Below the pieces are notes generated by a model. That model did no database searches. It saw nothing but the letters and a program-made list of their open reading frames with translations, and was not told the DNA's origin. From positions 4,559-68,558 of the IMG/VR virus record IMGVR_UViG_3300049027_000047: DNA of 64,000 bases; one strand, given 5' to 3'. The stretch's first letter is position 1. The number at the start of each line of letters is the position of its first letter. Below, piece by piece: positions 1 through 64,000 of this stretch. This stretch comes from a virus. The position numbers were made by a program, and so were the translations under genes.

Positions 1-47
1 CTCCACGGCCTGCTGTAGAGAGGACTCCCAGAGGGTAAAGAGAGCGC

Positions 48-719
48 TCATGCTTCCTCCTTCTGTTGAGGTGCTGGAGGCATGGGCATCCAGTGGGTGG
101 GACGGCATTTGTGCACAAAATCACGGATGACTACCTCAAACTGACCCCGTGGACCTTCGCCAAGTGCAGCAAGTTCGCCACTTTGAGACAGTGGGCTGAA
201 GTCCATCCAACGGCATTGGTAAACCCACACATTTTCATCATCTACAGGAGGTCCATAAACGAGAATGAAAGTGCCATCCCTCGGAGCCGTCTTGATGTCC
301 CGCCATCCATCCAGCGTGTACCGTGTAGGTTGAGGGGTGGAGTTGGAGAGAACGGACTTAAGTTTCCGAAAATCATTCCATGAAATTTCACACGCCACAT
401 GTCCACCATATTCTGTTACATCGTCTTCCTCAATCCAGTAGGGAAGCAGGTCTTTAAGGGCCTCCTCCAACTCCTGGACGCGGGCGCGGAGGGCCTTCTT
501 GTCCTCCTCGTGATCCTCTTTGGCCTTCCTCTCTGCCGCGCTCCAACGATGCGTCTCGTCAATCAGGCGTTGGACCTCAGCCTTCGACCTTAGCCCCTCT
601 TCTGCCGCTGCGATGAGAGTTTCTCTATTATGCCAAAATGTATCATTTGTTATCGGGTCATTTGGATAGCGCAAAAGCCGTTTCAGTTCATTTAGCTTTC
701 CTTGTGTTAGTGTGTTCAT
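48..719 (-). CDS. phage protein with coiled coil and C-terminal DUF551-like domain
   Basis: WRDIKTAPRDGTFILVY...PTHWMPMPPAP is the DUF551 signature. Confidence 0.7.
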   Translation of the reverse strand: MNTLTQGKLNELKRLLRYPNDPITNDTFWHNRETLIAAAEEGLRSKAEVQRLIDETHRWSAAERKAKEDHEEDKKALRARVQELEEALKDLLPYWIEEDDVTEYGGHVACEISWNDFRKLKSVLSNSTPQPTRYTLDGWRDIKTAPRDGTFILVYGPPVDDENVWVYQCRWMDFSPLSQSGELAALGEGPRGQFEVVIRDFVHKCRPTHWMPMPPAPQQKEEA

Positions 720-988
720 GCTAGTGGATTGATGATTCTAAGTTCCTGTTTGAGTGATCGGACCTCCAGTTGCAGCTTGAGCACCTCATTACGGAGGTTC
801 TGCATCTGGACGAGCAAATCTGTCACGACAGAATGCTCAGGACGGCGGTTGATCTTCCTTTCCATTCGGTCAAGAACACTTCCAATCCATCCAGCCCCCA
901 AATACAAAGGCAAAATAGACCAAACACTGGCCGTTCCTGAAACCAGGTCAAAAGCAACGCAACAAGCAAGGAGAATGAATTTATTCAC
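716..988 (-). CDS. hypothetical membrane/coiled-coil protein
   Basis: 4-nt overlaps with both neighbours; hydrophobic N-terminus. Confidence 0.6.
   Translation of the reverse strand: MNKFILLACCVAFDLVSGTASVWSILPLYLGAGWIGSVLDRMERKINRRPEHSVVTDLLVQMQNLRNEVLKLQLEVRSLKQELRIINPLA
819..832. repeat. dispersed palindrome copy 1 TCTGTCACGACAGA
   Basis: matches TCTGTYRYRACAGA; inside CDS. Confidence 0.9.
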
Positions 989-1194
989 TTGATTTCCTCC
1001 AAGATAAAAGGTTGAAAAGACCGTCCCTCAACACGGTAAGGGAGTTGATTGGCAGCATAGGCTACTCTCCAGGCATCCCGGTTGTCTTTGGTGGTCCCAG
1101 CCTTGGGGAAGCAAAGCCTCCGCTTGGTGAGATCCTCTGCAAAGCAGTCCGGCAGAACGGAGGTAAAGGCGAAGTGGTTGAACTCAGTCTTCAC
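985..1194 (-). CDS. hypothetical protein
   Basis: coupled ORF in leftward operon. Confidence 0.55.
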   Translation of the reverse strand: MKTEFNHFAFTSVLPDCFAEDLTKRRLCFPKAGTTKDNRDAWRVAYAANQLPYRVEGRSFQPFILEEIK

Positions 1195-1559
1195 AATCCT
1201 TCCCCCTCTGTGTAGGTGATCTGGATGCAGGCGATTCGGTCAAATCGGTCAAATACAACATTTGAATTCGCCAATTCTTTCGTCGGATAGGCGTAACTCG
1301 TTCTACCTTCTGGGTAGATGTTGAGCCACTTCGTATGTTTCATCGGGGCCATGAAGAGGTCGTTGGGAGAAGAGGCTTTGGAGTCGTACTGGAGACCAGT
1401 GTCAAATCGTGAACAAACAAGACCGTCAATGAGGCAGACAACCTGATCCTCTTCTCGGGTCTCAGGCACATGCGCGATGAACTTCGCATGTCTTCCATCA
1501 CGGGTTTGGATGGGGTGGCCTTCTTGGGCCAGTTTCAGGTCAAAAGGGATGAGTTTCAT
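1191..1559 (-). CDS. conserved phage hypothetical protein
   Basis: PFDLKLAQEGHPIQTRDGR...DLFM...WLNIY motif seen in many phage small proteins; start refined to ATG 1559. Confidence 0.65.
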   Translation of the reverse strand: MKLIPFDLKLAQEGHPIQTRDGRHAKFIAHVPETREEDQVVCLIDGLVCSRFDTGLQYDSKASSPNDLFMAPMKHTKWLNIYPEGRTSYAYPTKELANSNVVFDRFDRIACIQITYTEGEGL

Positions 1560-1615
1560 AATGGATTCAAAGTGTTCAGGTTGTGCGTATCTACGACGCA
1601 CCCCGGATGCAAATG

Positions 1616-1789
1616 CTAGACCAAGAGGGTCACGTTCTGGCGATGCTGGAGGTGGCGCTGGATGTTCTTCCAGCGACGGTAGTGATTGTCGGTGTCCTGC
1701 TGAAGTTCAGGAGTCATGCCGTTTTTTCGGCGCTCATGAAGGCGGCGTTCCTTTTCGGCCCAGGTCTTGACTTGTGTATGATGGAGCAT
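1616..1789 (-). CDS. small hypothetical protein
   Basis: MLHHTQ... with A/C-rich leader like neighbouring genes. Confidence 0.45.
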   Translation of the reverse strand: MLHHTQVKTWAEKERRLHERRKNGMTPELQQDTDNHYRRWKNIQRHLQHRQNVTLLV

Positions 1790-1878
1790 GGTATTCTGCG
1801 GTTTGTGGTGGGCAGGGTTGATTCCCGGCCTCCCTTCTGCCAGCAATCCAGGGGGTGGACTACTGGCAGCATGGGAAG

Positions 1879-2505
1879 CTAGCAAAGCATTTTCAGCATG
1901 ACCGTTGCCGTGTTGGTATTGGACTCTTTGAACGCTGATCCGGGGAGTTGAATCCATTCGGAGCAGAGATGCCGAAGGGCCTTTTCCCTGTGGGCGGTAT
2001 CCATGCAGATGGCCACAAGGACGCCCGGTTTCACAAACTGCCGCGCATGAAGAATGTGCTGGATGTCTGAGCGCATGTGAAAGGGAGGATTCATCGCCAC
2101 CACATCGAAGGTTCCTGCTTCTTCTGGTGTGACAGTGAGGAAGTCCCTCTGAAGAATCCGAACGGCTTCCCGGTCCTGAGTGAACAACTCCCAGCAGCAA
2201 TCAGGCGACTGCTCAACCGCAACAACTTCTGAAGGTGAATGTACAGCCAGAGCATCCAGGATGCGCCCTAGGCCCGCAGAAGGCTCAAGAACACGCATTC
2301 CTACAGAGACTCCAGCCAGAGCCACCAAATCTGTTGCAACAGAAACAGGGGTCTGAAAGAGCTGGTAAGCAGTGACAGCGCGGGGAGCAGTGCCGTTTTC
2401 CTTGCGGTTCCTGATTCCCACGAAGCGGCCCCGCATGTCATCCATGCGAAAGCCTGCTTCGTCATTTTCCATGCGGAGTGCATGGAGGCGGTGAAATCCA
2501 CTCAT
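1879..2505 (-). CDS. class I SAM-dependent methyltransferase, probably N6-adenine DNA
   Basis: motif I VLEPSAGLG, motif IV AMNPPF; ATGA-coupled to the DUF3560 gene. Confidence 0.8.
   Translation of the reverse strand: MSGFHRLHALRMENDEAGFRMDDMRGRFVGIRNRKENGTAPRAVTAYQLFQTPVSVATDLVALAGVSVGMRVLEPSAGLGRILDALAVHSPSEVVAVEQSPDCCWELFTQDREAVRILQRDFLTVTPEEAGTFDVVAMNPPFHMRSDIQHILHARQFVKPGVLVAICMDTAHREKALRHLCSEWIQLPGSAFKESNTNTATVMLKMLC
2330..2343. repeat. dispersed palindrome copy 2 TCTGTTGCAACAGA
   Basis: exact motif inside methyltransferase CDS. Confidence 0.9.
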
Positions 2506-4130
2506 GCAAGGGCCTCCTGAGCTTTGGTTTCCCAGACGGAATCCGGGAACGGTTTCCCCGGCTTGTCCGTGAGAACGATGATGCTTTTCGGCGTGTATGG
2601 GCCTGAGCCGCCGTAGGTGGTGCGCAGTTTGCAAACATCCTTCCCGGTGGACTTGGGGAAGCGGCTCGCGAGAACGCCACCAGCAGCTAGGCCCAGAGTC
2701 TCAGCGCGAGCGTAAGCGCCCTTGCTGGCTTCGCTGTAGGTCTCCTGTTTGATGTAGACCACCTTGGCGGGCTCAAACTCCCCGTAATAGCGACCGTTGC
2801 GCTTGCCTTCGTTGTACTTCTCCCGGCCTTCTTCGTTCCAAATGGATTGCAGGCGCTCTGCATCTTCCTTTGTGGGATTGATGAGCGGGCAGGCGTCTTT
2901 GACTGGCTTGCCTGTTTTCTGTGCCTGCTTAAGTTCTTCGAGTTCTGCCAAAGACTCCGCATCCGGTGGTGTGTAGGCTCCAGGAGCAAGGCGCTCTGTG
3001 GGGAATTGGTGCAAGGCGAACTCAGTGCCTGGGAGGTTCTGCGCTCTGTAGGTCCATCCTGTCACTTTTGGACCCTTTACGGAAACTGACGTAACGCGGC
3101 CAGAAGTGGAGGACTTGTTCACCTTCACGATCAGTTTACCACCAAGACGGCCACCGATTTGCATTTCAAGATCTCCAGCGCGTCCGCCTTGAGCTTCGAG
3201 CATTTGATTCTCGTAGGCGATACGCATTCTCAGGTGCCGAGTGTAACGGGTGCCCGTCTCAGGGTTCCAGTCCTCTGGGCGCTCGCGTCCTGCCAGCCAA
3301 TCGCGGGCAATGTCCGCAGCGGGTCGCGTTGCTTTGCTTGCCTCCGTGGCCAGAGCCTTCCATGCTTCAGGGTTGCCGTAGCCAGAAGTCAGAGCGGAAA
3401 TAATGACGGCCCGGCGGACTTGTTCAGGGTTTGAGGGTTCACCTTCTGCCACGTTCTCCGACTCGCGGATACGGGAGAGTTCCCACCGGAAATCTGCTAG
3501 ACTGGTGGGCGCTTTAGGTTTCTCGCGGGTGCCCTCCGCGTTCTCAACCACTGACAGCATGGAATCAAAGCGAGATTGCTCGCTTTCGGCATGTTCGGAC
3601 CATGATTTTTCTGCCTTCCTCAATTCAGCTTCAAGCGTCTTGATGCGCCCCATGCGCACGGCAGGCGAGGAGACATGCAGAGCGTGGGAAATGACGCCCG
3701 CTGTCCGCTGCTGCCAGTATTCGGCCTTGTCCCACTGGGAGACAGCTTTGCCCCCTATGCGGTCATGACGTGCCGCCATGCGCTCGCCCTTTGCTTGCGA
3801 CTGGTAGCCATGGGCGGAAGGGCCGGAGTCGTAGCGGTCAGCCAGTCCCACCGCTTCACCAAGGCGTTTGTCCCGGTATCCGCCGAAGCGCTCCGCACGA
3901 TCAGCCGCACGATCTTCAGGGGACTGGTCTTCGTCTTCGATCTCTCCTGAGTCACAATAGGAGAGAGCGGTTGCTTCCCGCTGAGGGGTCCAGGTGGCCA
4001 CGAAGTCGCAATCCTGTTTCGGGGTTGAGGTCCAGCCTTCATCGCGAAGGGCCTCGTATTCATCACGGGAAACGCGCCCAACGTAAAGGCGCAATTTGTC
4101 ATCTTCGGGGCAATAAGTGGCGTAGTTCAT
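2502..4130 (-). CDS. DUF3560 domain-containing protein
   Basis: DRAADRAERF...KAEYWQQR...RIKTLEAELRK pattern; N-terminal ATYCPEDDKLRLY; adjacent methyltransferase as in plasmid DUF3560-MTase proteins. Confidence 0.7.
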   Translation of the reverse strand: MNYATYCPEDDKLRLYVGRVSRDEYEALRDEGWTSTPKQDCDFVATWTPQREATALSYCDSGEIEDEDQSPEDRAADRAERFGGYRDKRLGEAVGLADRYDSGPSAHGYQSQAKGERMAARHDRIGGKAVSQWDKAEYWQQRTAGVISHALHVSSPAVRMGRIKTLEAELRKAEKSWSEHAESEQSRFDSMLSVVENAEGTREKPKAPTSLADFRWELSRIRESENVAEGEPSNPEQVRRAVIISALTSGYGNPEAWKALATEASKATRPAADIARDWLAGRERPEDWNPETGTRYTRHLRMRIAYENQMLEAQGGRAGDLEMQIGGRLGGKLIVKVNKSSTSGRVTSVSVKGPKVTGWTYRAQNLPGTEFALHQFPTERLAPGAYTPPDAESLAELEELKQAQKTGKPVKDACPLINPTKEDAERLQSIWNEEGREKYNEGKRNGRYYGEFEPAKVVYIKQETYSEASKGAYARAETLGLAAGGVLASRFPKSTGKDVCKLRTTYGGSGPYTPKSIIVLTDKPGKPFPDSVWETKAQEALA

Positions 4131-4185
4131 AGTTTGATTTCTAGGTGAATTGTTCGTCTGACAGGTTAGGAATACTCCATCCCAG

Positions 4186-4207
4186 TTGATTCGTCAACAA
4201 GAATCTA
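4186..4207 (-). promoter_or_regulatory. leftward promoter -35 (TTGACG) inside a GATT-N10-AATC inverted repeat
   Basis: TTGATT cgtcaacaag AATCTA. Confidence 0.55.
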
Positions 4208-4606
4208 CGCATTGTTAGAAGAGTCCTCTTTTCCTTCAGGTCCCAGGGATTCCAGAGCTGGCCCTAGTCCTCCTTTTTGGGAGGATAGAGTCCTGAACCA
4301 GAGAGCCGTGGTTGAGGTGGTGTCGAAATTGAAGCGTTGGTCGCGCTTGATTCCTCCGGTGGGTTTGCGTCCAGCGTTTGGGCGTTTACCGCCTTTGTTG
4401 TGGGTGGATTTTAGGTGCTTACGTAGAGATTTGAGCGTTGCAATGGCCAGAGCAGTGGAGGCTTCTGGGTCTTCGTCAACGAGACTGGCGCTTTCCACGC
4501 GCACCTTGCGGCGGCTGGCAATCTTCACGGCCTCATTACAATCCCACGCCCTCAAACGGAGCGTGGTTTTTCCGTCGTTTCCGGTGACGGTCCAAAGTGG
4601 CTTCAT
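4205..4606 (-). CDS. putative DNA-binding protein
   Basis: NKGGKRPNAGRKP basic motif followed by an RHH-like strand-helix. Confidence 0.5.
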   Translation of the reverse strand: MKPLWTVTGNDGKTTLRLRAWDCNEAVKIASRRKVRVESASLVDEDPEASTALAIATLKSLRKHLKSTHNKGGKRPNAGRKPTGGIKRDQRFNFDTTSTTALWFRTLSSQKGGLGPALESLGPEGKEDSSNNA

Positions 4607-4669
4607 TCTCTTGGTTCAATCTTGATTGTTCTAGGTTGTGATGCGCCCTGCGATCAACGCTTTCCGCGC

Positions 4670-4731
4670 CTCGTAGGATGGGCTTAACCATTGCTGATGG
4701 CTCTCAGAGCGGTGTTGATATGGGTAGAGGG
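4670..4731. repeat. 62-bp exact direct repeat, copy 1
   Basis: identical to 6114-6175. Confidence 0.95.
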
Positions 4732-5010
4732 GTCTTCCCAAGAGGAAGCGAGCCGTGCAGATGCCAGCCATGTCTGGGCCTCAGAGGCGATCCAGTCCCC
4801 AAGGAAGTCGGAGAACGTCTTACCGGGCCGGAAGTTTGGAACATCGTAGTCCAGAGCTTGGGTTTTGCTCAGGATCTGGAATGACTCCCGGTCCGACTTG
4901 GTGGCGCGGGGCCGGACATGATAGAGGTGTCCATTGAAGGACAGCACAGGGTCAATAACCTGGCTGAACAGGAGGGCCTTTGCGGCGGTGTGTGGGCAGG
5001 TGGTTCTCAT
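4684..5010 (-). CDS. hypothetical protein
   Basis: ORF in leftward arm; its 3' end is the 62-bp repeat. Confidence 0.55.
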   Translation of the reverse strand: MRTTCPHTAAKALLFSQVIDPVLSFNGHLYHVRPRATKSDRESFQILSKTQALDYDVPNFRPGKTFSDFLGDWIASEAQTWLASARLASSWEDPSTHINTALRAISNG

Positions 5011-5052
5011 GGGTTTGGGCAGAGGGATCAGGCATGGCAGACCTCTCTAAAA

Positions 5053-5066
5053 TCTGTCATGACAGA
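5053..5066. repeat. dispersed palindrome copy 3 TCTGTCATGACAGA
   Basis: exact motif, intergenic. Confidence 0.9.
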
Positions 5067-5086
5067 ATGCAGGTGAGTTGCGAGAG

Positions 5087-5734
5087 CTACAGGGCCATTT
5101 TTCTCTTAATGTCCTCTGGAATAAGCGCAATTACCTCGTTGCGCTTAGCTTCCATGCTGTCCTCGTCCCAGCTTTCTGGATACTCTCCGCTGGTCAAGAG
5201 ACGAAGATGCGGAGCCTCCACCCAAGATGTTAGAAACTCGCCCTCGCTTTTGAGCGATTCAATCCTGTAGAGAATAGCCTCCCGTGCATCGAAGGAGCCA
5301 ATCAGAACACCATCCGTGAATCCGCCGCTGACTTGCGCGGGCCAATGAGAGGCGTCCTTCATACGAAGGTTGAAATGCACATCGCCTCCATTCATAAAGC
5401 CATGAAAGGTGTCAAACACCAGAAAAAGTCCATCATCGTGCCACAACCCGTATTGCTTTTCGCCTTCCGATCCGCTTTTGAATACGGCTGGACGCTCCCA
5501 CAGGATTTTAAATCCAGCCCCCAGAACGATCGCCATGTAACGCTCGACGGGCGTCATAAAGCAGGTGTCTCCGTTAGCAGACAGGATTTCATCCTTTCTC
5601 TTTCCATCTTCACTTCCAAGAGCCATCCCTAGCCAGACGACTGATTCGTCCTCATGGTAGGTTTTTCCGATGATCTTTTCAGCTGTGGCAAGCGGATCAC
5701 GGTTGAGTAGGTAATCTAGTTCGCTGTTTTTCAT
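5087..5734 (-). CDS. hypothetical protein
   Basis: 215-aa ORF with globular composition. Confidence 0.65.
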   Translation of the reverse strand: MKNSELDYLLNRDPLATAEKIIGKTYHEDESVVWLGMALGSEDGKRKDEILSANGDTCFMTPVERYMAIVLGAGFKILWERPAVFKSGSEGEKQYGLWHDDGLFLVFDTFHGFMNGGDVHFNLRMKDASHWPAQVSGGFTDGVLIGSFDAREAILYRIESLKSEGEFLTSWVEAPHLRLLTSGEYPESWDEDSMEAKRNEVIALIPEDIKRKMAL

Positions 5735-5836
5735 AGGTTTTCAGGTAGTGGATTCAACAGAGACAGGCGGGGAACAGTTCCCCTCTAATCTCCCTACAGA
5801 CCCCATGGAATGGATTCCAGGGATCTGGATGGGAGG

Positions 5837-6022
5837 CTAATGGAGAAGTGAACAGGGATGCGCATCCCTTTCCTCTCGCATGGCGACCACCTCTTCAATC
5901 TGTTCGATTGTTCTCCAATGGCCAATCGACGGAATCCAGTAGGTGCCATCATCAGCTTGGACATCGACGGTATATCCAACGCGTGATGCTCTGGCCTTTA
6001 GTTCTTCGGAGATATGTTTCAT
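5837..6022 (-). CDS. hypothetical protein
   Basis: MKHISEE..., first gene after promoter 6063-6091. Confidence 0.5.
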   Translation of the reverse strand: MKHISEELKARASRVGYTVDVQADDGTYWIPSIGHWRTIEQIEEVVAMREERDAHPCSLLH

Positions 6023-6062
6023 GGATATTCTATAGGGTTGTGGTGAACTGACTGATTCCGTG

Positions 6063-6091
6063 ATACTAGCTAAGCTATTAGATGATGTCAA
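6063..6091 (-). promoter_or_regulatory. sigma70 promoter with TAGCWWWGCTA operator (6067-6077)
   Basis: TTGACA-17-TAGTAT. Confidence 0.8.
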
Positions 6092-6113
6092 AGCAGATTG
6101 TGATTAAACTTCG

Positions 6114-6175
6114 CTCGTAGGATGGGCTTAACCATTGCTGATGGCTCTCAGAGCGGTGTTGATATGGGTAGAGGG
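6114..6175. repeat. 62-bp exact direct repeat, copy 2
   Basis: identical to 4670-4731. Confidence 0.95.
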
Positions 6176-6219
6176 ATTCTTAGTCGTTGATTAGCTGAAC
6201 TCCGCACGGGGTTCCGTCA

Positions 6220-6330
6220 TCATGGGAAGATGCGGATGAATAGGAAAATCAGGAAAAAGATGCTGGCGCAGGCAATGAGGGTCAGAAGGCCAGGGCGTTC
6301 GTCTAGGAGTTTCCAGAATATTTGTTTCAT
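6220..6330 (-). CDS. small membrane protein (36 aa, not in ORF track)
   Basis: MKQIFWKLLDERPGLLTLIACASIFFLIFLFIRIFP; one transmembrane helix. Confidence 0.4.
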   Translation of the reverse strand: MKQIFWKLLDERPGLLTLIACASIFFLIFLFIRIFP

Positions 6331-6354
6331 ATGATTGTCTTGTTTATGCGGTCA

Positions 6355-6981
6355 TCACTTTTCGACCCACCCAGCGTGGCGGAAAACCGCCATCTTGCGC
6401 ACGCTCCCGTCAGGCTGTGGAGAGTCCACACTCTCCCGCTTGGAGAATGCATAGACTGGCTCAATACCTCGCTCGCAAAGCGCCTCCTCCAGGGAGGCCA
6501 TGAAATACGGTGCTCCCCCAATCATGGCGTGGGTAGCACCCATGCTGGCGGCAATGTCCGCGAGGGATTTTGCCCGGTCTATCATCTCCGCCAGACGTGG
6601 AGGAGCGTCAAACGTGATGAGACGCTGCACACGCGCCTTGTCGGGCGGCTCAATGCACCGCTGCTCCGGCGTCGCATCGTGCTGGGTTAGGTTGACCCGC
6701 TTCACCGGGCGGATGTCCGCCAGAGTGAGTATTGGGAGCTCCTGAATCTCCCCTCTGGCGTCCTTGTCCTGATCGATCAGGACAATCATGTCCTCGTCCG
6801 CCACGCATGGAGGGGGAGCCGCGTCTACGGTCCAGCGTTTGTCGCGCCAAATCACTTCGTCGCCGCGATTATAGCGTTTGGGCGTGATCGTGATCGTGAT
6901 TTTTCCGGTGTCGCCGCACCGTTGGCAAGGCCGGAAGTGGCCCCCGTAGCATTCGGGGCAATTGTATGCGGTAGTGCTCAT
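6355..6981 (-). CDS. Zn-ribbon plus Rossmann/CARF-like phage protein
   Basis: N-terminal CPEC...CQRC; C-terminal NLTQHxATPEQ...AMIGGAP...YAFSKRES...FRH. Confidence 0.6.
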   Translation of the reverse strand: MSTTAYNCPECYGGHFRPCQRCGDTGKITITITPKRYNRGDEVIWRDKRWTVDAAPPPCVADEDMIVLIDQDKDARGEIQELPILTLADIRPVKRVNLTQHDATPEQRCIEPPDKARVQRLITFDAPPRLAEMIDRAKSLADIAASMGATHAMIGGAPYFMASLEEALCERGIEPVYAFSKRESVDSPQPDGSVRKMAVFRHAGWVEK

Positions 6982-7003
6982 AGTGTTTTCAGGTTGGATT
7001 TCT

Positions 7004-7029
7004 TTGCGTTTTGAGATTGCGTTTTGAGA
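7004..7029. repeat. tandem 13-bp repeat TTGCGTTTTGAGA x2 just downstream of a leftward TTGACA (7031-7036)
   Basis: two exact adjacent copies. Confidence 0.7.
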
Positions 7030-7048
7030 ATGTCAAGGGACCGATTGG

Positions 7049-7639
7049 CTAGGGGTTAGCCTGATCATAGATGTCGTCCATCAGCTCTGGAGTGATCTCC
7101 CCTGAAACCACTAGGTCATTCAGCTGGAGGAAAAAATTCCGCTGGCGCAGCAACGCCTGATAGATGTGGGCTGGCACCCCATCCGCAATGCCGCATCCTC
7201 TGACGAATGCATCAGAGGCGGTCGGGATGTCGCCGCCAGCGGCATGGATGGAGAGGAGCTCGTCGCGGATCGCCGTAGCCAGCGCGGCAAGATCCGCTTC
7301 GAGTGCTGCCACCTCTTCGCGGAGGTGAGGGATGACCCGCTTTCCGCGGCCAGGGTCTTTCGCGTTGGCTGACTCCAGGTCAGCCAGCTTGGCCCGCTTG
7401 GCCTCCAGGTGGTGCTTGACCTGATTAAGGCACAGGCCGGTTGCCGCGCCGAATTGGGTGGAGGAAGTATTTTTCGACCGCTCCTCAATGAGGAGATGTT
7501 GCCCGATCGTCACCACGCTCTCTGCTGTGGTCGTGATGCCGATTTCATTTACTGTCGCAAGAAACGATGGGCTCGTGCAGAGCCACCCCCACTGGTCGGA
7601 GGTGAATTTAGCGGCAGGGTTGGCGGTGATGGTTTTCAT
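7049..7639 (-). CDS. hypothetical protein
   Basis: 196-aa helical ORF downstream of the hammerhead. Confidence 0.65.
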   Translation of the reverse strand: MKTITANPAAKFTSDQWGWLCTSPSFLATVNEIGITTTAESVVTIGQHLLIEERSKNTSSTQFGAATGLCLNQVKHHLEAKRAKLADLESANAKDPGRGKRVIPHLREEVAALEADLAALATAIRDELLSIHAAGGDIPTASDAFVRGCGIADGVPAHIYQALLRQRNFFLQLNDLVVSGEITPELMDDIYDQANP

Positions 7640-7664
7640 ATGTGTTCTCTGTTTTGCTTTTGTG

Positions 7665-7721
7665 TGACAGTCTCATCAGTGCTGGATCGTCAGCCCAGCA
7701 GACGCCCGTAGGCGTTTCGAC
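7665..7721 (-). ncRNA. hammerhead ribozyme (type II, pseudoknotted)
   Basis: GUC-GAA-ACGCC(UACG)GGCGU-C^-UGCUGG(GCUGACGAU)CCAGCA-CUGAUGA-GAC-UGUCA: complete catalytic core, three stems, loop I UGACG pairs with 3' UGUCA. Confidence 0.9.
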
Positions 7722-7723
7722 AC

Positions 7724-7906
7724 TCATTCTTCCCGGAGCCCAATCGTTAGGCTCAGCCCGATAGAGTCGGCGGCGGTCACATGGTAGGAGCCATGCCCCG
7801 AAAATCCAATCACTCCAGAGGCAATGGAGGAATGGTCTTTGCATGCGGCCTCAATGGCTAAGGCTACGGCTCCGGCTCCGGCGACTTGTTCGATTGTGAT
7901 TTTCAT
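7724..7906 (-). CDS. hypothetical protein
   Basis: first ORF after the promoter at about 7959-7987. Confidence 0.5.
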   Translation of the reverse strand: MKITIEQVAGAGAVALAIEAACKDHSSIASGVIGFSGHGSYHVTAADSIGLSLTIGLREE

Positions 7907-7958
7907 ATTCTTGATTCTACTTGGTTTGCTTTGCGTTTTGGCTTCTTACTACACACAC

Positions 7959-7997
7959 TTTATACGCTCTCCTCTATGATTGTTCAACAAAAATCAT
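7959..7997 (-). promoter_or_regulatory. early leftward promoter TTGAAC-17-TATAAA with operator ATGATT-N10-AATCAT (7976-7997)
   Basis: consensus spacing; perfect 6-bp inverted repeat around -35. Confidence 0.7.
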
Positions 7998-8113
7998 TCA
8001 GATTGACTATACAAAGAAAGTATGCTCGCTCTGAATCCGTCATAACTCCTTGATCCTGTACGTAGATATGCTAGAATGGATGGAGTGAAAAAAGCTGGGA
8101 GAGGCAAAATAAA

Positions 8114-8127
8114 TCTGTTGCGACAGA
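8114..8127. repeat. dispersed palindrome copy 4 (AAA)TCTGTTGCGACAGA(TTT)
   Basis: exact motif, intergenic. Confidence 0.9.
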
Positions 8128-8456
8128 TTTCTGGCGGGGCGGGAGTCATCTATTGCACAATTTCGTTGTACCCCCCCCTCCTGCGAGGAATGAGGCAATA
8201 GCCTCCTCAAGAGAGGAGGTGGAAAGTAACGGTTTCGCCCAATGTACGGTTATAGACTCTATACTGCATAAGGATGAGAGATGAGGATTAGGCGTCCACG
8301 TTGTTTTCAGCTGGCCATGTGGCCAGATAGATGTGAGCCTCTGGCTTTTGTGCCTTGAGTATGTCCCACAAAGGCAAGGCCTCTGAGATGGTGAGAGGTC
8401 CAACAGACACATGGTTTGCGCCATCGATGTGCAGGTATTGTGTTTTCATAGTCCTC

Positions 8457-8495
8457 TATCTACCCTCCCTGCATAGATTAGTCAACAATAATCTA
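8457..8495 (-). promoter_or_regulatory. leftward promoter TTGACT-17-TAGATA with operator TAGATT-N10-AATCTA (8474-8495)
   Basis: perfect 6-bp inverted repeat around -35. Confidence 0.6.
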
Positions 8496-8759
8496 CTCAG
8501 TCCCTTCACTTTCTTCCCTCTTGCCCTCTAGAGGCTGGAGAGCTAAGCTAGTGGGTATGAGTCTAGGACTAGGAGAGCAAAGAGACAAGCCATGAGCTCC
8601 ATCATCGAAGAGCTAGCTAGAAAGGCCCCGCCAGGGAAAATCCTGCGTCTCGCAATCCCCAGAGAGTCCCGATCCATCCCATGCAACCGCCTGCGAGAGA
8701 AGGAAGAGCCTCACTACAGGCGCGCGCTCAACGCAACCCACCCCATCAATCCCTGATCC

Positions 8760-9323
8760 ATGCCAGCCCCAGTCCTCTCAAAAGCAGAATGGGAAGAAGT
8801 CAAAGCCGCCTCCATAGCAGGCATCCCAGACAGAAAAATAGCCAAAGAATGGGGAATCGGCGTGGCTGCTATCAAACAGCAGAGACGTAGAGGTGCATGG
8901 CCCACGAAAAACAAGGCCCTTATAGAACAGCAGAAGGCCATGCAAGCCCTGAAGGACAAGGGAAGCCCGCTCATTCAATCATTGCATGGAGCAGAAGAAT
9001 TGTCACCGGATGTAACTGGGAGCCCAAAAGCACTAGATCTGGTATCAAAAAGCCTGGGAGAATACGCTGACGGGATGGCGTTGGCCCTTGTCCCCAAGCT
9101 GTCCTCCCTCGCAGAGGGCGTGGTGACAAAGAATCCAGCGCTCTTCGCCCCCGCCGACCTCAAGGAACTAGGCCAATCAGTTGCCTTGGTCTGGAAGCTA
9201 ACAGGGAGAGACAAGCCCCAAACAGAGGTGAATGTCTCCCTCTGGTCAACGCAACTCTCTCAAACTGAGAGAGATGTCACGCCTTCGCACGCAGAGGATG
9301 TGACGGATGAGTTGCTGGGTTGA
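8760..9323 (+). CDS. terS: putative terminase small subunit
   Basis: N-terminal HTH (WEEVKAASIAGIPDRKIAKEWGI...RRGAW), helical middle, first gene of the late arm. Confidence 0.6.
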   Translation: MPAPVLSKAEWEEVKAASIAGIPDRKIAKEWGIGVAAIKQQRRRGAWPTKNKALIEQQKAMQALKDKGSPLIQSLHGAEELSPDVTGSPKALDLVSKSLGEYADGMALALVPKLSSLAEGVVTKNPALFAPADLKELGQSVALVWKLTGRDKPQTEVNVSLWSTQLSQTERDVTPSHAEDVTDELLG

Positions 9324-10077
9324 GGCTGTCTCAACTGTGGAGAATCGGTCATACCTGCAAGATCGGTCACAAGGTGCGTTCATACTGAGGCAGTTACGTG
9401 AAGTTGTCCTTGCCATTATTCTTTATTGCCTCCACCTTTGCACTAGCACATCTTGTAAAGATGCAGGGAAACAGGAAGAGCAAAGCCCTCAAGGTGAGCA
9501 GGTTAGGGAGCCGTGGGTTAGTTGAGACAAACTTAACGAAGGAGTGAGTAGCTAGCACGCAAGCAAGAGCCATCGAAGGCAAGGGGAGGACCCGGCGGGT
9601 GGGTGGAGAGGGGGCGGATGGTGAGGCCCGGCGTTGTAGCGTAGGCCTCCATCCAAGTTTTTCCCTCTTTTGCCTCTCCGTGACACCCCCCCTCATTTTC
9701 CTGGATTTCCCAAATCAGTTCTATTTCTATTCTGCATCCTAATTTTTTTGGTCCATCCTTGAGTCCGTGACATGGTTGGTAGCTGTTGCAGGATTTTCGA
9801 TGAGTGCGTAGATGGGTAATTCTTGCAACACCTTGTGGAGCGATTACAGTGGTAGATGCCTGTATGCGTTGTCTGCCAGAAGGAGTTTAGAGCCAGGAGA
9901 AAGGATGCTCAGAGTTGCTCTCCCAAGTGCCGGACCATGCGGCATAGGGAAGCGAAGGGGTCTTGGTATGTGAAGACTGGGAAGAGGAGAGGGAGACCAA
10001 GGAAGGCTTAATAGTGTTTCTGTTTCTATTTAACCTTTTCTACTTGCATTCTTTTCATTTCACACTAGAATCCGTTT

Positions 10078-11061
10078 ATGGGAACGTTTGTAGATCTGGC
10101 AGGGAGGACATTTGGACGCTGGACTGTGCTTGAGTGCAGTGGCAGGGTTTCCAAGAAGTCCGGGTCCTCAGTTGGGCAGTCTACCTGGAAGTGTCAGTGC
10201 TCCTGTGGCAGGGTGAAGGAAAAGGTTCTGTACGCCTCCTTGACCAAAGGAGGCAGTCAGTCCTGTGGGTGCCTCAGAAAAGAGACTTGGGTTGCCAAGA
10301 AAAAGCATGGCCTATCCAAGAGCACTGAGATGGTAATCTATCAGAGCATGAAGACCCGGTGCCTGAATGAGCAGCATGCGAGCTTTAAGCGGTACGGAGC
10401 AAGGGGTATCACCGTTTGCGAACGATGGCAGGGAGAGGGTGGGTTTGAACGGTTCTACTCGGACATGGGGGAACGGCCTTCCTTGAATCACACGCTGGAG
10501 CGAAAGGATAACAACGGCCCCTACTCACCTGAGAACTGTATCTGGGCTACTCGCAGGGAACAAAACAGGAACAAGGCAAGTAATGTCTGGGTTGGGTGGA
10601 ACGGAAAGGAGATGATCCTGAGCGATGTATGCGAATTGGAGGGAGTGGACAAGGCCACCGTCAGCTATGGCATAAGGCAGCTTGGAATGCAGGCATGGGA
10701 CGCGGTTAAGCGGGCCAGAGACCTAGGTACCACGCCAAAGTCCACCGCAAGACCTTTAACAGGCCAGAGAGTGCGCAATGGCGTGACGTGGGATGATGTG
10801 GACTGGTCAAAGTCCAACATCGAGATCGCCGCCATAAAAGGTGTCACCACTCAATCTGTCGGGAATCAACGAAAACTCCGATCTCCTGACCTGAAAGGAA
10901 CTCCCCGACAAAAAGGCACCGTTCAGAAACCCAACCAGGAATCTGACCCTTTCGAAGGCATCGACTGGGGTCGATGCTCTATTGATCTGGTGGTGGATGC
11001 CACCGGAAAATCCAGAGACGAGGTAGTTCGAGCACGAAAGAAGGCTCTGGGATTGAAGTAG
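10078..11061 (+). CDS. HNH homing endonuclease with C-terminal HTH extensions
   Basis: GRTFGRWTV, CQCSCG, SCGC, RYGARGITVCERW, TLERKDNNGPYSPENCIWAT. Confidence 0.85.
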   Translation: MGTFVDLAGRTFGRWTVLECSGRVSKKSGSSVGQSTWKCQCSCGRVKEKVLYASLTKGGSQSCGCLRKETWVAKKKHGLSKSTEMVIYQSMKTRCLNEQHASFKRYGARGITVCERWQGEGGFERFYSDMGERPSLNHTLERKDNNGPYSPENCIWATRREQNRNKASNVWVGWNGKEMILSDVCELEGVDKATVSYGIRQLGMQAWDAVKRARDLGTTPKSTARPLTGQRVRNGVTWDDVDWSKSNIEIAAIKGVTTQSVGNQRKLRSPDLKGTPRQKGTVQKPNQESDPFEGIDWGRCSIDLVVDATGKSRDEVVRARKKALGLK

Positions 11062-11127
11062 CACCCCTCCATGAAGTCCAGGCAGTCCGTAAATCCCTGC
11101 TGGAGATCGGTAGAATCTAAACCCACT

Positions 11128-11364
11128 ATGAAAAGACGATCCTTCTTCTCGCAACTGGCCATCGCAGTCACCTCTGCGGTCTTCGCCTCCTCTGTGGAGG
11201 TCTTTGGAGTCAAACCTCAGCCTGTCTTCTTCAACTTCTTCTTCGCGGACTTCGGCGACTGGCCCAAATCTGGGAACTGGTTTGCCGGAATGGTGGAGGG
11301 ACCTTCTCCCATCGTGAGGCCAGAAAGAGTTGTTGAATACCTTGAGAGGGCGCTGAAGCCGTGA
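11128..11364 (+). CDS. small protein with twin-arginine-like N-terminus
   Basis: MKRRSFFSQLAIAV. Confidence 0.45.
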   Translation: MKRRSFFSQLAIAVTSAVFASSVEVFGVKPQPVFFNFFFADFGDWPKSGNWFAGMVEGPSPIVRPERVVEYLERALKP

Positions 11365-11409
11365 ATCTACCAATAGAACCCCGAACCCCAACCCGCACAA
11401 CACACCACT

Positions 11410-11637
11410 ATGAACTACACCATTGAAGACAATGTACCCCTCCCCGCTTGCCGTCAGGGCCTTAAAGGAGGATACTCTGGCACCGTCAGGAGCCTGAAAC
11501 CCGGACAGAGTTTCTTCTGCGGCGATAATCCAAGAAGCTCAATTCAGAGCCAGACATGGGCGATCGCTAAGAAAACAGGGGCCAAGTTCTCTGTCTGCAA
11601 AGAGGAAGAGGGGTTCCGGGTCTTCCGAATCAGTTAA
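11410..11637 (+). CDS. small putative DNA-binding protein
   Basis: IEDNVPLP...LKPGQSFF...GFRVFRI, a common phage family. Confidence 0.6.
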   Translation: MNYTIEDNVPLPACRQGLKGGYSGTVRSLKPGQSFFCGDNPRSSIQSQTWAIAKKTGAKFSVCKEEEGFRVFRIS

Positions 11638-11664
11638 ACCGAAATCCAAGATCACCGACAAACC

Positions 11665-11817
11665 ATGAAATTCACCGAACGATTCAAATGGACATTCCAC
11701 AACCTTGTTGCCCACCCACTCAGTGAGGTGGCTTGGCTTTTTGGAATGACAAAGCTTTCCAACTGGATTCACGATGCTTCTATTCCAAAGCACAACCCAG
11801 GAGAGGGGCGTGGTTAG
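11665..11817 (+). CDS. small conserved phage protein (50 aa, not in ORF track)
   Basis: MKFTERFKWTFHNLVAHPLSEVAWLFGMTKLSNWIHDASIPKHNPGEGRG. Confidence 0.55.
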   Translation: MKFTERFKWTFHNLVAHPLSEVAWLFGMTKLSNWIHDASIPKHNPGEGRG

Positions 11818-11858
11818 CATGATTTCAGTTTTTAATCCTTAACCCAGCACCCAAGACC

Positions 11859-12134
11859 ATGTTTGAAATTGGAGAAAAGGCAGTATGCATCGACGATTCG
11901 CCAGGATCTGTGCCAAGCACATCCTGTGTGGAGAAGGGGAAAATCTACGTCGTTCGATCCTTCGAGGCAGAAACCGCTCTGCACTGGGCGGTCAGCCAGC
12001 TTGTTGGAATCGAGGGCGACTGGTTCGTTCACCGCTTCCGTAAGCTCTCTGACATCCAGCAGGAAAACAGGGAGAAGCGAAGGAAGAAGGGCCTTTTAGG
12101 GCGCGTTGGACCACGAGGTTTCTCGGTAGAGTAA
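11859..12134 (+). CDS. hypothetical protein
   Basis: FEIGEKAVCIDD...FRKL pattern of SH3-like phage proteins. Confidence 0.55.
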   Translation: MFEIGEKAVCIDDSPGSVPSTSCVEKGKIYVVRSFEAETALHWAVSQLVGIEGDWFVHRFRKLSDIQQENREKRRKKGLLGRVGPRGFSVE

Positions 12135-12142
12135 GACTAAAA

Positions 12143-12156
12143 TCTGTCACAACAGA
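12143..12156. repeat. dispersed palindrome copy 5 TCTGTCACAACAGA
   Basis: 6 nt upstream of ATG 12163. Confidence 0.9.
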
Positions 12157-12162
12157 AAACCT

Positions 12163-12420
12163 ATGACACAAGAACAACGAGAAGAGATTGAAGAACTTAT
12201 CGGAATGATTGTTGCAGGCCAAGGGACGAGTCAGGCCCTTTATGCAGAGGATTTGCTTTCACTGGCCAGCTTCGCCCGTCAGCAACTCAACCTGCGGGTG
12301 GATGGGGAGAAGCTGAGGCAGGAAATTTGGAAGAGATTCACGGCCAACATCAAGCCCAAGCACAACGCTGAACTTGAAGCCCTCGTCATGGAATGCCTCA
12401 CTACGGAGGAGAAGTTTTAA
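12163..12420 (+). CDS. hypothetical protein
   Basis: coupled ORF. Confidence 0.55.
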   Translation: MTQEQREEIEELIGMIVAGQGTSQALYAEDLLSLASFARQQLNLRVDGEKLRQEIWKRFTANIKPKHNAELEALVMECLTTEEKF

Positions 12421-12671
12421 TGGACTCGTTTGCCATCTTTAATCATCCATTCGACCTTCGAGGCATGAAACCCGGAGATAAATTCCGTGGGTGCAGGGTT
12501 CGTAAAATCCAGATTCATCCTGACTGCGCTTACCCATCTTGTGATGGATGGAACATCTACGATTTCACACAAGAAGATTCGGATATGATGGAGTTTGATC
12601 CAAGTTATGGGCGAGGGCACCCTGATTTGGAGAAGATTGGCTACGACCAGAAAGCGGAGGAGAAGGAATGA
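12420..12671 (+). CDS. hypothetical protein
   Basis: TAATG-coupled start MDSFAIF. Confidence 0.5.
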   Translation: MDSFAIFNHPFDLRGMKPGDKFRGCRVRKIQIHPDCAYPSCDGWNIYDFTQEDSDMMEFDPSYGRGHPDLEKIGYDQKAEEKE

Positions 12672-12949
12672 GCGAAGAACTTGAACCATACAAATACTCG
12701 CCTCCTGCTATGGAGGAAAGCTGGGGCTACAGATTTGCCATTGAATCCAGCCGATTCATCTACTTCAACGGCAGATATCCCAAGGAGGCATTCGTCTCCA
12801 ACAAACTGATTGAAAGTATGAAGAAGGACCTTGCCAGATTTGAGATAATTAAGGACTCCAGTCTTCCTCTGATGCCAGACGGCTCATACGGAACCTACAA
12901 TGACATCACCATCTACTCAACCTCCAAACCCGGCATCACTTTCGCATGA
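12668..12949 (+). CDS. hypothetical protein
   Basis: ATGA overlap. Confidence 0.5.
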   Translation: MSEELEPYKYSPPAMEESWGYRFAIESSRFIYFNGRYPKEAFVSNKLIESMKKDLARFEIIKDSSLPLMPDGSYGTYNDITIYSTSKPGITFA

Positions 12950-13097
12950 GCGAGAAAGAACAGATCGACAGGTTCTCCAAAGAACTGGTGGCCCTCATCA
13001 ACCGCTATCGGGCTGAATATGAACTCACCCTGGCCTCCGCAGTAGGAGTTCTGGAGGTGGTGAAACATGAACTCATCCACGAACAAATCACTGAAGA

Positions 13098-13346
13098 ATG
13101 AGCGAAGATCAAGAAACAAAACGACTGCTGGACCTGTTGGACAGGACTCTGGAAGAACTTCACCGGGAAGGAATGGAGCACATCCAGATCCTCGCCTGCT
13201 GGAATGAGCAGGGAGAATCTAGATCCCTCTTTCGCGGGACTGGGAACTTCTACGCCAGATTCGGAACGGCTCATGAGTTCCTGGATTTTCAGAGGGCAAG
13301 GTCTCACCACGAGACCAAAAGAAGGGAATACTCAGACGAACCATGA
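13098..13346 (+). CDS. hypothetical protein
   Basis: GTGNFYARFG motif; coupled ORF. Confidence 0.55.
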   Translation: MSEDQETKRLLDLLDRTLEELHREGMEHIQILACWNEQGESRSLFRGTGNFYARFGTAHEFLDFQRARSHHETKRREYSDEP

Positions 13347-13624
13347 ACACCATCACCTCCGCCTTCCAAGAAGACGCCCAGCATGTCATCGGCCCTGACA
13401 ACCATCGCTGGTACAAGTACGTGGTCTCCTACAGAGACAAGAGAGGCATCGAGTACAACTTCGACATCTACGCCACCTCTGACAAGGACGCGCTAGAACG
13501 TCTGGACAGAATCCAGCAAGGAAACCTCGAAGCATTCCAGTGCTACGCCACCATCCCTGTCACTCCATTGAGCAAGGTATGGGTGCCGCTTTTGGTCTGG
13601 TGGAAGAGCCTGTTCAAGTCTTGA
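13343..13624 (+). CDS. hypothetical protein
   Basis: ATGA overlap. Confidence 0.55.
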   Translation: MNTITSAFQEDAQHVIGPDNHRWYKYVVSYRDKRGIEYNFDIYATSDKDALERLDRIQQGNLEAFQCYATIPVTPLSKVWVPLLVWWKSLFKS

Positions 13625-13658
13625 TTTAGCACTCCAAACGGTTCACATTGCCAGCAAC

Positions 13659-14057
13659 ATGAAAAACCTCGTCATACTCTATCGGGCCTCCCAGTTCATC
13701 GTCCACAGATTCCACAACATCACCAAAGGACCGTCGTTCTTCCAAGACCACGAGTTCTTCGGAGACCTCTACCCAGCATACGAGACTGCCTACGACCAGA
13801 TTGTAGAGAGAATGATGGGGCTGGATCAGAAACTGGACCTCAACGCCATCAACACCGAAGCCGCCAAAACGGCCTCAGCATTCACCGACTCCTCCCCAGA
13901 GAGCATGTTCCGGCAGCTCCTGAAGATCGAGAAGACCTTGCAGGAAAATCTCACCAAAGAGATCCCCAAAGCCACCCAAGGCACTGCCAACCTGCTGGCC
14001 CAACTGGCAGATGACTCAGAATCCAGGGTGTACAAGATCAAGCAACGGCAGGCTTGA
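13659..14057 (+). CDS. dps: Dps-like ferritin-family protein
   Basis: HxxHNxxKGxxFFxxHExFxxLY...DxIxER ferroxidase pattern. Confidence 0.75.
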   Translation: MKNLVILYRASQFIVHRFHNITKGPSFFQDHEFFGDLYPAYETAYDQIVERMMGLDQKLDLNAINTEAAKTASAFTDSSPESMFRQLLKIEKTLQENLTKEIPKATQGTANLLAQLADDSESRVYKIKQRQA

Positions 14058-14081
14058 CCGGAACAATAGCTTTGCTAATAT
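14054..14081 (+). promoter_or_regulatory. promoter with TAGCTTTGCTA operator (14067-14077) heading MTase/GT cluster 1
   Basis: TTGACC-16-TAATAT. Confidence 0.7.
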
Positions 14082-14094
14082 CAGGTCCTGTAAA

Positions 14095-14108
14095 TCTGTT
14101 GCAACAGA
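14095..14108. repeat. dispersed palindrome copy 6 TCTGTTGCAACAGA
   Basis: 6 nt upstream of ATG 14115. Confidence 0.9.
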
Positions 14109-14114
14109 AAACGC

Positions 14115-14618
14115 ATGAGTGAAACCGCTGCCGCCAGACATATTCTGGCCCCTTACTGCAAAGGACTTGGACTGGACCTCGGTTTCGGAGGGGACAAGGT
14201 TGTGCCAGAAGCCCTATCCTTCGACCTTCACCAGAAATACACGCACGTAGGGGGTGACGCCCAGATCCTGCAAGGGGACTGTCGAAACCTGTCATTCATC
14301 TGCGATGGGGTGTTGGACTACTGCTACTCCAGCCACCTTTTGGAGGACCTGTGGTTCCATGAGTTGAAGCAGACGCTGGCGGAGTGGAGACGGGTCCTGA
14401 AACCGGGAGGACTGCTTATCACCCTCTGCCCAGACCAGCAGGTGTACTCTTTTCACTGTCAGAGGACAGGCCAACCCTACAATGAAGCACACAAAGAGCC
14501 CACGTTCTCCCTGTCCACATTCACAGAGGTAGCTCGCTCGGTCGGCAACTGGGAGACGGTTCTGGAGATCCCTCTGTTCAACACCTACTCGTTTGTCAGC
14601 ATCCTTCGCAAGGCATGA
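14115..14618 (+). CDS. SAM-dependent methyltransferase (Methyltransf_11-like)
   Basis: GLDLGFGG, YSSHLLED, WRRVLKPGG. Confidence 0.85.
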   Translation: MSETAAARHILAPYCKGLGLDLGFGGDKVVPEALSFDLHQKYTHVGGDAQILQGDCRNLSFICDGVLDYCYSSHLLEDLWFHELKQTLAEWRRVLKPGGLLITLCPDQQVYSFHCQRTGQPYNEAHKEPTFSLSTFTEVARSVGNWETVLEIPLFNTYSFVSILRKA

Positions 14619-14697
14619 AGTTCTTCATCATCAGCCCTGATGCCCACGGGAGGGTGGATGGATGGAACCAATTCTGAAACACCTTGACCTTCTATGA
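14615..14697 (+). pseudogene. collapsed gene remnant (head and tail only)
   Basis: ATGA-coupled head MKFFIISPDAHGRVDG and out-of-frame ATGA-coupled tail WMEPILKHLDLL joined at GGATGGATGG. Confidence 0.45.
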
Positions 14698-15308
14698 GCA
14701 ACATCACCAAGATTTCATGGCTGGAACCTTCTTCAATCCTCGACTGCGGGGCATGGCTTGGTCACTGGGCCATGGAGGCGCATCGCGTCTGGCCTTATGC
14801 ATCCATCCACTGTGTTGAGGGCAATCCGGCCTGTGAGGAGGCGCTGAAACTCACGGGGTTCCCTTATCAGATCGCCATGCTGGGAGAATATCACACCTCC
14901 AAGACCTACTACAAACAGGAAGGGACGGACATCGGGACCGGAAATGGACTGTATCGGGAGAATTCCCAGTGGTTTGAGAGATGCACGAGCGAGGAAGTGG
15001 ACATTGTGCCTCTGGAATCCTTGTTCCCGCCAGACGCCCAGTTCGACCTGATCAAGCTCGACCTGCAAGGGGCAGAGATTGACGCCATGATGGGAGGACG
15101 AGACATTATTAAGAGGGCAAAAGCCCTGCTGATTGAGACATCAGTATCCAACTACAACCAAGGAGCACCCATGCAAGATCAAGTCATTGGATTTTGCAGG
15201 GCCATTGGTTTCCCATACTATCAAGCCATTGAAAACATCCATCATCCCGCGAACCCATCCCTCCTGATTCAGCAGGATCTGTTGTTTACGCCCACATTTA
15301 TAGGTTAA
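14694..15308 (+). CDS. FkbM-family methyltransferase
   Basis: ILDCGAWLG, HCVEGNP, LIKLDLQGAE. Confidence 0.85.
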   Translation: MSNITKISWLEPSSILDCGAWLGHWAMEAHRVWPYASIHCVEGNPACEEALKLTGFPYQIAMLGEYHTSKTYYKQEGTDIGTGNGLYRENSQWFERCTSEEVDIVPLESLFPPDAQFDLIKLDLQGAEIDAMMGGRDIIKRAKALLIETSVSNYNQGAPMQDQVIGFCRAIGFPYYQAIENIHHPANPSLLIQQDLLFTPTFIG

Positions 15309-15316
15309 AGCAACAC

Positions 15317-16039
15317 ATGAAACATTCTCACGGCTTCAACCCATCACCTGCCCACCCAGAGTACGAAATCTGCGAAGGGTGCGGGTCTCTCCACCGCATT
15401 AAAGATGTCGCGCCTGCATCCATCTACCAAACAGGGTACTGGAACCGGAAGGGATTCTCAAACCTACAGGAACAGGTTTTCAACGTCTCCCAGTTCAAGT
15501 CACACAAGGGGCTCGCCAAGGTGGAAGCGGTCATGCAGTACGCTGGAAAAGGCTCCCATGCTCTTGAGCTTGCCTGCGCCCCAGGATCGCTCTTGAAGGC
15601 ACTGAGAGGGCATTACGACCATGTTGTAGGAGTGGAAGTTGATCCGTCTTACCGGCAGCCCATGCTGGACATCATCCAAGGCGATGCAGCGATGGTGTTC
15701 GGTACGTTCCCGGAGGTCTCCAAGGCATGGCCCAGCGAGTCCTTTGACTTCATCTGTGGTTTAGACCTGTTCGAACACATCGACGACGGAGAGGCGTTCA
15801 TGGCTGAGATCCTCCGGCTTCTCAAACCTGATGGAACTGTGGTGCTCATGTCTCCGTTCCAGACCAAGGAAGAACCATTGGATGAAGGCCAGTTCTGTGG
15901 AGAGCATGTCTGGCTCTATTCTGAATCCTTCATCAAGGAGTGGTTTGGAGAGATGTTCAAATCTGTCGTGACAGATAAATGGATTCACAACCACAACATC
16001 GTTGTCGGAAAGGGGAAGAAGACCAAGAAAGAAAAATAG
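15317..16039 (+). CDS. class I SAM methyltransferase (Methyltransf_23-like) with N-terminal CxxC
   Basis: CEGCG, ALELACAPG, DLFEHI, RLLKPDG, HVWLYS. Confidence 0.85.
   Translation: MKHSHGFNPSPAHPEYEICEGCGSLHRIKDVAPASIYQTGYWNRKGFSNLQEQVFNVSQFKSHKGLAKVEAVMQYAGKGSHALELACAPGSLLKALRGHYDHVVGVEVDPSYRQPMLDIIQGDAAMVFGTFPEVSKAWPSESFDFICGLDLFEHIDDGEAFMAEILRLLKPDGTVVLMSPFQTKEEPLDEGQFCGEHVWLYSESFIKEWFGEMFKSVVTDKWIHNHNIVVGKGKKTKKEK
15962..15975. repeat. dispersed palindrome copy 7 TCTGTCGTGACAGA
   Basis: inside CDS. Confidence 0.9.
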
Positions 16040-16040
16040 C

Positions 16041-17072
16041 ATGCTTACCAGCTCGACATTTGGGGATTGCGGAGATGGTGTGTACGTGGGGTGCATTCTC
16101 CACGAATTGGGAGGCAAACACCGATTCTTGTTTGAGCGATGCACTGCCACCAAAGGCGTCACCAACCTGCGTCCTCTCATGCCTCTGATGCAATCCCAGC
16201 CCTACATTGAGGAGTGCCGCAACGCGACAGCTGGCGATGTCATCCAATGGCAGTCAGGCAAATTCAGGGATATTGGGGCACACTCTCCAACGCTTACGCT
16301 GATTGCAGCCCACCTGAAGCACTACAACCAATTCTTCCGCACCTCTCACAGGTTCACCGGAGATCGCCCGTGGATCTACGCTGACAAATCTCCAAAGTCT
16401 GATGGCAAAATAATCATCAACAGGACTTTCAGGTACAGGAATCCCAACTTCCAGTGGAAGCAGGTGGTGGATTTCTACGGAGACAAGATTCTCTTCATCG
16501 GAGCACCCAACGAGCATGAAGATTTCTGCAATCAGTTTGGATTCGTGGAATACAAGCCCACCAAAGACCTCCTAGAAGCCGCCCAACTGATTGCTGGGTC
16601 TCTCCTGTTCATTGGGAACCAGAGCGTCTGCGGGGCGATAGCTCAAGGGCTGCATCATCCGATCATCACAGAAGTGGCGATGCACATCCCTGACTGCATT
16701 TTCAAGAGGGACAACGCCCAATACTGCTATAACGGGGAAGTGACGCTCCCCGGCTTCGACAAGCCGGACCTTAAGATCCCGGCAGTCAAGATCACCCCTG
16801 GTCGCCCCAGCACTGTCACCACGCCTCCTGGACAATGGCAGTACGGCCCCTACAAGAGCTATTCCGCGGCTGATCTGGTCAACACCGTGAGACGTGCGGA
16901 CTCCTCAGAAGACACTCCAGACCTTCTGGATCGCATTCTCCAGTTTAATGTCATGCGCTGCCCTGACTTCTTCATCGACCAAGGAGCCATCACCGGGTAC
17001 AAGCGGGTGGAACAGGCCAGACTCAACGCTGGATATCCGCCAAGAGATTTTCGGGCCATAATCGGCATGTAG
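16041..17072 (+). CDS. GT9-like (heptosyltransferase-fold) glycosyltransferase with C-terminal TPPGxWxY domain
   Basis: N-terminal GDCGD; DLLEAAQLIAGSLLFIGNQS...AIAQGL is a GT9 pattern. Confidence 0.7.
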   Translation: MLTSSTFGDCGDGVYVGCILHELGGKHRFLFERCTATKGVTNLRPLMPLMQSQPYIEECRNATAGDVIQWQSGKFRDIGAHSPTLTLIAAHLKHYNQFFRTSHRFTGDRPWIYADKSPKSDGKIIINRTFRYRNPNFQWKQVVDFYGDKILFIGAPNEHEDFCNQFGFVEYKPTKDLLEAAQLIAGSLLFIGNQSVCGAIAQGLHHPIITEVAMHIPDCIFKRDNAQYCYNGEVTLPGFDKPDLKIPAVKITPGRPSTVTTPPGQWQYGPYKSYSAADLVNTVRRADSSEDTPDLLDRILQFNVMRCPDFFIDQGAITGYKRVEQARLNAGYPPRDFRAIIGM

Positions 17073-17112
17073 GACTTGCAAATTAAAAGCTTACCTAGTA
17101 TTCTCAACTCCA

Positions 17113-18543
17113 ATGCGTTTCGTCGTTCCCGTCAGCCAGAGTGACCGTCATCTGTTGTCTAAGCGGATCGAGGTGTTTAAGCACCTTGGAGGGTGGAAGA
17201 ACCACCACCTCCTCTTTGCTCCTGCCCCATCCTGTCTGGCAGAGGTTGAAAAAGTTGCTGAGGAGATGCGACCCTACTGTCCGAATGTCGAAGTCCGTGC
17301 GGTGGTACGTGAACCCTCTGGAGGATGGCCGGAAGCCTGCAACAAGCACTTCCACGATACTGTCAACCTCCTCGGAAAACTCAGCAACCACCTCAACTGG
17401 TTCTTCTTGGAATTGGATTGCAATCCCCTCCGCCAAGGGTGGCAGGACGCGTTGGAAACAGCCTACAACTCTGGTGGAAAACCGTTCTGTGGGCACGTCC
17501 GTCCTACTTCCGAGGTGACAAGCCCTCCGCTAAAAGGGTCGCACATGGTTGGAGCGGGAATGTATCCCTTCAACTTCCATGTCATCGCTGCTGCTGAATA
17601 CCCGTATTTGGCACCAAAAGTACCGTTTGATGTGACTCTGCGGTGGAGGGTGCTTCAAAGTGGTGTGACGCACACGGACTTGATCGCCCACCGTCATTCT
17701 ACCAAGGAGTACACTCTGGAAGGTCCGGTTTTGATTCCCAATGAAGGGACACCTGTGGACATCAACGGTACCGCCTTGGTACACGGGTGCAAGGATGACA
17801 GTCTGGCTGATCTGGTGCTCTCGGGCGCTCTGGATTCTTTCCCTCCGCTTATCAAAGCTGCTCCAGCTGCCGTAAAGGCTGAGGTGACGACCAAGGCGCA
17901 TGTCCCATCTCTGGAGTCTCAGCTTTCCTCGGCAGGCTACAGGAGCATCATGAAGGGTGTCTGGGCGCACTCAACGGTTTCCAACGAGTCGATTGCCAAC
18001 CATCTTGGAGTCAAGACTGAGGTTCAGGCATCCAAGCCGCCCCTCACAGATATGGATTACGCTATCATGCGGGAAAGACGCAAGCTTGAGTCCCAGCCTG
18101 TTGTGGTCCCACAAGTTTCTCAGGAGGAATCTGTTGCAACAGATTTGCCTCAACCAATTTCCGAAAGTCAGCATGGTATTCAGGGAGAACCTGAATCGGG
18201 TCTGGTGACACCTCATGAAACACTGATCTCGGAAGATACATCGCCAGAGCCGGGCGCTGATAATGCGGCTCCTCCTATTCATACCGTGACTGAGGACACG
18301 GGGCATCAAGGGGAAAGATGTGATGCCAGTTCAGTAGCTGCGTCCGGCAGTGAATCCCAGACCGGACAATCTTTCATCGACGATCTCACTCTCAAGGTGG
18401 CCCGATCCAAGCCCAAGCGCATCCGGGATTGGGCAGAAGAGTTGCAAGTTACTCACGAAGAACTAAGATCGCTGATTAACAGCCATCCTGAGTCCCGGTT
18501 GAAGATCGCCACCGCAGGCTGGTTGAGCATCGCCTCTGCATAA
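17113..18543 (+). CDS. putative GT-A-like domain, acidic linker and C-terminal HTH
   Basis: FFLELDC (DxD-like), GKPF.G, HMVGAGMYP, HGCKD; C-terminal RIRDWAEELQVTHEELRSLI; TAATG-coupled to portal. Confidence 0.5.
   Translation: MRFVVPVSQSDRHLLSKRIEVFKHLGGWKNHHLLFAPAPSCLAEVEKVAEEMRPYCPNVEVRAVVREPSGGWPEACNKHFHDTVNLLGKLSNHLNWFFLELDCNPLRQGWQDALETAYNSGGKPFCGHVRPTSEVTSPPLKGSHMVGAGMYPFNFHVIAAAEYPYLAPKVPFDVTLRWRVLQSGVTHTDLIAHRHSTKEYTLEGPVLIPNEGTPVDINGTALVHGCKDDSLADLVLSGALDSFPPLIKAAPAAVKAEVTTKAHVPSLESQLSSAGYRSIMKGVWAHSTVSNESIANHLGVKTEVQASKPPLTDMDYAIMRERRKLESQPVVVPQVSQEESVATDLPQPISESQHGIQGEPESGLVTPHETLISEDTSPEPGADNAAPPIHTVTEDTGHQGERCDASSVAASGSESQTGQSFIDDLTLKVARSKPKRIRDWAEELQVTHEELRSLINSHPESRLKIATAGWLSIASA
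18130..18143. repeat. dispersed palindrome copy 8 TCTGTTGCAACAGA
   Basis: inside a low-complexity linker. Confidence 0.9.
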
Positions 18544-20828
18544 TGAGCACTCCTGTCCCCACCTCTTCCTACGATGGGCTTTTGAACGTGACTACCCCCA
18601 ACGGCGAACTTGCCGTAGGGGAGCGCGTAAAGACGGTGTCAGATGCCGCCAGCATCTACTGGACCATGCGGGAGGCTGACCAAGCCTCTGCTATGAACCG
18701 GGTCCAGATCCAGGCCATCCTTGACGGAGCGCCTCCTTACAACCCCAGAATGGCAGCACGTCGGGGAATTGGAGACATTGCCAATGTGAACTTTGGGTTC
18801 ATGGAGGACGCCCTCAATCTGTTTGAGGCTCCTTTCAACGACCTGTTTGAGGAAGAGGTGCTCTTCACTACCCCAACTCGCTACGGGACAGACATCCAAA
18901 AACGGCAGGAAGACAGTCAAATCATTGCTGAGGAGTTCACCAAGCTGATCTCCAATCTGCCAGGGGTGGAGTTTGAGCGCCCCAACATGGTGAGAATGTT
19001 CGGCCTCCACGGGGTATCAATTCCCTACTTCCCAGACACAATGGGAATTGAGTGGGAGACCACTTCCATGGGAGACTTCCTTATCCCCCGACATGTTCGG
19101 GCGAAGGTGGGGAGCATTGAGGTGGCATGTTTCGTCAAAGACTGGATCACCAGCGATCTCTACAAGTTCATCAAAGATCCAGCAGTTGCAGAAGCTGAGG
19201 GCTGGAATGTCGCTGCTGTCAAAGAGCAGATCAAAAACGCCCACGTCCAGAGCAACAACCCATGGAACCCTGAGCAGTGGGAGGATAGCTGGAAGAACAA
19301 TGACATCGCCATGTCCATGGGGCGATCCAAGACAGTCAGGGCTGTGACCATGCTGGTGACATCCTTGGAAGGTCCGGTTTCCATGTACATCTTCCCCGAG
19401 GGAGGAAGTGCTGAGAACGGCACCACGGGTGAGTTCATGTTCAAGAAGCTGAACAAGTACGGCTCCCAGTCTGAGGCTTACACGATCATGACAGACTCCG
19501 TGGGAACTAACGGGTTCTACCACGGGATTCGCGGGGTGGGCTACAAGCTCTTTGAGATCGTCAAGCAGATGAACATGCTCTGGAGCAGCTTCATCGACGC
19601 CATTCGCATGTCCTCAAAGCTGGTGATCAAGCCAACTTCGGACAACTCCATGGAGAACCTCAACATGGTCCACTTTGGAAATTACGTGGTGATGCCGCCC
19701 AACACGGATACGGTGCAATGGCAGTTCCCCAACCTTCAGAACACGATCATCCCGGGGCTGAACATGATGAACGGCGTTCTCTCTGAGAAGGTGGGACGCT
19801 ACACCTCAGAGGCAGACCTCAATCAAGCCAAAGAACAGACCAGGGCTGAGGTCATGGCAAGGGTGGATCAGGTGGCCAAACTATCCTTCTCACGGCTTAA
19901 CATCTTCCTTCGAGCCTTCACCCGGCTGGGAAGAGAGCAGTTCCGCCGTGTCATGCGTCGTGACTGGACAGAACAGGATCGCAACGGCCCTGAAGTGCTG
20001 GCCTTCTACGCTGCCTGCAAACGCCGTGGAGTGGAGGCTGAGGCCATTCACAACGTGGACCTCTCAGAAGTGATTGCAGTCCGTCCGATTGGCAACGGTT
20101 CTGCCGCTGCCCGTACTGCCATCTACGACCGACTGTGGCAGGTGTTCCCCTACATGGATGAAGAGGGCAAAAACCTTTTCCTTCGCGATGTCACCAGAAC
20201 CACTGGCGGAGTGACGGCGGCAGACAAGTACATGCCCAAGATTCCCGGCCAGCGTCCTCCGATTGACGCGAAAGTGGCCATTCTGGAGAACAAGGACATG
20301 CGGGCTGGTGAGTTCATGCAGGTGGAACCCAACGAACTCCACGCTGTGCACATTCCTGAGCACCTTCAGGAGATGCTGGCCATCATCAACCAGCTTATGG
20401 GCATGGAGATTTCTGAGGAACAGGCGATCCCTTCGCTTTCCCTACTCCAAGAACACACCTATACCCATCTCGGGTACATCAGCCCTCAAGACCCACGGCA
20501 TGCCCAGTGGAATCAAGCCCTCCAGCAGACAGACGAGATCATCACCAATGGTCAGCGTTCACTGGAGAAGAAGATGAAGGAGCAGGCAGAGGCTGAGGCT
20601 GCTGGACAGGATTACCAAGCCGCCCCTGATGAAGTGGGGGTTGCAGAACGTATCCAGTTTGAACAAGCTGCCATGGCGCTTGACAACGCCCTGAAGGAAC
20701 AGAAGCTCAATATCAATGAGGCCAACCAGAACCTCAAAGTCCGTGAGGCGGAGCAGAAGATGGCCCTGCGTGATGCTGAAACTGCCAGCAAGATTCGAAC
20801 CCAACGCCGCAAACCTTCCCGCCAATGA
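18543..20828 (+). CDS. portal protein
   Basis: 761 aa with helical C-terminal barrel; order portal-small-scaffold-capsid. Confidence 0.7.
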   Translation: MSTPVPTSSYDGLLNVTTPNGELAVGERVKTVSDAASIYWTMREADQASAMNRVQIQAILDGAPPYNPRMAARRGIGDIANVNFGFMEDALNLFEAPFNDLFEEEVLFTTPTRYGTDIQKRQEDSQIIAEEFTKLISNLPGVEFERPNMVRMFGLHGVSIPYFPDTMGIEWETTSMGDFLIPRHVRAKVGSIEVACFVKDWITSDLYKFIKDPAVAEAEGWNVAAVKEQIKNAHVQSNNPWNPEQWEDSWKNNDIAMSMGRSKTVRAVTMLVTSLEGPVSMYIFPEGGSAENGTTGEFMFKKLNKYGSQSEAYTIMTDSVGTNGFYHGIRGVGYKLFEIVKQMNMLWSSFIDAIRMSSKLVIKPTSDNSMENLNMVHFGNYVVMPPNTDTVQWQFPNLQNTIIPGLNMMNGVLSEKVGRYTSEADLNQAKEQTRAEVMARVDQVAKLSFSRLNIFLRAFTRLGREQFRRVMRRDWTEQDRNGPEVLAFYAACKRRGVEAEAIHNVDLSEVIAVRPIGNGSAAARTAIYDRLWQVFPYMDEEGKNLFLRDVTRTTGGVTAADKYMPKIPGQRPPIDAKVAILENKDMRAGEFMQVEPNELHAVHIPEHLQEMLAIINQLMGMEISEEQAIPSLSLLQEHTYTHLGYISPQDPRHAQWNQALQQTDEIITNGQRSLEKKMKEQAEAEAAGQDYQAAPDEVGVAERIQFEQAAMALDNALKEQKLNINEANQNLKVREAEQKMALRDAETASKIRTQRRKPSRQ

Positions 20829-21154
20829 CCGACCTGGAAAGATGGTTTCAAGATCCTGAGAACCCGAAGGAACTGGCGCAAGCCCTTTCAATTCCTGCGG
20901 TGCAGAAGGCCATTCAGATGCTGGTGATGCTCAACCTGCCTGACGGGTTTACCAGCGGTGATGCCATGACAAAAGTCACGCAAGCGGCCCACAACTGGCA
21001 TTACTACGCTGGATTCCACGATTTCCACCGCAAGCTGAAGTCACTGTCCATTTCCCTTGAACCAGAAGACAAGGAACCCTTGGAAGCTTTTGATCCTGCA
21101 TGGTTGAAGGAATGGAGTGAGACCCGTCAGAAGAACCAATCTAAATCCGCATGA
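20825..21154 (+). CDS. small head-module protein
   Basis: between portal and scaffold, ATGA-coupled. Confidence 0.55.
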   Translation: MTDLERWFQDPENPKELAQALSIPAVQKAIQMLVMLNLPDGFTSGDAMTKVTQAAHNWHYYAGFHDFHRKLKSLSISLEPEDKEPLEAFDPAWLKEWSETRQKNQSKSA

Positions 21155-22299
21155 GCACTGAACTACTTGAAGCACCCGCAGGAGTGGACCCTTTCGACGG
21201 GGGTCTGGACCAGTTTATCAATCCTAAGCCGGAGGCCAAGGCAGAGCCTGACCAGAAGGTCGGAGAACCCGTCGTGACAGAGGTTGTGACGCCCGAGGTG
21301 AAAGCCGAAGAGGTTGCCCCTGTCAAAGATGACCTCCTTAGTGGAATCTCCGATGAGTCGGAATCTGTTACGACAGAAAAAGCAGAGGAGGAGATCAAGG
21401 AATACCCGCCAGAGATCCGGTCCATGAAGGCGCGGGAACATTTTGATGCCCTAAAAGCCTCCAAACGTGCCGCAGAACGCCGCGCTGCTGAGCTTGAGAC
21501 CAAGGTCAAGGACTTGGAGTCTAAAGGAGGAATCAAAGCCCCGGAAGTGGCTGTATTGCAGAAGCAATACGATGAACTCAAGGAGAAGTGGGATGAAGCG
21601 CAGAAGGAACTCTCTTCTTCCTTCCTGCAAGGCACTGAGGAGTTCAAGAATGCCGTGGTGCGCCCCATGCAGGAGGCGACTACCGGACTGAAGAAGTTTG
21701 CTGAGGTCTATGAACTCTCCACCTCGGACATTGACGCTGCCCTTGGGGAGCCTGACGAGTTCAAGCGCAATGAGATGGTCTCCGACATCGCAGAGAGCAT
21801 CCGTGGCCTCATGAACAAGGCCAAGTTTGAGAAGCTGGTGGATCAATTCATCACCGCCAAGGCTAAGGAGGACGAGCTTTACCAGAACGCCGAGGGGTCG
21901 ATGGAGTTCGCCAAGACCAAGAAGGCTGAGGAAGAAGCTGCCGCCAAGCTGAAAGCCGCTGAGGAGTACAAATCTGCACGTCAGACAGTCATTGAAAACC
22001 TATCCACCAAGCTTACGGACCTCAAAGAGGAGCCGGGAACATGGGAGAAGGTCGTGGCAGACGCGGAGAGTGTGGATTTTGACTCCCTCTCACCAAAGAT
22101 GAAGGCGTTTGCTGCCGTGGCAATGAACTCCATCAAACCCTACCAAGCCAAAGTGGCGACTCTTGCAGCCAAGATTAAGCATCTGGAAGGAGTGATTGCC
22201 TCCCGTAATGCTGCCAGCCCTGGAGCAGCATCTGGATCGGTGACGCAGACGATGAAGAAGGAAGGCGACTTCCTTGATGGCATCCCTATTCCCCGGTAA
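21151..22299 (+). CDS. capsid scaffolding protein
   Basis: acidic N-terminus, long coiled coils, directly upstream of capsid gene. Confidence 0.65.
   Translation: MSTELLEAPAGVDPFDGGLDQFINPKPEAKAEPDQKVGEPVVTEVVTPEVKAEEVAPVKDDLLSGISDESESVTTEKAEEEIKEYPPEIRSMKAREHFDALKASKRAAERRAAELETKVKDLESKGGIKAPEVAVLQKQYDELKEKWDEAQKELSSSFLQGTEEFKNAVVRPMQEATTGLKKFAEVYELSTSDIDAALGEPDEFKRNEMVSDIAESIRGLMNKAKFEKLVDQFITAKAKEDELYQNAEGSMEFAKTKKAEEEAAAKLKAAEEYKSARQTVIENLSTKLTDLKEEPGTWEKVVADAESVDFDSLSPKMKAFAAVAMNSIKPYQAKVATLAAKIKHLEGVIASRNAASPGAASGSVTQTMKKEGDFLDGIPIPR
21364..21377. repeat. dispersed palindrome copy 9 TCTGTTACGACAGA
   Basis: inside scaffold CDS. Confidence 0.9.
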
Positions 22300-22592
22300 A
22301 ATGGTCCATGGAGGTGATGGCAAACCCCTCAACCCTCATCTCCACTACCGGACACCCTTGAAGCATCACAGGCCCAAAAGGCTGACCTAGGAAAGCTCTT
22401 AGACCGTACATTGTTCGTGGTCCTGCCATGGCAATGACGGTCTTTTCCTTTGGGACCAGCCATGAGAGATTCATAAGCAATTCTCTCGCAAGAGACGGAC
22501 TGACCGAGGAGACATGCCAACTCATGGGCCAAATCATGCCCAGTTTGCGTGCTGTCAGCAATGCTTTTCTTGCGCAGAGGAACCGATTGGTG

Positions 22593-22621
22593 TTGACAAT
22601 CAACGCCTATTGAGCAAACCT
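22593..22621 (+). promoter_or_regulatory. putative capsid promoter
   Basis: TTGACA-17-AAACCT upstream of a ~160-nt leader. Confidence 0.45.
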
Positions 22622-22786
22622 CGCAATAGGCGGCCCACCTTTAACGGGCAAAAAACACTCGGAGAATAATCACCCAGAGGTCTCCAACTGGGAACTTGAG
22701 CAACAACTGCTGGACATTGCTCCCGGCGCTCACCGTGGTCCCACCAACGAGGATCACAAGTTCCAACCTCTTTTCTTTCTCCTTTT

Positions 22787-24007
22787 ATGCCTACTCCTGA
22801 GTGTTCCGCAGTGAACGACTACTTCGTGACTGAGAGCGGTCGTTTCATTGACAAGATCGTCGAACGTGGCCGCATGAAGTCTTGGTGGTCTTCCCTTGGC
22901 GGCAATGGTATTCCCTCTGAACCCTATCCTGACGGGATGGGCCTAAACTTCAACAACACCATCTGGGAGCGTTCTGGACGCACGGGTGGGGGCTGGACGG
23001 CTCAAGCGCTGAACTCTGGCGGCACTTCTGTCTGCGTACCTGACGCGGGCATTGTGTACCCTGCCAACACGGTGCGCACCTCCGTTGGCTACAAGCAGGT
23101 GCTCTACACCGACTACATCTGCTTGGAAGACGTTCGCCGTGGCTACGAGTTCAAGCAGCAGGTCGCTGGCATCCGGGACAACTTCCAAGACCAGATTGTT
23201 GACGAGTGGGAATACCTCAACCGTCAGCAGTACGTGACTCTTGGGAAGAACAAGGTGGTGTTTAACCCCCAGCTTCCCAACAACACCTCTGGCACCACGA
23301 TGACGGACTTCCCGGCTCAAGAGCCGACCAGTCCCATCACCCAGAACTACCTCGACCACCTGCGTTATGCGCTCAACCGCAACTCCGCAGCCATCGACGG
23401 TGGGGCCTATGCCATGGAAGACGGCCAGCCCGTTTACATGGTGGTGATGTCCCCTGAGCAGCAGCAGAGCCTGTTCCAGTCTGGCGGTACGATCTACCAG
23501 TCCAGCCGCATCAACCAGGACCTGCGCTACACCTCGGAGGCTGACAAGCTTTTGAAGGCATACGGTGTGAACCGGACTTACCACGGCTGGTTCCACATGA
23601 TCGACTACAAGGCCCCCCACTACAACTTCGTCAACGGAGCATGGGTGGAAGTGCCTTACTACTCGTCTGCCGCTGCCACCAACGGTACGCAGCTTCAGGT
23701 GAACCCTGACTACGAATCCGCTGACTATGAACTTGTCATCGTGTTTGTGAAGACGGCGATCACCCGCATGGTTCCCAAGACCTTCACCAGTGCCGGATCT
23801 GATGCCACCTTCAAGGCATGGGATTACGCTGGCACGGTCCAGTGGATCAACGCCTACGACCGCACCTGCAACCCGCTGCTCAACAACGGGTACTTTGCAG
23901 CCCAGCTGCAGGCCACCTACAACCCGAAGAAGATCGATAACGCCTACTCCATTATGGTGAAGCGTTGCCCCCGCGACTTCGAGATGGTGACCTGCACTGT
24001 GTCCTAA
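22787..24007 (+). CDS. major capsid protein
   Basis: 406 aa after scaffold, strongly biased codons, followed by a strong hairpin; 6 Cys. Confidence 0.75.
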   Translation: MPTPECSAVNDYFVTESGRFIDKIVERGRMKSWWSSLGGNGIPSEPYPDGMGLNFNNTIWERSGRTGGGWTAQALNSGGTSVCVPDAGIVYPANTVRTSVGYKQVLYTDYICLEDVRRGYEFKQQVAGIRDNFQDQIVDEWEYLNRQQYVTLGKNKVVFNPQLPNNTSGTTMTDFPAQEPTSPITQNYLDHLRYALNRNSAAIDGGAYAMEDGQPVYMVVMSPEQQQSLFQSGGTIYQSSRINQDLRYTSEADKLLKAYGVNRTYHGWFHMIDYKAPHYNFVNGAWVEVPYYSSAAATNGTQLQVNPDYESADYELVIVFVKTAITRMVPKTFTSAGSDATFKAWDYAGTVQWINAYDRTCNPLLNNGYFAAQLQATYNPKKIDNAYSIMVKRCPRDFEMVTCTVS

Positions 24008-24019
24008 TCACCCATCCCC

Positions 24020-24059
24020 AGAGCGGGCAGCTTGAGGTCTTCCTTGAGTTGCCCGCTCT
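24020..24059 (+). terminator. stem-loop after capsid gene
   Basis: AGAGCGGGCAGCTTGAGG-TCTT-CCTTGAGTTGCCCGCTCT. Confidence 0.7.
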
Positions 24060-24077
24060 TAATAGAAAGGCATTTTT

Positions 24078-24371
24078 ATGGCTGGACTTGAAATCGAGAT
24101 TGAGAAGAAGGGTGGAGACTACATCGAGATGAGTCCCCCAGAGGGATTCATGGTCCCAGAAGGACTGGATGAGGATGCCACCTTTGAGACTGTCACTGAA
24201 TGGCGGCTCAAGCCCAATGGCAAGATGTGCGTCGTCTCTATTGACGGCGTGGAGGTGCCTGAGAAAGAAGACAAAATGGAGGAGCTTGAAGGGGAGGAAG
24301 ACTTCTACCAGCCCCCTACTTCTGGCGATGATGACTTCATTGCTGGAATGGAAAGAAGCATGCGAGCCTAA
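24078..24371 (+). CDS. acidic head-associated protein
   Basis: position after capsid. Confidence 0.55.
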   Translation: MAGLEIEIEKKGGDYIEMSPPEGFMVPEGLDEDATFETVTEWRLKPNGKMCVVSIDGVEVPEKEDKMEELEGEEDFYQPPTSGDDDFIAGMERSMRA

Positions 24372-24376
24372 AACCT

Positions 24377-24664
24377 ATGTCTGACGCATTCCAAAATCCA
24401 ACACCTCTGGCCAACGAGTACCCAAGTCAGGCCGTACATAAGTTCGTTGTGGGCGTCTGGGAGCAGATTCAGTCTGGATCGTTTGGAGGAGGAGGCGGTC
24501 TCCCAATCCCTCCAAACCAGACTGATGTTGCCATTGCTTATTACGGCTCCACCAACAACATCCAGACAGTGACGTATTCGCCTAGTGGATACACGTTGAC
24601 TCTGACCTACGCTGGCGGTGGAGTGGCTGACAATGATCTTCTCACCAACGTATCAGGATCCTGA
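24377..24664 (+). CDS. virion structural protein
   Basis: beta-rich, TLTLTY...LLTNV. Confidence 0.55.
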   Translation: MSDAFQNPTPLANEYPSQAVHKFVVGVWEQIQSGSFGGGGGLPIPPNQTDVAIAYYGSTNNIQTVTYSPSGYTLTLTYAGGGVADNDLLTNVSGS

Positions 24665-24667
24665 TCT

Positions 24668-25525
24668 ATGCCATACGTTTTTAATCCACTCACTGGGAGG
24701 CTGGACTTCACCAATCCGGGGTCCTCTTTTGATCCTCATTCTCCTGGTCCGATTGGGGATGTGACTCCATCTACTGGGGCGTTCACTTCCATTACATCTG
24801 CTCCAGGGAATGACGAGTCAGGTCTTTCCATTACAGCCGGGTCCATCACAGGTTCAGGAACCACTCCCTTTTTGTCTGTGGCGGGCGAATGGGACACGAC
24901 AGGATCTCCCGCTGCGATCCAGGTGGACGTGACGGCGGGTGCCTTTGGGAGCGATGCTAGCCTGATTGACCTTAGGTCCGGCGGGGTCTCGCGCTTTGCT
25001 GTGGATATCAACGGCGCTCTGAGGCATTCGCTTGTGACCTCTGGCGATGTGGTGCTCGGTGGGTCTGTGATCGCCACGGGAACGCTAGAGACCGCAAGCG
25101 AAGTTATTGGTAATAACTTCTTCGCATCTGGTGACGTCGTGGTTGAAGGGTCAGTGCTGTGCGCTGGCTACGCAGAGATTGCTGGGTACTTGACGGTGGT
25201 AGGCAATGTGACCATGAACAATGCCGCGATTGAAGGAGAGTTCTTGCTGAAGAATAATGTGCTCCTTTCGGCAGTTGGTACCGGGGTTCTGACGTTGCTA
25301 GACTCGACTTACGTTTCCTTCGACCGATTGCAATTTGGCGGGGAGACAAGCGACTATCCATCGATGCAGCGATCTGGGGCGGCGATGGTCGTCCGCCTGG
25401 CAGATGACAGTGCAGATGCAGGGCTGCGGGCGGCATCACTCCATCTTTCGGACTTGCCCACGTCTGATCCTGGAGACCCCGGGGTGGTGTGGAATGATGG
25501 AGGAACTCTAAAGATTTCGATATGA
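24668..25525 (+). CDS. tail/head fibre-like protein
   Basis: FNPLTGRLD N-terminus, IGDVTPSTGAFT, C-terminal LPTSDP...WNDGGTLKIS fibre motif. Confidence 0.65.
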   Translation: MPYVFNPLTGRLDFTNPGSSFDPHSPGPIGDVTPSTGAFTSITSAPGNDESGLSITAGSITGSGTTPFLSVAGEWDTTGSPAAIQVDVTAGAFGSDASLIDLRSGGVSRFAVDINGALRHSLVTSGDVVLGGSVIATGTLETASEVIGNNFFASGDVVVEGSVLCAGYAEIAGYLTVVGNVTMNNAAIEGEFLLKNNVLLSAVGTGVLTLLDSTYVSFDRLQFGGETSDYPSMQRSGAAMVVRLADDSADAGLRAASLHLSDLPTSDPGDPGVVWNDGGTLKISI

Positions 25526-25872
25526 GCACCAATTTAATTCCCACTACACCCAAGACTGCCGCCGAGATTCAGGCGGACGCAATCGTCAACGGCGTGAATC
25601 AACAGCTCAAGGCGCGGGTGAGTACGCACAAGATTATCTGGTCCAGTCTCTGGGAAAGCCCTGCTACATCTGCGGTGGATATCCTGGCCGCGCTGGGGCC
25701 GCGCGGAGTGAGAGCGCTCCAGGCGGGGGCGCAATCCGTGGCGGATCTGACGGCCTGCGCCGCCATTGCTGGTACTACGGTGGAGGCACTGGTGGGTGAT
25801 GCCAAGTACCTCACAACGAAGCTGCCGGTATCCATCACTGAAGATGGAGTTGTGACGATCAGCGACGATTGA
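25522..25872 (+). CDS. putative fibre chaperone or structural protein
   Basis: ATGA-coupled to fibre gene. Confidence 0.5.
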   Translation: MSTNLIPTTPKTAAEIQADAIVNGVNQQLKARVSTHKIIWSSLWESPATSAVDILAALGPRGVRALQAGAQSVADLTACAAIAGTTVEALVGDAKYLTTKLPVSITEDGVVTISDD

Positions 25873-25888
25873 CACCGCCTCCCTCGAC

Positions 25889-25916
25889 GGAGCTTTGATC
25901 ATACTGTCAAAGCTCC
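25889..25916 (+). other. intergenic hairpin (coordinates approximate)
   Basis: GGAGCTTTGA-N8-TCAAAGCTCC inverted repeat. Confidence 0.4.
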
Positions 25917-25947
25917 TGAAGGAGGAGACGGGAAAGACTGATGAATA

Positions 25948-26742
25948 ATGGCCAATCCTGATCCATTTGTTGTTGTCGGAACCGTTAACCCTAACGAGTT
26001 CTCCTTCATCACGTATGTACGGGCGCAGTGGAACATCCAGCTTCCGGTGGCTGGAGTGACAATCTACAACGACTGGAAAGAGGCTGTCTATCCTCAAGCC
26101 ACCTTGGACTGGGGAGGTTATGTGTACGGGGATACGGTTGAAGCCCCTACAGGATGGTTGGGGTTCTTGTGGGTGAGGAAGAAGACTGAGACTGAGAAGA
26201 ACACCCCTTACAGGACATTCACAAGGAATGGGAACCATCGGTGGCCTCCTGTGCTCTACTCACTGAACTTCATTCAGGATGCGTCCTTCCCAGCTTCAAC
26301 GAACGGGCCTGACGGGTCCATTGTGCGTGCGCCAAGAGTCTTTGTAAGACAGGTGTTCAAGCCTGAATCCAACGAAGGCTCCCTCTTCAAGTACGAGTAT
26401 TTCCTGTCTGACAGCAAGTACGAGATCCCCCCTTATCCTGCTCCTCAGCCACAGGAGGTCTCCTACGACTTTCTAGGGGCCTCTGGCACGTTCCCAGAAT
26501 CCCTTCATAAGAAGATCGTCATCCGCCCTCAGAGGACCGCTGTAGCCAAGTACAGCGTTGGCGGAGGGGAGCAGGGCGTTGGAGGAGGCGTCCTGGGAGG
26601 CCAGCTTTTTCCTTCTACAGAACCGTTTGAGGACTGGGTGCCTTACGTCATCTCTGACAACCAGACTTTTCAACAAGGCCAGTACAGCCGTGAGAGAGTG
26701 ACTGTGTTCCCTCCGATTCTGGACAACATCACAACCCGCTAA
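25948..26742 (+). CDS. putative virion protein
   Basis: 264-aa beta-rich ORF in structural module. Confidence 0.55.
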   Translation: MANPDPFVVVGTVNPNEFSFITYVRAQWNIQLPVAGVTIYNDWKEAVYPQATLDWGGYVYGDTVEAPTGWLGFLWVRKKTETEKNTPYRTFTRNGNHRWPPVLYSLNFIQDASFPASTNGPDGSIVRAPRVFVRQVFKPESNEGSLFKYEYFLSDSKYEIPPYPAPQPQEVSYDFLGASGTFPESLHKKIVIRPQRTAVAKYSVGGGEQGVGGGVLGGQLFPSTEPFEDWVPYVISDNQTFQQGQYSRERVTVFPPILDNITTR

Positions 26743-26746
26743 TTCC

Positions 26747-27178
26747 ATGCCCTGGTCCAATGCTGCCCCCGCCCCCTATGTCCTCCTTCTCAGGAATGGC
26801 ATCCAGACCAGCGTGCCTGGAGTCCAGTCTGAGACGCAAGAGGATCTCCAGCTCTTTGACGGTGAGACCTACCGTGATGAACTGGATGCCACTTTCCTAG
26901 GTACAGGGAGGAACGTCGCAGTAACTGGATCTGGAACTGACGCCATCATTACCAACGGGAACCAGTCCAGCATTACCGGGTCCACAGGATACCAAGCGGT
27001 GCAAGACCCTTTGATGGAGGAGTCGGATTCATTCTCTCACACGCCTCCACGGCCAGTCGAGAGCACCCGTACCCGGCTCTTGTGGTGGAGCGCAGCTTCT
27101 GGCACTGGAAATGTGGTGGGTTGGGCATGGGCAGATCAGGTGGTTGACTTCTCTCCTTCGACGCATGTCCGCATCTAG
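26747..27178 (+). CDS. putative virion protein
   Basis: structural module context. Confidence 0.5.
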   Translation: MPWSNAAPAPYVLLLRNGIQTSVPGVQSETQEDLQLFDGETYRDELDATFLGTGRNVAVTGSGTDAIITNGNQSSITGSTGYQAVQDPLMEESDSFSHTPPRPVESTRTRLLWWSAASGTGNVVGWAWADQVVDFSPSTHVRI

Positions 27179-27376
27179 ATGGACTCCAACGCCTTCAAGT
27201 TCTCTGACCCAAGTTCCCCATGGCTGACCCCCATGGGACCTTTGGTATTGAGGGGAGGGTTGAGAGGGATGGTCTCACAGTACAGTGACGGGGTCACGAA
27301 TCTGCTGACCCCTAAAAGGGTCCCTATGAGGCGCAAGACAGACTTCACGTACGTGTCTTTCCCTATTGAAACTTGA
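27179..27376 (+). CDS. hypothetical protein
   Basis: abuts previous stop. Confidence 0.45.
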   Translation: MDSNAFKFSDPSSPWLTPMGPLVLRGGLRGMVSQYSDGVTNLLTPKRVPMRRKTDFTYVSFPIET

Positions 27377-27400
27377 ACTCCTTATTAGCTTTGCTATTGT
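27373..27400 (+). promoter_or_regulatory. promoter with TAGCTTTGCTA operator (27386-27396) heading GT cluster 2
   Basis: TTGAAC-16-TATTGT; ATG at 27408. Confidence 0.65.
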
Positions 27401-27407
27401 CGGGTCA

Positions 27408-28133
27408 ATGCCTGATCCTATTGCTCTCACTATTATCAGTCCCTCCTACGAAAAGATGGGACGAGAAGCGGTGAAGAGGGTTCGGAAGCACACGGGATTG
27501 GATGTAAAAGTGGTCCGTTGTCCTGACGCTGAGGGGTTCAAAATGAAACTGCGGCTGGATGAACTGGCAGGAAATCGACCTGTGCTGTTCTTTGATTGCG
27601 ATTACTGGATGCTTCAGCCATGGGATTTACGTGGGTTCTTGGGTGCTCCAACAGTGATGGCTGTCCATGACTCGGCGGTGTTCCAGCCTGCCTCATTCGT
27701 TCATCAGGACTGCCTGTTTCATGGTTTGGACTGGCAGAGGTATATCAACACAGGAGCCATGTGCCTCGATTTCAGCAGGAAAGAGCACCGTGATGTCATG
27801 ATTCTGTCACGACAGATTTACTGGAGGATCAAGGCTGGAAAGATTCAGACGGCTGACAACACGGACCAGTTCGCCATCAATGCCGCTCTGATTCAACTCG
27901 GGACGCCGCAAACCCTCCTCCCCATCAAATACAATTTCTACTCCAAAAGCGTGGAATGGGGTCAGCTCCCGTTCTACCCGAGGGATATAGTGGGGCTGCA
28001 TGCTGCTGGGTATGTCCGTGACGAGAAGCTTGCAGCCCTTAAAAGGGAGGCGGCATTCTTTGAGAGGAACAACCACCCCATGCTGCCCGGTTCCGTAAAC
28101 TTTGAATTCCACCGTTGGTTTGATCTCCGATGA
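27408..28133 (+). CDS. GT8-like glycosyltransferase
   Basis: FFDCD (DxD), YINTG, DQFAIN, YNF, LHAAG. Confidence 0.8.
   Translation: MPDPIALTIISPSYEKMGREAVKRVRKHTGLDVKVVRCPDAEGFKMKLRLDELAGNRPVLFFDCDYWMLQPWDLRGFLGAPTVMAVHDSAVFQPASFVHQDCLFHGLDWQRYINTGAMCLDFSRKEHRDVMILSRQIYWRIKAGKIQTADNTDQFAINAALIQLGTPQTLLPIKYNFYSKSVEWGQLPFYPRDIVGLHAAGYVRDEKLAALKREAAFFERNNHPMLPGSVNFEFHRWFDLR
27803..27816. repeat. dispersed palindrome copy 10 TCTGTCACGACAGA
   Basis: inside CDS. Confidence 0.9.
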
Positions 28134-28855
28134 AACACGCATTCTACATCACTGCCTACAACGATCCGAAGGAAGCGTCCAGATCAATGGCCCAGTTTGG
28201 ACCTCTCTTCCCAGAAGCTGAGAAATTCCTTTCCAACCAGTCCTCTGAGGAGTTCTGGGGCGAGTACGATGCGCTCTGTAAGGAACATGGGTTCACTCAC
28301 TTGAAATGGACCAATGAGGGGGCAAGCGCTGCCAAGCGTAAAGTGGTAAAGCATGCTCATCAGAACGGCTTTGGAATCATCTCCCAGATCAGTGAAGACT
28401 TTGAACTCACTCCATTTGAGGACACTAACCCGTCTGTAGCCAACGGCAGGAATCACTTCGTTAAAGATGCATTGAAGATCCTCACAGAGGAGCCGAAACT
28501 GGCGTTCATGCATTGGACCTACATCCGCAGCGGGGTTCATCAAGGATACTTCTGGTCCCTCACCAGAGGGCCTTCCATGCGATTTAGACGCCATCCTAAA
28601 ACCGTTCTGCCTTACCTAGATGGGGAAGTATCCCTGTTCAACTGGCCCTACACAGGCAAGGTCAAAGAAGTGGATGAGCTTTGGGAACAGGCTCTCATTT
28701 TTACCCCTAAGGACACCCAAGAGGTGAATGACAACAAAGCTAGCGGTGGAGAGTACGCTTTGACCCAAGTGTCTCTTGGGAAGGGTGGATGCCTTGTAGC
28801 CCACCCTGTGCGTCATACAGACCGCGCCAAGAAACCGGAGGGAAGCATGTCATGA
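28130..28855 (+). CDS. GT2-like glycosyltransferase
   Basis: YITAYN start, NEGASAAK, SEDF (DxD-like), late HTD. Confidence 0.6.
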   Translation: MKHAFYITAYNDPKEASRSMAQFGPLFPEAEKFLSNQSSEEFWGEYDALCKEHGFTHLKWTNEGASAAKRKVVKHAHQNGFGIISQISEDFELTPFEDTNPSVANGRNHFVKDALKILTEEPKLAFMHWTYIRSGVHQGYFWSLTRGPSMRFRRHPKTVLPYLDGEVSLFNWPYTGKVKEVDELWEQALIFTPKDTQEVNDNKASGGEYALTQVSLGKGGCLVAHPVRHTDRAKKPEGSMS

Positions 28856-29523
28856 AAGCTTTTACCACATTTACTGCAAACTACCTCCCAATGGCCAAGG
28901 AAGCGGGAGACCGTTTCATGCGTTTTGGCGGCATTTCCCATGTTGATTACATCAGATGCAAGGATGCCAGAGAATGCTACAAGCTGAGGATGGAGACTCT
29001 GCTCAACTACCAAGAGCCTGTCTGGCATTTTGATTCGGACCTCTGGATGTTGCAGGAGTGTCTTCTTCCAACTCCCTCGAAGAACTTGGTGTTTGCAGCC
29101 CCGTCTGATGGGTTGAATGCCCGGTACATGAAGACCGTCGTCCCGCCTTGTTCAGCGCTGGACACCTGTCTAGTGGGGCTGGATATGGGCCATGAACCCA
29201 TCAGGAAGCTCGTAGAGCGGGCCATTGAGCTACAGGCCGGGGATTACAGGGACGACACGACTGCCTTCAACCTCGCCTTCCACAATGAGCCGTGGGTGCT
29301 GCTCGCACGGTTGAGCAACACATGGAACTGGTGCGGGCCACCCAAAGAGCGGACCATCGCCATGCACTGCGCCCTCAGACCTGACAAGCTGGAATGGTTG
29401 ACCAAGAACTCGGAAGCTTATGAACACCTACCAAGACAGGTATCTGGCCCACCAGGGAAGGAAGCGGGAGGTTCTCATGGAAATAATGAAGGAGAGGCAC
29501 TCGCTGAGGGTGTTCAGGGATGA
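28852..29523 (+). CDS. GT-A (GT8-like) glycosyltransferase
   Basis: HFDSD, DTTAFN, WNW, MHCA; resembles 27408..28133. Confidence 0.65.
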   Translation: MKAFTTFTANYLPMAKEAGDRFMRFGGISHVDYIRCKDARECYKLRMETLLNYQEPVWHFDSDLWMLQECLLPTPSKNLVFAAPSDGLNARYMKTVVPPCSALDTCLVGLDMGHEPIRKLVERAIELQAGDYRDDTTAFNLAFHNEPWVLLARLSNTWNWCGPPKERTIAMHCALRPDKLEWLTKNSEAYEHLPRQVSGPPGKEAGGSHGNNEGEALAEGVQG

Positions 29524-29929
29524 AAGAGTCCCTGATGAGACTGTAGCTGAACTGGTAAAGTCCGTCATCTACTGCCCCTCCTCCTGTGACCGGAAGGCCA
29601 TCAGGATCGTCAGGATCAACGACAGGGACAATAAGGCCCTGCTGGGAGGTATTCTTGTGGGAGGAACAGGATGGATACACCGCGCCCCTGAAATCTTCCT
29701 CCTCATGGCTGACAGAGAGGCGTACAAGGCTCTGGGAGAGGTCCAATACATGCCCTACTTGGATGCTGGGGTGGTCGTGCAGCAGCTTTACCTCTGCGCT
29801 ACAGCGTTGGGTCTTGCTTCAACGTTCTGCAACCCTTCTATCCGGGAGGTGAATAAGGAGCACTTCCACAAGGTGTTCGGGGATGGGATATTCTGCGGGG
29901 CCTTTGCTTTTGGCCACAAAGCAGGTTGA
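29420..29929 (+). CDS. nitroreductase family flavoprotein
   Basis: RHSLRVF, CPSSCDRK, DAGVVVQQLYLCATALGLAS. Confidence 0.85.
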   Translation: MNTYQDRYLAHQGRKREVLMEIMKERHSLRVFRDERVPDETVAELVKSVIYCPSSCDRKAIRIVRINDRDNKALLGGILVGGTGWIHRAPEIFLLMADREAYKALGEVQYMPYLDAGVVVQQLYLCATALGLASTFCNPSIREVNKEHFHKVFGDGIFCGAFAFGHKAG

Positions 29930-29954
29930 CTATCCAATTCTGCTGGCATAACAT
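29926..29954 (+). promoter_or_regulatory. tRNA cluster promoter
   Basis: TTGACT-17-TAACAT. Confidence 0.6.
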
Positions 29955-30019
29955 TACCCACATGATTCTACATCGACCGCGACCAAGCCGAAATCGGCTC
30001 CAGCAACGTCCCTGAAAGT

Positions 30020-30093
30020 AGGGACTTGGTGTAGTGGTAGCGCAATGGGCTTTGAACCCATCGGGACAAGTTCAATTCTTGTAGTCCCTTCCA
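30020..30093 (+). tRNA. tRNA-Gln(UUG)
   Basis: acceptor AGGGACT/AGTCCCT, anticodon arm ATGGG-CTTTGAA-CCCAT, T loop TTCAATT, CCA end. Confidence 0.9.
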
Positions 30094-30095
30094 AA

Positions 30096-30170
30096 TGTCG
30101 GGTAGAACAGCGGTAGTTCAGCGGATTGTTAATCCGCAGGTCAATGGTTCGAATCCATTCCCGACAGCCA
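30096..30170 (+). tRNA. tRNA-Asn(GUU)
   Basis: TGTCGGG/CCCGACA, GCGGA-TTGTTAA-TCCGC, GGTTCGAATCC, CCA. Confidence 0.92.
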
Positions 30171-30265
30171 ATTTACGACACCGAGTAGTCAGTTGGTCTG
30201 ACGACTCACAGCTCAAGTCGAGAAGTCGTCCGGCGTCCCCAGCCGTTTGAGTAGGGGAGATTTAT

Positions 30266-30341
30266 CGGGATGTAGCGCAGTGGTCAGCGTACTCGCCTTG
30301 GAAGCGAGTGGCCGTTGGTTCGAGTCCAACCATCCCGACCA
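30266..30341 (+). tRNA. tRNA-Pro(UGG)
   Basis: CGGGATG/CATCCCG, CTCGC-CTTGGAA-GCGAG, GGTTCGAGTCC, CCA. Confidence 0.92.
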
Positions 30342-30345
30342 TTTT

Positions 30346-30417
30346 GCATCGTTCGTCCAAAGGATAGGACGCAGGGCTACGAACCCTGAGATTTAGGTTC
30401 GAGTCCTGAGCGGTGCA
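30346..30417 (+). tRNA. tRNA-Arg(ACG)
   Basis: GCATCGT/GCGGTGC, CAGGG-CTACGAA-CCCTG, GGTTCGAGTCC; CCA not encoded (CTA). Confidence 0.9.
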
Positions 30418-30529
30418 CTATTTTCTTCTTGCGCTTCATGCCAAGGATTGTAGTTTTGATGCAGCCAATCCGATTGCTGTCACAATCAGGCGTAGATTTC
30501 CGAGGGAGAGAATCCTGAGGCAGAATACC

Positions 30530-30572
30530 GAAACCCCCGAGTTGTGACAGCGGCCCGGGGGTTTCCTGTTTA
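30530..30572 (+). terminator. terminator/attenuator hairpin
   Basis: GAAACCCCCG-N16-CGGGGGTTTC followed by CTGTTT. Confidence 0.6.
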
Positions 30573-30926
30573 CAGGAAGGATGACGCTTGACCCTCTCAT
30601 CTGCTAAACAGGGGCCAGAGACCACCGAGAGGGTTCTCACAGCGCAATAGTGCAGGGCAGGGATGTTCAGTGCGTGCGGCGCTTTAAAAGCTAGCAGACA
30701 CCTAGGCGAAAGCTGGGAATTGCCGGAGAAATCTGACTGTTCTGGACGGGTGGATAATCATTGTTCAAGGGGTTACCCCATTCTGACTTCTCACTTTCCT
30801 GTGGGGAGGAGGGAGGGGTTTGGCTGATATAGATGCTCGGTGCTTTAAGAGAGGAAGCGCAGTCTCCTCTTCTACCCTTCCAAGTTAGCTGTTGCAGGTC
30901 CCTGATATTCAGGCATAATCCCCTCT

Positions 30927-31901
30927 GTGAACACAGAATTGACCGTCCAACTCGCTGCCAGTCTTCTGTCAGAGTTCACTGGTCCTAATTTCGTCAAGAA
31001 CCTCAACCTCGTCCGGCAGCGTCTGATGCTCAGCGGACTCTGGAAAGGCGTTTGCAACTTGGGAACGTACACGTTGCCTGCTGGGCAGGGTTACTTCACT
31101 CTTTCCCGTGGTGATGAGAGTATTCTAGGCATCGACATCTGCTCCCGCCCTGTTGAGGTGTACAACATCTGGTACCCATTCAACCCTGATGGGATCGGGT
31201 ACATGCCAGAGGATAAAAGGGGTTGCGGCCCTTTGGTGGACATTGGGGATGGGTACGTGGTCCAGAAGGACATCTCCGAAAACTGCACTCTCCGTCTCAA
31301 GCTGGAAGACGCTGCTGACGCTAGTAAAACCGTTAGATTGTTCGGTCTGGATGAGGATGGGAGGGAGATTTACGACACCAACGGTTTCAAAGGCATCACC
31401 CTCACCACGGCTTCCCCCTCGTCGGACACCACGCAGGTCTTCTCTCGCATCACGGGAATCCAATTCCCGTTCATGCAAGGGTATTCCACGCTCTGGCAGG
31501 TCGTCAGTGGGGTGGAGACCCAAATCGGGGTATATGCACCGGGTGAAATGATCCCATGCTACCGCCGCTACAAGACAGGAATTCTCAATCAGAACGATGA
31601 TGTCACTCTACGGACTTATTGCCGTCAACGCTTCGTCTCTGTTGTCGCTCCTACTGACTACGTGATCCCTGATAATGTCGGGGCGTACAAATACGGATTC
31701 CTCGGCCTAAAACATGAGGATGCTGGCCGGATTGAAGAGGCTGACATCTGCTGGGCGAGAAGCGAAAAACTTCTTAACGAACAGCTTGCCGCCCTCCGTG
31801 GATCAGCTGTCACAACCCTCCGCATCCGTGGAAATGAAGACCTTCAGGGTTACGCATGGGTTGGTGGGTATGGCTACGGTTACGGCAGGACGGTGAACTG
31901 A
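30927..31901 (+). CDS. putative tail tubular/adaptor protein
   Basis: 324 aa ahead of ejection-like genes; helical C-terminus typical of podovirus adaptors; 7 Cys. Confidence 0.55.
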   Translation: MNTELTVQLAASLLSEFTGPNFVKNLNLVRQRLMLSGLWKGVCNLGTYTLPAGQGYFTLSRGDESILGIDICSRPVEVYNIWYPFNPDGIGYMPEDKRGCGPLVDIGDGYVVQKDISENCTLRLKLEDAADASKTVRLFGLDEDGREIYDTNGFKGITLTTASPSSDTTQVFSRITGIQFPFMQGYSTLWQVVSGVETQIGVYAPGEMIPCYRRYKTGILNQNDDVTLRTYCRQRFVSVVAPTDYVIPDNVGAYKYGFLGLKHEDAGRIEEADICWARSEKLLNEQLAALRGSAVTTLRIRGNEDLQGYAWVGGYGYGYGRTVN

Positions 31902-32004
31902 AGTCCATATGCTGTTGATACTGAATAGTTTTTATGCTAAAATGACAAAGCTGAGAGCCTGTTTCCGCAGACTCCCAGCCTCTAACCCTAGACATGCTGT
32001 AATC

Positions 32005-32700
32005 ATGAATAGAACTGACATCATCAAGCCACAGACGCAGTCCACATTCAAGGACATTACTGGACAAAAGTTTAACCGTTTGACCGTTCTCGGAGTCAGC
32101 GCATCAACTCCAAAATGGCCGTATATGTGGGTTGTGAAATGCGACTGCGGGAATATACGGGTATCTGGTAAAAGTCATCTTTCCCTAGGGAAATACACTA
32201 GCTGCGGGTGTAGAAAAGCTGAAAATAAATCTACCCACGGGGCCACCAGAAAAGGGAGCATCAAGACTCAGGAATATGGCATCTGGGAAAAGATGAAAGC
32301 CCGTTGCTACAACCCTTCTCAGCATGCTTACCATAGATATGGAGGCCGTGGAATTTTGATGTGCGAAAGATGGAGAACCTCCTTCAGCGCATTTTATGAG
32401 GATATGGGCAAGAGACCGTCAAAACTGTATCAGATTGACAGGATAGACAATGATGGCCCATACTCGCCTGAAAATTGTAGGTGGGTCACTAGGAAAGAGC
32501 AGTCGAGAAATAAATCCACAAATGTTTTACTTCATGCTTTTGGTGAAACGCTGTGTGTTACAGACTGGGCAAATCGACTAGGTATCACCACTTCTTCCCT
32601 TTCTAAGCGCCTGAGAAAGGGATGGCCATTAGAGGTCGCTCTCTCTACCCCACGAACCTTAAAATTCAACAAATGTACCCATGCCGTACACCCCATTTAA
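32005..32700 (+). CDS. HNH homing endonuclease
   Basis: DITGQKFNRLTV, CDCG, YGGRGILMCERW, QIDRIDNDGPYSPENCRW; AT-richer than flanks. Confidence 0.85.
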   Translation: MNRTDIIKPQTQSTFKDITGQKFNRLTVLGVSASTPKWPYMWVVKCDCGNIRVSGKSHLSLGKYTSCGCRKAENKSTHGATRKGSIKTQEYGIWEKMKARCYNPSQHAYHRYGGRGILMCERWRTSFSAFYEDMGKRPSKLYQIDRIDNDGPYSPENCRWVTRKEQSRNKSTNVLLHAFGETLCVTDWANRLGITTSSLSKRLRKGWPLEVALSTPRTLKFNKCTHAVHPI

Positions 32701-33586
32701 ATTTTTAGATCCAGCTTCCCAAAATACTTCGGGTAGGGGAGGGTTGTCCACGTCTAGGGGAGGTCAAACATGGTTGGGTGCAGCCCCAGTTCCTCAATCT
32801 GTAGCCCCTGCTGGCGGGACTCGGCTCATGCCATCCCGCAGACGTTCTGTAGCCCCACTAGGCTCCACTATCACCTACAACGGCGGATCTGGCGGCATGG
32901 GCAGGCGTCAGCCATCTGGAGGCGGTGACATGTCCAGCCGTCCAACATTTCTTTCATCAGACGCCTATTACAACGCCCGTGGCTCTGGTCTGGACTGGCT
33001 GGAACGCTACGGTCCTAACCGTGGATCACAAGCTGCTCCATCCCTTGGATCTGCTTCCTACGGTGGGCGCACATTGCCATCAAATGGCACCATCACCAAC
33101 GCTGCTGGCACCCGTGCACGTTCTGGGAACTCGGTGATTGACTTCACCACTGGTCAGAACCTTCCAGCCACCAATCCCTACACTGAACTCACTGGAGACT
33201 ACGATGCCCCTGTAAGCGATACATCCCCTGAAGGACGGTTTGCCCGTATGGGACAGGAACAGGAGATGCTGGCTGCTGAAGGACTGGAAGCTGGTCGCGC
33301 TGCTGCCAATCAAGTCCGTCAGATGCAGGATCAGGCATCTGTCCCAGCCCTGACCCAAACTGCCACACCTTCTGGCCTTGGAAGGATGGCTACAGGGCGC
33401 TACGGGGTTGGATCAGTGTATCCAACAGGAGGAGGTCCATCCAAATCCTTTGGACGATTCAACTCCCCTTCGCCTGAAGCTGACCGACAGGTTGAGTTGG
33501 GAGAGAAGGCCATCGCCAACAGGCGCAAGGCTGGCATCTCTGAACAAAGCCTCCTGGATTCCTATTACCGCAGATTCGGCCGATGA
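32681..33586 (+). CDS. putative internal virion/ejection protein
   Basis: G/S/A-rich low-complexity ORF before the giant gene. Confidence 0.5.
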   Translation: MPYTPFKFLDPASQNTSGRGGLSTSRGGQTWLGAAPVPQSVAPAGGTRLMPSRRRSVAPLGSTITYNGGSGGMGRRQPSGGGDMSSRPTFLSSDAYYNARGSGLDWLERYGPNRGSQAAPSLGSASYGGRTLPSNGTITNAAGTRARSGNSVIDFTTGQNLPATNPYTELTGDYDAPVSDTSPEGRFARMGQEQEMLAAEGLEAGRAAANQVRQMQDQASVPALTQTATPSGLGRMATGRYGVGSVYPTGGGPSKSFGRFNSPSPEADRQVELGEKAIANRRKAGISEQSLLDSYYRRFGR

Positions 33587-34587
33587 ATTTCAACCGGACC
33601 AACGCCCAAGACTTCCTTGGTGAGATGAGTCCTGCCGGGCAGCGTGTCCAGCAGGCTCTTTCGCCTTATCAGCAATTCCGCGTCAGCGGGAGTGTTACTC
33701 CTCCTGCTCAAGATGTGGGTTTCTCTGATCCATTGGGGGCGTTTGAAGAACTGGACCCAGCAGATGACTCCTTCCTTGAGAAGCAGAGTGTCATCTTCCA
33801 GTCTGCTCCTCCAGAGCTGTTCCGTAGCCCTTCTGTCCAGAACCGGATCAGACAGGCCAATGCAGCCCATGCAGAGGCCCAGACCTACTTCAAGGAAGAT
33901 CCAACACTGGTGGACTTCTACATCGAACAGCGGGGTCAGAACATTCCTCCTTCTGTGGCGCTGGGGGAACTCAGGAAGCGTGCGCAGGACAACTCCCTCA
34001 AAGGAGCGTTCCTGAAAGCTGGTGGATTGGTGGATGAGTATGAGACGCTACGTGATCCTACCACGGGACAAGTGGACAGGTTCAAGATGCTTGACTACGT
34101 AAACCGTAGGGAGAGGGAAGCGTCCGTCAAGAAAGCGAATGCTCCCAAGGAACTTCCGGCAGAGGCTTACAGCAGGATCGACAAGGCCCGCTCTGATGTT
34201 GAGAATCTGATGGCCATCTCCTCCGACCCAGCGAAACTGGCAGCGTATTACGAAGACAAGACCAAGAAGAAGATGAACTCGGGCAAGACCGACAATATCG
34301 ACGAAGCTTGGCGGATGATTAATGAAGAACTGAAGGCTGCAAAAGATGTGAATGACCGCACCCTGAGATCGTACAGCAGGCAGTATTCCGTCCCTCCTGA
34401 GCTTGGTGGAGAGGCTCCCGTTGAACCCCAGTGGATGGATGGCCCAAATCTGTTGCAACAGAATGCTCAACCAGAGAGCATCCAGTCCAACGCAGCAGTT
34501 CCTGCCACTGTCGCTCCACCGACTGCCGCCGCTCCCGCCAAGGAGCCAGTCACTTCATGGCTTGAGCGCAACAAGAAAAAGCTCTGA
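33583..34587 (+). CDS. putative internal virion/ejection protein
   Basis: helical; ATGA-coupled; precedes the giant gene. Confidence 0.55.
   Translation: MNFNRTNAQDFLGEMSPAGQRVQQALSPYQQFRVSGSVTPPAQDVGFSDPLGAFEELDPADDSFLEKQSVIFQSAPPELFRSPSVQNRIRQANAAHAEAQTYFKEDPTLVDFYIEQRGQNIPPSVALGELRKRAQDNSLKGAFLKAGGLVDEYETLRDPTTGQVDRFKMLDYVNRREREASVKKANAPKELPAEAYSRIDKARSDVENLMAISSDPAKLAAYYEDKTKKKMNSGKTDNIDEAWRMINEELKAAKDVNDRTLRSYSRQYSVPPELGGEAPVEPQWMDGPNLLQQNAQPESIQSNAAVPATVAPPTAAAPAKEPVTSWLERNKKKL
34449..34462. repeat. dispersed palindrome copy 11 TCTGTTGCAACAGA
   Basis: inside CDS, read as NLLQQN. Confidence 0.9.
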
Positions 34588-34592
34588 TCCAA

Positions 34593-37500
34593 ATGGCAAC
34601 GAATATCCTTCCTCCTGACATTGACGAAATCACTGGATCTGAAGACTGGAAGACCTTTACTCCAGACCAGCGCAATGCCCTGGTAGATGATTGGGCTGTA
34701 CAAGCTCGTAATGCCCAAGACTGGTCCCCTGATGAACTGAAAGCTCTGGATGAGTCTGTAGACTACTTCCGCGCTAATGCGCTGGAGACCTTCGGAGAAC
34801 AGGCCAAGCGTATTGTCAAAGAGGGGGCTGTAGGAGCGGTGAAGTCGCTGGCAGCGCTTCCTCTTGCTGTTCCCAAGCTCGGGTTTCAGACGGGTAAACT
34901 GACTGGTTACGGCCAAGATCCAAACGTCTCTTCACGGGAATTGGTCGAGGCTGCCCCTGAAATTGCAAAAATGGGCGTGGCAGGTGAGCAAACAATCCAA
35001 GGTTTGGATACGCTTCGCCGTCAATACGATCCTTTCACAGACACTGATGAAGAATGGGAGGGGGAGTTCGATTCTCTCAGGCAAGATGTTTTGGATAGGA
35101 AACTTCCTGAAGATCCAGACAAACTGTACGACTACCTCAAGAAGAAGGCATTCAAGATCGCCCAGCAGAACGCCAAGTTTTACGGGGGAGAGGCCGATGA
35201 CTATATGCCCCAAGAGTTCCAAGGCGGCAATGACGAGGAGATTTTCAAGAACTACTTTAACCAGGCCCTCACAGGAAAACGTCCAGAGGGGTTCATCGAG
35301 TTCCGCGATGATACTGTCCCTCAGCAGGGTCTGGTGACTAAGAACCAGTCCCGATCCCTCATCACCTCACCGGAAAACCTTGGCCTGCTGATGAAGTTCA
35401 GCGCCACAAGAAACCCGATGTATTTCGAGGCCCTCAAGCAGCGCCTTGGAAGATCGCGTGAGCGTCAGGTGAGCGATGCGGTCATGGAATACATCGAGGA
35501 CAGGCGTGGAGAGGGAGATTTTTTCGATGATGCTGCTCAGACAATATTTTCTGTAGGTGGACAGTTCCCAGAAGCTGGGAAGGCCATGGAGGAAGAAGTC
35601 AAGGCGCTTGCGTCTTCACCCGTGGACATGGCAAGCACTGTGTTCAGCTTTGGTCTTGGTAAACAGGCCGTCAGGCAGGCAGTAGAGAGAAACCTTCTGA
35701 AGTCTGCTGGCTCTGTTGCAGCAGGTGTTGGTACAGAATTCCTGGAAGGGGCGCTAAGTGGTGTAGCAGACACATCTATTCCCGATCCTAAAAACATCCT
35801 TGAACAGGGTCTCATGGAGGCAGTTGGTGGGGGTGTAATACAGGGCGCTGGAGCAAGTGTTGCAGCCCTAAGGGAGGCTGCAAACAGGTCTGCAATACCA
35901 CTGGATGAAAGTACGCCAGTCGAAACAGTTGATTCCGCTCAACCTCTTCTCACCCCAGAGGAGCAGGTGGAGATAGTGCCTCTTTCTCCTGAAGTGGAAG
36001 AAACTCTTGCTCAGGCAGATGTCGTAGATCAAGCTTCGTCACCTCTTACGGCGGAAGTATTGAGAGAGGAGGCAGACGCCCTTTACCAAGAGGAGACTTC
36101 TCCCATTGAGGAACCCGTTGAGCCTGCTGTTACTGAGCAAGCCTTGGAGGAAGGAGCAGTGGATCTAGCCTCCATGACTCAGGAGGAGTACGCGGACTAT
36201 CTGGCAGAGAATGGAACTCCAGAAGGCGTGTCCATGTACGATGCTTTGACTGCCAGGCCCGACCAGAGGGGGTTCACAGCAGCCCAGAGGGTGGAAGCCT
36301 ACCAAAAGAACAAAGACGCCTCCAAGGCCTTTACACAGCGAATGGTGGATCTTTGGGAGGCGCTTAGACGCACTCCTATTGATGGCATCCTTGCCCGTGG
36401 AGCAGACTCTGGATGGACGAACTTTGAAGTGGGCCAAGACACCCACCAAGCAAGGACGGACCGCTACAAGTCCTACGCGACACTCCGAGACCCTCTTGCT
36501 CTCTCCCAAGAGCAGGCAGTTGGATTTCTTGAGGCCCTGAGAGATGCTGGATACAATGGGCAGGTGAAGTTTCCAGGCATGGGAACAAGAGCGCTCCTGG
36601 GATTTGACAATGTTGTGATGCATGGAGCCTCACAACAGGACGCCGCTCTAGGAGAACAAGTGGCAAGGCAGTTCTTTGGAGGCGACCTAACAGCTACCCA
36701 GTTTGGAGTGGATCGTGGTGGTAAAAGCCATTCACAGAGCCTTGCAGAGCAGACAGAAGCAAAGCGTAAAGCAAATGAAGGAGCCAAGTCTAACGACCCA
36801 ACAGGTGCAGGAACTACGTCTAATGCCAGCCAGGCAGAGGTATCGCAACCTGCTCCGCAAGGGACTCAGCCGACAGGAGGTGCGAAAGCTGCTACACAAG
36901 CACGGCCTGTAAATCTGTCACAACAGAATCCGCTGCTAGAAGCAGACCCTGTTGGCAGACTGGCATCCCAGATTGAGCAGGCTGAAGCGGCTGAAGTCGA
37001 TCCCGCTGAGAAGTCCAAGCTGACAGCTTTCAGGGATCAGCTTCCAGCCATCCTTGACCGTTACCGCAACCTCTTTGAAGGGGTCATGTTCACGCGCCTT
37101 CGCTCAGGAGGTGGCGTCACGACTGGGGAGCTTACTGACACGCTCAGGATTGATCCTCAGAGACTCTTGGAGAACATCATGGCCGCTCCTACGACCGAGG
37201 ATTCCATCGTGGCGTTTGAGACGATGATGGATGAGGAATTCCGGCATCGCGTCACGCTTGAACTGGACAGGACAAACCCAGAGTTCAAGACGGATCTACA
37301 GGCGCTCTGGGACAATCTACCAGAGGATGTTAAGACTGCCTCAGCGGAACTCTACTTCAAAGAGACAGGGGCACGGTACAACTCCGACTGGCAGGCTAAA
37401 CACGAATTTTTCCGCCAGTATTGGCAGGATGCAGACATTCGCAGGCTCACAGAGGCATCCCTGAAAGAAGGGGGACGCTTTGAGTTCCTGCAACGCCTGC

Positions 37501-40500
37501 TGGACAGCTTTGTCAAAGCCCTCCGCTCCCTTAGAGAGGGCGCTGATGCCAACCTTAAACCCATTCTGGACCGTCTCATTGCCCGTGCTGAACAGCGGGC
37601 CAACGAGATCAAGTCAGCATCAAAGACGGATACAAAACCCTCCACAACCCAGACATTTGCGCCGGGTCTATCACAGGAGCAGCGTGCGGAATTTGTCAAA
37701 ACCGTTGGAGAGGCTGCGAGATCCGTTCCCGAGCAATCACGATGGGGTGATGACAAGGTGTTCATCTCAGACCTGTACAAGGAGTGGTCTAAATCCCATC
37801 CCGAATCTACCTTGGAAGACTTCAAGGAGATGCTGACGGAGGCCCGTGGAGAGGTCCAGCTTGGTCGTCTTGACTTGGTTGAGTCCCTCAAGCCTGAGCA
37901 ACGTCAAAAGATGAATGAGTCCATGATTCACTACATGGATGAACAATGGAGCCTGTTGAGGATTCCAACCCAGAAAGCGGCCCCCAGTGCTGAGACGGTT
38001 GAGGAAAGAGCAGCACCTGTCAAAAAGCCCGTACTCAGGGAAGCCCCTGAAGGACTGACTTTCCCAAAGATTCCCACCCAGCAGTCAACCGTAAAACCAA
38101 CAGGCCCACCCAAAGCTCCTGTCCCGGTTCAGCAAGAGGCTACGCAAGAACCAGAAATAACCTCTCTCAAACGTGCTGTAGTAGATGCAGAGAGAGTTTC
38201 CCGTGGTGCTGAGGCCATCCCCACCCCTAAACGTCGCGGGTGGTCGCAGGCAGACCTTGAGGCTGAGGCGCAAGTCAAAGCCAACCCAAAGGCAGGACAA
38301 GAACTGCTGGCAAAGCTTCAGGCCAATCCACGTGCTCTGTCCGACACGGAGAACTCCCTTCTCTTGTTCTACAAGGTGGATGTGCGTAATGCCATCGACA
38401 ACGCCTCCAAAGCAGTCAATGAAGCAACCTCAGAGACAGACAAGGCTGACGCTCAAGCTGTCCTTGACCAACTTCTCAACGAGTACAACAACATTGATAT
38501 CTTCAGCCGTCTTGCAGGAACGGAGGCTGGACGGTCTCTCAACGCCCGCAAGATGGAGCGGGAACTCCTCAAGCGGGACATTAGCCTTGCATCCCTCCTC
38601 CAACAGTACCGCAATGCCAAAGGAGAGTCTCTTACAGAGACTGAGCGCAAGGAGGTGGAGAAGAATGCCGAATCCCTTCAGAAGGCGCAGGAGAAGGTTG
38701 ATAAAGCCAAGGCTGACAAAGAGACTCAGAAGTCCAAGCCTGTAGAACGACAGATTGCCAAGGACACCTTAAAGCAGGTCCGGGAAGAACGCGCCTCCGT
38801 GAAAGGCGGTGTAAAGAAGCGCCTCGCTGAGAAAGCCAAGGGGGCCAGGGAATGGCGCAAGGCGAATCCTTCTCCTGTTGCTGAGCTGGGTCAGGCCGAT
38901 GTACCGGAAGCTGTTGAGCCAGTTAAACAAGCAGCCCTAGAAGCCCTGGAGCCGCCGTCACGTCCAGTTCCTAAAATCACCCTGAAAGCTCCCACTGCTG
39001 AGCAGCAAGCTCGCATGGAGATGATGGACAAGGCCAGGAAATCTGGCCCGGTGAGAGCTATTGCCAAGGAGGCAAAACCTTCAAAAAAGGTCACTGTTGC
39101 AGAGTTACGAGACAGTGTGCGAGGGACCTATCCTGCTCTGAACAAGGCGGCTGGCTCTGAGGTGGTGGACGAGTATTCCGAGCAGGCGTTTGCCTATGAA
39201 GGCGATGCCATGGCATTGGCTAGAACCTTGGGTAACTTTGATGTCGCAGTTCTGGACGGTCCTTGGAACAATTTCGCCAAAACAATAGGTCTTCCTCACA
39301 ATGAGGTCTTCAGACATCTTTCCAACCTGCTCAACCAGGTTGATTCAGGGACTCCTCGTGGAGTTGTTGCAGAAGATCTAGACCGGGTGATTGCCCGAAT
39401 TCCTGAATTCGTCAAGGCGCTACGCAGTCTCTCCAAAGAACAGCTGGATACCCTTAAGAGCCTTGGTAGCACCGTCGATTACAAGGCTGCCGCTGATGTT
39501 TACGAGACCGTTGCTCCCGAGGTGTTTAACTCCTTCAGGGACTACATCCTGACTGAACCTGAACAGGGCCTGAGCGCTCCAAGTTCACTCACTGATAGCA
39601 ACATGCCTCCTGGAGCTGCATCCATGAGAGGGAAAAGCATGTCTCAAACCTCTAAGGAAGTTGGAAAATACAAATCGCAAGCCTGGGAGAAGGCGAAAGT
39701 GGATGCAACCAAGGGGCTTAAAGGGTCCAAACTTGCCAAGGCCAACAAGGCGATTAGCTACTTAGAAAAGGCGCTGGATAAATATCAGCACCTTTTTGTA
39801 AAAGGCGTGCGCCTGTCTGATCCTTCTGTTGGATCTGATGCCGAACACATTGCTGATGGAACTCCAATGTGGCCGGGAGAGTACTCGGGGAAAACCGATC
39901 TTGTCATTGATATTCCGAATTTTTTAAATGCATTTGCAGAAAAGCCTAATGCAAAGACAATTCAAACCCAGGTCGAAGAGGAAATCGTCCATCGCGGCGT
40001 GATGGCGGTAATTTCTCCAGAGGAGGCCGCAAGATTGTGGGAAAATCTCCCGAAAGGGATTCAGGAGCGTGTCCACAGGACCTATCACTTTCGCAACATT
40101 CTTTCTGGAAATTTGGCGGCTGATCTTGCTCCAGATTTGACGGAAAACCAAAAATCCAACTATGCGCACGAGTTTCTCAGAGCACTGATTTCTGACAAAG
40201 TATTTCGTGGGAGAGTCACTGAGTCTGTTTTAAGCAAGGACCTTCCACTCGCCAGGAAGGTGATGCTGTATCTTCAGAAATATGTAGAGCGGCTTCGTGA
40301 AATGCTCTCTACAGCTCCAAAAGCTGTTCAGCAGGAGATTCGACTTTATGAGGATCTGGTGTCCCGCGCCTTGAGAGACATGCAGAAAGGCATTCCGCGT
40401 CTTGGTGGATTGCGCTTCTCTTCTAAAACGCCTGGAGCGCCTTCTGTCGCAGGCAATGTATTCTACCGTGCTGGAGATGCTGATGAGGTTGGCATCAAGC

Positions 40501-43500
40501 CTTGGTCTTCATGGACTCGTAAAAAAAAGACCGCTGAAGCTTACCAGGACAATCCTGGATTCGGCGGTCCAGTGATACGTTCAGAATCGTTGCCAAGTGA
40601 TCTAAACATCTATGAACTAGATCGCCCTTCAAGACGCGTCTTTGGGGACATGGCAGAAGCTATTGGCCTAGATAGAGAGACCGGGGAAGATTGGTTTGAT
40701 TCTGGATACCAATACCCATGGGAAGAATCGTCAAATGCAAGGAAGGCCTTCGAGGAGTCGGAATTTGATGCCATTGAGTACACAGATGACTTTCCTGCTG
40801 GAGCAAGAACCATTGTTTTCACTCGACCAGTATCCTCATCCCCAGTTGAGGAAGGTCTCTCAGCGCCTTCAGCCATCAACGCACATGCCGAAGCACTAGC
40901 AACTATCGGCGCTGAGTACATCGAGAACGGAGCAACCACCCTCCCAAAGTACACCAAAGAACTGGTGAAGGAGTTTGGAGAATCTGTCCGTCCACAGGCC
41001 CAGATGCTCTTTGAACGGTCCAAGGAGATTCGTGAAGAGACCCAAAAAGAAATCGCTGCTGAAGAAGAGGCGATCAAGAACTCCTCTGATCCCGCCAAGG
41101 TGCTGGAAGCTGGGAAAAAGCGGCTAGAAGACCAGCCGTCTGACAAGGTGAACAAGAAACTGGCGGCGGACATCTACAGGGCCTACATCCGTTCCAAACC
41201 CTCCATGAAACCGGAGGATATCGTAGCCAGTGTAACCAAGGATATTCATGGGATCTACCCCAATGCCACGGAGAGCGATGTCCGTGTTGCTCTGACAGAC
41301 TACGGGAAGGCCAAGTGGCCCAGCAAAGACGCTCTGAAAGCCAGAGAGGCTGAGGATCGGAGGATCATCCGGTTGATTGAGTCTATCGAGAGGACCAAGA
41401 GAGGAGATAAACCACTTAAATCAGGTCTCCAGCGCAGCAAGCCCACCGCAAGGGAGCGCGAGCTGACCAAGGAGTTGAAGGACCTGATGCGTGACAACAA
41501 GGTTGAGACCACCTCTGAGGCTCAGCTGACCTCTTCACGGAAAGCCATTGTCAACCGCCTCAAAAACCAGATTGAGGAGTTGAATAGGATCATTGAAGGT
41601 AAGGCCAAGCCTGGAAAGGACCGTCAGACCGTCGAATACGACCAGGAAATCAACGACCTCATCAAAGAGCGAAATGACCTCAAGGCGTATGTCGATGATC
41701 TGACTGGACCCTCTCCATCTGGGAAGTGGAACCAACAGGCCCAGCGTGCTGCAAAGGCTATGGCAGAGTATTACCGCCGTAGAATTCAGCAGAACGACCT
41801 TCGCAGCAAGGTTTCCCCGTCATTTAAGGCTACCGAAGAGACTGATAAACTCAAACAGGAGGCATTGGATGCCAAGGCTGAGTTTGACACCCTTCGAGAT
41901 GCTGCTGGGATCACCCAGGAGGAGCAACTGGCCTTGCAGAAAGCTGCTCTGGAGAAGAAGGTAGCTGAACTGGAGAAACAGATCCAGACTGGTCAGAATC
42001 CCCCAGAAGGCAAGAAGAGGGCCAAGTTCTCTGAACTGGAACCACTTAAACAACAACTCAAGAGCCTTCGTTCCACCATCAAACTTCTGGAAGGCAAAAC
42101 CCCAGAGACTGCAAGGGCCAAAGCTGCTACCAAGGCCATCCAGAAGTCCATCGACGAACTGCAACGCAGGATCGCCCAGAAAGACACCTCCAAGCCTGAA
42201 AAGAGGACTCCCGTGGACAACGAGGAGCTTCGAGCACTGCGTCATGAGCGTGACTTCTGGAAGGAAATCTATGATGGAGTCAAAGAGGCTGAAAACCCAC
42301 GCAGACTCCCTGAAGAGATTGCCTTGGACAACCTCAAGCGCAGGATCGAGAAGAAGCGTTATGAGGCTGAGAAGGGCATCAAGAATCAGGAGTATCTTGC
42401 TGTGCCTCCCGTGAATCCAATGTTTGAGCAGAGGGTGAAGACCGCTCTGTTTGAGCAGGATCAGGCCCGTAAGGAGTGGAACAACTGGCTTCTGGAGAGA
42501 AAGCTTGCAAGCAGAGGCAAGGGAGCCAAGGCTCTGGACTTTGTTGGTGAGATGCTCAACCTGTCCCGTGGCATCATGACCTCCATAGACATGAGCGCCG
42601 TGTTGCGACAGGGAGGTTTCCTTGTGGGGGCAGACCCAAGGGATCTAGCTAAAAGCTTCGAACCTATGATCAAGGCTTTCTTCCACGAACAGGCCCAGTT
42701 TGAAGCCATGGAGGCTATCAAAAATGACCCCGATTACGCTGCATCACAAAGGGCGCAAGTCTTCCTCTCAGACATGAATGACTCCGATCTATCCAAGATC
42801 GAGGAGGCGTTTTTCAGCCGCTGGTTGAAGTATGTAAAGGGATGGAAAGGGGCTGCGCTTGGTGCCGTCATCGGAGGGGCCACGTTTGGACCTGTCGGAG
42901 CTATTGTAGGGGCTGGGATTGGCGGTTCTGGAGCCATTCAAGGCTCTCAGCGTGCGTACACTACCTTCCTGAACGTCCTTCGCTTTACTCGGTTCAAGGC
43001 TATGAAAAACGCCTTGGAAGCCAATGGTCCAGAACTGACCTTGGAGGAAGGGCGTCAGCTCGGAAAGTTCATCAACATGGCGACCGGAAGAGGTTCTTAC
43101 GGGTTGAGCGAGAAGAATGCCGCGAACCCATTACTATCAACGATTTTCTTTGCTCCCCGGTTGGTGGCATCGCGGTTCAATCTCCTGTTCGGCCAACCGC
43201 TCTACGGCGGCACAATGCGGACAAGGAAGGCGATTGCCAAACAGTATGCCGGATTCCTTGCGTCAACTACGCTGGCCCTCGGCCTATTAGCTCTGATGCG
43301 ACCGCCAGAGGATGATGATAAGAAGTTCATTGAGTTTGATCCACGGTCTGCCGACTTCCTCAAGGCCCGGTTTGGGAACACCCGTCTTGATATTTTTGGT
43401 GGTCTCCTGCAAGTGACTGTACTTCTTAGCCGTCTTTTCACAGGAGAGACCAAGACAATAGCAGGCAACGAAGTTGCTTTGAGGGACACGTTCAGGCCGT

Positions 43501-43817
43501 TGGAATATCTACGCGAAAAGATGGGCAAGGAACTCTTGGGAGACAAGCCCCGCATTGGTGGTGGAGGTCTCGATGTGATCGGGCGCTTTCTACGTAGCAA
43601 GCTCAGCCCCATTGCAGGATCTCTATCCAACATAATGGATGGCAAGGATTTCAACAATGAGCCTACATCTGTGCAGAAAGAGCTTGAGAAGATGCTGGTC
43701 CCCATGAGCGCCAACAGCATCTTGGAGGCCATGGTGGACCAAGGAATCCCCAGAGGAACAGCCCTTAGTATTCTCGCATGGTTCGGGGCTGGACTACAAA
43801 CCTACGAGCCCAAATAA
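34593..43817 (+). CDS. giant (3074 aa) polyvalent internal virion protein
   Basis: ejection-protein position; two degenerate zincin-like EExxH...HEF modules, ART-like YRAG/SSWT module, coiled coils, hydrophobic C-terminal region. Confidence 0.75.
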   Translation: MATNILPPDIDEITGSEDWKTFTPDQRNALVDDWAVQARNAQDWSPDELKALDESVDYFRANALETFGEQAKRIVKEGAVGAVKSLAALPLAVPKLGFQTGKLTGYGQDPNVSSRELVEAAPEIAKMGVAGEQTIQGLDTLRRQYDPFTDTDEEWEGEFDSLRQDVLDRKLPEDPDKLYDYLKKKAFKIAQQNAKFYGGEADDYMPQEFQGGNDEEIFKNYFNQALTGKRPEGFIEFRDDTVPQQGLVTKNQSRSLITSPENLGLLMKFSATRNPMYFEALKQRLGRSRERQVSDAVMEYIEDRRGEGDFFDDAAQTIFSVGGQFPEAGKAMEEEVKALASSPVDMASTVFSFGLGKQAVRQAVERNLLKSAGSVAAGVGTEFLEGALSGVADTSIPDPKNILEQGLMEAVGGGVIQGAGASVAALREAANRSAIPLDESTPVETVDSAQPLLTPEEQVEIVPLSPEVEETLAQADVVDQASSPLTAEVLREEADALYQEETSPIEEPVEPAVTEQALEEGAVDLASMTQEEYADYLAENGTPEGVSMYDALTARPDQRGFTAAQRVEAYQKNKDASKAFTQRMVDLWEALRRTPIDGILARGADSGWTNFEVGQDTHQARTDRYKSYATLRDPLALSQEQAVGFLEALRDAGYNGQVKFPGMGTRALLGFDNVVMHGASQQDAALGEQVARQFFGGDLTATQFGVDRGGKSHSQSLAEQTEAKRKANEGAKSNDPTGAGTTSNASQAEVSQPAPQGTQPTGGAKAATQARPVNLSQQNPLLEADPVGRLASQIEQAEAAEVDPAEKSKLTAFRDQLPAILDRYRNLFEGVMFTRLRSGGGVTTGELTDTLRIDPQRLLENIMAAPTTEDSIVAFETMMDEEFRHRVTLELDRTNPEFKTDLQALWDNLPEDVKTASAELYFKETGARYNSDWQAKHEFFRQYWQDADIRRLTEASLKEGGRFEFLQRLLDSFVKALRSLREGADANLKPILDRLIARAEQRANEIKSASKTDTKPSTTQTFAPGLSQEQRAEFVKTVGEAARSVPEQSRWGDDKVFISDLYKEWSKSHPESTLEDFKEMLTEARGEVQLGRLDLVESLKPEQRQKMNESMIHYMDEQWSLLRIPTQKAAPSAETVEERAAPVKKPVLREAPEGLTFPKIPTQQSTVKPTGPPKAPVPVQQEATQEPEITSLKRAVVDAERVSRGAEAIPTPKRRGWSQADLEAEAQVKANPKAGQELLAKLQANPRALSDTENSLLLFYKVDVRNAIDNASKAVNEATSETDKADAQAVLDQLLNEYNNIDIFSRLAGTEAGRSLNARKMERELLKRDISLASLLQQYRNAKGESLTETERKEVEKNAESLQKAQEKVDKAKADKETQKSKPVERQIAKDTLKQVREERASVKGGVKKRLAEKAKGAREWRKANPSPVAELGQADVPEAVEPVKQAALEALEPPSRPVPKITLKAPTAEQQARMEMMDKARKSGPVRAIAKEAKPSKKVTVAELRDSVRGTYPALNKAAGSEVVDEYSEQAFAYEGDAMALARTLGNFDVAVLDGPWNNFAKTIGLPHNEVFRHLSNLLNQVDSGTPRGVVAEDLDRVIARIPEFVKALRSLSKEQLDTLKSLGSTVDYKAAADVYETVAPEVFNSFRDYILTEPEQGLSAPSSLTDSNMPPGAASMRGKSMSQTSKEVGKYKSQAWEKAKVDATKGLKGSKLAKANKAISYLEKALDKYQHLFVKGVRLSDPSVGSDAEHIADGTPMWPGEYSGKTDLVIDIPNFLNAFAEKPNAKTIQTQVEEEIVHRGVMAVISPEEAARLWENLPKGIQERVHRTYHFRNILSGNLAADLAPDLTENQKSNYAHEFLRALISDKVFRGRVTESVLSKDLPLARKVMLYLQKYVERLREMLSTAPKAVQQEIRLYEDLVSRALRDMQKGIPRLGGLRFSSKTPGAPSVAGNVFYRAGDADEVGIKPWSSWTRKKKTAEAYQDNPGFGGPVIRSESLPSDLNIYELDRPSRRVFGDMAEAIGLDRETGEDWFDSGYQYPWEESSNARKAFEESEFDAIEYTDDFPAGARTIVFTRPVSSSPVEEGLSAPSAINAHAEALATIGAEYIENGATTLPKYTKELVKEFGESVRPQAQMLFERSKEIREETQKEIAAEEEAIKNSSDPAKVLEAGKKRLEDQPSDKVNKKLAADIYRAYIRSKPSMKPEDIVASVTKDIHGIYPNATESDVRVALTDYGKAKWPSKDALKAREAEDRRIIRLIESIERTKRGDKPLKSGLQRSKPTARERELTKELKDLMRDNKVETTSEAQLTSSRKAIVNRLKNQIEELNRIIEGKAKPGKDRQTVEYDQEINDLIKERNDLKAYVDDLTGPSPSGKWNQQAQRAAKAMAEYYRRRIQQNDLRSKVSPSFKATEETDKLKQEALDAKAEFDTLRDAAGITQEEQLALQKAALEKKVAELEKQIQTGQNPPEGKKRAKFSELEPLKQQLKSLRSTIKLLEGKTPETARAKAATKAIQKSIDELQRRIAQKDTSKPEKRTPVDNEELRALRHERDFWKEIYDGVKEAENPRRLPEEIALDNLKRRIEKKRYEAEKGIKNQEYLAVPPVNPMFEQRVKTALFEQDQARKEWNNWLLERKLASRGKGAKALDFVGEMLNLSRGIMTSIDMSAVLRQGGFLVGADPRDLAKSFEPMIKAFFHEQAQFEAMEAIKNDPDYAASQRAQVFLSDMNDSDLSKIEEAFFSRWLKYVKGWKGAALGAVIGGATFGPVGAIVGAGIGGSGAIQGSQRAYTTFLNVLRFTRFKAMKNALEANGPELTLEEGRQLGKFINMATGRGSYGLSEKNAANPLLSTIFFAPRLVASRFNLLFGQPLYGGTMRTRKAIAKQYAGFLASTTLALGLLALMRPPEDDDKKFIEFDPRSADFLKARFGNTRLDIFGGLLQVTVLLSRLFTGETKTIAGNEVALRDTFRPLEYLREKMGKELLGDKPRIGGGGLDVIGRFLRSKLSPIAGSLSNIMDGKDFNNEPTSVQKELEKMLVPMSANSILEAMVDQGIPRGTALSILAWFGAGLQTYEPK
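36914..36927. repeat. dispersed palindrome copy 12 TCTGTCACAACAGA
   Basis: in an interdomain linker of the giant CDS. Confidence 0.9.
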
Positions 43818-43819
43818 GC

Positions 43820-44374
43820 ATGTTGATCCCCAAGGTCTTCAACACTACTCCCCAGGGAGGATGGGTTTACGTCTCAGAGTTCTCTGGGATGAGGCATGGC
43901 CCATTCTACTCCTACGACCAACTCCTGGATTCCGTCAAGAAACACCGTCAGGCCAACGGAATCTCCACTCCTCTGGGATGGGAATATGATTTGTGGAATG
44001 ACTACTGCACCCAGCAGCACGCTGACTGCAAGGAGAACAATGAAGTCCATGAAGACCAGCTAGTCACCCAGATTGGACGGGCGTTGTGGGTGGAATTGCA
44101 CGAGTACACACAGAACTACCCAGATTCTCCTACAGAATCAGATCAGAAGTACGCTGGAGAGTGGCTGGGTCATTGGATCAACAGGATTCCACGGTTCTCA
44201 AAGTGTGGATGCAGGTCCAGCTTTGACAAATGGTACTCGGTTTACCCTGCGCCATTCAGTTCAGGGGCAGAGTTCAGGCGCTGGGCTGTCATCATCCATG
44301 ACAGGGTGAACCAAAAGCTGGGGAGACCGCTTTATGACGAAGGCAGCCGCACCCACCCGATATTTCAGGTCTAA
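43820..44374 (+). CDS. Erv1/Alr-family FAD sulfhydryl oxidase with N-terminal TPxGGWxY domain
   Basis: IGRALWVELH...YPDSPT...KCGC...WAVIIHDRVNQKLGRPLYD matches the Erv/ALR pattern GxxxWxxLH, YPxxPT, redox Cys pair, WxxxxHNxVNxKLGKP. Confidence 0.8.
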   Translation: MLIPKVFNTTPQGGWVYVSEFSGMRHGPFYSYDQLLDSVKKHRQANGISTPLGWEYDLWNDYCTQQHADCKENNEVHEDQLVTQIGRALWVELHEYTQNYPDSPTESDQKYAGEWLGHWINRIPRFSKCGCRSSFDKWYSVYPAPFSSGAEFRRWAVIIHDRVNQKLGRPLYDEGSRTHPIFQV

Positions 44375-44433
44375 ATTTCCATTGCGCCACGTCCTCACTT
44401 GAGCCATGATGTTGCCAAGCCTTTCCAAAGCAT

Positions 44434-44474
44434 GGCTCCGTTTCCGGCTCGCGCTGGGACGGGGCCACTTTTTT
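44434..44474 (+). terminator. intrinsic terminator at the convergence with terL
   Basis: GGCTCCGTTTCCGGC-TCGC-GCTGGGACGGGGCC followed by T-run. Confidence 0.6.
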
Positions 44475-46530
44475 AACCAGACCCGTATGTGAAGGTCTGA
44501 CCGAAGAAAGTGTCCACCTCCTGCATCTTGCGGGACCATGCTGCCCATGGGCTCTCTGCTGGAGCACCGTTTTGTGTTGCTTTGACAAGAGATGTCTCTT
44601 TGGAGGACAGATCAAACCTCTTTCTGGCGGCAAAAATGCAGAGGAATAAACTGTCTGCACGATCTGGACTCTTCCCAGTGATTTTCTTCATCTCCTCTTT
44701 GGGTTGAACCCGGATCTTTCCATTGCGCGTCTCGTAGGTTCTTGCGATCATCTGGGTGATGGTGTCTGCATCCAGACCCCTGATCTGTCCATTGCGCATC
44801 AACTCCTTCCCGACGTGCCAAAGTTCTGCCACCATCCGGTCGTAAATCTCGTTTGATGGTCTCTTGTCCGTGTTGGAAGCAGGCATGTCGCTAGGCTTCC
44901 CGCCAAATTCCACTGCCAGCCAGCCGTCTCCAATCTCCCGGCGCAGCAGAGAACCGAAGGAGGCCGCTCCAGACACGTCCACAGCCCCATTAATGACCTT
45001 GAGCTGCTTCTTCGCCAACAACTCCTTCACCTTGGCGGCAACCTGTTCGTCCTTTGGGAGTGGATTGTTCACATCCACATCAATCCTGATGGTTTCTTTA
45101 CGCTCGAAGGTCTTGTAGCCAGTGGCCGAATCGTTCCCTACGTGACCAATGGTGAAAATAGCATCATCTCCTCCATGTTTAAAGGAAGGATCAAGGCTCC
45201 AGCACTGGTCAAATCCACTTCTCCAGTTCCACCCCTGACCTACTGGCCTGTCAGCGCCATAAGTGACAATCTCACTCTCCGTGTAGATGCTCTCAATGGA
45301 ACCTGTAGGGCACCAGAAACCCCGGTACATCTGGTAGAACCCAGGAGAATTCTCACCCAGGGCTATTTTGGCATCTTCGTAATCCTGATACTCAAGAAGT
45401 CCCTTGTAGATGTTCTTTCTGGCCAGCACGTTGGGACTGGTTCTGGCATCAAACCGTATCACAAACGCTTTTTTACCCTCCCACTCAAACAAGGACTCGT
45501 TGACCGATGACCAGCCATCCTTGGGCTCGCACATTTTCCCAAGAGGATCATAGAAGCTGGTTGGGTTTCCTATCCCCACCATCTGAAAGAAGTGGTTGTT
45601 GCGCAAGTTGCTCTCTGCTGAGGAGAGCAGGTTGTCGGAAAGGTCCGTCATTTCATCGCAAATGAAGAAGAACCGTGGTCGCTTGAACCCTTTGATCTTG
45701 TTCCAAGACTTGGCGGCTTCACTTTTATCGCCTGCAACAAGAGTCATCCCAGCCTTGTCAGTGGAATCACTGCCGATCACGCAACGGATTGTTCCATCAG
45801 AAGACACCAGTTTCCCCGGGACATCCCCGCCGTAAGCGTCTGCGGCAGCACCCCAGAACTCCTCCACATCCCCCCAGATTCGACCGCGGGAATCCTTGAG
45901 TGAAGTGGAGGTGATTAAAACTTTGGTGTTGATGGGAAAACAGAGGTAATTCCATACCCCCCATGCTGCTGGAACGTAGGTCTTCCCCCCGGAAGCGTGA
46001 CCGCCTATGGCAAGGAACTGCTTCTCACATAAGGCTTTAAGCATCCTCTCTGTGTAGGGGCTGAAGACAACAGGTTTTCTGGTGTTGATGCCCCAGATCA
46101 TCTCCATCCCCCGTTTACAATGCTCGTACTTGCTGATGGCCCCAGGAACCCAGATTTGGTATTCCTTCTGGGTGCGCATGTTCATTTGAGGGTTGAAGCT
46201 CAAATAGCACTGCATCTCGATCTCCACATCCAGCATGGCCCTGATGGGGACCAGTTCCACTTTCCCGCTCTTGGCTTTCCTCTCAATGCAATGAGAACCC
46301 CATCTCCTCCCGTACTTGAACCGCTCAAACTTGCCGAGGGGCTTCCTCTTCAACTGCTCTGATCCCCAATCCTCCAAAAGAGTGTCATAGGCCAGACCCA
46401 GTTCTACATCCTCAATCTCCTTGAGATTGGGGACGCCCAGTTTCTTGAAGGAAGCGACTGCTGAATCCTTGAAGCCCTCTTTGACGATGACCTGGATCAG
46501 CCCTTTTACGTCGTCTCGGGTGCGTTCCAT
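44473..46530 (-). CDS. terL: terminase large subunit
   Basis: Walker A GGHASGGKT, Walker B FICDE, GIGNP, nuclease SLDPS/GGDD and SPDRADS; own promoter TTGCTC-17-CAATAT. Confidence 0.9.
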   Translation of the reverse strand: MERTRDDVKGLIQVIVKEGFKDSAVASFKKLGVPNLKEIEDVELGLAYDTLLEDWGSEQLKRKPLGKFERFKYGRRWGSHCIERKAKSGKVELVPIRAMLDVEIEMQCYLSFNPQMNMRTQKEYQIWVPGAISKYEHCKRGMEMIWGINTRKPVVFSPYTERMLKALCEKQFLAIGGHASGGKTYVPAAWGVWNYLCFPINTKVLITSTSLKDSRGRIWGDVEEFWGAAADAYGGDVPGKLVSSDGTIRCVIGSDSTDKAGMTLVAGDKSEAAKSWNKIKGFKRPRFFFICDEMTDLSDNLLSSAESNLRNNHFFQMVGIGNPTSFYDPLGKMCEPKDGWSSVNESLFEWEGKKAFVIRFDARTSPNVLARKNIYKGLLEYQDYEDAKIALGENSPGFYQMYRGFWCPTGSIESIYTESEIVTYGADRPVGQGWNWRSGFDQCWSLDPSFKHGGDDAIFTIGHVGNDSATGYKTFERKETIRIDVDVNNPLPKDEQVAAKVKELLAKKQLKVINGAVDVSGAASFGSLLRREIGDGWLAVEFGGKPSDMPASNTDKRPSNEIYDRMVAELWHVGKELMRNGQIRGLDADTITQMIARTYETRNGKIRVQPKEEMKKITGKSPDRADSLFLCIFAARKRFDLSSKETSLVKATQNGAPAESPWAAWSRKMQEVDTFFGQTFTYGSG

Positions 46531-46618
46531 GCTAGAAACACCCATATTGCCATCTTCCTTGGCGCAGAGCAACGGCTAAAAGTCTTGAACTTCCACGCTT
46601 TTACGCCACAATGGCCGC

Positions 46619-47038
46619 GTGAGATTTTTTTTCAACCGTGATACCGGACTCCTGAGATACCGTGGGATCAGTCCTCCGGTCATGGTCGCTGGCAACACCG
46701 CCAGAGGAATCACTGTCACCATCTCTGATGACGGCTCCCCCGTGTTCCTGACAGGAGACTTCACCATTACCTGCTCGGTGAGGAATCCATCAATCTACAG
46801 TGAAGCACCTCTGGCGAACACCGATGAGTTCTCTTACGTTCCAGGAACAGCAGGAGATTATGAGGGTGTAATCGACCTATCAGGACAGGATTTGGACGAG
46901 TTCATGGCACAATCCGCCCAGAAGGATGTGGTTCTCCAATTCACCTTGGAGCACCCGACAGGGGATACAGTCAGTTCCATTGCGGTCCCTGCCATCATGC
47001 AGAACTACACAGCTAATCCAGAGTTCAATGGTTCCTGA
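46619..47038 (+). CDS. putative virion/baseplate-like protein
   Basis: beta-rich 139 aa; divergent from terL. Confidence 0.45.
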   Translation: MRFFFNRDTGLLRYRGISPPVMVAGNTARGITVTISDDGSPVFLTGDFTITCSVRNPSIYSEAPLANTDEFSYVPGTAGDYEGVIDLSGQDLDEFMAQSAQKDVVLQFTLEHPTGDTVSSIAVPAIMQNYTANPEFNGS

Positions 47039-47060
47039 TGCGCCACCGGGAAATCGCGCC

Positions 47061-47089
47061 TTGACCTTTTCTGGTAGCATTGCTATTCT
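47061..47089 (+). promoter_or_regulatory. lysis cassette promoter with TAGCATTGCTA operator (47075-47085)
   Basis: TTGACC-17-TATTCT. Confidence 0.7.
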
Positions 47090-47097
47090 TCCAGAAA

Positions 47098-47244
47098 ATG
47101 AGTAAACTAATCCTCCTGCTGCTGGTCATTCCCACGTTGGGATTGAGTTCGTGCTCCCTCCTGCAAGCTCCTCCCGCTTCTGTTGGATTCCAGCAGTCAC
47201 AGCAGGCAATGGCCTCCAAGATGTTCGGGGAGGTGGGGAAGTGA
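47098..47244 (+). CDS. small lipoprotein (48 aa, not in ORF track)
   Basis: MSKLILLLLVIPTLGLSSC lipobox. Confidence 0.6.
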   Translation: MSKLILLLLVIPTLGLSSCSLLQAPPASVGFQQSQQAMASKMFGEVGK

Positions 47245-47648
47245 AATCGTTGCTCTTGCTGCCGTTTCTGATGGCCTCCTGTGCGTTTGGACCAGGAGTG
47301 TACTATGGCAAGAGTGGATCGGTGTACGCTCACACTGGAGGGGCGTTTCTGGCGGCCCGCAAAGAGGTGATTGCTGAGGTGGAGACCAAGGCTGGGGACA
47401 AGATTAAATACATGGCCAAGGGTGAAGAGGCTGACGATGTGGCATTGGCTGCTGCCGCTGCCTACGGGATGGTCGGGATGGCCAAGGAGGCTACAGCCAC
47501 CGCAGTTGCCAAAGAAAAGACCACTCAGCACGCAGCTACGCAGGCTACAGCGCAGCACGCCGCGACAACTAATGCCAAAACGGCTGTCACCACTGAAGCT
47601 ATCAAAGCTGGCGCTCCTGTAACCGTGGCTCCCATCACCCCTCCCTGA
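47241..47648 (+). CDS. lipoprotein, spanin candidate
   Basis: GTG start, MKSLLLLPFLMASC lipobox, Ala/Thr-rich helix. Confidence 0.55.
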   Translation: MKSLLLLPFLMASCAFGPGVYYGKSGSVYAHTGGAFLAARKEVIAEVETKAGDKIKYMAKGEEADDVALAAAAAYGMVGMAKEATATAVAKEKTTQHAATQATAQHAATTNAKTAVTTEAIKAGAPVTVAPITPP

Positions 47649-47806
47649 TGCCCAAGTGGTCCATCTTTCTGAAGTCCGAGAAAACAAAGCCATCCGAAAA
47701 ACGGGGGTTTGCGGTTGGACCGATGGTCACTTTCGAGTGGGAGAAGACAATGGATTGGTTGAAATCCAAAGCAAAGGCGATTACGGATGCTATCCAAAGG
47801 AAATAA
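47648..47806 (+). CDS. small hypothetical protein
   Basis: TGATG-coupled, MPKWSIFLKS... Confidence 0.4.
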   Translation: MPKWSIFLKSEKTKPSEKRGFAVGPMVTFEWEKTMDWLKSKAKAITDAIQRK

Positions 47807-47820
47807 AGAATTCTCCTGCC

Positions 47821-48273
47821 ATGACTCGATTCCTTTGGATGGCACCATTCCATGACCACATGAAATCCATCACACTGGCAACAGGGGCTGCGGGGATCTG
47901 GGTTGCCCAGACTGTGAATGACGCTTTCAACCATGCCAAAGATCTCGGGTCTTGGGGCACTACTTCCATTCTGGCATTGATCTGTCTGGTGCTGGCATGG
48001 TGGGTGTACAAGCTGGAGAACGAGAAGAAGGCCGAGCAGGAGAAGCGGGAGAGGAAAGAGGAACAGCGGGAGCTGAAAGAGGAGGAGAAAGACCTCAAGA
48101 TCCTGGCGGTGATTGACCGCAACTCTGATGCCATGGAGAACATGGAGAGACAGTCAGCCGAGCAGACCCGTCACTTTGAGGGGATTGCCAAGAAACTCAT
48201 GGAGAGGGGCATGGATGCCCCGCAAATCCCCCATGCGAGGAAAGACTCTCCCCCCAAGCGTTCCAACCCATGA
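47821..48273 (+). CDS. membrane protein with coiled coil (holin or i-spanin candidate)
   Basis: transmembrane ILALICLVLAWWVY then charged coiled coil. Confidence 0.55.
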   Translation: MTRFLWMAPFHDHMKSITLATGAAGIWVAQTVNDAFNHAKDLGSWGTTSILALICLVLAWWVYKLENEKKAEQEKRERKEEQRELKEEEKDLKILAVIDRNSDAMENMERQSAEQTRHFEGIAKKLMERGMDAPQIPHARKDSPPKRSNP

Positions 48274-48650
48274 AGGATGCTCAAGAGTCCCTGCGTAAGC
48301 ACAGAGCGGCAAGGATGGCCAAGTCGGAGCACATCCAGCCTGTCCTAGTCTCTGCTGGACCTCCATCTAAGATTGGGGTATTGGGAAAGATCAAGCTGGC
48401 CTCTCAGGCCCTCAAAACATACAACACTGCCAAATACAACAACTTCGCCATGAACTCCAAATCTCTCAAGACCACTCTGTTTGGGTCCGGTGGATTCATC
48501 GTCCTTGCCGCCAATGTAGCCTCCATGCTGCTGGATGGTGACCCGCACACCAACCCTGACTGGTCGGTGATCATCCCGCTGGCCATTTCCAACCTTGGCC
48601 TGTTGTTCGCCAAGGATTTCAACGCCACCCATACCACTGGGTCCAAGTAA
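48270..48650 (+). CDS. holin
   Basis: KTTLFG...two transmembrane segments...LGLLFAKD; directly upstream of endolysin. Confidence 0.65.
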   Translation: MKDAQESLRKHRAARMAKSEHIQPVLVSAGPPSKIGVLGKIKLASQALKTYNTAKYNNFAMNSKSLKTTLFGSGGFIVLAANVASMLLDGDPHTNPDWSVIIPLAISNLGLLFAKDFNATHTTGSK

Positions 48651-48779
48651 GAGTTTGACGTGCGCTGAGTGTCGCACGCAGAGCATAAGGCATGAGAGTG
48701 CTGCCAAGGTCTCATAGCACCTTCTACTAGTGTGCCGTCACCCCACACGAGGCGATCCATGCCGGGTGACACTTAACTT

Positions 48780-48793
48780 TCTGTCGCAACAGA
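48780..48793. repeat. dispersed palindrome copy 13 TCTGTCGCAACAGA
   Basis: 3 nt upstream of endolysin ATG. Confidence 0.9.
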
Positions 48794-48796
48794 TTT

Positions 48797-49405
48797 ATGA
48801 CTACCGAAGAGATCAAAGACATCCAGCGCAAGATTGGTGTCATTCCAGATGGAGAGTGGGGTAAAATCAGCAACACTGCCTGCCAGAAGTATCTGAAGGA
48901 TCTGATGGTCAAGTCTGGGCGATCCTTCCCCAAGCCGAAGACAGCGTCTTTCAATGAGTTCTGGGGGCCTCATGGAGTGGCTGGCGGATACACTCCCCCG
49001 ATGAGGAAGATTACCCTGCCATTCACTCTCTACCTGTACGGAGACAGGAATCAGCCTGTTCATTCTCTTCGTCCGCACGAGAAGGCGGCGGATGCGTTTC
49101 TGGAAGCGTTTGAGCACCTTGAGGCGCAATATCCTACTGAGGAGGCCCGCAACAAGGCTGGAATCACCATCTACGACGGTCTCTACAACCCACGGTTGAT
49201 GCGTGGCAGTTCCACTACTTGGTCAATGCACTCTTGGGCGATTGCCCTGGATCTAAACGCTGGCCCTAATGGTCTCCACGCTCACTGGCCCCGTAAGGCG
49301 GTGATGCCATTTGAGGTTTACGAGTGCTTTGCAAAAGCTGGAATCTCCAGTCTAGGGTGGTCCCAGAACCGGGACGCGATGCACGCAGAGGCAGTGGGCA
49401 TTTAG
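48797..49405 (+). CDS. endolysin, M15-family peptidase
   Basis: YNPRLMRG, SMHSWAIALDLN, DAMHAE; N-terminal IQRKIGVIPDGEWG peptidoglycan-binding-like. Confidence 0.85.
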   Translation: MTTEEIKDIQRKIGVIPDGEWGKISNTACQKYLKDLMVKSGRSFPKPKTASFNEFWGPHGVAGGYTPPMRKITLPFTLYLYGDRNQPVHSLRPHEKAADAFLEAFEHLEAQYPTEEARNKAGITIYDGLYNPRLMRGSSTTWSMHSWAIALDLNAGPNGLHAHWPRKAVMPFEVYECFAKAGISSLGWSQNRDAMHAEAVGI

Positions 49406-49710
49406 GGGACGTTCTTCTCCAGTTCCAGTAGCCTCAATTCCAGCACAGCAAGGCAATTCCAGGCCATATGGGCCTCATGCCAGAGCGAGGAGTCTTTGTC
49501 CTTATCCTCTACGGCGTGCTTGAGTAGATGCCTCTGGAGGGCATCCCTGTAGCGTTGTAGGCCGTTTGGGACATCTTTCCATGATCCCTCCTCATGAAGG
49601 GTCAGGCCGTACATTCCGACTTCTGCAACAGCCTGTATGGCCCTTGGAAACCCATGTAGGATGAGCGATGGGCGGACCTTTCCTTGATCGAACTTGGCTC
49701 CTCCCTGCAT
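49402..49710 (-). CDS. dATP/dGTP diphosphohydrolase-like (DUF5664) protein
   Basis: GAKFDQGK, VAEVGMYG, YRDALQRH, HEAHMAWN. Confidence 0.75.
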   Translation of the reverse strand: MQGGAKFDQGKVRPSLILHGFPRAIQAVAEVGMYGLTLHEEGSWKDVPNGLQRYRDALQRHLLKHAVEDKDKDSSLWHEAHMAWNCLAVLELRLLELEKNVP

Positions 49711-49711
49711 G

Positions 49712-49936
49712 TCAGGCTTTCTTCTTCTTGGCTGCTTTGCGACGCTTCTTCCACCCATTACTGAGGGCTTCAGAGAACTTCTCCTTGGCCTCTGGAGAGT
49801 GAGCCTTGGGGGCTGCCCACCGCTGCTTTCCACCCTTGGATCTCATCTCTCTGAGGTACTCGTCAATCACAAGCTTCTTCTCATCCTCAGAGAGGGGTTT
49901 CTGGCATGGTTGGTGAAGAATGACCTTCTCGCTCAT
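49712..49936 (-). CDS. small basic putative DNA-binding protein
   Basis: YLREMRSKGGKQR...SPE; Lys-rich tail. Confidence 0.55.
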   Translation of the reverse strand: MSEKVILHQPCQKPLSEDEKKLVIDEYLREMRSKGGKQRWAAPKAHSPEAKEKFSEALSNGWKKRRKAAKKKKA

Positions 49937-49942
49937 GGGGTT

Positions 49943-49970
49943 ATAGTAGCAAAGCTATGAGGAGTGTCAA
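49943..49970 (-). promoter_or_regulatory. promoter with TAGCWWWGCTA operator (49947-49957)
   Basis: TTGACA-16-TACTAT. Confidence 0.75.
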
Positions 49971-50629
49971 CTGACTGCTTCTTTCTCGCAGGGTTGCCAT
50001 GTCTTTCCGTAATCAGCAGAGAATCGGTATTCATCTTGTAAACCTTGGAAGGATATTCTCTTGAATTCTTGGTCTCTGATGGAGCAGCAAACGATCTCAT
50101 CCGGTTGGCATGCAACAACGGTGAAGAACCAACCAGGATTCTCGCATGTCTTGTGCTGAAACCGCATATTTTCCCGAAGATCCTCCGGTCCAAGCGGCAC
50201 CATCACCTTCTTCTTCGGAGGCTCTGGGAATGGGGTTGAAATAGGGACGCGGTAAGATATGTGGGAAGCACACGCCATCCATCCTATTCCGTTGTTATTG
50301 TTCCACTCGCTACCGTTCCACGCTTCTACAAGATCATTAGATGCGCCAAGAGCACAATAACTACCTTTGATGAACTCTCCATTCACAACCAGTCGGTGAT
50401 CTGGCCCAACCTGCTCAGGCGTCAGGTTGTCTGGATTATGGTAGCATAAACCGTCTGGCAGCGGCGGGAACTCCAGAGGTTTGATGCGGAAGTGAAAATG
50501 GATGTTCTCGAAATTCGGGTCGGGGTTAACCAGCCAATCATTTGCTCCAATGAGGCGCTCCTCAATGTCCTTCTCTTCCACAAAGGCTTGGATGATTGGC
50601 AGCAGTTCTTTTGCACGTTCTCGGTTCAT
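49967..50629 (-). CDS. hypothetical phage protein
   Basis: REAKELLPIIQAF...FRIKP N-terminus, a common phage motif. Confidence 0.65.
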   Translation of the reverse strand: MNRERAKELLPIIQAFVEEKDIEERLIGANDWLVNPDPNFENIHFHFRIKPLEFPPLPDGLCYHNPDNLTPEQVGPDHRLVVNGEFIKGSYCALGASNDLVEAWNGSEWNNNNGIGWMACASHISYRVPISTPFPEPPKKKVMVPLGPEDLRENMRFQHKTCENPGWFFTVVACQPDEIVCCSIRDQEFKRISFQGLQDEYRFSADYGKTWQPCEKEAVS

Positions 50630-50795
50630 AGTTCAATTGTCTTTCTAGTTCTTGAATGAGAGGAATGCCAGAAGCAAGGCTGTCCCGAGGAATCCTCCAA
50701 GGAACATCACCATGATGAGGCAGCAGCCTCCTGTGCATCCATCCTGGGTGTCTTCTTCTGGTAGTGGGAGTCTGCGTGGCATGGGCATCAGAGAT

Positions 50796-50809
50796 TCTGT
50801 CGTGACAGA
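50796..50809. repeat. dispersed palindrome copy 14 TCTGTCGTGACAGA
   Basis: exact motif. Confidence 0.9.
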
Positions 50810-50922
50810 TTTGGTGGTGGGAGTGAGGCATTGCACCTTTTCGGGTTCATTAGAACGGACAGGGTACCATCTAGAATGCCTGCCCCAGCCTCTTTAGCTG
50901 TCTAAATCCCAACCATGAGCAT

Positions 50923-50950
50923 ATACTAGCTTAGCTACCATTCCTGTCAA
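50923..50950 (-). promoter_or_regulatory. promoter with operator (50927-50937)
   Basis: TTGACA-16-TAGTAT. Confidence 0.75.
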
Positions 50951-51165
50951 CTGACAATCTCATTCCAGAGTGGCCAGCCATTTCTCTGGGCAAGGCGTTC
51001 GATGGCATCCTCCTCTGTGGTGGCGAAGCAGAGCTGGGAGTTGAGCATCTTCTTGGATTCCTCGGCTGAGAACTGGGCTTCTTTGCCTGTGAAGGCCATC
51101 CATCTGCGTCCTACATCCAGACGGGTGCTTATATCGTGCTCTTGGAGCCATTGCTTCTTGGTCAT
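50947..51165 (-). CDS. hypothetical protein
   Basis: coupled ORF. Confidence 0.55.
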   Translation of the reverse strand: MTKKQWLQEHDISTRLDVGRRWMAFTGKEAQFSAEESKKMLNSQLCFATTEEDAIERLAQRNGWPLWNEIVS

Positions 51166-51410
51166 AGTTCGGAGGCGTGGAGTTGGAAGATGGTCTTGAT
51201 TCGGTCTTCGTCGATCTCCTCTTCGTTGATGGCGGATTCCAGGTCGGCAATCTCAGAGCCGGAGAGGAAGGAAAGCTCCAAGATCCTCTTGGCGAACTCA
51301 ATTCCTCCGTCAGTCAGGAAGGACTGGTATTCCCATGAGGATGCAAGATCAGGGTCTTCTCCCTCGATACAGGCTTCCTCACAGTGAAACATCGAGTCGT
51401 CCCAGTTCAT
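51162..51410 (-). CDS. acidic hypothetical protein
   Basis: coupled ORF, D/E-rich. Confidence 0.5.
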   Translation of the reverse strand: MNWDDSMFHCEEACIEGEDPDLASSWEYQSFLTDGGIEFAKRILELSFLSGSEIADLESAINEEEIDEDRIKTIFQLHASEL

Positions 51411-51730
51411 GATGCGGCCTCCTCGGTAAATGGAAGAGGAGGGGAGACGGCAAGGGCCAGCTTGAGCTTCTCAGATTGGGAAAGGTCCATGTACACCTTT
51501 CCTTTGACGATCTTGGGCGCATAGCCTTCCCGATTCCACTTGTCTGCGATCTCCTGAAGGATGGCCTCAGCCTGTGGGCCAAACAGGGAATGGACCCTCA
51601 ACCCCTCAAAATGGAGACGAGCCTCGAATCGTTTCTCGCCCCTCAGCGAGGAGGTTATGGGAATTTTCTTGTTCTGGACGGTGGTCTCTCTGCATGAGAC
51701 GGTCCACCTCTCTTTGGATTCTGATTTCAT
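51407..51730 (-). CDS. hypothetical protein
   Basis: first gene left of the divergent promoters. Confidence 0.55.
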   Translation of the reverse strand: MKSESKERWTVSCRETTVQNKKIPITSSLRGEKRFEARLHFEGLRVHSLFGPQAEAILQEIADKWNREGYAPKIVKGKVYMDLSQSEKLKLALAVSPPLPFTEEAAS

Positions 51731-51760
51731 ATTGCGCAATCATCCACACTCTCCAATCCT

Positions 51761-51814
51761 TGTCAATAATAGCTTAGCTATTTTTCTTGACGGGAATCGG
51801 CTTTTGATTACGCT
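51761..51814. promoter_or_regulatory. divergent promoters flanking operator AATAGCTTAGCTATT (51768-51782)
   Basis: leftward TTGACA (51761-51766) and rightward TTGACG-16-TACGCT. Confidence 0.7.
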
Positions 51815-51822
51815 TGTGGCCT

Positions 51823-52332
51823 ATGAAGTACACTACACTACCAGAAGGCCATCGTTGGCACCTGCCTGAAGGCGTCCCCACTCCAGAAGGTTGGAGGCAT
51901 TGTTTGGAAGCGGAAGTCCGTGAGGGTAAAAATTGGGCGCTGAAATGCGTCTCTTGCAGGATGTGGTTTAAAGAACAGGGAAAGTGGTCTGAGGACGAGG
52001 ATTATTTTGGAAACTCTACAGACGTGACCTACATCGTCCCAGACACGACTCCCTTCGATATCCCAGAAGGTTTTGATGAGGAGGGCGAGATCTCTCAGGA
52101 GGAAGCGTTCAGGCATATTCCTCCTCGTCCGGCTACCAGAATGGCCAAGGACATGACTCTGCGTGAGCATTACGCAGGGATGGCCATGCAGGGAATTCTA
52201 GCAAGTCCAACTCCGTGGACTGCTGATTGTGAGGCATCCACACCCATGACATCTTGGAAGGATGTCGCCTCTGGCTCTGCCCAGATGGCAGATGCCCTCA
52301 TTGCAGCCCTCAACCAGAAGGAGGAAGTATGA
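51823..52332 (+). CDS. phage protein with C-terminal MTLRxxYAxxAMQG domain
   Basis: MTLREHYAGMAMQG...MADALIAAL, a widespread phage motif. Confidence 0.65.
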   Translation: MKYTTLPEGHRWHLPEGVPTPEGWRHCLEAEVREGKNWALKCVSCRMWFKEQGKWSEDEDYFGNSTDVTYIVPDTTPFDIPEGFDEEGEISQEEAFRHIPPRPATRMAKDMTLREHYAGMAMQGILASPTPWTADCEASTPMTSWKDVASGSAQMADALIAALNQKEEV

Positions 52333-52559
52333 ATTATAGCGTAGGCCCTGTAACTCCACTAGGGATTCCTGTGGAACATGACCAGCTATGGAAAGAGGTT
52401 GACCCTAGGTTTCATCGAGTGGTTAAAGTCGTTGGGTGGGATCGAGATAACGGGAAAATTCAACTGGAATGCAACAACCGATACACCTACGCCACACTCT
52501 CGCGCTTCAATGGCAAGAGGGGTGGATACGAACCCTACAAGAAGGAGGAGACCAAGTGA
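52329..52559 (+). CDS. hypothetical protein
   Basis: coupled ORF. Confidence 0.5.
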   Translation: MNYSVGPVTPLGIPVEHDQLWKEVDPRFHRVVKVVGWDRDNGKIQLECNNRYTYATLSRFNGKRGGYEPYKKEETK

Positions 52560-53041
52560 GCAAACAATACTGGAGACTGCTGGAGCCGGGAGAGTGCGTT
52601 CAGCGAGGGGATGAGTATCATCTAAAAGGAGAAGGTCCTTGGGTATCGGTGGAAGTTAATGACATTGGCGATGTGATTGATCACGGGCACGTTCCATACC
52701 GTCGCCGCATCACCCTCCCTGAACCTCAAGGCTGGATCTCTGTGAAAGAAAGGATGCCGACGAAGGAGGATGGGAACAAACAGGGGAACGTGCTGTGGCG
52801 CATGTCTTTTAAAGACGGAGACCGTAGATTGCGTCAAGGTTTGTGGGACACGGAAATTGACCCGTGCCTCACCCACTGGGTCGCTATTCCTGATGAGCCA
52901 GAAGACGAGTCAAACCCTGATGAGGAGGCGTTCGAGAAGTTTTGGAAAAAAGCAGGCGGTATATCATGGGGAAGAATTGAAGCTCTATCCATCTTCCTCG
53001 CAGGCCGGAAATCTGTTGCAACAGAAGGAGGTCAGCCATGA
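52556..53041 (+). CDS. DUF551-like protein
   Basis: WISVKERMP...THWVAIP. Confidence 0.6.
   Translation: MSKQYWRLLEPGECVQRGDEYHLKGEGPWVSVEVNDIGDVIDHGHVPYRRRITLPEPQGWISVKERMPTKEDGNKQGNVLWRMSFKDGDRRLRQGLWDTEIDPCLTHWVAIPDEPEDESNPDEEAFEKFWKKAGGISWGRIEALSIFLAGRKSVATEGGQP
53012..53025. repeat. dispersed palindrome copy 15 TCTGTTGCAACAGA
   Basis: 3' end of CDS, 12 nt before the next ATG. Confidence 0.9.
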
Positions 53042-53358
53042 CTCCCTGCTACATCTGCGGACGGCCCTTTGAGATGAAGGGGAACCGGAAATACACCTGT
53101 AGCCGACACTGTTCCAGAGAGCGGAATCTGGCCATAGCACGGCAAAACAGGGTCTATACAGCCAATGAGTATGACAAGCTGGGGATGAGGGCTGTGGAGG
53201 CTGTAAAAGGGCTGGAACCTGTCTCCAGACGCAAGAGGTCCATCATCATGGGGAGTTTCCTTGGTGAGGTGATGACCTTGGAGGATGAGGTGGCCATGGT
53301 GTTCAGTGAAGCCTCCCTCCTGGGCAGAGGTGTTCCTTACAGGGAGGTGATGGTATGA
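53038..53358 (+). CDS. C4 zinc-finger protein
   Basis: CYICG...TCSRHC. Confidence 0.6.
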   Translation: MTPCYICGRPFEMKGNRKYTCSRHCSRERNLAIARQNRVYTANEYDKLGMRAVEAVKGLEPVSRRKRSIIMGSFLGEVMTLEDEVAMVFSEASLLGRGVPYREVMV

Positions 53359-53693
53359 ACGAAGAAGATTTCATTTTAGAGCTTGATGAGAAGCCAAAAG
53401 AATGGAGACAAGTGGTCCGGGTGACTACCCGTTACTGGAGCGACAGGAGGGGTATCTACATGCGAAAAAGCCTTCTCTTTATGAAGAGAAAATCTTTTGG
53501 ATACAATGTCCTCAAAGAGGACAGCTCAAACATGGGAGCAGATGAGGTGGTGCCTCGCATTCTCAACTTGAATGAGGTTGAGGACGGACTGTACGAGCTT
53601 TATGTCGTCAATGAGGTTAAGGACTGGGAGACTGGGTGCGTAGAGGAGTGGGATTACAAGCTTTTCCCATATACTGAGGAGGTGGCGTCGTGA
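53355..53693 (+). CDS. hypothetical protein
   Basis: coupled ORF; DWETG motif. Confidence 0.6.
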   Translation: MNEEDFILELDEKPKEWRQVVRVTTRYWSDRRGIYMRKSLLFMKRKSFGYNVLKEDSSNMGADEVVPRILNLNEVEDGLYELYVVNEVKDWETGCVEEWDYKLFPYTEEVAS

Positions 53694-53989
53694 ACTGCAC
53701 CATCTGCGGCAAGGAGTTCCCCGGTAAACGGGTGGATGCCAAAACCTGTTCACCCAAGTGCAGGGTGGAGCACAACCGACAACGTGCGTTCTACCACCAG
53801 TCACGGTACGCCAAGGGAGAGAGGCAGTGCGACATTCTTCCTCCTCCCACCCGTGCTCAGAGGGAGAGGATGATGGAGGGCCTCTACAGGCTTGTTCTAA
53901 CCCCTTCAGATGAGATAACCCTGTTGTTTGGACAGGCGCAGAACCTAGGGAGAGGGATGCGCTACAAGGGAACGGAGGTGAGGCTGTGA
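53690..53989 (+). CDS. C4 zinc-finger protein
   Basis: CTICG...TCSPKC. Confidence 0.6.
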   Translation: MNCTICGKEFPGKRVDAKTCSPKCRVEHNRQRAFYHQSRYAKGERQCDILPPPTRAQRERMMEGLYRLVLTPSDEITLLFGQAQNLGRGMRYKGTEVRL

Positions 53990-54750
53990 ATGATGTACAA
54001 CTTTGGATTGGTGATTGCCTAGAACTGATGGATTCCATCCCTGATGGATCGGTTGATATGGTCATGTGTGACCTGCCTTATGGGACAACCCAAAACAAGT
54101 GGGACTCCATCATCCCGCTGGAACCTTTGTGGGCCACGTACAAGAGGGTTTGCAAGCCTAACGCGGCAATCGTGCTCACCGCTGCCCAGCCGTTCACAAG
54201 TATTCTTACATGCAGCAATCTGAAGGGGTTCAGGTATGACTGGACTTGGGAGAAGACAACCCCATCAGGGCACTTGAATGCCAAAAAGATGCCAATGAGA
54301 GCACATGAAACCATCCTCGTGTTCGCTCATTCTACGCCTAGATACTTCCCTCAAAAAACCTCTGGTCATAAACGTAAGTCGGCTAAAGCAGACCGATCTA
54401 AAAACCAGCCCAAATGTTACGGGTCTCAGAAAGGTCTGACCGTCTACGACAGCACGGATCGTTATCCAAGATCCGTTATTAAAACCAGCACCGACAGACA
54501 GAGGAGTAAATTACACCCTACCCAGAAGCCTGTGACATTGATGGAGTACCTCGTGAAGACGTACACACTTTCTGGGGAGACAGTCTTGGACAACTGCATG
54601 GGTAGCGGGACAACCGGTGTGGCCTGTATGAACCTTGGCCGCAAGTTCATCGGAATTGAAAAGGACCCTGACTACTTCAAGGTCGCCTATGATAGAATCC
54701 ATGGAGTGATTGAGGCAAACCGTAGAGTCAAGGAGGAGACGCTTCTGTGA
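53986..54750 (+). CDS. DNA N4/N6 methyltransferase (beta class)
   Basis: GDCLELM, DLPYG, HPTQKP, VLDNCMGSGTT. Confidence 0.9.
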   Translation: MNDVQLWIGDCLELMDSIPDGSVDMVMCDLPYGTTQNKWDSIIPLEPLWATYKRVCKPNAAIVLTAAQPFTSILTCSNLKGFRYDWTWEKTTPSGHLNAKKMPMRAHETILVFAHSTPRYFPQKTSGHKRKSAKADRSKNQPKCYGSQKGLTVYDSTDRYPRSVIKTSTDRQRSKLHPTQKPVTLMEYLVKTYTLSGETVLDNCMGSGTTGVACMNLGRKFIGIEKDPDYFKVAYDRIHGVIEANRRVKEETLL

Positions 54751-54893
54751 GTCTAGGAATGATGAGGAAATGCTCGGTCTGTGGTCGTGAATACAGCCAG
54801 TGGGCACCGAGGCAGAAGACCTGCACCAAGAAGTGTTCCAGAGAGAGGGCTAAACGCTACGACAAGAAATACCGGGAGAAGAACAAATCATGA
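54747..54893 (+). CDS. C4 zinc-finger protein (48 aa, not in ORF track)
   Basis: KCSVCGREY...KTCTKKCSRER; GTGA-coupled. Confidence 0.5.
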   Translation: MSLGMMRKCSVCGREYSQWAPRQKTCTKKCSRERAKRYDKKYREKNKS

Positions 54894-54917
54894 AGACATC
54901 AGGGGTATAATTCCCTG

Positions 54918-54955
54918 TTGACAGCAATACTAGCTAAGCTACCATCACCCGTCAA
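54918..54955. promoter_or_regulatory. overlapping bidirectional promoters sharing operator TAGCTAAGCTA (54931-54941)
   Basis: rightward TTGACA-16-TACCAT; leftward TTGACG-17-TAGTAT. Confidence 0.65.
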
Positions 54956-55173
54956 CCAATATTCTCTTCCAGATCCAATCCTCCCCTCCTGATGTCCACC
55001 AATCTCTCAGAGACATCAAAGTGTTCTCCCAGCATAGCATCTGTCCATCCTTGGTTGTAGAGGTCCAGAAAGGGTTTCTCAGGCATGAGGAACCCAGCTG
55101 CAAACCAGTTGGCCTCGATGTCCAAGGAACGCCATGGCTCTCCAAACTCTCCTCTAGGGTAGATGTGGGTCAT
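54952..55173 (-). CDS. IrrE/ImmA C-terminal fragment
   Basis: EANWFAAGFLMP...HFDVS; no HExxH. Confidence 0.6.
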   Translation of the reverse strand: MTHIYPRGEFGEPWRSLDIEANWFAAGFLMPEKPFLDLYNQGWTDAMLGEHFDVSERLVDIRRGGLDLEENIG

Positions 55174-55436
55174 GGGGATTCTGTTACGACAGATTTCGCC
55201 ATAGATGGGAATGCAGGGTCAAAGTAGTGTGTACGTCTCTCCAAGACTCCCTCCCATGCCATAGGATCAAAATCTCCCTTGGGGACTACGTGGGTCATCC
55301 CTTCCAGCCCGTTCAACCTCTCCTCCAGTTCCTTGGTGTAGGCGATCAGCTTGGAGAGCTTCCCTGCGAGGAGTATCTCTGAGGCCGCGTAGCCATGACT
55401 CTGAGGGTCGATTCCGATGGATTCTAGTGTGGTCAT
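55170..55436 (-). CDS. hypothetical protein
   Basis: coupled ORF. Confidence 0.5.
   Translation of the reverse strand: MTTLESIGIDPQSHGYAASEILLAGKLSKLIAYTKELEERLNGLEGMTHVVPKGDFDPMAWEGVLERRTHYFDPAFPSMAKSVVTESP
55180..55193. repeat. dispersed palindrome copy 16 TCTGTTACGACAGA
   Basis: gene junction. Confidence 0.9.
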
Positions 55437-55443
55437 GATTCGT

Positions 55444-55902
55444 TTAGGTGAGGTGGTAGGGAATGGTGTAGCCCATGGTTTTTGCCCAGAGGCCGTTTTT
55501 CTCGATCTTGTCGTGATGCTGGCGGCAAACTGCCATAAACAATTCTACCCGGAGGTAATTCTTGCCTCTTCGGCCTTTGTGATGCACCTCGGTAGCCGCC
55601 TTCTTGCACCTCTTCGCCTGACAGACCGGATTCTCCTCCAGAAAGACCTTCCTGAGCTTGCTGTACTCCTTCTCTTCCAGCTTGCGACGTTCAGACACCC
55701 TCCTGATGGGTTTTCTCTGGGTTTTGAGCGATCCTGGTTTCTTCTGAGGGTGATCAGTGCTGGAAGGCTTCCTGACGCGTCCTAGGGACTTCCTGCGCAT
55801 CTTCTCCTTGCCGCACAAAGAGCAGCGCAAGGTTATGATTCTCTTGGAATCTGTTGTGACAGATCCTGAGAGGGTAAAACGGTGGAGGCACTTGGGTTTC
55901 AT
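55444..55902 (-). CDS. HNH-like nuclease
   Basis: CQAKRC...EVHH...VCRQHHDKI. Confidence 0.6.
   Translation of the reverse strand: MKPKCLHRFTLSGSVTTDSKRIITLRCSLCGKEKMRRKSLGRVRKPSSTDHPQKKPGSLKTQRKPIRRVSERRKLEEKEYSKLRKVFLEENPVCQAKRCKKAATEVHHKGRRGKNYLRVELFMAVCRQHHDKIEKNGLWAKTMGYTIPYHLT
55850..55863. repeat. dispersed palindrome copy 17 TCTGTTGTGACAGA
   Basis: inside CDS. Confidence 0.9.
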
Positions 55903-56144
55903 TTATAGAGTCCCTTATTGTCTCTTCCAAAGGAGAAGAAGAGTTGACGACCGATCCATGTAATGCAGAAGCCCTTCATCTCCCAATGAGGGTGATAGAG
56001 TTTCCAGCAGAAGTGTGGAAACCACAGAAAACGCGGATACCCTCCGTCGCAATAGACTCTAATCGAATTGCGCCAGATGAATACCTTGCCTCGAAGTTTA
56101 CATGTGGCGTTATGAATGTAATCTCGAAATCTCATCGCTTCCAC
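55899..56144 (-). CDS. hypothetical protein
   Basis: coupled ORF. Confidence 0.4.
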   Translation of the reverse strand: MEAMRFRDYIHNATCKLRGKVFIWRNSIRVYCDGGYPRFLWFPHFCWKLYHPHWEMKGFCITWIGRQLFFSFGRDNKGLYK

Positions 56145-56380
56145 TCCTCTCCTTCGTCATTACGGTTCCTGAGCACGTGCAGTAGGGCGTCATGGGCCAC
56201 CACGGCTTTGATCGCCTCCCGTTGAATCTCCTCATAGCTCTCCTTCAGGACGGCAATGTAGTCATCCTTAGCCTTGTCCAACCGCCTCTGACACCAGAGG
56301 AAGAAGGAGAACAAGGCTCCGTAGATGACAGAGAAGATGCCGATTCCAGTGCAGAATCCAGTCCAGTATTCAGTGTTCAT
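56132..56380 (-). CDS. membrane protein
   Basis: N-terminal transmembrane segment. Confidence 0.5.
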   Translation of the reverse strand: MNTEYWTGFCTGIGIFSVIYGALFSFFLWCQRRLDKAKDDYIAVLKESYEEIQREAIKAVVAHDALLHVLRNRNDEGEEWKR

Positions 56381-56385
56381 AGTAG

Positions 56386-56571
56386 TCAGTCCCAGATCAA
56401 GGGATGATGGGAGATTCCGGCCTTCCATTTCTCATAGTCCCAGGAATAATAAAAGTCCTGGTCCTCCTTCGGGACATCCTCCACCCAAGGACGGGTCTGT
56501 CCGGCCAGTTCCTTTGTGAAAGGGCCTCTCTCTTCTTCTGGAAGGTCTCGTATGCGTGGGAAGTTGCTCAT
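56386..56571 (-). CDS. hypothetical protein
   Basis: PRIRDLPEEERGPF...GQTRP...YSWDYEKW. Confidence 0.55.
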   Translation of the reverse strand: MSNFPRIRDLPEEERGPFTKELAGQTRPWVEDVPKEDQDFYYSWDYEKWKAGISHHPLIWD

Positions 56572-56963
56572 GGTGCGCTGTAATAGGTTTTTCCTGTCAT
56601 CCATCCTTTTGTGGTTTTTACGAACATAAAGTCTCCTTGCTTCTTCCCTTGGTGGACAGCACGACTGACAGGCAGCGAGCGATCTCCGTCAGGGGTTTGT
56701 ATTTGCAAAGAGTAGCTAGACTCATACTCAGAAGTTAAAGGAACCAATGTGTTTCCAACCTGAACAAATGTGGTTAAGGAGCCGCCAGAAGACGAGTGTT
56801 TGCTGACAACCTGAAAGCGCTCCAAGCTTTGTGGCATTCCTGATTGATCAACAGCACTAAAAAGCGAGGAGACGATGACCAGAGCAATAAAGCCGAGGAC
56901 CAAGGCAATACTTGCGACAAGAGCAAGTAGAACGCATCCCGGAACAGAGAATATGCGTTTCAT
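56568..56963 (-). CDS. membrane-anchored protein
   Basis: N-terminal transmembrane segment, beta-rich remainder. Confidence 0.55.
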   Translation of the reverse strand: MKRIFSVPGCVLLALVASIALVLGFIALVIVSSLFSAVDQSGMPQSLERFQVVSKHSSSGGSLTTFVQVGNTLVPLTSEYESSYSLQIQTPDGDRSLPVSRAVHQGKKQGDFMFVKTTKGWMTGKTYYSAP

Positions 56964-57645
56964 GGCAGGTCGTGGTGATCCCAGTCAAGGGATGGTCTGA
57001 CAAAGGGGTCCACCTCCATCTGGAGATGGGACAGGAATGAGAATCCGGGTGGGAAGGTCATGGTTTGAGTTCTTTTGGTATTTTCACAGGTTCAGGCCCC
57101 TTCTTCGCATTCACCACCTTGCAGAGAGCCTGGAACTGGGTGGTAGCAGCACAGGAGGGCAGCAGGAGGCAGAGGATGAGCATTTCATGGAGCTAGTCTC
57201 CATGAAATGCTCCCAACAGCCAGCCTAACGCCACAGCGGCTACGAAAAACATGGCAACCCACATGATAGGATGCAGTCGGGATAGTTCCTCACTCACGCT
57301 GGCCTCCCTTCCCTACGGCTGAGCCTCGCCCTATCCACCTTGATGACAAGCATCCAGAGGGCCGGGAGAGTCAGGATCATGCCGATGATCTTGGCGGCGT
57401 TGGTGATTCCCTCCACGGCAGTCGGGATGACCACCCATGTGAGGACGATGATGATGGTGAAGATGATGCTCATGATTTTATTCTAGTCCATTGCTTGTTT
57501 GATTGCCTCTTGTCCAGGAATGGCGCAGCATGATGAGCGCACCAATGAGTCGTTACAACTTTTGGACGTCTGAATGCCAGACAGCGACAGACCCATTCAG
57601 GCGCATTGGTGCAGCCTTGCGATGCACAAGATTTTGCTCCCTCTT

Positions 57646-58227
57646 TCACGCCCCCTCCTTTCCACCCAGAATCTCTGGACTGATTGCAAGAGGGATGTGA
57701 CCAACCTCCATATCAGCCAGTTCAAGGCATTTTTCAGTCGTCAAGGCTTGGAAAGGATTGCCGCTATCACCTTGGACCATTTTGTTGGCGTCGCTAATAT
57801 GGTTGGAGAGGGCTGCACTCACAATGTCACGAGCAGGGCCTACCGCCTCATTGCCTACGCGCTCGATAGCTTCGTTCCATCCGTACTCAGCCGCTTCATA
57901 TCGGTCATGAATGCCGCGATCTTCGAGGCCTGCGCCCATGCCCTGATGGTGATACTCCGGCGAGAATTCCAATGCTGACTCTACGGACAGCAGCGCCTCC
58001 CGAAGCCTGGCGTTCTCGGTCTTTAGTTTCATTAAAAATGCACCGACAACGATGTACTGAGAGCGGCCAAGGTATTTGGGCGACTGCGTATGCTCCTTCG
58101 GGAGGGCCTCAAACAAGCTGCTCCACTGTCCAAGAGCAGTCATTGCCTGCGCCTTCCAGTCCTCCAGTTCAGCGATCCTTGCTTCCTTCTTTTCCAGCAA
58201 GAGGAGGGTGTTTAGTTCTGGTTTCAT
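57646..58227 (-). CDS. coiled-coil phage protein
   Basis: contains GMGAGLEDRGIHDRYEA.EYGW motif. Confidence 0.6.
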   Translation of the reverse strand: MKPELNTLLLLEKKEARIAELEDWKAQAMTALGQWSSLFEALPKEHTQSPKYLGRSQYIVVGAFLMKLKTENARLREALLSVESALEFSPEYHHQGMGAGLEDRGIHDRYEAAEYGWNEAIERVGNEAVGPARDIVSAALSNHISDANKMVQGDSGNPFQALTTEKCLELADMEVGHIPLAISPEILGGKEGA

Positions 58228-58231
58228 AGAT

Positions 58232-58245
58232 TCTGTTGCAACAGA
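58232..58245. repeat. dispersed palindrome copy 18; perfect 22-bp AGATTCTGTTGCAACAGAATCT (58228-58249)
   Basis: 4 nt upstream of leftward ATG 58227. Confidence 0.9.
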
Positions 58246-58521
58246 ATCTCTCAGTTCAGGTTCATGGCCTCCAGCCCGGCAAAGATGAGTTCAAACAACC
58301 CTGCCAGACCCAGGATCAGCAGGATGATGAAGAGGCAGGTCTTCAGGGATTCGTTCATTTCTTTGGTTCCTCTCTTCTAATTTCTGACCACCTCCTCCAC
58401 GGAGGGGTGTTGTTGCTAAGCCATGCAGCAGCCTCAGACCATGTGGTGAATGGTGGAGACTGGTAGCAGGGCTGTCCGTTGACGGTCTTGCCTCTTGGTG
58501 GGTGAAGGATGGCGGTAAAGG

Positions 58522-58860
58522 TCATGAAATGTCAACCTCTCGGAGTTCCCAGCGCATGGCCTTCTCTCCCCGCTTCACTTTCACCTTGCGCCAGCCATGC
58601 ACAACGATCTTCCACCCAGCCTCACGGAGATGCTTAAGGGCCTCTGAATCCTGAATCTTCTGGATGCGGGCTGAGACGTTGGAGCCAGAGGTTGTCTGAA
58701 CGGCTACAGTCTCGCCGTTCCCTACGCAGAGAACGTCCACAAACCCATACAGGTCATTTCGGACCTTGGCGAACGGGTTCCAGTGCTCCACAACCTGAAC
58801 GAGGGGGTAAATCTTACGCAGGTGCTCCAGAGAGCGTTGAGTTGGCGAGTTCTTGGCCAT
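58522..58860 (-). CDS. PD-(D/E)xK nuclease, Holliday-junction resolvase-like
   Basis: RNDLYGFVDVL...VAVQTTS...VHGWRK. Confidence 0.65.
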   Translation of the reverse strand: MAKNSPTQRSLEHLRKIYPLVQVVEHWNPFAKVRNDLYGFVDVLCVGNGETVAVQTTSGSNVSARIQKIQDSEALKHLREAGWKIVVHGWRKVKVKRGEKAMRWELREVDIS

Positions 58861-59108
58861 CAGGACGCCTCCTCCTTTTCTGTCGTGACAGATTTTGCCA
58901 ACTCCTTCACCCTCTCGATTAATTCGGACTGCATGAGTCGCCCCTCAGGGTCCCCCAGAGCCTTCCTGATCTCATAGAGGCAGTTGATCTGGTTCATCTC
59001 CTGGTGTTGCGCTCCAGCGAGGAAGGCTGGTAGCCAGTGCTTGTACTTGTCGGCTGGAAATAGCTCCCTGCTCTCCAGCCACTTCTCGAATGCTTCTTCT
59101 GGGGTCAT
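58860..59108 (-). CDS. hypothetical protein
   Basis: coupled ORF. Confidence 0.55.
   Translation of the reverse strand: MTPEEAFEKWLESRELFPADKYKHWLPAFLAGAQHQEMNQINCLYEIRKALGDPEGRLMQSELIERVKELAKSVTTEKEEAS
58879..58892. repeat. dispersed palindrome copy 19 TCTGTCGTGACAGA
   Basis: 3' end of CDS. Confidence 0.9.
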
Positions 59109-59389
59109 ACGGTCTCCTTTCCGAGGGCTGCTTTAGCCTGTTTGATATAGCGTTTTGCCATGATAGGTCCTTCAACAGGCGTGCCTCCAGCCCTCCTGAA
59201 GTCTGCATGCTCGTCACAGAGCCAGATCATAATGCCCAACTGCTCCCTCAGTCTCAGGTTCTCCCTCGCTGCTTGCAGGAGTGCTGGAGCATAGTGGTGC
59301 AGGGATACCATTAAGTCTTCGTACCCATCCGCCTCCTTCTCTTCAGCATCCAGCAGGGCCTGTAGTTCGTCGATCAGTTCTTGGTTCAT
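59105..59389 (-). CDS. hypothetical protein
   Basis: coupled ORF. Confidence 0.55.
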   Translation of the reverse strand: MNQELIDELQALLDAEEKEADGYEDLMVSLHHYAPALLQAARENLRLREQLGIMIWLCDEHADFRRAGGTPVEGPIMAKRYIKQAKAALGKETV

Positions 59390-59673
59390 TCGTAATCCTT
59401 TCCAAGGGGGATAGGGTGGGTGTCGGCATCAAATCCCAGTTCAGAGGCAATATCCTCCATAAGGCACTGCCCATCATAGTTTGCCTCATCATACCGGATC
59501 AGGATGTCTGGGGCGTGCTCAACGTAAGTCCCCATATTCGCCCGCCTAAGCAGGTCGAATGCAGCACGAAGGAGGATGTCTTTACGGTTGGTTGCGTCCT
59601 CGTTCATGACCAGCTGGGCCTCGATTCCTCCGGGGGGTTGAGGCTGCAATGAAGGTGGACAAGTCTCCGTCAA
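59386..59673 (-). CDS. hypothetical protein
   Basis: LLRAAFDLL...YDEANYDGQCLMEDI. Confidence 0.55.
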   Translation of the reverse strand: MTETCPPSLQPQPPGGIEAQLVMNEDATNRKDILLRAAFDLLRRANMGTYVEHAPDILIRYDEANYDGQCLMEDIASELGFDADTHPIPLGKDYE

Positions 59674-59709
59674 TTAGTGCTTTCAGTGCTGCTGGGTTCA
59701 TATATTCGG

Positions 59710-59738
59710 ATACTAGCTAAGCTATTACACTCTGTCAA
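59710..59738 (-). promoter_or_regulatory. promoter with operator (59714-59724)
   Basis: TTGACA-17-TAGTAT. Confidence 0.8.
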
Positions 59739-59792
59739 CTGGGATTCTTCACTGTTTAACGGTGTCTGGATGGTATTCCTCGAAGGTGAAGG

Positions 59793-61574
59793 TTATGCAG
59801 TGATCCTCTTCTGGGGTTCGAATCTCTGGGTTCGCCTGTTGAACATGAGTTTGAATAGCCCAGTCCAGCCAACCTCGCGCTGCTTGTCGATTCTGATCTC
59901 GGCGTCGTGCATTTCGTCTTCCTGCTTGGCCGTAAGGGTGCCCTCTTTGCGGAGCTTGTCTTTCTCTGGGTTCTTCACCACTGAGACGATGTTGTCAGCG
60001 TTGTTTGGAATCAGGGAACTGCCCTTGATGTCCATGGCTGAAAGCTTGCCGCCGTAGTTCTTCTTGTTGGGGTGGCATACCAGATCCACATAGACATTGT
60101 AAGTCTTGGCGAATCCAGCCAGTTCGTTCATGAAGTCGCCTTGTGCCGGGAAGTTCTCCTCTAGCCCTTTGATTCGCATGAACGAGTCGATGAAGAACCT
60201 TGTGCATCCATGCCGCATGAAAGCGAAGAGCATCATCTCAAGCAGCTCCTTCTGGCCAATATACCCCACAACATCTGCAAACACCAACAGGTCCTCAGTG
60301 TCGTTCAGGAACCCGTCAATCGCCCCCTCTGACACTGCGGCCCCCTGCATGAGGTTTGTGGCCATCTTGCGGATCGTGCGCTCTGGCTTCACCTCCATGG
60401 ATGCCACAAAGATCTTCTGGCCCTGGGTCATCAGGACCACTTGGTAGAACGTGAGGAAGGTGGTTTTCCCCTCTCCAGTGAAACCCGTCCAGACTGTGAG
60501 ATCACCGGGATGGGGATAGAATCCAGCATCAGGCCAAGCGATGCGGAAGAACTTGAGGGTATATGGTTCCTCCTTGGCTTTCAGTTCTTGGTAGACCCTC
60601 TGTTTCAGGTCTTTGGCCCTAACCAGCCCGTTGAGAGTAGGCGGTTTGGCTTTCCTGATCCACTCCTGAGCGTCGTAAGGTCCTCTCCCAGCCAGCAGGC
60701 AGTCGTTGGCATCTTTCTCTGGCAGCGTGACGATGAGGCATCGATGCACCCCGAGACGCTGAATGACCTTCTTCATGTTCTCAGCACCAGCCCCGTCCAT
60801 GTCGAAGGACAGGTAGATGTGGTCGAACGAGGCGAGGTTTTCCCACTCGTACTCGATCCACTGCGCCCCGGTGCCGTTGGGGATGGAGAGGGAATCGATG
60901 CCCCACTGGGTCCACGTCATGCAGTCAATCTGCCCCTCGCTCAACAGGATGGTCCGCTCCAAGAATGCCGTTTCCGACAAAGCGTGCCACCCAAACAGGC
61001 ATGGAGCACACCCTGCATCCTGCCAGACCTTCTTCTTCTCCCCGTTGGACGGGACAGTACGGTAGGAGCGGTTGATGAGTTTTCCGGTGGGCGAGTAACA
61101 GGGAAAGGCGATGGCCTTGGATTCGGGGACGGCCTCGACCTTGAACCGCTGGACGATCTCCTTGGAGATGCCACGTGTCTGGGTGAGGAACTGCATGGCC
61201 CTCCCCTCCTCGGTCATCGGCTTGGTGGCGTCCACCTTGGGGGCAGCGTAGACCTTCTTGGAAGGCTCGTAGAGGCTCTCTGAGATGCCGAGGTAGCCCT
61301 TAGCCTCCTTGATCGCCTCCGGGAGCGGGAGATCCTTGGTTGCCGCCCATAGATCCAGGAGATCCCCCTTGTGCTCAGGACTGGCCCAGTCGATCCACTT
61401 GCCGACATGGGGACCGGAGAGGTGGACAGTGAGCGTTCGCCCCTCGCCTCCACGAATGTCTCCGCAGACCCAGTTTCCCCCGGTCTCCTTTCCTCCCGGC
61501 AAAAGGAAGGTGACGACAGACAGGACTTTGTTGGCCAGCATGTCCGAGATTTCTTTGACGCTATGCTGTTTCAT
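59793..61574 (-). CDS. bifunctional DNA primase-helicase (Toprim plus SF4 helicase)
   Basis: LSEGQIDC, FDMDGAG, KDAND, Walker A GFTGEGKT, FIDS, VCHP, KQR; start refined to 61574. Confidence 0.9.
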   Translation of the reverse strand: MKQHSVKEISDMLANKVLSVVTFLLPGGKETGGNWVCGDIRGGEGRTLTVHLSGPHVGKWIDWASPEHKGDLLDLWAATKDLPLPEAIKEAKGYLGISESLYEPSKKVYAAPKVDATKPMTEEGRAMQFLTQTRGISKEIVQRFKVEAVPESKAIAFPCYSPTGKLINRSYRTVPSNGEKKKVWQDAGCAPCLFGWHALSETAFLERTILLSEGQIDCMTWTQWGIDSLSIPNGTGAQWIEYEWENLASFDHIYLSFDMDGAGAENMKKVIQRLGVHRCLIVTLPEKDANDCLLAGRGPYDAQEWIRKAKPPTLNGLVRAKDLKQRVYQELKAKEEPYTLKFFRIAWPDAGFYPHPGDLTVWTGFTGEGKTTFLTFYQVVLMTQGQKIFVASMEVKPERTIRKMATNLMQGAAVSEGAIDGFLNDTEDLLVFADVVGYIGQKELLEMMLFAFMRHGCTRFFIDSFMRIKGLEENFPAQGDFMNELAGFAKTYNVYVDLVCHPNKKNYGGKLSAMDIKGSSLIPNNADNIVSVVKNPEKDKLRKEGTLTAKQEDEMHDAEIRIDKQREVGWTGLFKLMFNRRTQRFEPQKRITA

Positions 61575-62385
61575 CTTTGCGGAATACGAAGTCTTCGTCT
61601 GTGTACCCTTCTGCGCCTTCGGCCCAGTCCTTCTCGTTGATGACAGGGATGCCGCCGTAGGAGGACGCTGGCACGTGACGGCCATTCGGAACCTCATCCT
61701 CCCAGCGATTACCATTGAGCCATGTAGCAGCATGGGGTATGAATTGTCCGGCATCTTTCCGCCACTCTGGACTGGACTTCCATGAGCGGACTATTGCCAG
61801 CAAGGGTTCAATATCCGGGAGGGTTTTGCACTTGTTCCAAGCCTTCAAGGCATCCTGCTTCCCAACCTTCCTTGGGTACTCCTTCCAGAACTCCTCAAAA
61901 CCTTCCCTTGCTGGAGAAGCATCCTTTCCCTTTCCATTCCCTTCCTTTCCATTCCCTTCCTTTCCATTCCCTTCCTTTCCATTCCCTTCCCCTTTGCAGC
62001 CGTGGTCCACGCGAGTGTCACGCGTGATGCACGCGTCAATATCATTCTCAATCAACGGGTTAGGGATAGAAGAGTCAGACTCTCGATTATTGATCACTTG
62101 GTGCTTCGTGAAGCTTGGAATGTACCCGAAAAACATCCCTTTCGACTTGTACTTCACGACAAATCCACGCGTGGTCAACGCGTCAAGCACGCGTGAAAAG
62201 TCGATCTCATCATACGGAAGGATTTGAATTCCAAGCCTACGTGGCTCCCATTTGAATCGACCCTCCCTGTCTGCGGCGCACCAAAGTCCGATAAAGGCTA
62301 CCCTCAATGGCAAGGAGGACTCCTTTTCTGCCTCGAAGATTCCTTCATGAGTGAAGAACTCAGGCTTTATGGTTCGAATTCTCAC
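61561..62385 (-). CDS. phage replication initiator protein
   Basis: RIRTIKPEFF N-terminus; FEEFWKEYPRKVGK and HAATWLNGNRWED C-terminus; upstream of primase-helicase; GTG start. Confidence 0.8.
   Translation of the reverse strand: MRIRTIKPEFFTHEGIFEAEKESSLPLRVAFIGLWCAADREGRFKWEPRRLGIQILPYDEIDFSRVLDALTTRGFVVKYKSKGMFFGYIPSFTKHQVINNRESDSSIPNPLIENDIDACITRDTRVDHGCKGEGNGKEGNGKEGNGKEGNGKGKDASPAREGFEEFWKEYPRKVGKQDALKAWNKCKTLPDIEPLLAIVRSWKSSPEWRKDAGQFIPHAATWLNGNRWEDEVPNGRHVPASSYGGIPVINEKDWAEGAEGYTDEDFVFRKDETA
61930..61989. repeat. 15-bp tandem repeat x4 (CTTTCCATTCCCTTC) encoding EGNGK
   Basis: four exact copies. Confidence 0.95.
62008..62196. other. putative replication origin iterons
   Basis: ACGCG(T) at 62009/62020/62031 and 62167/62178/62189, 11-bp period, inside the initiator gene. 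Confidence 0.55.
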
Positions 62386-62748
62386 GGCAGCTTCCGGGTC
62401 CTTTCCAGTTTCTGTGCGCATGGCTCGCGCAATGGTTGTTGTTTGTTGCGCCGTCCAGCAACCGCTGTCGGGGTGATTCTGCGCTTACACTGAGCGCATT
62501 TGAGGGAGAGGTCTTTGGCCATAAAGGCAAAACAAAACCCTCAAGGGGATACTCCGAGGTTCTCATCCCTTTGACCGAGGAAAAAGTAACTCGGATTTGG
62601 GCCTACGAAGCGCCCCCTTGAGGGCATTGTGAATATGGCTTGGGCTATGTAGCTTTTTCGGACACCGATGAGAAGCGGTGCGTTCACAGGGAGCGCCCTG
62701 AGAACAGGATAAGGCTATACCAGCCGGAGAATCAGCACAAGGGGAAAT

Positions 62749-63060
62749 TCAACTCTGCTTGGCCTTCAACTCCTTCAGTTGAGCCTCATACCGGGCGATC
62801 CATTCCTTGTGCTTGGCGATGGCTGCTTCCAGACGGAGGATCTTCCCCATCCCGTGAGGGGCGTACTCCTTGTTCTTCCTGACTCCTCCGCACTTGGCGA
62901 GGTAGCGGGCCTTCTCTTGGGCGGTGCGGATCTCCTGGTGCTTCTCACAATGCAGTTTCCCTGGTGCGGCTGGGGAAGAGCACAGATGACAAAGCCCCTC
63001 CTTCTTGTGTTGGAGCTGCCATCTACGTTGGCGGGAGAGAGTGTAGGTGTTTTCTGTCAT
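62749..63060 (-). CDS. zinc-finger protein
   Basis: GLCHLC...HCEKH. Confidence 0.55.
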   Translation of the reverse strand: MTENTYTLSRQRRWQLQHKKEGLCHLCSSPAAPGKLHCEKHQEIRTAQEKARYLAKCGGVRKNKEYAPHGMGKILRLEAAIAKHKEWIARYEAQLKELKAKQS

Positions 63061-63066
63061 GACAGA
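63053..63066. repeat. dispersed palindrome copy 20 TCTGTCATGACAGA
   Basis: centred on an ATGA stop/start overlap. Confidence 0.9.
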
Positions 63067-63635
63067 TTTTTGGATGGTGTTGCGGTGTAGACCCACCAAT
63101 AGGAGTTCCAACCCGTCTCAGTGTCCCCGTAGGCCAGAGACCAGTTTTCACAGAATGAATGAAGCGGAGACAGGAGATATTTCCCCATAATGGTTTCTCG
63201 GAACCCCATAGCCTTCGCCTCTTCCTCCGTCACATCACGCGGCTTTCTTACCCGCACATCTGAGAGTGTGACAAGGGTTCTGACTGCCCATGGGGGCATC
63301 TGGGAAGCGGAGCGCCACTTCCTACACTGGTTCTGGGCATCTGCCTTGTAGGTCACTTCAGGGTCAGCGCTGTCCATCATGCCTCCCGCTGCATCGTACA
63401 CAGCCCCTCTTTCGCAGAAGTGCCACGTCTCCTTGCCAAGCAGTGGGACGTTGAGGGGTAAGGGTTCTCTCCATGCCTTATCGAAGATTCCAAAAGTCCA
63501 AAGGATGCCATTTAACTTCGTTGGAAGGGGTGCGTCAATGGGAGGCGAAGGCTTCACCACCCTCCAGATCGTGATGGTCTCACCACGGGCCAGCGCTGCC
63601 GCCTCATGGGGTTTCAGGTTGATGCATTTCTTCAT
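63057..63635 (-). CDS. ASCH/PUA-like phage protein
   Basis: RVVKP, KETW, WRSASQMPPWA...DVRV...DVTEEEAKAMG. Confidence 0.6.
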   Translation of the reverse strand: MKKCINLKPHEAAALARGETITIWRVVKPSPPIDAPLPTKLNGILWTFGIFDKAWREPLPLNVPLLGKETWHFCERGAVYDAAGGMMDSADPEVTYKADAQNQCRKWRSASQMPPWAVRTLVTLSDVRVRKPRDVTEEEAKAMGFRETIMGKYLLSPLHSFCENWSLAYGDTETGWNSYWWVYTATPSKNLS

Positions 63636-63982
63636 AGTTCTTTCTGGTTCAAATACTTTTCCCAAGCCTCCACCCCTTCCGCCACAGCCGGAGGTATTAG
63701 CGTCCACCTAGCAGGAAGGCCATCTCTGATCTCCAACAGAGACCTACAGACCCCCTCAGCCAGTTTCATCCGTTCAGCATCATGGGTAGGGTCCAGAAGG
63801 ACGGGCGAGACGTTAGCAGGCTTCCCTGACATCTCCTGGATTCGGGTCCTGAGTTGGGAGCAGGTCTTTGGCTTCTTGGCCACCACCTCTTCATTCAGCA
63901 CCGTAGCCTCCCCATCTCTCGCCCACTCCACCAGCTCCACAAACTCCTCCTCTGAGAGCTTCTTCTTCTGCGGGAGAAGCAA
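63632..63982 (-). CDS. hypothetical protein, may extend beyond the window
   Basis: coupled to next gene; frame open towards the window edge. Confidence 0.5.
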   Translation of the reverse strand: MLLPQKKKLSEEEFVELVEWARDGEATVLNEEVVAKKPKTCSQLRTRIQEMSGKPANVSPVLLDPTHDAERMKLAEGVCRSLLEIRDGLPARWTLIPPAVAEGVEAWEKYLNQKEL

Positions 63983-64000
63983 CTGGAGGTGGGTAAAATC

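Follow-up and report, generated by a model that had tools for sequence, protein, structure and literature searches.

Dispersed perfect palindromes that are neither promoter, nor terminator, nor lysogeny operator have, in the literature we found, been described once, in 2015, for the Cluster O mycobacteriophages. According to PMC4351075, Corndog and its relatives carry a 17-bp dyad-symmetric repeat of unknown function, TGTTCGG-NNN-CCGAACA, represented in Corndog by 34 invariant and 3 one-off sites and placed there 14 times between genes, 10 times near 5' ends and 10 times in genes; the authors predict a dimeric DNA-binding protein with a role other than transcription initiation. The stoperators of Cluster A phages (L5, Bxb1), discussed in the same paper, are likewise two to three dozen short near-invariant sites, found mostly in short intergenic spaces of both genome arms and away from promoters, at which the bound protein blocks the elongating RNA polymerase; they are asymmetric 13-mers oriented with transcription and serve the immunity repressor of a temperate phage. 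In Cluster K, a short repeated motif (SAS/ESAS) stands 3-7 bp before many start codons; according to PMC3203893, it is absent from the host genome, its function is unknown, and it is asymmetric, has a Shine-Dalgarno core, and is found in one orientation and in the non-structural half of the genome only. No later explanation of the Cluster O repeat was found in the literature.

The KorB operators (OB) of plasmid RK2 and sites of the ParB-parS type are 13-16-bp palindromes present in about a dozen copies over a replicon of ~60 kb; some of these copies are far from promoters, and the bound dimer acts at a distance. The 14-bp operators of the 434 type, those of FNR and CRP, and the LexA boxes of Gram-positive bacteria are bound by helix-turn-helix dimers through short contacted arms separated by ~4 uncontacted bp, the deformability of which tunes affinity. 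Such operators cluster at promoters in small numbers, and mismatches in them are tolerated.

The window analysed here is a stretch of 64,000 nt from an uncultured soil phage; the viral contig it comes from is 68,558 bp long, and the window takes in its bases 4559-68558. An earlier note, made from the sequence alone, had reported in it 20 exact copies of a palindrome with a YRYR centre and A/T on both immediate flanks, against about 0.004 copies expected in 64 kb. The arithmetic is right, and all the starts were reproduced: TCTGTYRYRACAGA occurs in the window at exactly the 20 positions listed below (819 to 63053) and has 0 matches in 100 dinucleotide-preserving shuffles. Three further copies, at contig positions 161, 1720 and 4246, bring the total to 23 in the whole contig. 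The sites of the window, none of which is assigned a strand, are the following (window positions; plus or minus refers to the neighbouring gene).

819..832, centre CACG: in a weak 90-aa ORF (716-988, minus), read as SVVTD
2330..2343, centre TGCA: in a 208-aa SAM-methyltransferase-like ORF (1879-2505, minus), aa 55-59, SVATD
5053..5066, centre CATG: intergenic, 20 nt past the stop of 5087-5734 (minus) and 42 nt before the start of 4684-5010 (minus)
8114..8127, centre TGCG: in the divergent region separating the leftward and rightward gene arms, 36 nt beyond a promoter-like match at 8050-8077; the flanks lengthen it to a 20-bp inverted repeat (AAA...TTT) that lacks self-complementarity at the central TGCG
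12143..12156, centre CACA: fills a 28-nt spacer between a stop, 8 nt away, and the ATG of 12163-12420 (plus), 6 nt away
14095..14108, centre TGCA: the ATG of a methyltransferase-like gene (14115-14618) follows 6 nt later, and the -10 box of promoter 14054-14081 (TTGACC-16-TAATAT) lies 14 nt upstream; the only site in an operator-like position
15962..15975, centre CGTG: in a SAM-methyltransferase gene, aa 216-220 of 240, SVVTD
18130..18143, centre TGCA: in the disordered linker of a 476-aa GT-A glycosyltransferase / winged-helix protein, aa 340-344, SVATD
21364..21377, centre TACG: in the acidic, variable N-terminal part of a 382-aa scaffold-like protein, aa 72-76, SVTTE
27803..27816, centre CACG: in a 241-aa protein, aa 132-137, ILSRQI
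34449..34462, centre TGCA: in a 334-aa protein, aa 289-294, NLLQQN
36914..36927, centre CACA: in a 3074-aa protein, aa 774-779, NLSQQN
48780..48793, centre CGCA: between genes, the ATG of an M15-peptidase endolysin-like gene (48797-49405) following after 3 nt
50796..50809, centre CGTG: intergenic, upstream of a 47-aa ORF (50645-50788, minus) whose start is 7 nt away
53012..53025, centre TGCA: in the last 9 codons (SVATE) of a 161-aa ORF, directly followed by AGGAGG, with the ATG of a 106-aa zinc-ribbon gene 12 nt on
55180..55193, centre TACG: at the end of an 88-aa ORF, in its last 7 codons (SVVTE); a 73-aa Peptidase_M78 (IrrE/ImmA-like) fragment has its ATG 6 nt further on
55850..55863, centre TGTG: intergenic, 49 nt upstream of a 118-aa HNH-motif gene (55444-55800, minus)
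58232..58245, centre TGCA: fills a 23-nt spacer upstream of 57646-58227 (minus), whose ATG is 4 nt away; a 22-bp palindrome once the flanks are counted
58879..58892, centre CGTG: at the end of an 82-aa ORF, in its last 10 codons (SVTTE), and upstream of a 112-aa gene (58522-58860, minus) whose start is 18 nt away; followed by AAGGAGG
63053..63066, centre CATG: its central ATGA (minus strand) is both the start of a 103-aa ORF and the stop of a 192-aa ORF

The full unit is 18 bp long, WW-TCTGT-YRYR-ACAGA-WW, and amounts to about 28 bits. All 10 arm bases are identical in 23/23 sites; the immediate flanks are A/T on both sides in every one of them, and the next base outward is A/T in 22/23 per side. 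The arms are reverse complements of each other and YRYR is its own reverse complement. With fixed arms, and a centre whose variation stays inside this self-complementary pattern, the half-site is TCTGTYR; that the centre is always YRYR, in 9 different versions among the 23 sites, means that the two half-sites vary independently. When any centre is admitted (N4), the window contains 21 matches, the extra one, at 30924 (centre GAAC), being probably a chance copy in view of its C-rich left flank and of an expectation of 0.1. Allowing one mismatch adds only 2 unrelated matches, neither of them YRYR-centred, and no copy combines a mismatched arm with YRYR. With the sites oriented by gene direction, no base is conserved beyond +/-3. 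The bases at -1 and +1 are complementary in only 5/23 sites, where about 11 were expected, and such non-mirror-image flanks hint at some polarity of the site.

Eleven of the 23 sites are fully intergenic, as against 13.2% of positions expected (p = 6e-5). The remaining 12 lie in genes, and the codon-preserving control left this enrichment standing, since 300 synonymous-codon shuffles gave a mean of 0.2 and a maximum of 2. The array thus exists far beyond chance and is kept in coding sequence despite synonymous-codon freedom: it is selected at the DNA level, inside genes as well as between them. Eight in-gene copies are read as S-V-x-T-D/E (SVATD, SVVTD, SVTTE, SVATE or SVVTE) and three as L-[LS]-[QR]-Q (ILSRQI, NLLQQN, NLSQQN); only these two reading frames are used, and the Cys/AGA frame in none. 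In-gene copies are often found in tails or disordered linkers (several C-terminal tails, one linker at a pLDDT of about 26-30), and seven sites are deep inside genes. By our own gene calls, 10/23 sites end 0-18 nt upstream of a start codon, the overall range of site-to-start distances being 0 to 332 nt. One of these ten precedes an ORF that runs off the contig end. The array is biased to gene junctions and dispersed, not clustered, with a median spacing of about 2.2 kb, a maximum of 11.9 kb and a minimum of 647 bp, which is attained in 0.46% of random placements. The earlier note was therefore right about the two kinds of peptide, the preference for linkers and gene junctions, the sites just before start codons and the frequent 2-3 kb spacing.

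It had also proposed to look for the motif in related phages. Five sites were testable at the protein level in relatives of 85-97% identity; four are motif-compatible and one is not. Site 15962 is SVVTD or SVTTD in 3 relatives (86-97% identity), and site 18130 is SVATD or SVVTE in relatives of 97% and 87%, its segment being missing from 7 more distant ones; the SVATD to SVVTE and SVVTD to SVTTD changes both remain within RYR codons. At site 27803, LSRQ is invariant across 9 relatives (85-99% identity), and at site 63053 relatives retain MTE..., ...KNLS and, read through, KSVMTE. Site 21364 is the one that is not kept: the 91% relative has SVAAE, which is not motif-compatible.

No site overlaps a match to the TTGAC-N17-19-TANNNT promoter, the nearest being 14 nt downstream of a -10 box, nor does any overlap the TTGACA-N9/10-TAGCTWAGCTA-GTAT promoters, where only 1 site lies within 100 nt downstream. 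The distance from the 12 promoter matches to the next site ranges from 14 to 6287 nt. A sigma-70-type promoter element was therefore rejected, on the grounds that there is no conserved position beyond the flanks and no fixed distance to the -35 and -10 hexamers; the array is separate from the sigma-70-type promoters of the phage, as first suggested by the absence of overlap with their boxes. Nor do the sites have the make-up of an intrinsic terminator or structured RNA, which would call for a stable, G+C-rich stem and then a U tract: the stem at their core, which has 2 G-C pairs, is weak at -3.7 kcal/mol, and TTT follows the site in only 9/23 cases (plus strand as written).

Among the known systems, Cluster O is the closest precedent, one that the earlier note, in which the motif went unrecognised, had missed. 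The two share a genome size near 70 kb, a copy number in the tens (34 for Corndog, 23 for the present phage), inverted arms that never vary around a centre that does, very few near-variants (3 there, 0 here), a genome-wide distribution between and inside genes (here 11 and 12), no tie to SigA/sigma-70 promoters, a phage that is not evidently temperate, and methyltransferase and glycosyltransferase genes beside the portal gene. Unlike the Cluster O repeat (TGTTCGGNNNCCGAACA, 7-N3-7), the present one is 5-N4-5, with a YRYR rule and A/T flanks; the lysis cassette is Gram-negative-style, whereas the Cluster O host is Mycobacterium, and no relatedness is detectable, as a tblastn search of 50,697 phage records with the portal-like protein and a methyltransferase gave no match. 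As an analogy, the likeness is one of kind and anatomy, not of descent nor of a shown mechanism.

The other comparisons are less close. The analogy with stoperators, drawn in the earlier note, fails on symmetry and orientation and probably on temperate lifestyle: here the sites are symmetric, 12/23 of them are in genes, and neither repressor nor integrase was found among the 64 of 108 ORFs scanned. In contrast to SAS/ESAS, the sites are palindromic, only 10/23 are near a start codon, and structural genes are included. As regards the KorB/ParB-type and matS/NBS-type analogies, the same 64 ORFs yielded no such protein (for KorB/ParB, a CTP-dependent clamp) and no partition ATPase; the sequence differs from that of KorB operators and the replicon is a phage, not a plasmid. 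As to the 434, FNR, CRP and LexA operators, they contrast with 23 dispersed perfect copies that are not at promoters.

The scan of 64 of the 108 ORFs (Pfam or PHROGs) recognised no CI/Cro, ParB/KorB, integrase, recombinase, partition ATPase or other obvious dimeric operator-binder, in agreement with the first impression that there was no obvious cognate protein, and it revealed no sign of lysogeny. It gave only weak helix-turn-helix hints (E = 0.006 and E = 8e-4) and zinc-ribbon paralogues. The Peptidase_M78 (ImmA/IrrE-like) fragment is truncated. One gene product stands as a candidate binder:

17113..18543, plus strand: 476 aa; a GT-A glycosyltransferase fold at the N terminus is joined by a disordered linker to a winged-helix-like domain at the C terminus (aa 418-473, helix-helix-helix-strand-strand)

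Its operon opens with a promoter and then a site, and its own disordered linker carries another site.

With moderate confidence, we take the 23 copies to be duplex-DNA sites recognised by a sequence-specific protein of two-fold symmetry (a homodimer), which the phage itself most likely encodes. Such a dimeric binder acting genome-wide had been proposed from the start, and that part of the proposal is consistent with the invariant arms, the YRYR centre, the A/T flanks, the selection inside genes, the independence from promoters and the weakness of the hairpin; no cognate protein was recognised among the 64 ORFs. The Cluster O repeat, with its like anatomy, was given this reading by its authors too. 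As possible roles the earlier note had named a transcription roadblock, compaction, a packaging handle and self-marking. Since any perfect RNA or single-stranded DNA stem is automatically a DNA palindrome, what argues for a duplex is solely the centre pattern and the in-gene copies. Each monomer would read one TCTGTYR half-site via the major groove, the half-site centres being about one helical turn apart; the uncontacted centre would have to retain two flexible pyrimidine-purine steps, and the A/T flanks may be read through the minor groove or through bending. At ~28 bits per site, far above the need for 23 sites in a cell's DNA, the protein would see phage DNA only. At cistron boundaries, bound dimers could then stand in the way of host RNA polymerase as orientation-independent roadblocks or insulators, much like stoperators but with symmetric sites. 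This last step is the most speculative, a guess to which we commit only tentatively: the seven sites deep inside genes, the symmetry of the sites and the absence of any sign of lysogeny in the scanned ORFs speak against it, and second to it we place a role in which the phage DNA is marked or organised so as to be compacted, protected or loaded with another factor.

A broader reading, possible though doubtful, is that the array is not gene regulation at all and constitutes a 'self' code, in which landing sites of very high information content would guide a phage protein to phage DNA alone. Action would then be on the DNA itself, as local modification, protection, compaction or loading of another machine; in one version, the GT-A glycosyltransferase would dock on the palindromes through its winged-helix tail.

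Next comes an RNA element, which we consider unlikely: a UCUGU/ACAGA stem with a 4-nt loop, bound by a sequence-specific RNA-binding protein or endoribonuclease, with translational repression or cistron-boundary processing as the outcome, in the manner of the Cluster K start-associated sequences. The ten start-adjacent sites have the position of a ribosome-binding site, AGGAGG directly follows two sites, and a palindrome yields the same RNA from either strand. A hairpin is predicted for all 20 window sites (-3.7 to -9.9 kcal/mol), and the bases flanking a site on its left and right tend to be identical (A..A or T..T), as would suit the polarity of a single strand. However, the predicted energy stays at the core value of -3.7 kcal/mol in 12/20, the stem sequence never varies and hence never covaries, flank polarity relative to the direction of transcription is not significant (p = 0.057), and the distances to start codons scatter. 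A self-reverse-complementary YRYR is expected of duplex recognition, not of a loop, and the deep in-gene sites are still selected, though translational control lacks a target there.

Less probable again is that the palindromes are substrates of a symmetric DNA enzyme, whether for modification, for nicking or cutting with a 4-bp stagger, or for a recombinase. The perfect arm invariance is sharper than in most operator families and would suit an enzyme too, all-or-none specificity (23 perfect copies, 0 near-variants) being typical of restriction-, homing- and modification-type enzymes; a 5-N4-5 geometry with a deformable, YR-rich centre resembles the sites of dimeric endonucleases. The phage encodes a 254-aa N6/N4 DNA methyltransferase (phrog_67, E = 3e-77) and two HNH-type proteins, and the glycosyltransferase fused to a DNA-binding-like domain, whose operon begins as described above, could like the methyltransferase be the modifying enzyme. 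Against this, double-strand cuts at 23 sites would destroy the genome, a methyltransferase does not require its own sites to be enriched, and we know of no methyltransferase that reads 14-18 bp. No recombinase was found among the 64 ORFs, and in 4 soil runs contigs extend across the region with no joint falling at a site, nicks and modifications being invisible in contigs.

That the phage exploits or titrates a host protein (one with a 5-N4-5 operator, for instance a global regulator, an SOS-type repressor or a nucleoid organiser) seems improbable. No phage-encoded binder was recognised among the scanned ORFs, the phage depends on host-type sigma-70 promoters, and several bacterial regulator families, among them the FNR type and the LexA of Gram-positive bacteria, typically bind palindromes of 5-N4-5 layout. 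The genome searches point the other way. The other viral contigs and the bacterial genomes searched showed no such array, and no more than 2 copies occurred in any of 401 sampled genomes of one phylum, the Pseudomonadota, or of 5 others. Among the 401, 63 had a match (maximum 2), and the reversed control pattern matched in 31 of the same genomes (maximum 3); the 5 others, whole bacterial genomes holding one site, hold that one alone. A global scan found at least 120 loci, and the 120 listed have a single site each, 84 inside long ORFs and none with a recurrent neighbouring gene.

Finally, that the array has no function of its own, as a by-product of mutational or repair bias (for which the highly iterated palindromes of cyanobacteria are the model) or as a tiny selfish repeat copied around the genome, is very improbable: a distant family member (G412, 72.9 kb) does carry 28 copies of the octamer CCCTAGGG, 18 in coding sequence, so that iterated palindromes of another type exist in the wider group, but the present motif is 18 bp, not 8, copy-paste is ruled out by a centre that varies between fixed arms with nothing shared beyond +/-3, the intergenic bias is strong, the centre changes in relatives remain motif-compatible, and the bacterial genomes searched show no excess.

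A second, unrelated phage with the same anatomy and another sequence argues for a recurring solution, not the curiosity of one cluster, and provides a comparative handle. The rules are explicit here: a 5-N4-5 core, a YRYR centre, A/T flanks, two reading frames, sites at least 647 bp apart, and a motif whose ~28 bits suffice to make it unique to the phage. Should the binder's action be on the DNA and not on transcription, it would represent a new class of phage genome management; and if the 'self' code is true, this phage and the unrelated Cluster O phages would exemplify a convergent, so far undescribed, management of DNA by lytic phages.

All 20 positions that the earlier note had listed for the palindrome TCTGT-YRYR-ACAGA were matched exactly by the pattern TCTGTYRYRACAGA, which found no others in the window and gave 0 matches across 100 dinucleotide-preserving shuffles of it. 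With the centre left free, one extra match appeared at 30924 (centre GAAC); because its left flank is CCCC, not A/T, it was treated as a chance occurrence (0.1 such matches expected). The window corresponds to bases 4559-68558 of one 68,558-bp IMG/VR contig; three further copies lie in the first 4.5 kb of this contig, 5' of the window, which brings the total to 23. The 10 arm bases are identical in all of them. The centre exists in nine versions (TGCA in seven copies, and also CACG, CACA, CGTG, CATG, TACG, TGTG, CGCA and TGCG) and is in every copy pyrimidine-purine-pyrimidine-purine; since the reverse complement of YRYR is again YRYR, the unit consists of two half-sites, TCTGTYR, that vary independently. 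The two bases flanking each side are A/T in 22 to 23 of the 23 copies, and beyond them no conserved base was seen, whether the copies were aligned on the + strand or by gene orientation. The full unit is WW-TCTGT-YRYR-ACAGA-WW, i.e. roughly 28 bits. Tolerating one mismatch in TCTGTNNNNACAGA added just two matches in the contig, both without a YRYR centre, so that no copy in decay came to light. The two flanks do not mirror each other (manual count: complementary -1/+1 bases in only 5 of 23 sites). The idea that their polarity serves as a compass for replication or packaging was dropped, two-domain segmentation by genome position being non-significant (p=0.21); the association with transcription direction (p=0.057) is not firm.

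Gene coordinates were taken from our own crude gene caller, which gave 108 ORFs on the contig. On this basis, 11 sites are fully intergenic, for an intergenic share of positions of 13.2% (p=6e-5), four lie among the final 7-25 codons of an ORF, another straddles a stop/start overlap, its central ATGA being both codons, and seven are deep inside genes, that of a 3074-aa protein among them. Ten of the 23 finish 0-18 nt upstream of a start codon, and several intergenic spacers, 23-28 nt long, are scarcely more than the site itself. Inside genes two of the three reading frames are used, giving S-V-x-T-D/E (eight sites) or L-[LS]-[QR]-Q (three sites), and no in-gene site uses the third, which needs Cys and AGA. 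The array withstood the codon-preserving control proposed in the earlier note: 300 synonymous shuffles gave on the average 0.2 in-gene sites, against 12 observed. The minimum gap between sites, 647 bp, was matched by just 0.46% of random placements. Regular spacing was rejected, the CV of the gaps being ordinary (p=0.23), and only the absence of close pairs stands out.

Conservation was compared on proteins of close relatives, for five in-gene or stop/start sites. In a 476-aa protein, SVATD is retained in a 97% relative, SVVTE occupies the site in an 87% relative with altered neighbouring residues, and the entire site segment is absent from seven more distant relatives. SVVTD of a 240-aa methyltransferase becomes SVTTD in relatives at 89% and 86%; the centre changes in both proteins stay within the RYR codon set allowed by the motif. 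LSRQ of a 241-aa protein is unchanged in nine relatives (85-99% identity). At the stop/start site, MTE... and ...KNLS are kept, with KSVMTE where a longer ORF is called. The scaffold-like protein has SVAAE in a 91% relative, i.e. a broken arm. At the protein level, four of the five sites therefore remain motif-compatible in relatives and one has turned over.

Distinct from the sites are about 12 promoters of host type in this genome, which follow the pattern TTGACA-N9/10-TAGCTWAGCTA-GTAT, and the observation in the earlier note that sites and promoters do not overlap held for all of them. The sigma-70-type promoters sharing this pattern include:

Window 6063-6091, promoter
Window 14054-14081, promoter
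Window 27386, promoter
Window 47061-47089, promoter
Window 49943-49970, promoter
Window 50923-50950, promoter
Window 51770, promoter
Window 54918-54955, two promoters overlapping face to face on one TAGCTAAGCTA, at a convergent gene junction
Window 59710-59738, promoter
Contig 2368, promoter
Contig 3125, promoter

Site 14095 alone is operator-like: a -10 box lies 14 nt upstream of it, and the lead gene of an operon that extends into the portal-like gene starts 6 nt downstream. Unusually, the promoters themselves share a conserved palindrome, located in the spacer and the extended -10, which may be an additional operator or the mark of a promoter class peculiar to the family; TAGCTTA is also found in the spacer of the promoter cassettes of distant relatives. 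A recognisable Shine-Dalgarno sequence within 18 nt of the start was seen in only 33 of the 108 called ORFs, and strong AGGAGG sites are concentrated in window 51904-54750 and 58251-59607.

The invariant arms, the self-complementary flexible-step centre, the A/T flanks, the selection within genes and the independence from promoters lead us to predict recognition by a symmetric dimer: a paired DNA-binding protein would recognise each palindrome on duplex DNA. As the information content is far above what 23 sites per cell need, this protein would ignore host DNA. The main rival is an RNA hairpin bound by an RNA-binding protein, which would suit the sites near start codons and for which a hairpin, though a weak one, is predicted; the copies inside genes and the YRYR rule for the centre speak against it. 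As to what a dimer on duplex DNA would do, the preference for gene junctions, together with the single operator-like site, is the reason for putting first, at a low probability of its own, the idea that the bound protein forms symmetric roadblocks or insulators for the host polymerase. A role on DNA itself comes close behind. The palindrome could also be the substrate of a symmetric enzyme.

Another alternative is that the palindrome is the target of a host factor. In species-representative bacterial genomes, at least 120 loci contained a site, one in each of those listed; among these, 84 sites were in long ORFs and no neighbouring gene recurred. Five whole genomes drawn from them had one site each, and no genome with more than two sites was met among 401 sampled Pseudomonadota genomes. 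In IMG/VR, the commonest 17-mer version, AAATCTGTTGCAACAGA, was found in 23 stretches with one site apiece; these matches were attributed to chance because only single sites were seen, the five longest contigs included. The motif strings were not found in the published papers searched by sequence text.

Nor was the array present at loci that encode distant relatives of the portal-like protein. Scanning with the single protein returned no related locus; alignment scans returned 160, at only 30-35% identity, three of which had one TCTGT-N4-ACAGA each. The palindromes GTCAAGAC-N-GTCTTGAC, TAGTGCAT-N-ATGCACTA and ACCGC-N4-GCGGT, initially taken for lineage-specific arrays, were rejected as such: they proved to be components of promoter-like cassettes, 45-50 bp long, that are grouped within about 5 kb. 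Of these cassettes, 5-10 copies are present at loci L130/L131/L082 (2-9 kb upstream of the portal), L181 and L164/L165, scattered among small genes at intervals of 200-1200 bp. Each contains an extended perfect palindrome in which the -35-like hexamer TTGACT can be read on either strand; the cassettes resemble the mobile promoter/stem-loop cassettes of other phages. No comparable array was seen in four complete genomes of the wider family (67-73 kb). The complete 72.9-kb relative G412 (loci L308-L311) contains the octamer palindrome CCCTAGGG 28 times (about 1.6 expected; 18 coding), the runner-up, GCGATCGC, having six copies; this is a signal of the highly-iterated-palindrome type, unlike the array studied here. 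That the array is an iterated palindrome without function is the last of the rival readings.

The phage is uncultured, from soil metagenomes, and had no match in 50,697 phage records, at the nucleotide level or at the protein level (portal-like protein and methyltransferase, tblastn). Four further soil-metagenome runs contain pieces of the contig at 99%+ identity, free of base differences, and no RNA run was among those listed for it. Scans against family libraries took in 64 of the 108 ORFs; none of these 64 was recognised as an integrase, CI/Cro, ParB or RNA polymerase. The features recognised are:

Contig gene, primase-helicase (family match)
Contig gene, AAA_24 ATPase with DUF669 (family match)
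Contig gene, DNA methyltransferase (family match)
Contig gene, HNH endonuclease (family match)
Contig gene, M15 endolysin-like protein
Within window 13659-18543, ferritin/Dps-like protein (family match)
Window 30020-30418, four tRNA genes (Gln-TTG, Asn-GTT, Pro-TGG, Arg-ACG)

The 133-aa basic protein (4205-4606), considered as a ribbon-helix-helix binder, gave no significant PDB fold match; its single-sequence model combines a confident beta-beta-alpha-beta N-domain with a disordered C-terminal half. The 3074-aa protein (window 34593-43817) has about 400 hydrophobic, glycine-rich residues at its C-terminus. The idea that it is a polymerase of the virion, which would permit hairpin promoters, was dropped (no Pfam or PDB sequence match, no D-x-D-x-D); it probably serves inside the virion or in ejection. 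Three to four small zinc-ribbon paralogues (window 53038-53358, 53690-53989, 54762-54893, 62749-63060) flank the DNA methyltransferase gene and have in common C-x2-C-G ... C-[ST]-x2-C and, after it, a basic helix; a C-terminal LGRG motif is shared by two of them, which also weakly match the zinc-ribbon modules of an HNH-endonuclease PHROG. At window 54952-55436, the similarity of a 73-aa ORF to Peptidase_M78 (IrrE/ImmA-like, E=2e-8) is confined to the C-terminal third of that family, the HEXXH region being absent. The N-terminus of this ORF (MTHIYPRGEF...) resembles the C-terminal portion of the 88-aa ORF that precedes it (MTHVVPKGDF...), which suggests a local duplication; a palindrome site is placed exactly at their junction. 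Four perfect tandem copies of the 15-mer CCTTTCCATTCCCTT (window 61929-61990), then six short repeats containing ACGCG(T) (61990-62200), lie in a stretch of about 1 kb without a confident gene beside the primase-helicase gene, and may mark an iteron-bearing replication origin. At contig 2438-2653, 5' of the window, CGCCGACTCCGCC-type units repeated 12 times code for a G/V-rich low-complexity ORF, P/T-rich on the other strand.

Among known systems, two of the analogies of the earlier note were compared: against stoperators, the array fails on symmetry and probably on lifestyle, and for KorB/ParB-type sites no corresponding protein was found among the 64 scanned ORFs. The start-associated sequences of Cluster K, in the portion of PMC3203893 that presents them, differ in symmetry, orientation and distribution. 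The closest match, going by the passages of PMC4351075 on it, is the Cluster O mycobacteriophage repeat. There it is given as 17 bp long and present 34 times, the 7-bp arms never changing while the 3-bp centre varies, placed by thirds in intergenic regions, near 5' ends and in genes, apart from promoters, in a phage that is not temperate, and its function is left unexplained. The same passages place methyltransferase and glycosyltransferase genes next to the Cluster O portal gene. Their parallel here would be the cluster upstream of the portal-like gene (window 13659-18543), with the ferritin/Dps-like gene, three SAM-methyltransferase-like genes (assigned by motifs and by a source name), an ORF of 314 aa and the gene of the 476-aa protein, which is modelled as a GT-A glycosyltransferase joined through a disordered linker to a winged-helix-like domain at the C-terminus. 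Set against that account, the anatomy is shared whereas sequence, geometry and phage lineage differ; for this reason we file the array with the Cluster O-type repeats, as what would be a variant sequence of an already described, and in that account still unexplained, kind of dispersed phage palindrome.

Follow-up and report, generated by a model that had tools for sequence, protein, structure and literature searches.

Sulfhydryl oxidases of the Erv/ALR family are textbook enzymes of eukaryotes and of their large DNA viruses. The closest described systems, with which we compare the locus below, are the single-domain enzymes Erv2p (1jr8/1jra), yeast Erv1 (4e0h/3w4y), mammalian ALR (1oqc/3r7c) and Arabidopsis Erv1 (2hj3), and the enzymes of large eukaryotic DNA viruses, ASFV pB119L (3gwl), mimivirus R596 (3gwn, 3td7) and the vaccinia E10R pathway. 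Cysteine pairs that lie outside the core of the single-domain enzymes are shuttle disulfides, and the poxvirus pathway uses A2.5L and the thioredoxin-like G4L. Erv2p has a C-terminal Cys-Gly-Cys shuttle, and CGC peptides act as mimics of PDI.

According to one account of the viral Erv1/Alr enzymes, bacteria have no homologues of them and their signature is CxxC (PMC10598087). Elsewhere, mimivirus R596 is described as bearing an extra domain that could not be classified (PMC3509050), Mia40 is said to have a redox-active CPC motif, and the shuttle cysteines of Erv1 are mentioned (PMC4019985). For phage virions the nearest case is Agrobacterium phage Milano, in the HK97-fold capsid of which disulfides within and between chains confer resistance to mechanical stress and heat; no phage-encoded oxidase is named in the available excerpt of that report (PMC10491603). 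Our literature search found no paper on a phage or bacterial Erv enzyme, nor a characterised Erv enzyme with CxC at the flavin.

The DNA analysed here (the window) is a stretch of 64,000 nucleotides, positions 4,559 to 68,558 of IMG/VR record IMGVR_UViG_3300049027_000047, a virus contig that stands alone and is 68,558 bp long, with 53% GC. The source is a tailed bacteriophage (Caudoviricetes), as had been said from the sequence alone: the capsid protein has the HK97 fold, there is a weak match to a large terminase subunit, and a Peptidase_M15_4 endolysin is encoded. A model of the capsid protein best matches those of cyanopodophage Pan3, Shigella phage Moo19, coliphage N4, cyanophage A4 and Pseudomonas phage DEV, and in this model the capsid appears most like those of the N4-type podophages. 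The putative terminase resembles the annotated terminase of Akkermansia phage Chambord (E 3e-7, over 16% of the query). The structural genes matched no family in Pfam or PHROGs, and the remaining recognisable genes include a Toprim/DnaB primase-helicase, a DNA methylase and four tRNAs. The features that enter the argument are listed in Table 1.

Table 1. Features of the late gene region, in window coordinates
Feature	Position	Strand	Basis or remark
Major capsid protein, 406 aa, HK97 fold	22787..24007	+	structure match of model
Giant ORF, 3074 aa, directly upstream of the Erv gene	34593..43817	+	no cysteine, no family
Gene of the two-domain protein (N-terminal domain and Erv/ALR domain), 184 aa	43820..44374	+	stop codon 44372-44374
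N-terminal domain, residues 1-77, no known family	43820..44050	+	C63 44006-44008, C70 44027-44029
Erv/ALR helical-bundle domain, residues 78-184	44051..44371	+	Pfam, fold search, model
C129-G-C131 redox motif, start of helix 3 of the Erv domain	44204-44212	+	alignment, AlphaFold model
W90/H94 on helix 1 and H160-x2-V-N164 on helix 4 of the Erv domain	within 44051..44371	+	
Long hairpin followed by U-run, between convergent genes	44383..44473	+	probable terminator of late operon
Putative large terminase subunit, 699 aa, convergent to the Erv gene	44473..46572	-	weak match

Nine database homologues of the 184-aa protein (49-89% identity, 183-184 aa) all open with ML, and because their N-termini and lengths agree, the start codon can be placed at 43,820 and an in-frame ATG at 43,778 ruled out. 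The ATG lies 2 nt beyond the stop codon of the giant ORF. Downstream lies a hairpin at 44383-44467 (-36.5 kcal/mol, z -2.97) with a U-run after it; together they are probably the terminator of the late operon, although a scan of this intergenic region for consensus promoters and terminators returned nothing and did not flag the hairpin. Since the hairpin and U-run stand downstream and the next gene is convergent, the Erv gene is the last of the rightward late operon, which agrees with its original placement at the end of the structural genes. The protein contains no hydrophobic segment (top 19-residue hydropathy 0.45) and should therefore be soluble and cytoplasmic. Searches of PHROGs (best E 0.11) and NCBIfam with the 184-aa protein gave no match.

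Residues 78-176 form a genuine Erv/ALR domain. Membership of this family had been proposed together with a check against the Pfam Evr1_Alr model, and PF04777 matches residues 87-174 at E 8.8e-13 and 48.9 bits, above a cut-off of 27.6. A phmmer search of the PDB sequences yields Erv2p, Erv1 and ALR (E between 6e-9 and 1e-8), at an identity of only 25-29%. The AlphaFold model, built from 10 sequences, has a pLDDT of 85.3, and all of its 11 Foldseek matches at E <=0.001 are Erv enzymes (TM by target 0.68-0.76 for Erv2p, ALR, Erv1, AtErv1 and pB119L). An exhaustive VIA-align search over 48,161 chains placed six Erv-family chains at the top, at Z 13.2 to 10.9, with the next, unrelated chain at Z 6.8. 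The best structural match was pB119L (Z 13.2), followed by Erv2p (Z 13.1, rmsd 2.1 A for 95 residues) and then by two Erv1 entries (Z 12.8 and 12.6) and two R596 entries (Z 11.0 and 10.9). In the alignment the W90/H94 and H160-x2-V-N164 signatures coincide with those of Erv2p, Erv1 and ALR, where W and H on helix 1 and H-x2-V-N on helix 4 are, we take it, the FAD-contacting residues of Erv enzymes. W90, H94 and H160 are invariant in all 36 members of the two-domain family, and N164 in 10 of 10 close homologues.

The phage protein shares with the single-domain Erv/ALR enzymes the helical-bundle fold, the flavin signature, the position of the redox cysteines at the start of helix 3, and the presence of an additional cysteine pair outside the core. 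It differs from them in that the motif at the flavin is CxC and not CxxC, the N-terminus is a new globular domain where theirs is flexible, the structural CX16C pair at the C-terminus is missing, and the gene belongs to a tailed phage of bacteria. With the enzymes of the large eukaryotic DNA viruses it has in common that an Erv protein is encoded and made late by a virus that assembles in a reducing cytoplasm, and with R596 in particular that an extra domain of no known family is attached; those enzymes have CxxC and eukaryotic hosts, in contrast to the CxC of the phage protein. A complex prediction for two copies with FAD, run without controls, scored 0.00 and is uninformative either way on dimerisation.

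The replacement of CxxC by CxC, already seen in the original prediction, stands on the alignment: the CGEC of Erv2p, the CNWC of Erv1 and the CEEC of ALR align to C129-G-C131 with a gap of one residue, and helix 3 begins at residue 131 in the AlphaFold model. C129 and C131 are invariant in 10/10 close homologues and in 36/36 two-domain relatives, down to about 25% identity, and the middle residue varies freely among the latter. Nor is the motif confined to proteins of this architecture. A profile-free exhaustive search of 1.84 billion representatives gave 609 matches at E <=0.001, and we examined 159 sequences, the best 150 of these matches together with the close homologues, after exclusion of one 4625-aa repeat protein. 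The redox motif is CxC in 118, CxxC in 36 and neither in 5; 37 of the 159 have the N-terminal domain, and 82 of the 118 CxC proteins are short stand-alone Erv domains that lack it. On a tree of 157 Erv domains the CxC trait is strongly clustered: it requires 9-11 changes, and shuffled trait states require about 34. This suggests that the motif works and is under selection, although the tree is poorly resolved and the domain too short to show one origin of CxC. Judged by their sequences, the CxC proteins are a distinct subfamily of Erv homologues with more than 100 sequence clusters, and the phage protein is not a canonical Erv enzyme. Mia40, the Erv2p shuttle and the CGC peptides indicate that disulfides of the Cys-x-Cys kind are strong oxidants and able to cycle, and the phage motif is literally CGC; in those cases, however, the CxC is a shuttle or faces the substrate, whereas that of the phage protein would be stacked on the flavin. 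Because the flavin-site residues and both CxC cysteines are strictly conserved across a very diverse clade, we consider the protein very probably a flavin-linked thiol oxidase.

A related complete genome with an Erv gene was found by a motif scan of IMG/VR. This genome (G001) is 66,915 bp long with terminal repeats, and its homologue of the Erv gene encodes 187 aa with the motif CAC and scores 38.2 bits to PF04777. The capsid, the putative portal, the terminase (34% identical) and three more proteins are common to G001 and the phage here (G000), at about 30-35% identity. A scan of IMG/VR with a capsid alignment yielded 166 relatives, from which 80 loci were kept, and a scan for relatives with alignment A1 found none. 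PF04777 was detected in only 1 of 31 related IMG/VR genomes, G001 itself (1 of 29 of those at least 90% complete), and in none of 14 controls.

The N-terminal domain has a far wider distribution than the Erv domain. A profile of the two-domain family was run against 42 related IMG/VR records with contigs of at least 40 kb, and it matched 37, including 28 of the 28 that are at least 90% complete. In 35 of the 37 the N-terminal domain alone aligned, and no match covers the Erv domain; the longer matches, in G029 and G033, also end ahead of the Erv flavin motifs. In 33 of the 37 genes the N-terminal domain, with its cysteine pair, is joined to an unrelated domain of about 110 residues that has seven invariant cysteines (CxxC...C...CxxCxC...CW). 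Two others have the N-terminal domain followed by a short tail ending in CGSC, and two (G021 and G023) encode the N-terminal domain alone, in 75-78 aa. Profile-profile comparison of the Erv-type and 7-Cys-type proteins by hhalign confirms the homology of their N-terminal domains (E 1.2e-25 and a probability of 99.7% over 73 columns) and aligns nothing beyond that domain. Family searches assigned neither the N-terminal domain nor the 7-Cys domain to a known family. The 7-Cys family comprises 143 clusters, and among the 120 of these that were listed there is no Pfam family and no name besides hypothetical protein; a zinc-ribbon-like match of the 7-Cys domain to eL43 is weak (E 0.05).

The upstream Cx6C pair of the original prediction is present as C63/C70, invariant in 10/10 close homologues and kept in at least 90% of the 36 two-domain relatives. 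Its proposed role as a shuttle disulfide fares less well: the pair is conserved, but it is retained in the N-only proteins too, and its persistence in relatives that lack a redox module weakens that reading. The pair may be a shuttle, or it may instead be structural.

The two kinds of gene appear to have exchanged places. In a carefully built tree of the capsids, the sister of G001 is a 7-Cys-type genome (support 99/97), within a clade of 13 such genomes, and the phage described here has a capsid that falls outside that clade. A constraint uniting the two Erv-type capsids was rejected (p-AU 4.8e-6), for a group that was named after the first tree was seen, and a single clade of Erv-type N-terminal domains on the N-domain tree was not rejected (p-AU 0.197). 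The simplest reading of these sequence comparisons is that whole genes of the Erv type and the 7-Cys type were swapped at this locus more than once. Repeated gene replacement at one locus suggests that both modules do equivalent jobs, and the 7-Cys domain may be a catalyst analogous to Erv. Iron-sulfur disulfide reductases with CxC motifs provide a precedent for such a catalyst.

The ORF immediately upstream is unusual in its own right. At the cysteine frequency of this genome (1.76%), zero cysteines in 3074 residues has a probability of about 2e-24, and the three ORFs immediately 5' of the Erv gene (32681-43817, 3709 aa in total) all lack cysteine, as expected if the proteins must stay uncrosslinked. 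Three hydrophobic segments lie close to the C-terminus of the giant protein (residues 2753-2777, 2884-2902 and 2932-2950), and searches of Pfam, PHROG and the PDB sequences with it gave no match. The product is likely a virion-internal or ejection protein, and a cysteine-free giant protein with hydrophobic segments would fit passage through the tail without cross-links. A virion RNA polymerase like that of N4 was considered for this ORF, prompted by the capsid similarity, and was set aside as nothing supports it. The arrangement is shared with relatives: in G001 the start of the Erv gene overlaps the stop of a cysteine-free ORF at least 1999 aa long, and in 20 of the first 30 loci and 7 of 7 further ones a long ORF with one cysteine at most, which extends past the end of the locus, stands immediately before the N-domain gene.

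The capsid protein has six cysteines (6, 83, 112, 361, 394 and 403), near both termini as originally described. Both termini of the capsid model, including C6 and C403, are of low confidence. For an alignment of close capsids we retained the query and 26 of 33 homologues, excluding four near-identical, two truncated and one weak 612-aa sequence; C83, C112, C394 and C403 are present in 27/27, and C6 and C361 occur together in 21 and are both missing in 6. Among 114 capsids of the family, C83 and C112 occur together in 111 and are missing together in 3, while C394 and a partner cysteine 6-12 residues further on occur together in 109 and are missing together in 5; neither pair has a mixed case. 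The N-terminal cysteine and C361 are less regular (both in 55, neither in 52, mixed in 7). The number of phylogenetically independent contrasts is small, being 1 for C83/C112 and 1-3 for the pair formed by C394; the N-terminal cysteine and C361 give 8, in only 2-3 of which the two change together, and none of the sign tests on these contrasts was significant. In G017 and G029 the C-terminal pair alone has been lost with C83/C112 retained, and this pairwise loss argues against a single four-cysteine metal site. Capsids without C83, C112 and C394 occur in two of the searched genomes, and these are G021 and G023, the two complete genomes that encode the N-terminal domain alone; they are sister genomes and therefore represent one event.

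These observations changed the shape of the proposed link between the oxidase and the virion. The suggested check, a correlation of capsid cysteine conservation with the presence of the oxidase, came out against it: with PF04777 in 1 of 31 relatives, most of the genomes that lack Erv keep the capsid cysteine pairs. The capsid cysteines appear to track instead the C-terminal module carried on the common N-domain protein, which is Erv here and the unrelated 7-Cys domain elsewhere. Virion cross-linking in general is partly borne out, in that the capsid cysteines are unusually conserved and paired, but the other cysteine-rich structural proteins share few or no cysteines with G001 (none in the putative portal, none in ORF 30927-31901 and four in ORF 17113-18543). 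By this comparison the major capsid protein would be the only structural protein with conserved cysteine pairs, the putative portal and ORF 30927-31901 having none. As for the tail adaptor with seven cysteines that had been named, two ORFs of that operon have this number (17113-18543 and 30927-31901), and neither received a family assignment. For a multi-step pathway of the poxvirus kind no relay partner was found: a Pfam search of the 102 ORFs of at least 60 aa in the whole 68.5-kb genome, which divergent or small proteins could escape, gave no thioredoxin- or glutaredoxin-like family.

From homology, fold, motif conservation, gene order and cysteine co-occurrence we infer that the protein binds FAD and oxidises thiols, and also which substrate and which cysteine pairs are involved; the best reading is that of a cytoplasmic phage disulfide oxidase that acts on the capsid and is one of two interchangeable modules. 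We give this reading a probability of about 0.5; the capsid role is placed no higher because most relatives do without Erv. The enzyme would be a soluble cytoplasmic FAD-dependent sulfhydryl oxidase, the flavin-proximal redox disulfide of which is formed by Cys-x-Cys, and it would be produced late, alongside the structural proteins. Electrons would pass from substrate dithiols, possibly by way of the N-domain cysteine pair, to the CxC disulfide, then to FAD and to O2. The likeliest substrate would be the HK97-fold major capsid protein, in which the six cysteines could form three disulfides (C6-C361, C83-C112 and C394-C403) in an otherwise reducing cytoplasm. Erv would be one of two exchangeable C-terminal modules that occupy the same genomic position on a common N-terminal domain. 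The disulfides of Milano were seen by cryo-EM, whereas those proposed here are read from cysteine co-occurrence only; the phage here, on the other hand, does encode an Erv-type protein. With Erv absent from 30 of the 31 relatives and the capsid pairs mostly kept, Erv must be dispensable for those pairs unless the 7-Cys domain substitutes for it. In a broader and decidedly tentative version, the lineage would possess a modular, self-encoded system for capsid disulfides, in which an N-domain adaptor is always encoded after a giant cysteine-free virion protein, the module attached to it is Erv-CxC or 7-Cys, three capsid disulfides are installed in the reducing cytoplasm, the ejected proteins are kept free of cysteine, and loss of the module leads to loss of the capsid cysteines. 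The 7-Cys domain could in that case be a metal- or iron-sulfur-based disulfide catalyst of a new kind.

It is in our estimate rather unlikely that the protein is a working Erv-type oxidase with a target other than the capsid, such as other phage proteins or the thiol pools of the host (thioredoxin and low-molecular-weight thiols) during takeover, or that it is packaged with the giant cysteine-free protein and acts at entry. The coupling of the Erv gene to the giant ORF, by a 2-nt gap here and by overlapping codons in G001, fits such a role, as do the recurrent order of long cysteine-poor ORF and N-domain gene and the retention of capsid cysteines in most relatives that lack Erv. The genome contains a ferritin/Dps-like gene, which would fit the production of peroxide, but that gene has no BLASTP counterpart in G001, and the pairing of N-only proteins with capsids that have lost their cysteines points back to the capsid. 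An unlikely alternative is that the N-terminal domain performs the conserved function, for instance by helping the giant protein or the head to assemble or fold, with Erv an exchangeable and possibly non-catalytic appendage whose CxC no longer cycles. That domain is indeed the only part conserved throughout the lineage, its C-terminal partner is swapped or missing among the relatives, and the canonical CxxC is absent. A decayed enzyme, however, would not be expected to keep the flavin-site residues and both CxC cysteines invariant in 36 sequences down to about 25% identity, and CxC dominates a clade of more than 100 clusters, most of its members (82/118) being without this N-terminal domain.

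Rather improbable, finally, is the view that the capsid cysteines are unrelated to the enzyme and either bind metal or oxidise in air. Spontaneous oxidation by air after lysis has been assumed for other disulfide-bearing phage particles, and four cysteines invariant in the close capsid family would also suit a metal site. Moreover, tblastn with four Erv queries against 50,697 GenBank phage records matched no true phage, and the virion disulfide network of Milano is described in the available excerpt with no dedicated oxidase named (PMC10491603). Against a metal site, the cysteines have been lost pair by pair in G017 and G029 and not four together, and the C-terminal pair lies on a low-confidence tail with a variable spacing of 6-12 residues. 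A cytoplasmic oxidase acting on the capsid is the reading that we prefer.

What stands apart from the question of substrate is that a tailed phage carries the Erv fold, that a large clade of more than 100 sequence clusters has swapped the defining CxxC for CxC at the flavin, and that in one phage lineage Erv trades places with a cysteine-rich domain of no known family, both being carried on the same adaptor. If active, the enzyme would explain how some phage capsids could gain disulfides ahead of lysis, would offer enzymologists a natural pairing of CxC with flavin, and would be a compact tool for disulfide formation in the bacterial cytoplasm.

Searches beyond the related phages returned Erv genes of another kind. 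The only match of the tblastn search was to 'Mollyvirus Mo1-1', a 620-kb record filed under Caudoviricetes; we rejected it as a phage with Erv, since its genes are named after Mollivirus ('ml_') and its motif is the canonical CSTC, and we take it to be a giant virus. When 185,579 species genomes were scanned with a degenerate motif, the 26 matches were all due to chance and none was an Erv gene, and therefore, for that motif only, the scan gave neither a prophage copy nor a clue to the host. The metagenome scan detected only canonical CxxC Erv genes (loci L001-L007), which lie on low-GC contigs resembling giant viruses and are clearly distinct from the CxC type of the phage. The sole clue to the host is the terminase match to an Akkermansia phage.

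In most related phages the place of the Erv domain, on the same N-terminal domain, is taken by an undescribed domain of about 110 residues with seven invariant cysteines in the pattern CxxC...C...CxxCxC...CW. This seven-cysteine family comprises 143 clusters, and among the 120 of these that were listed none carried a Pfam family or a name beyond "hypothetical protein."

The Erv gene is preceded in the window by a run of late ORFs devoid of cysteine. Given the genome-wide cysteine frequency of 1.76%, the probability of finding no cysteine in the giant ORF alone is ~2e-24, and in 27 of the 37 related loci a long ORF with zero or one cysteine stands ahead of the homologous gene. The C-terminal 450 to 540 residues of the giant protein (window 42200-43814) strongly resemble the upstream ORFs in two of these related-phage loci, L128 and L144 (E 1e-80 to 1e-85). 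Such C-terminal similarity is confined to 2 of the 22 relatives compared (genomes G005 and G012), which indicates that the giant proteins are of several unrelated C-terminal types.

Features of the window and of related or matched loci
Feature	Location	Strand	Match or detail
HNH endonuclease gene 1	window 10078-11061	+	phrog_374, E 3e-60; 11 Cys
Ferritin/Dps-like protein	window 13659-14057	+	PF00210, E 2.5e-8; phrog_3636
Three consecutive methyltransferase-domain genes	window 14115-16039	+	Methyltransf_11, FkbM-type Methyltransf_21, Methyltransf_23
Nitroreductase-family flavoprotein gene	window 29420-30418	+	PF00881, E 2e-13
HNH endonuclease gene 2	window 31909-32700	+	phrog_374, E 2e-66; 10 Cys
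Three consecutive late ORFs without Cys	window 32681-43817	+	301, 334, 3074 aa
dATP/dGTP diphosphohydrolase N-terminal domain protein	window 49402-49833	-	PF18909, E 3e-20
N-domain + seven-Cys domain gene	L121-L157, e.g. L122 1498-2091	+ (L122)
Two adjacent Erv-like genes	BTJB01000001.1 528020-529662 (L158/L159)		canonical CxxC (CSTC)

The Erv-like genes of "Mollyvirus Mo1-1" come from a 620-kb GenBank record placed under Caudoviricetes in the phage collection. Because its gene names derive from the "ml_" genes of Mollivirus and the two Erv-like genes are adjacent and have the CxxC motif, this is probably a giant virus, its placement reflecting a collision of taxonomic names.

Elsewhere in the window, the Ferritin/Dps-like protein could guard against peroxide produced by an oxidase; it is without a BLASTP counterpart in the related complete genome G001, which encodes an Erv-type homologue. 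Midway along the structural operon, the nitroreductase-family gene has four tRNA genes after it, for Gln, Asn, Pro and Arg. The two HNH endonuclease genes are paralogues, both cysteine-rich, and the second is situated within the structural operon. The PF18909 protein may hint at modified DNA, since its family is associated with phages that substitute 2-aminoadenine for adenine. The methyltransferase-domain trio sits directly upstream of the head genes.
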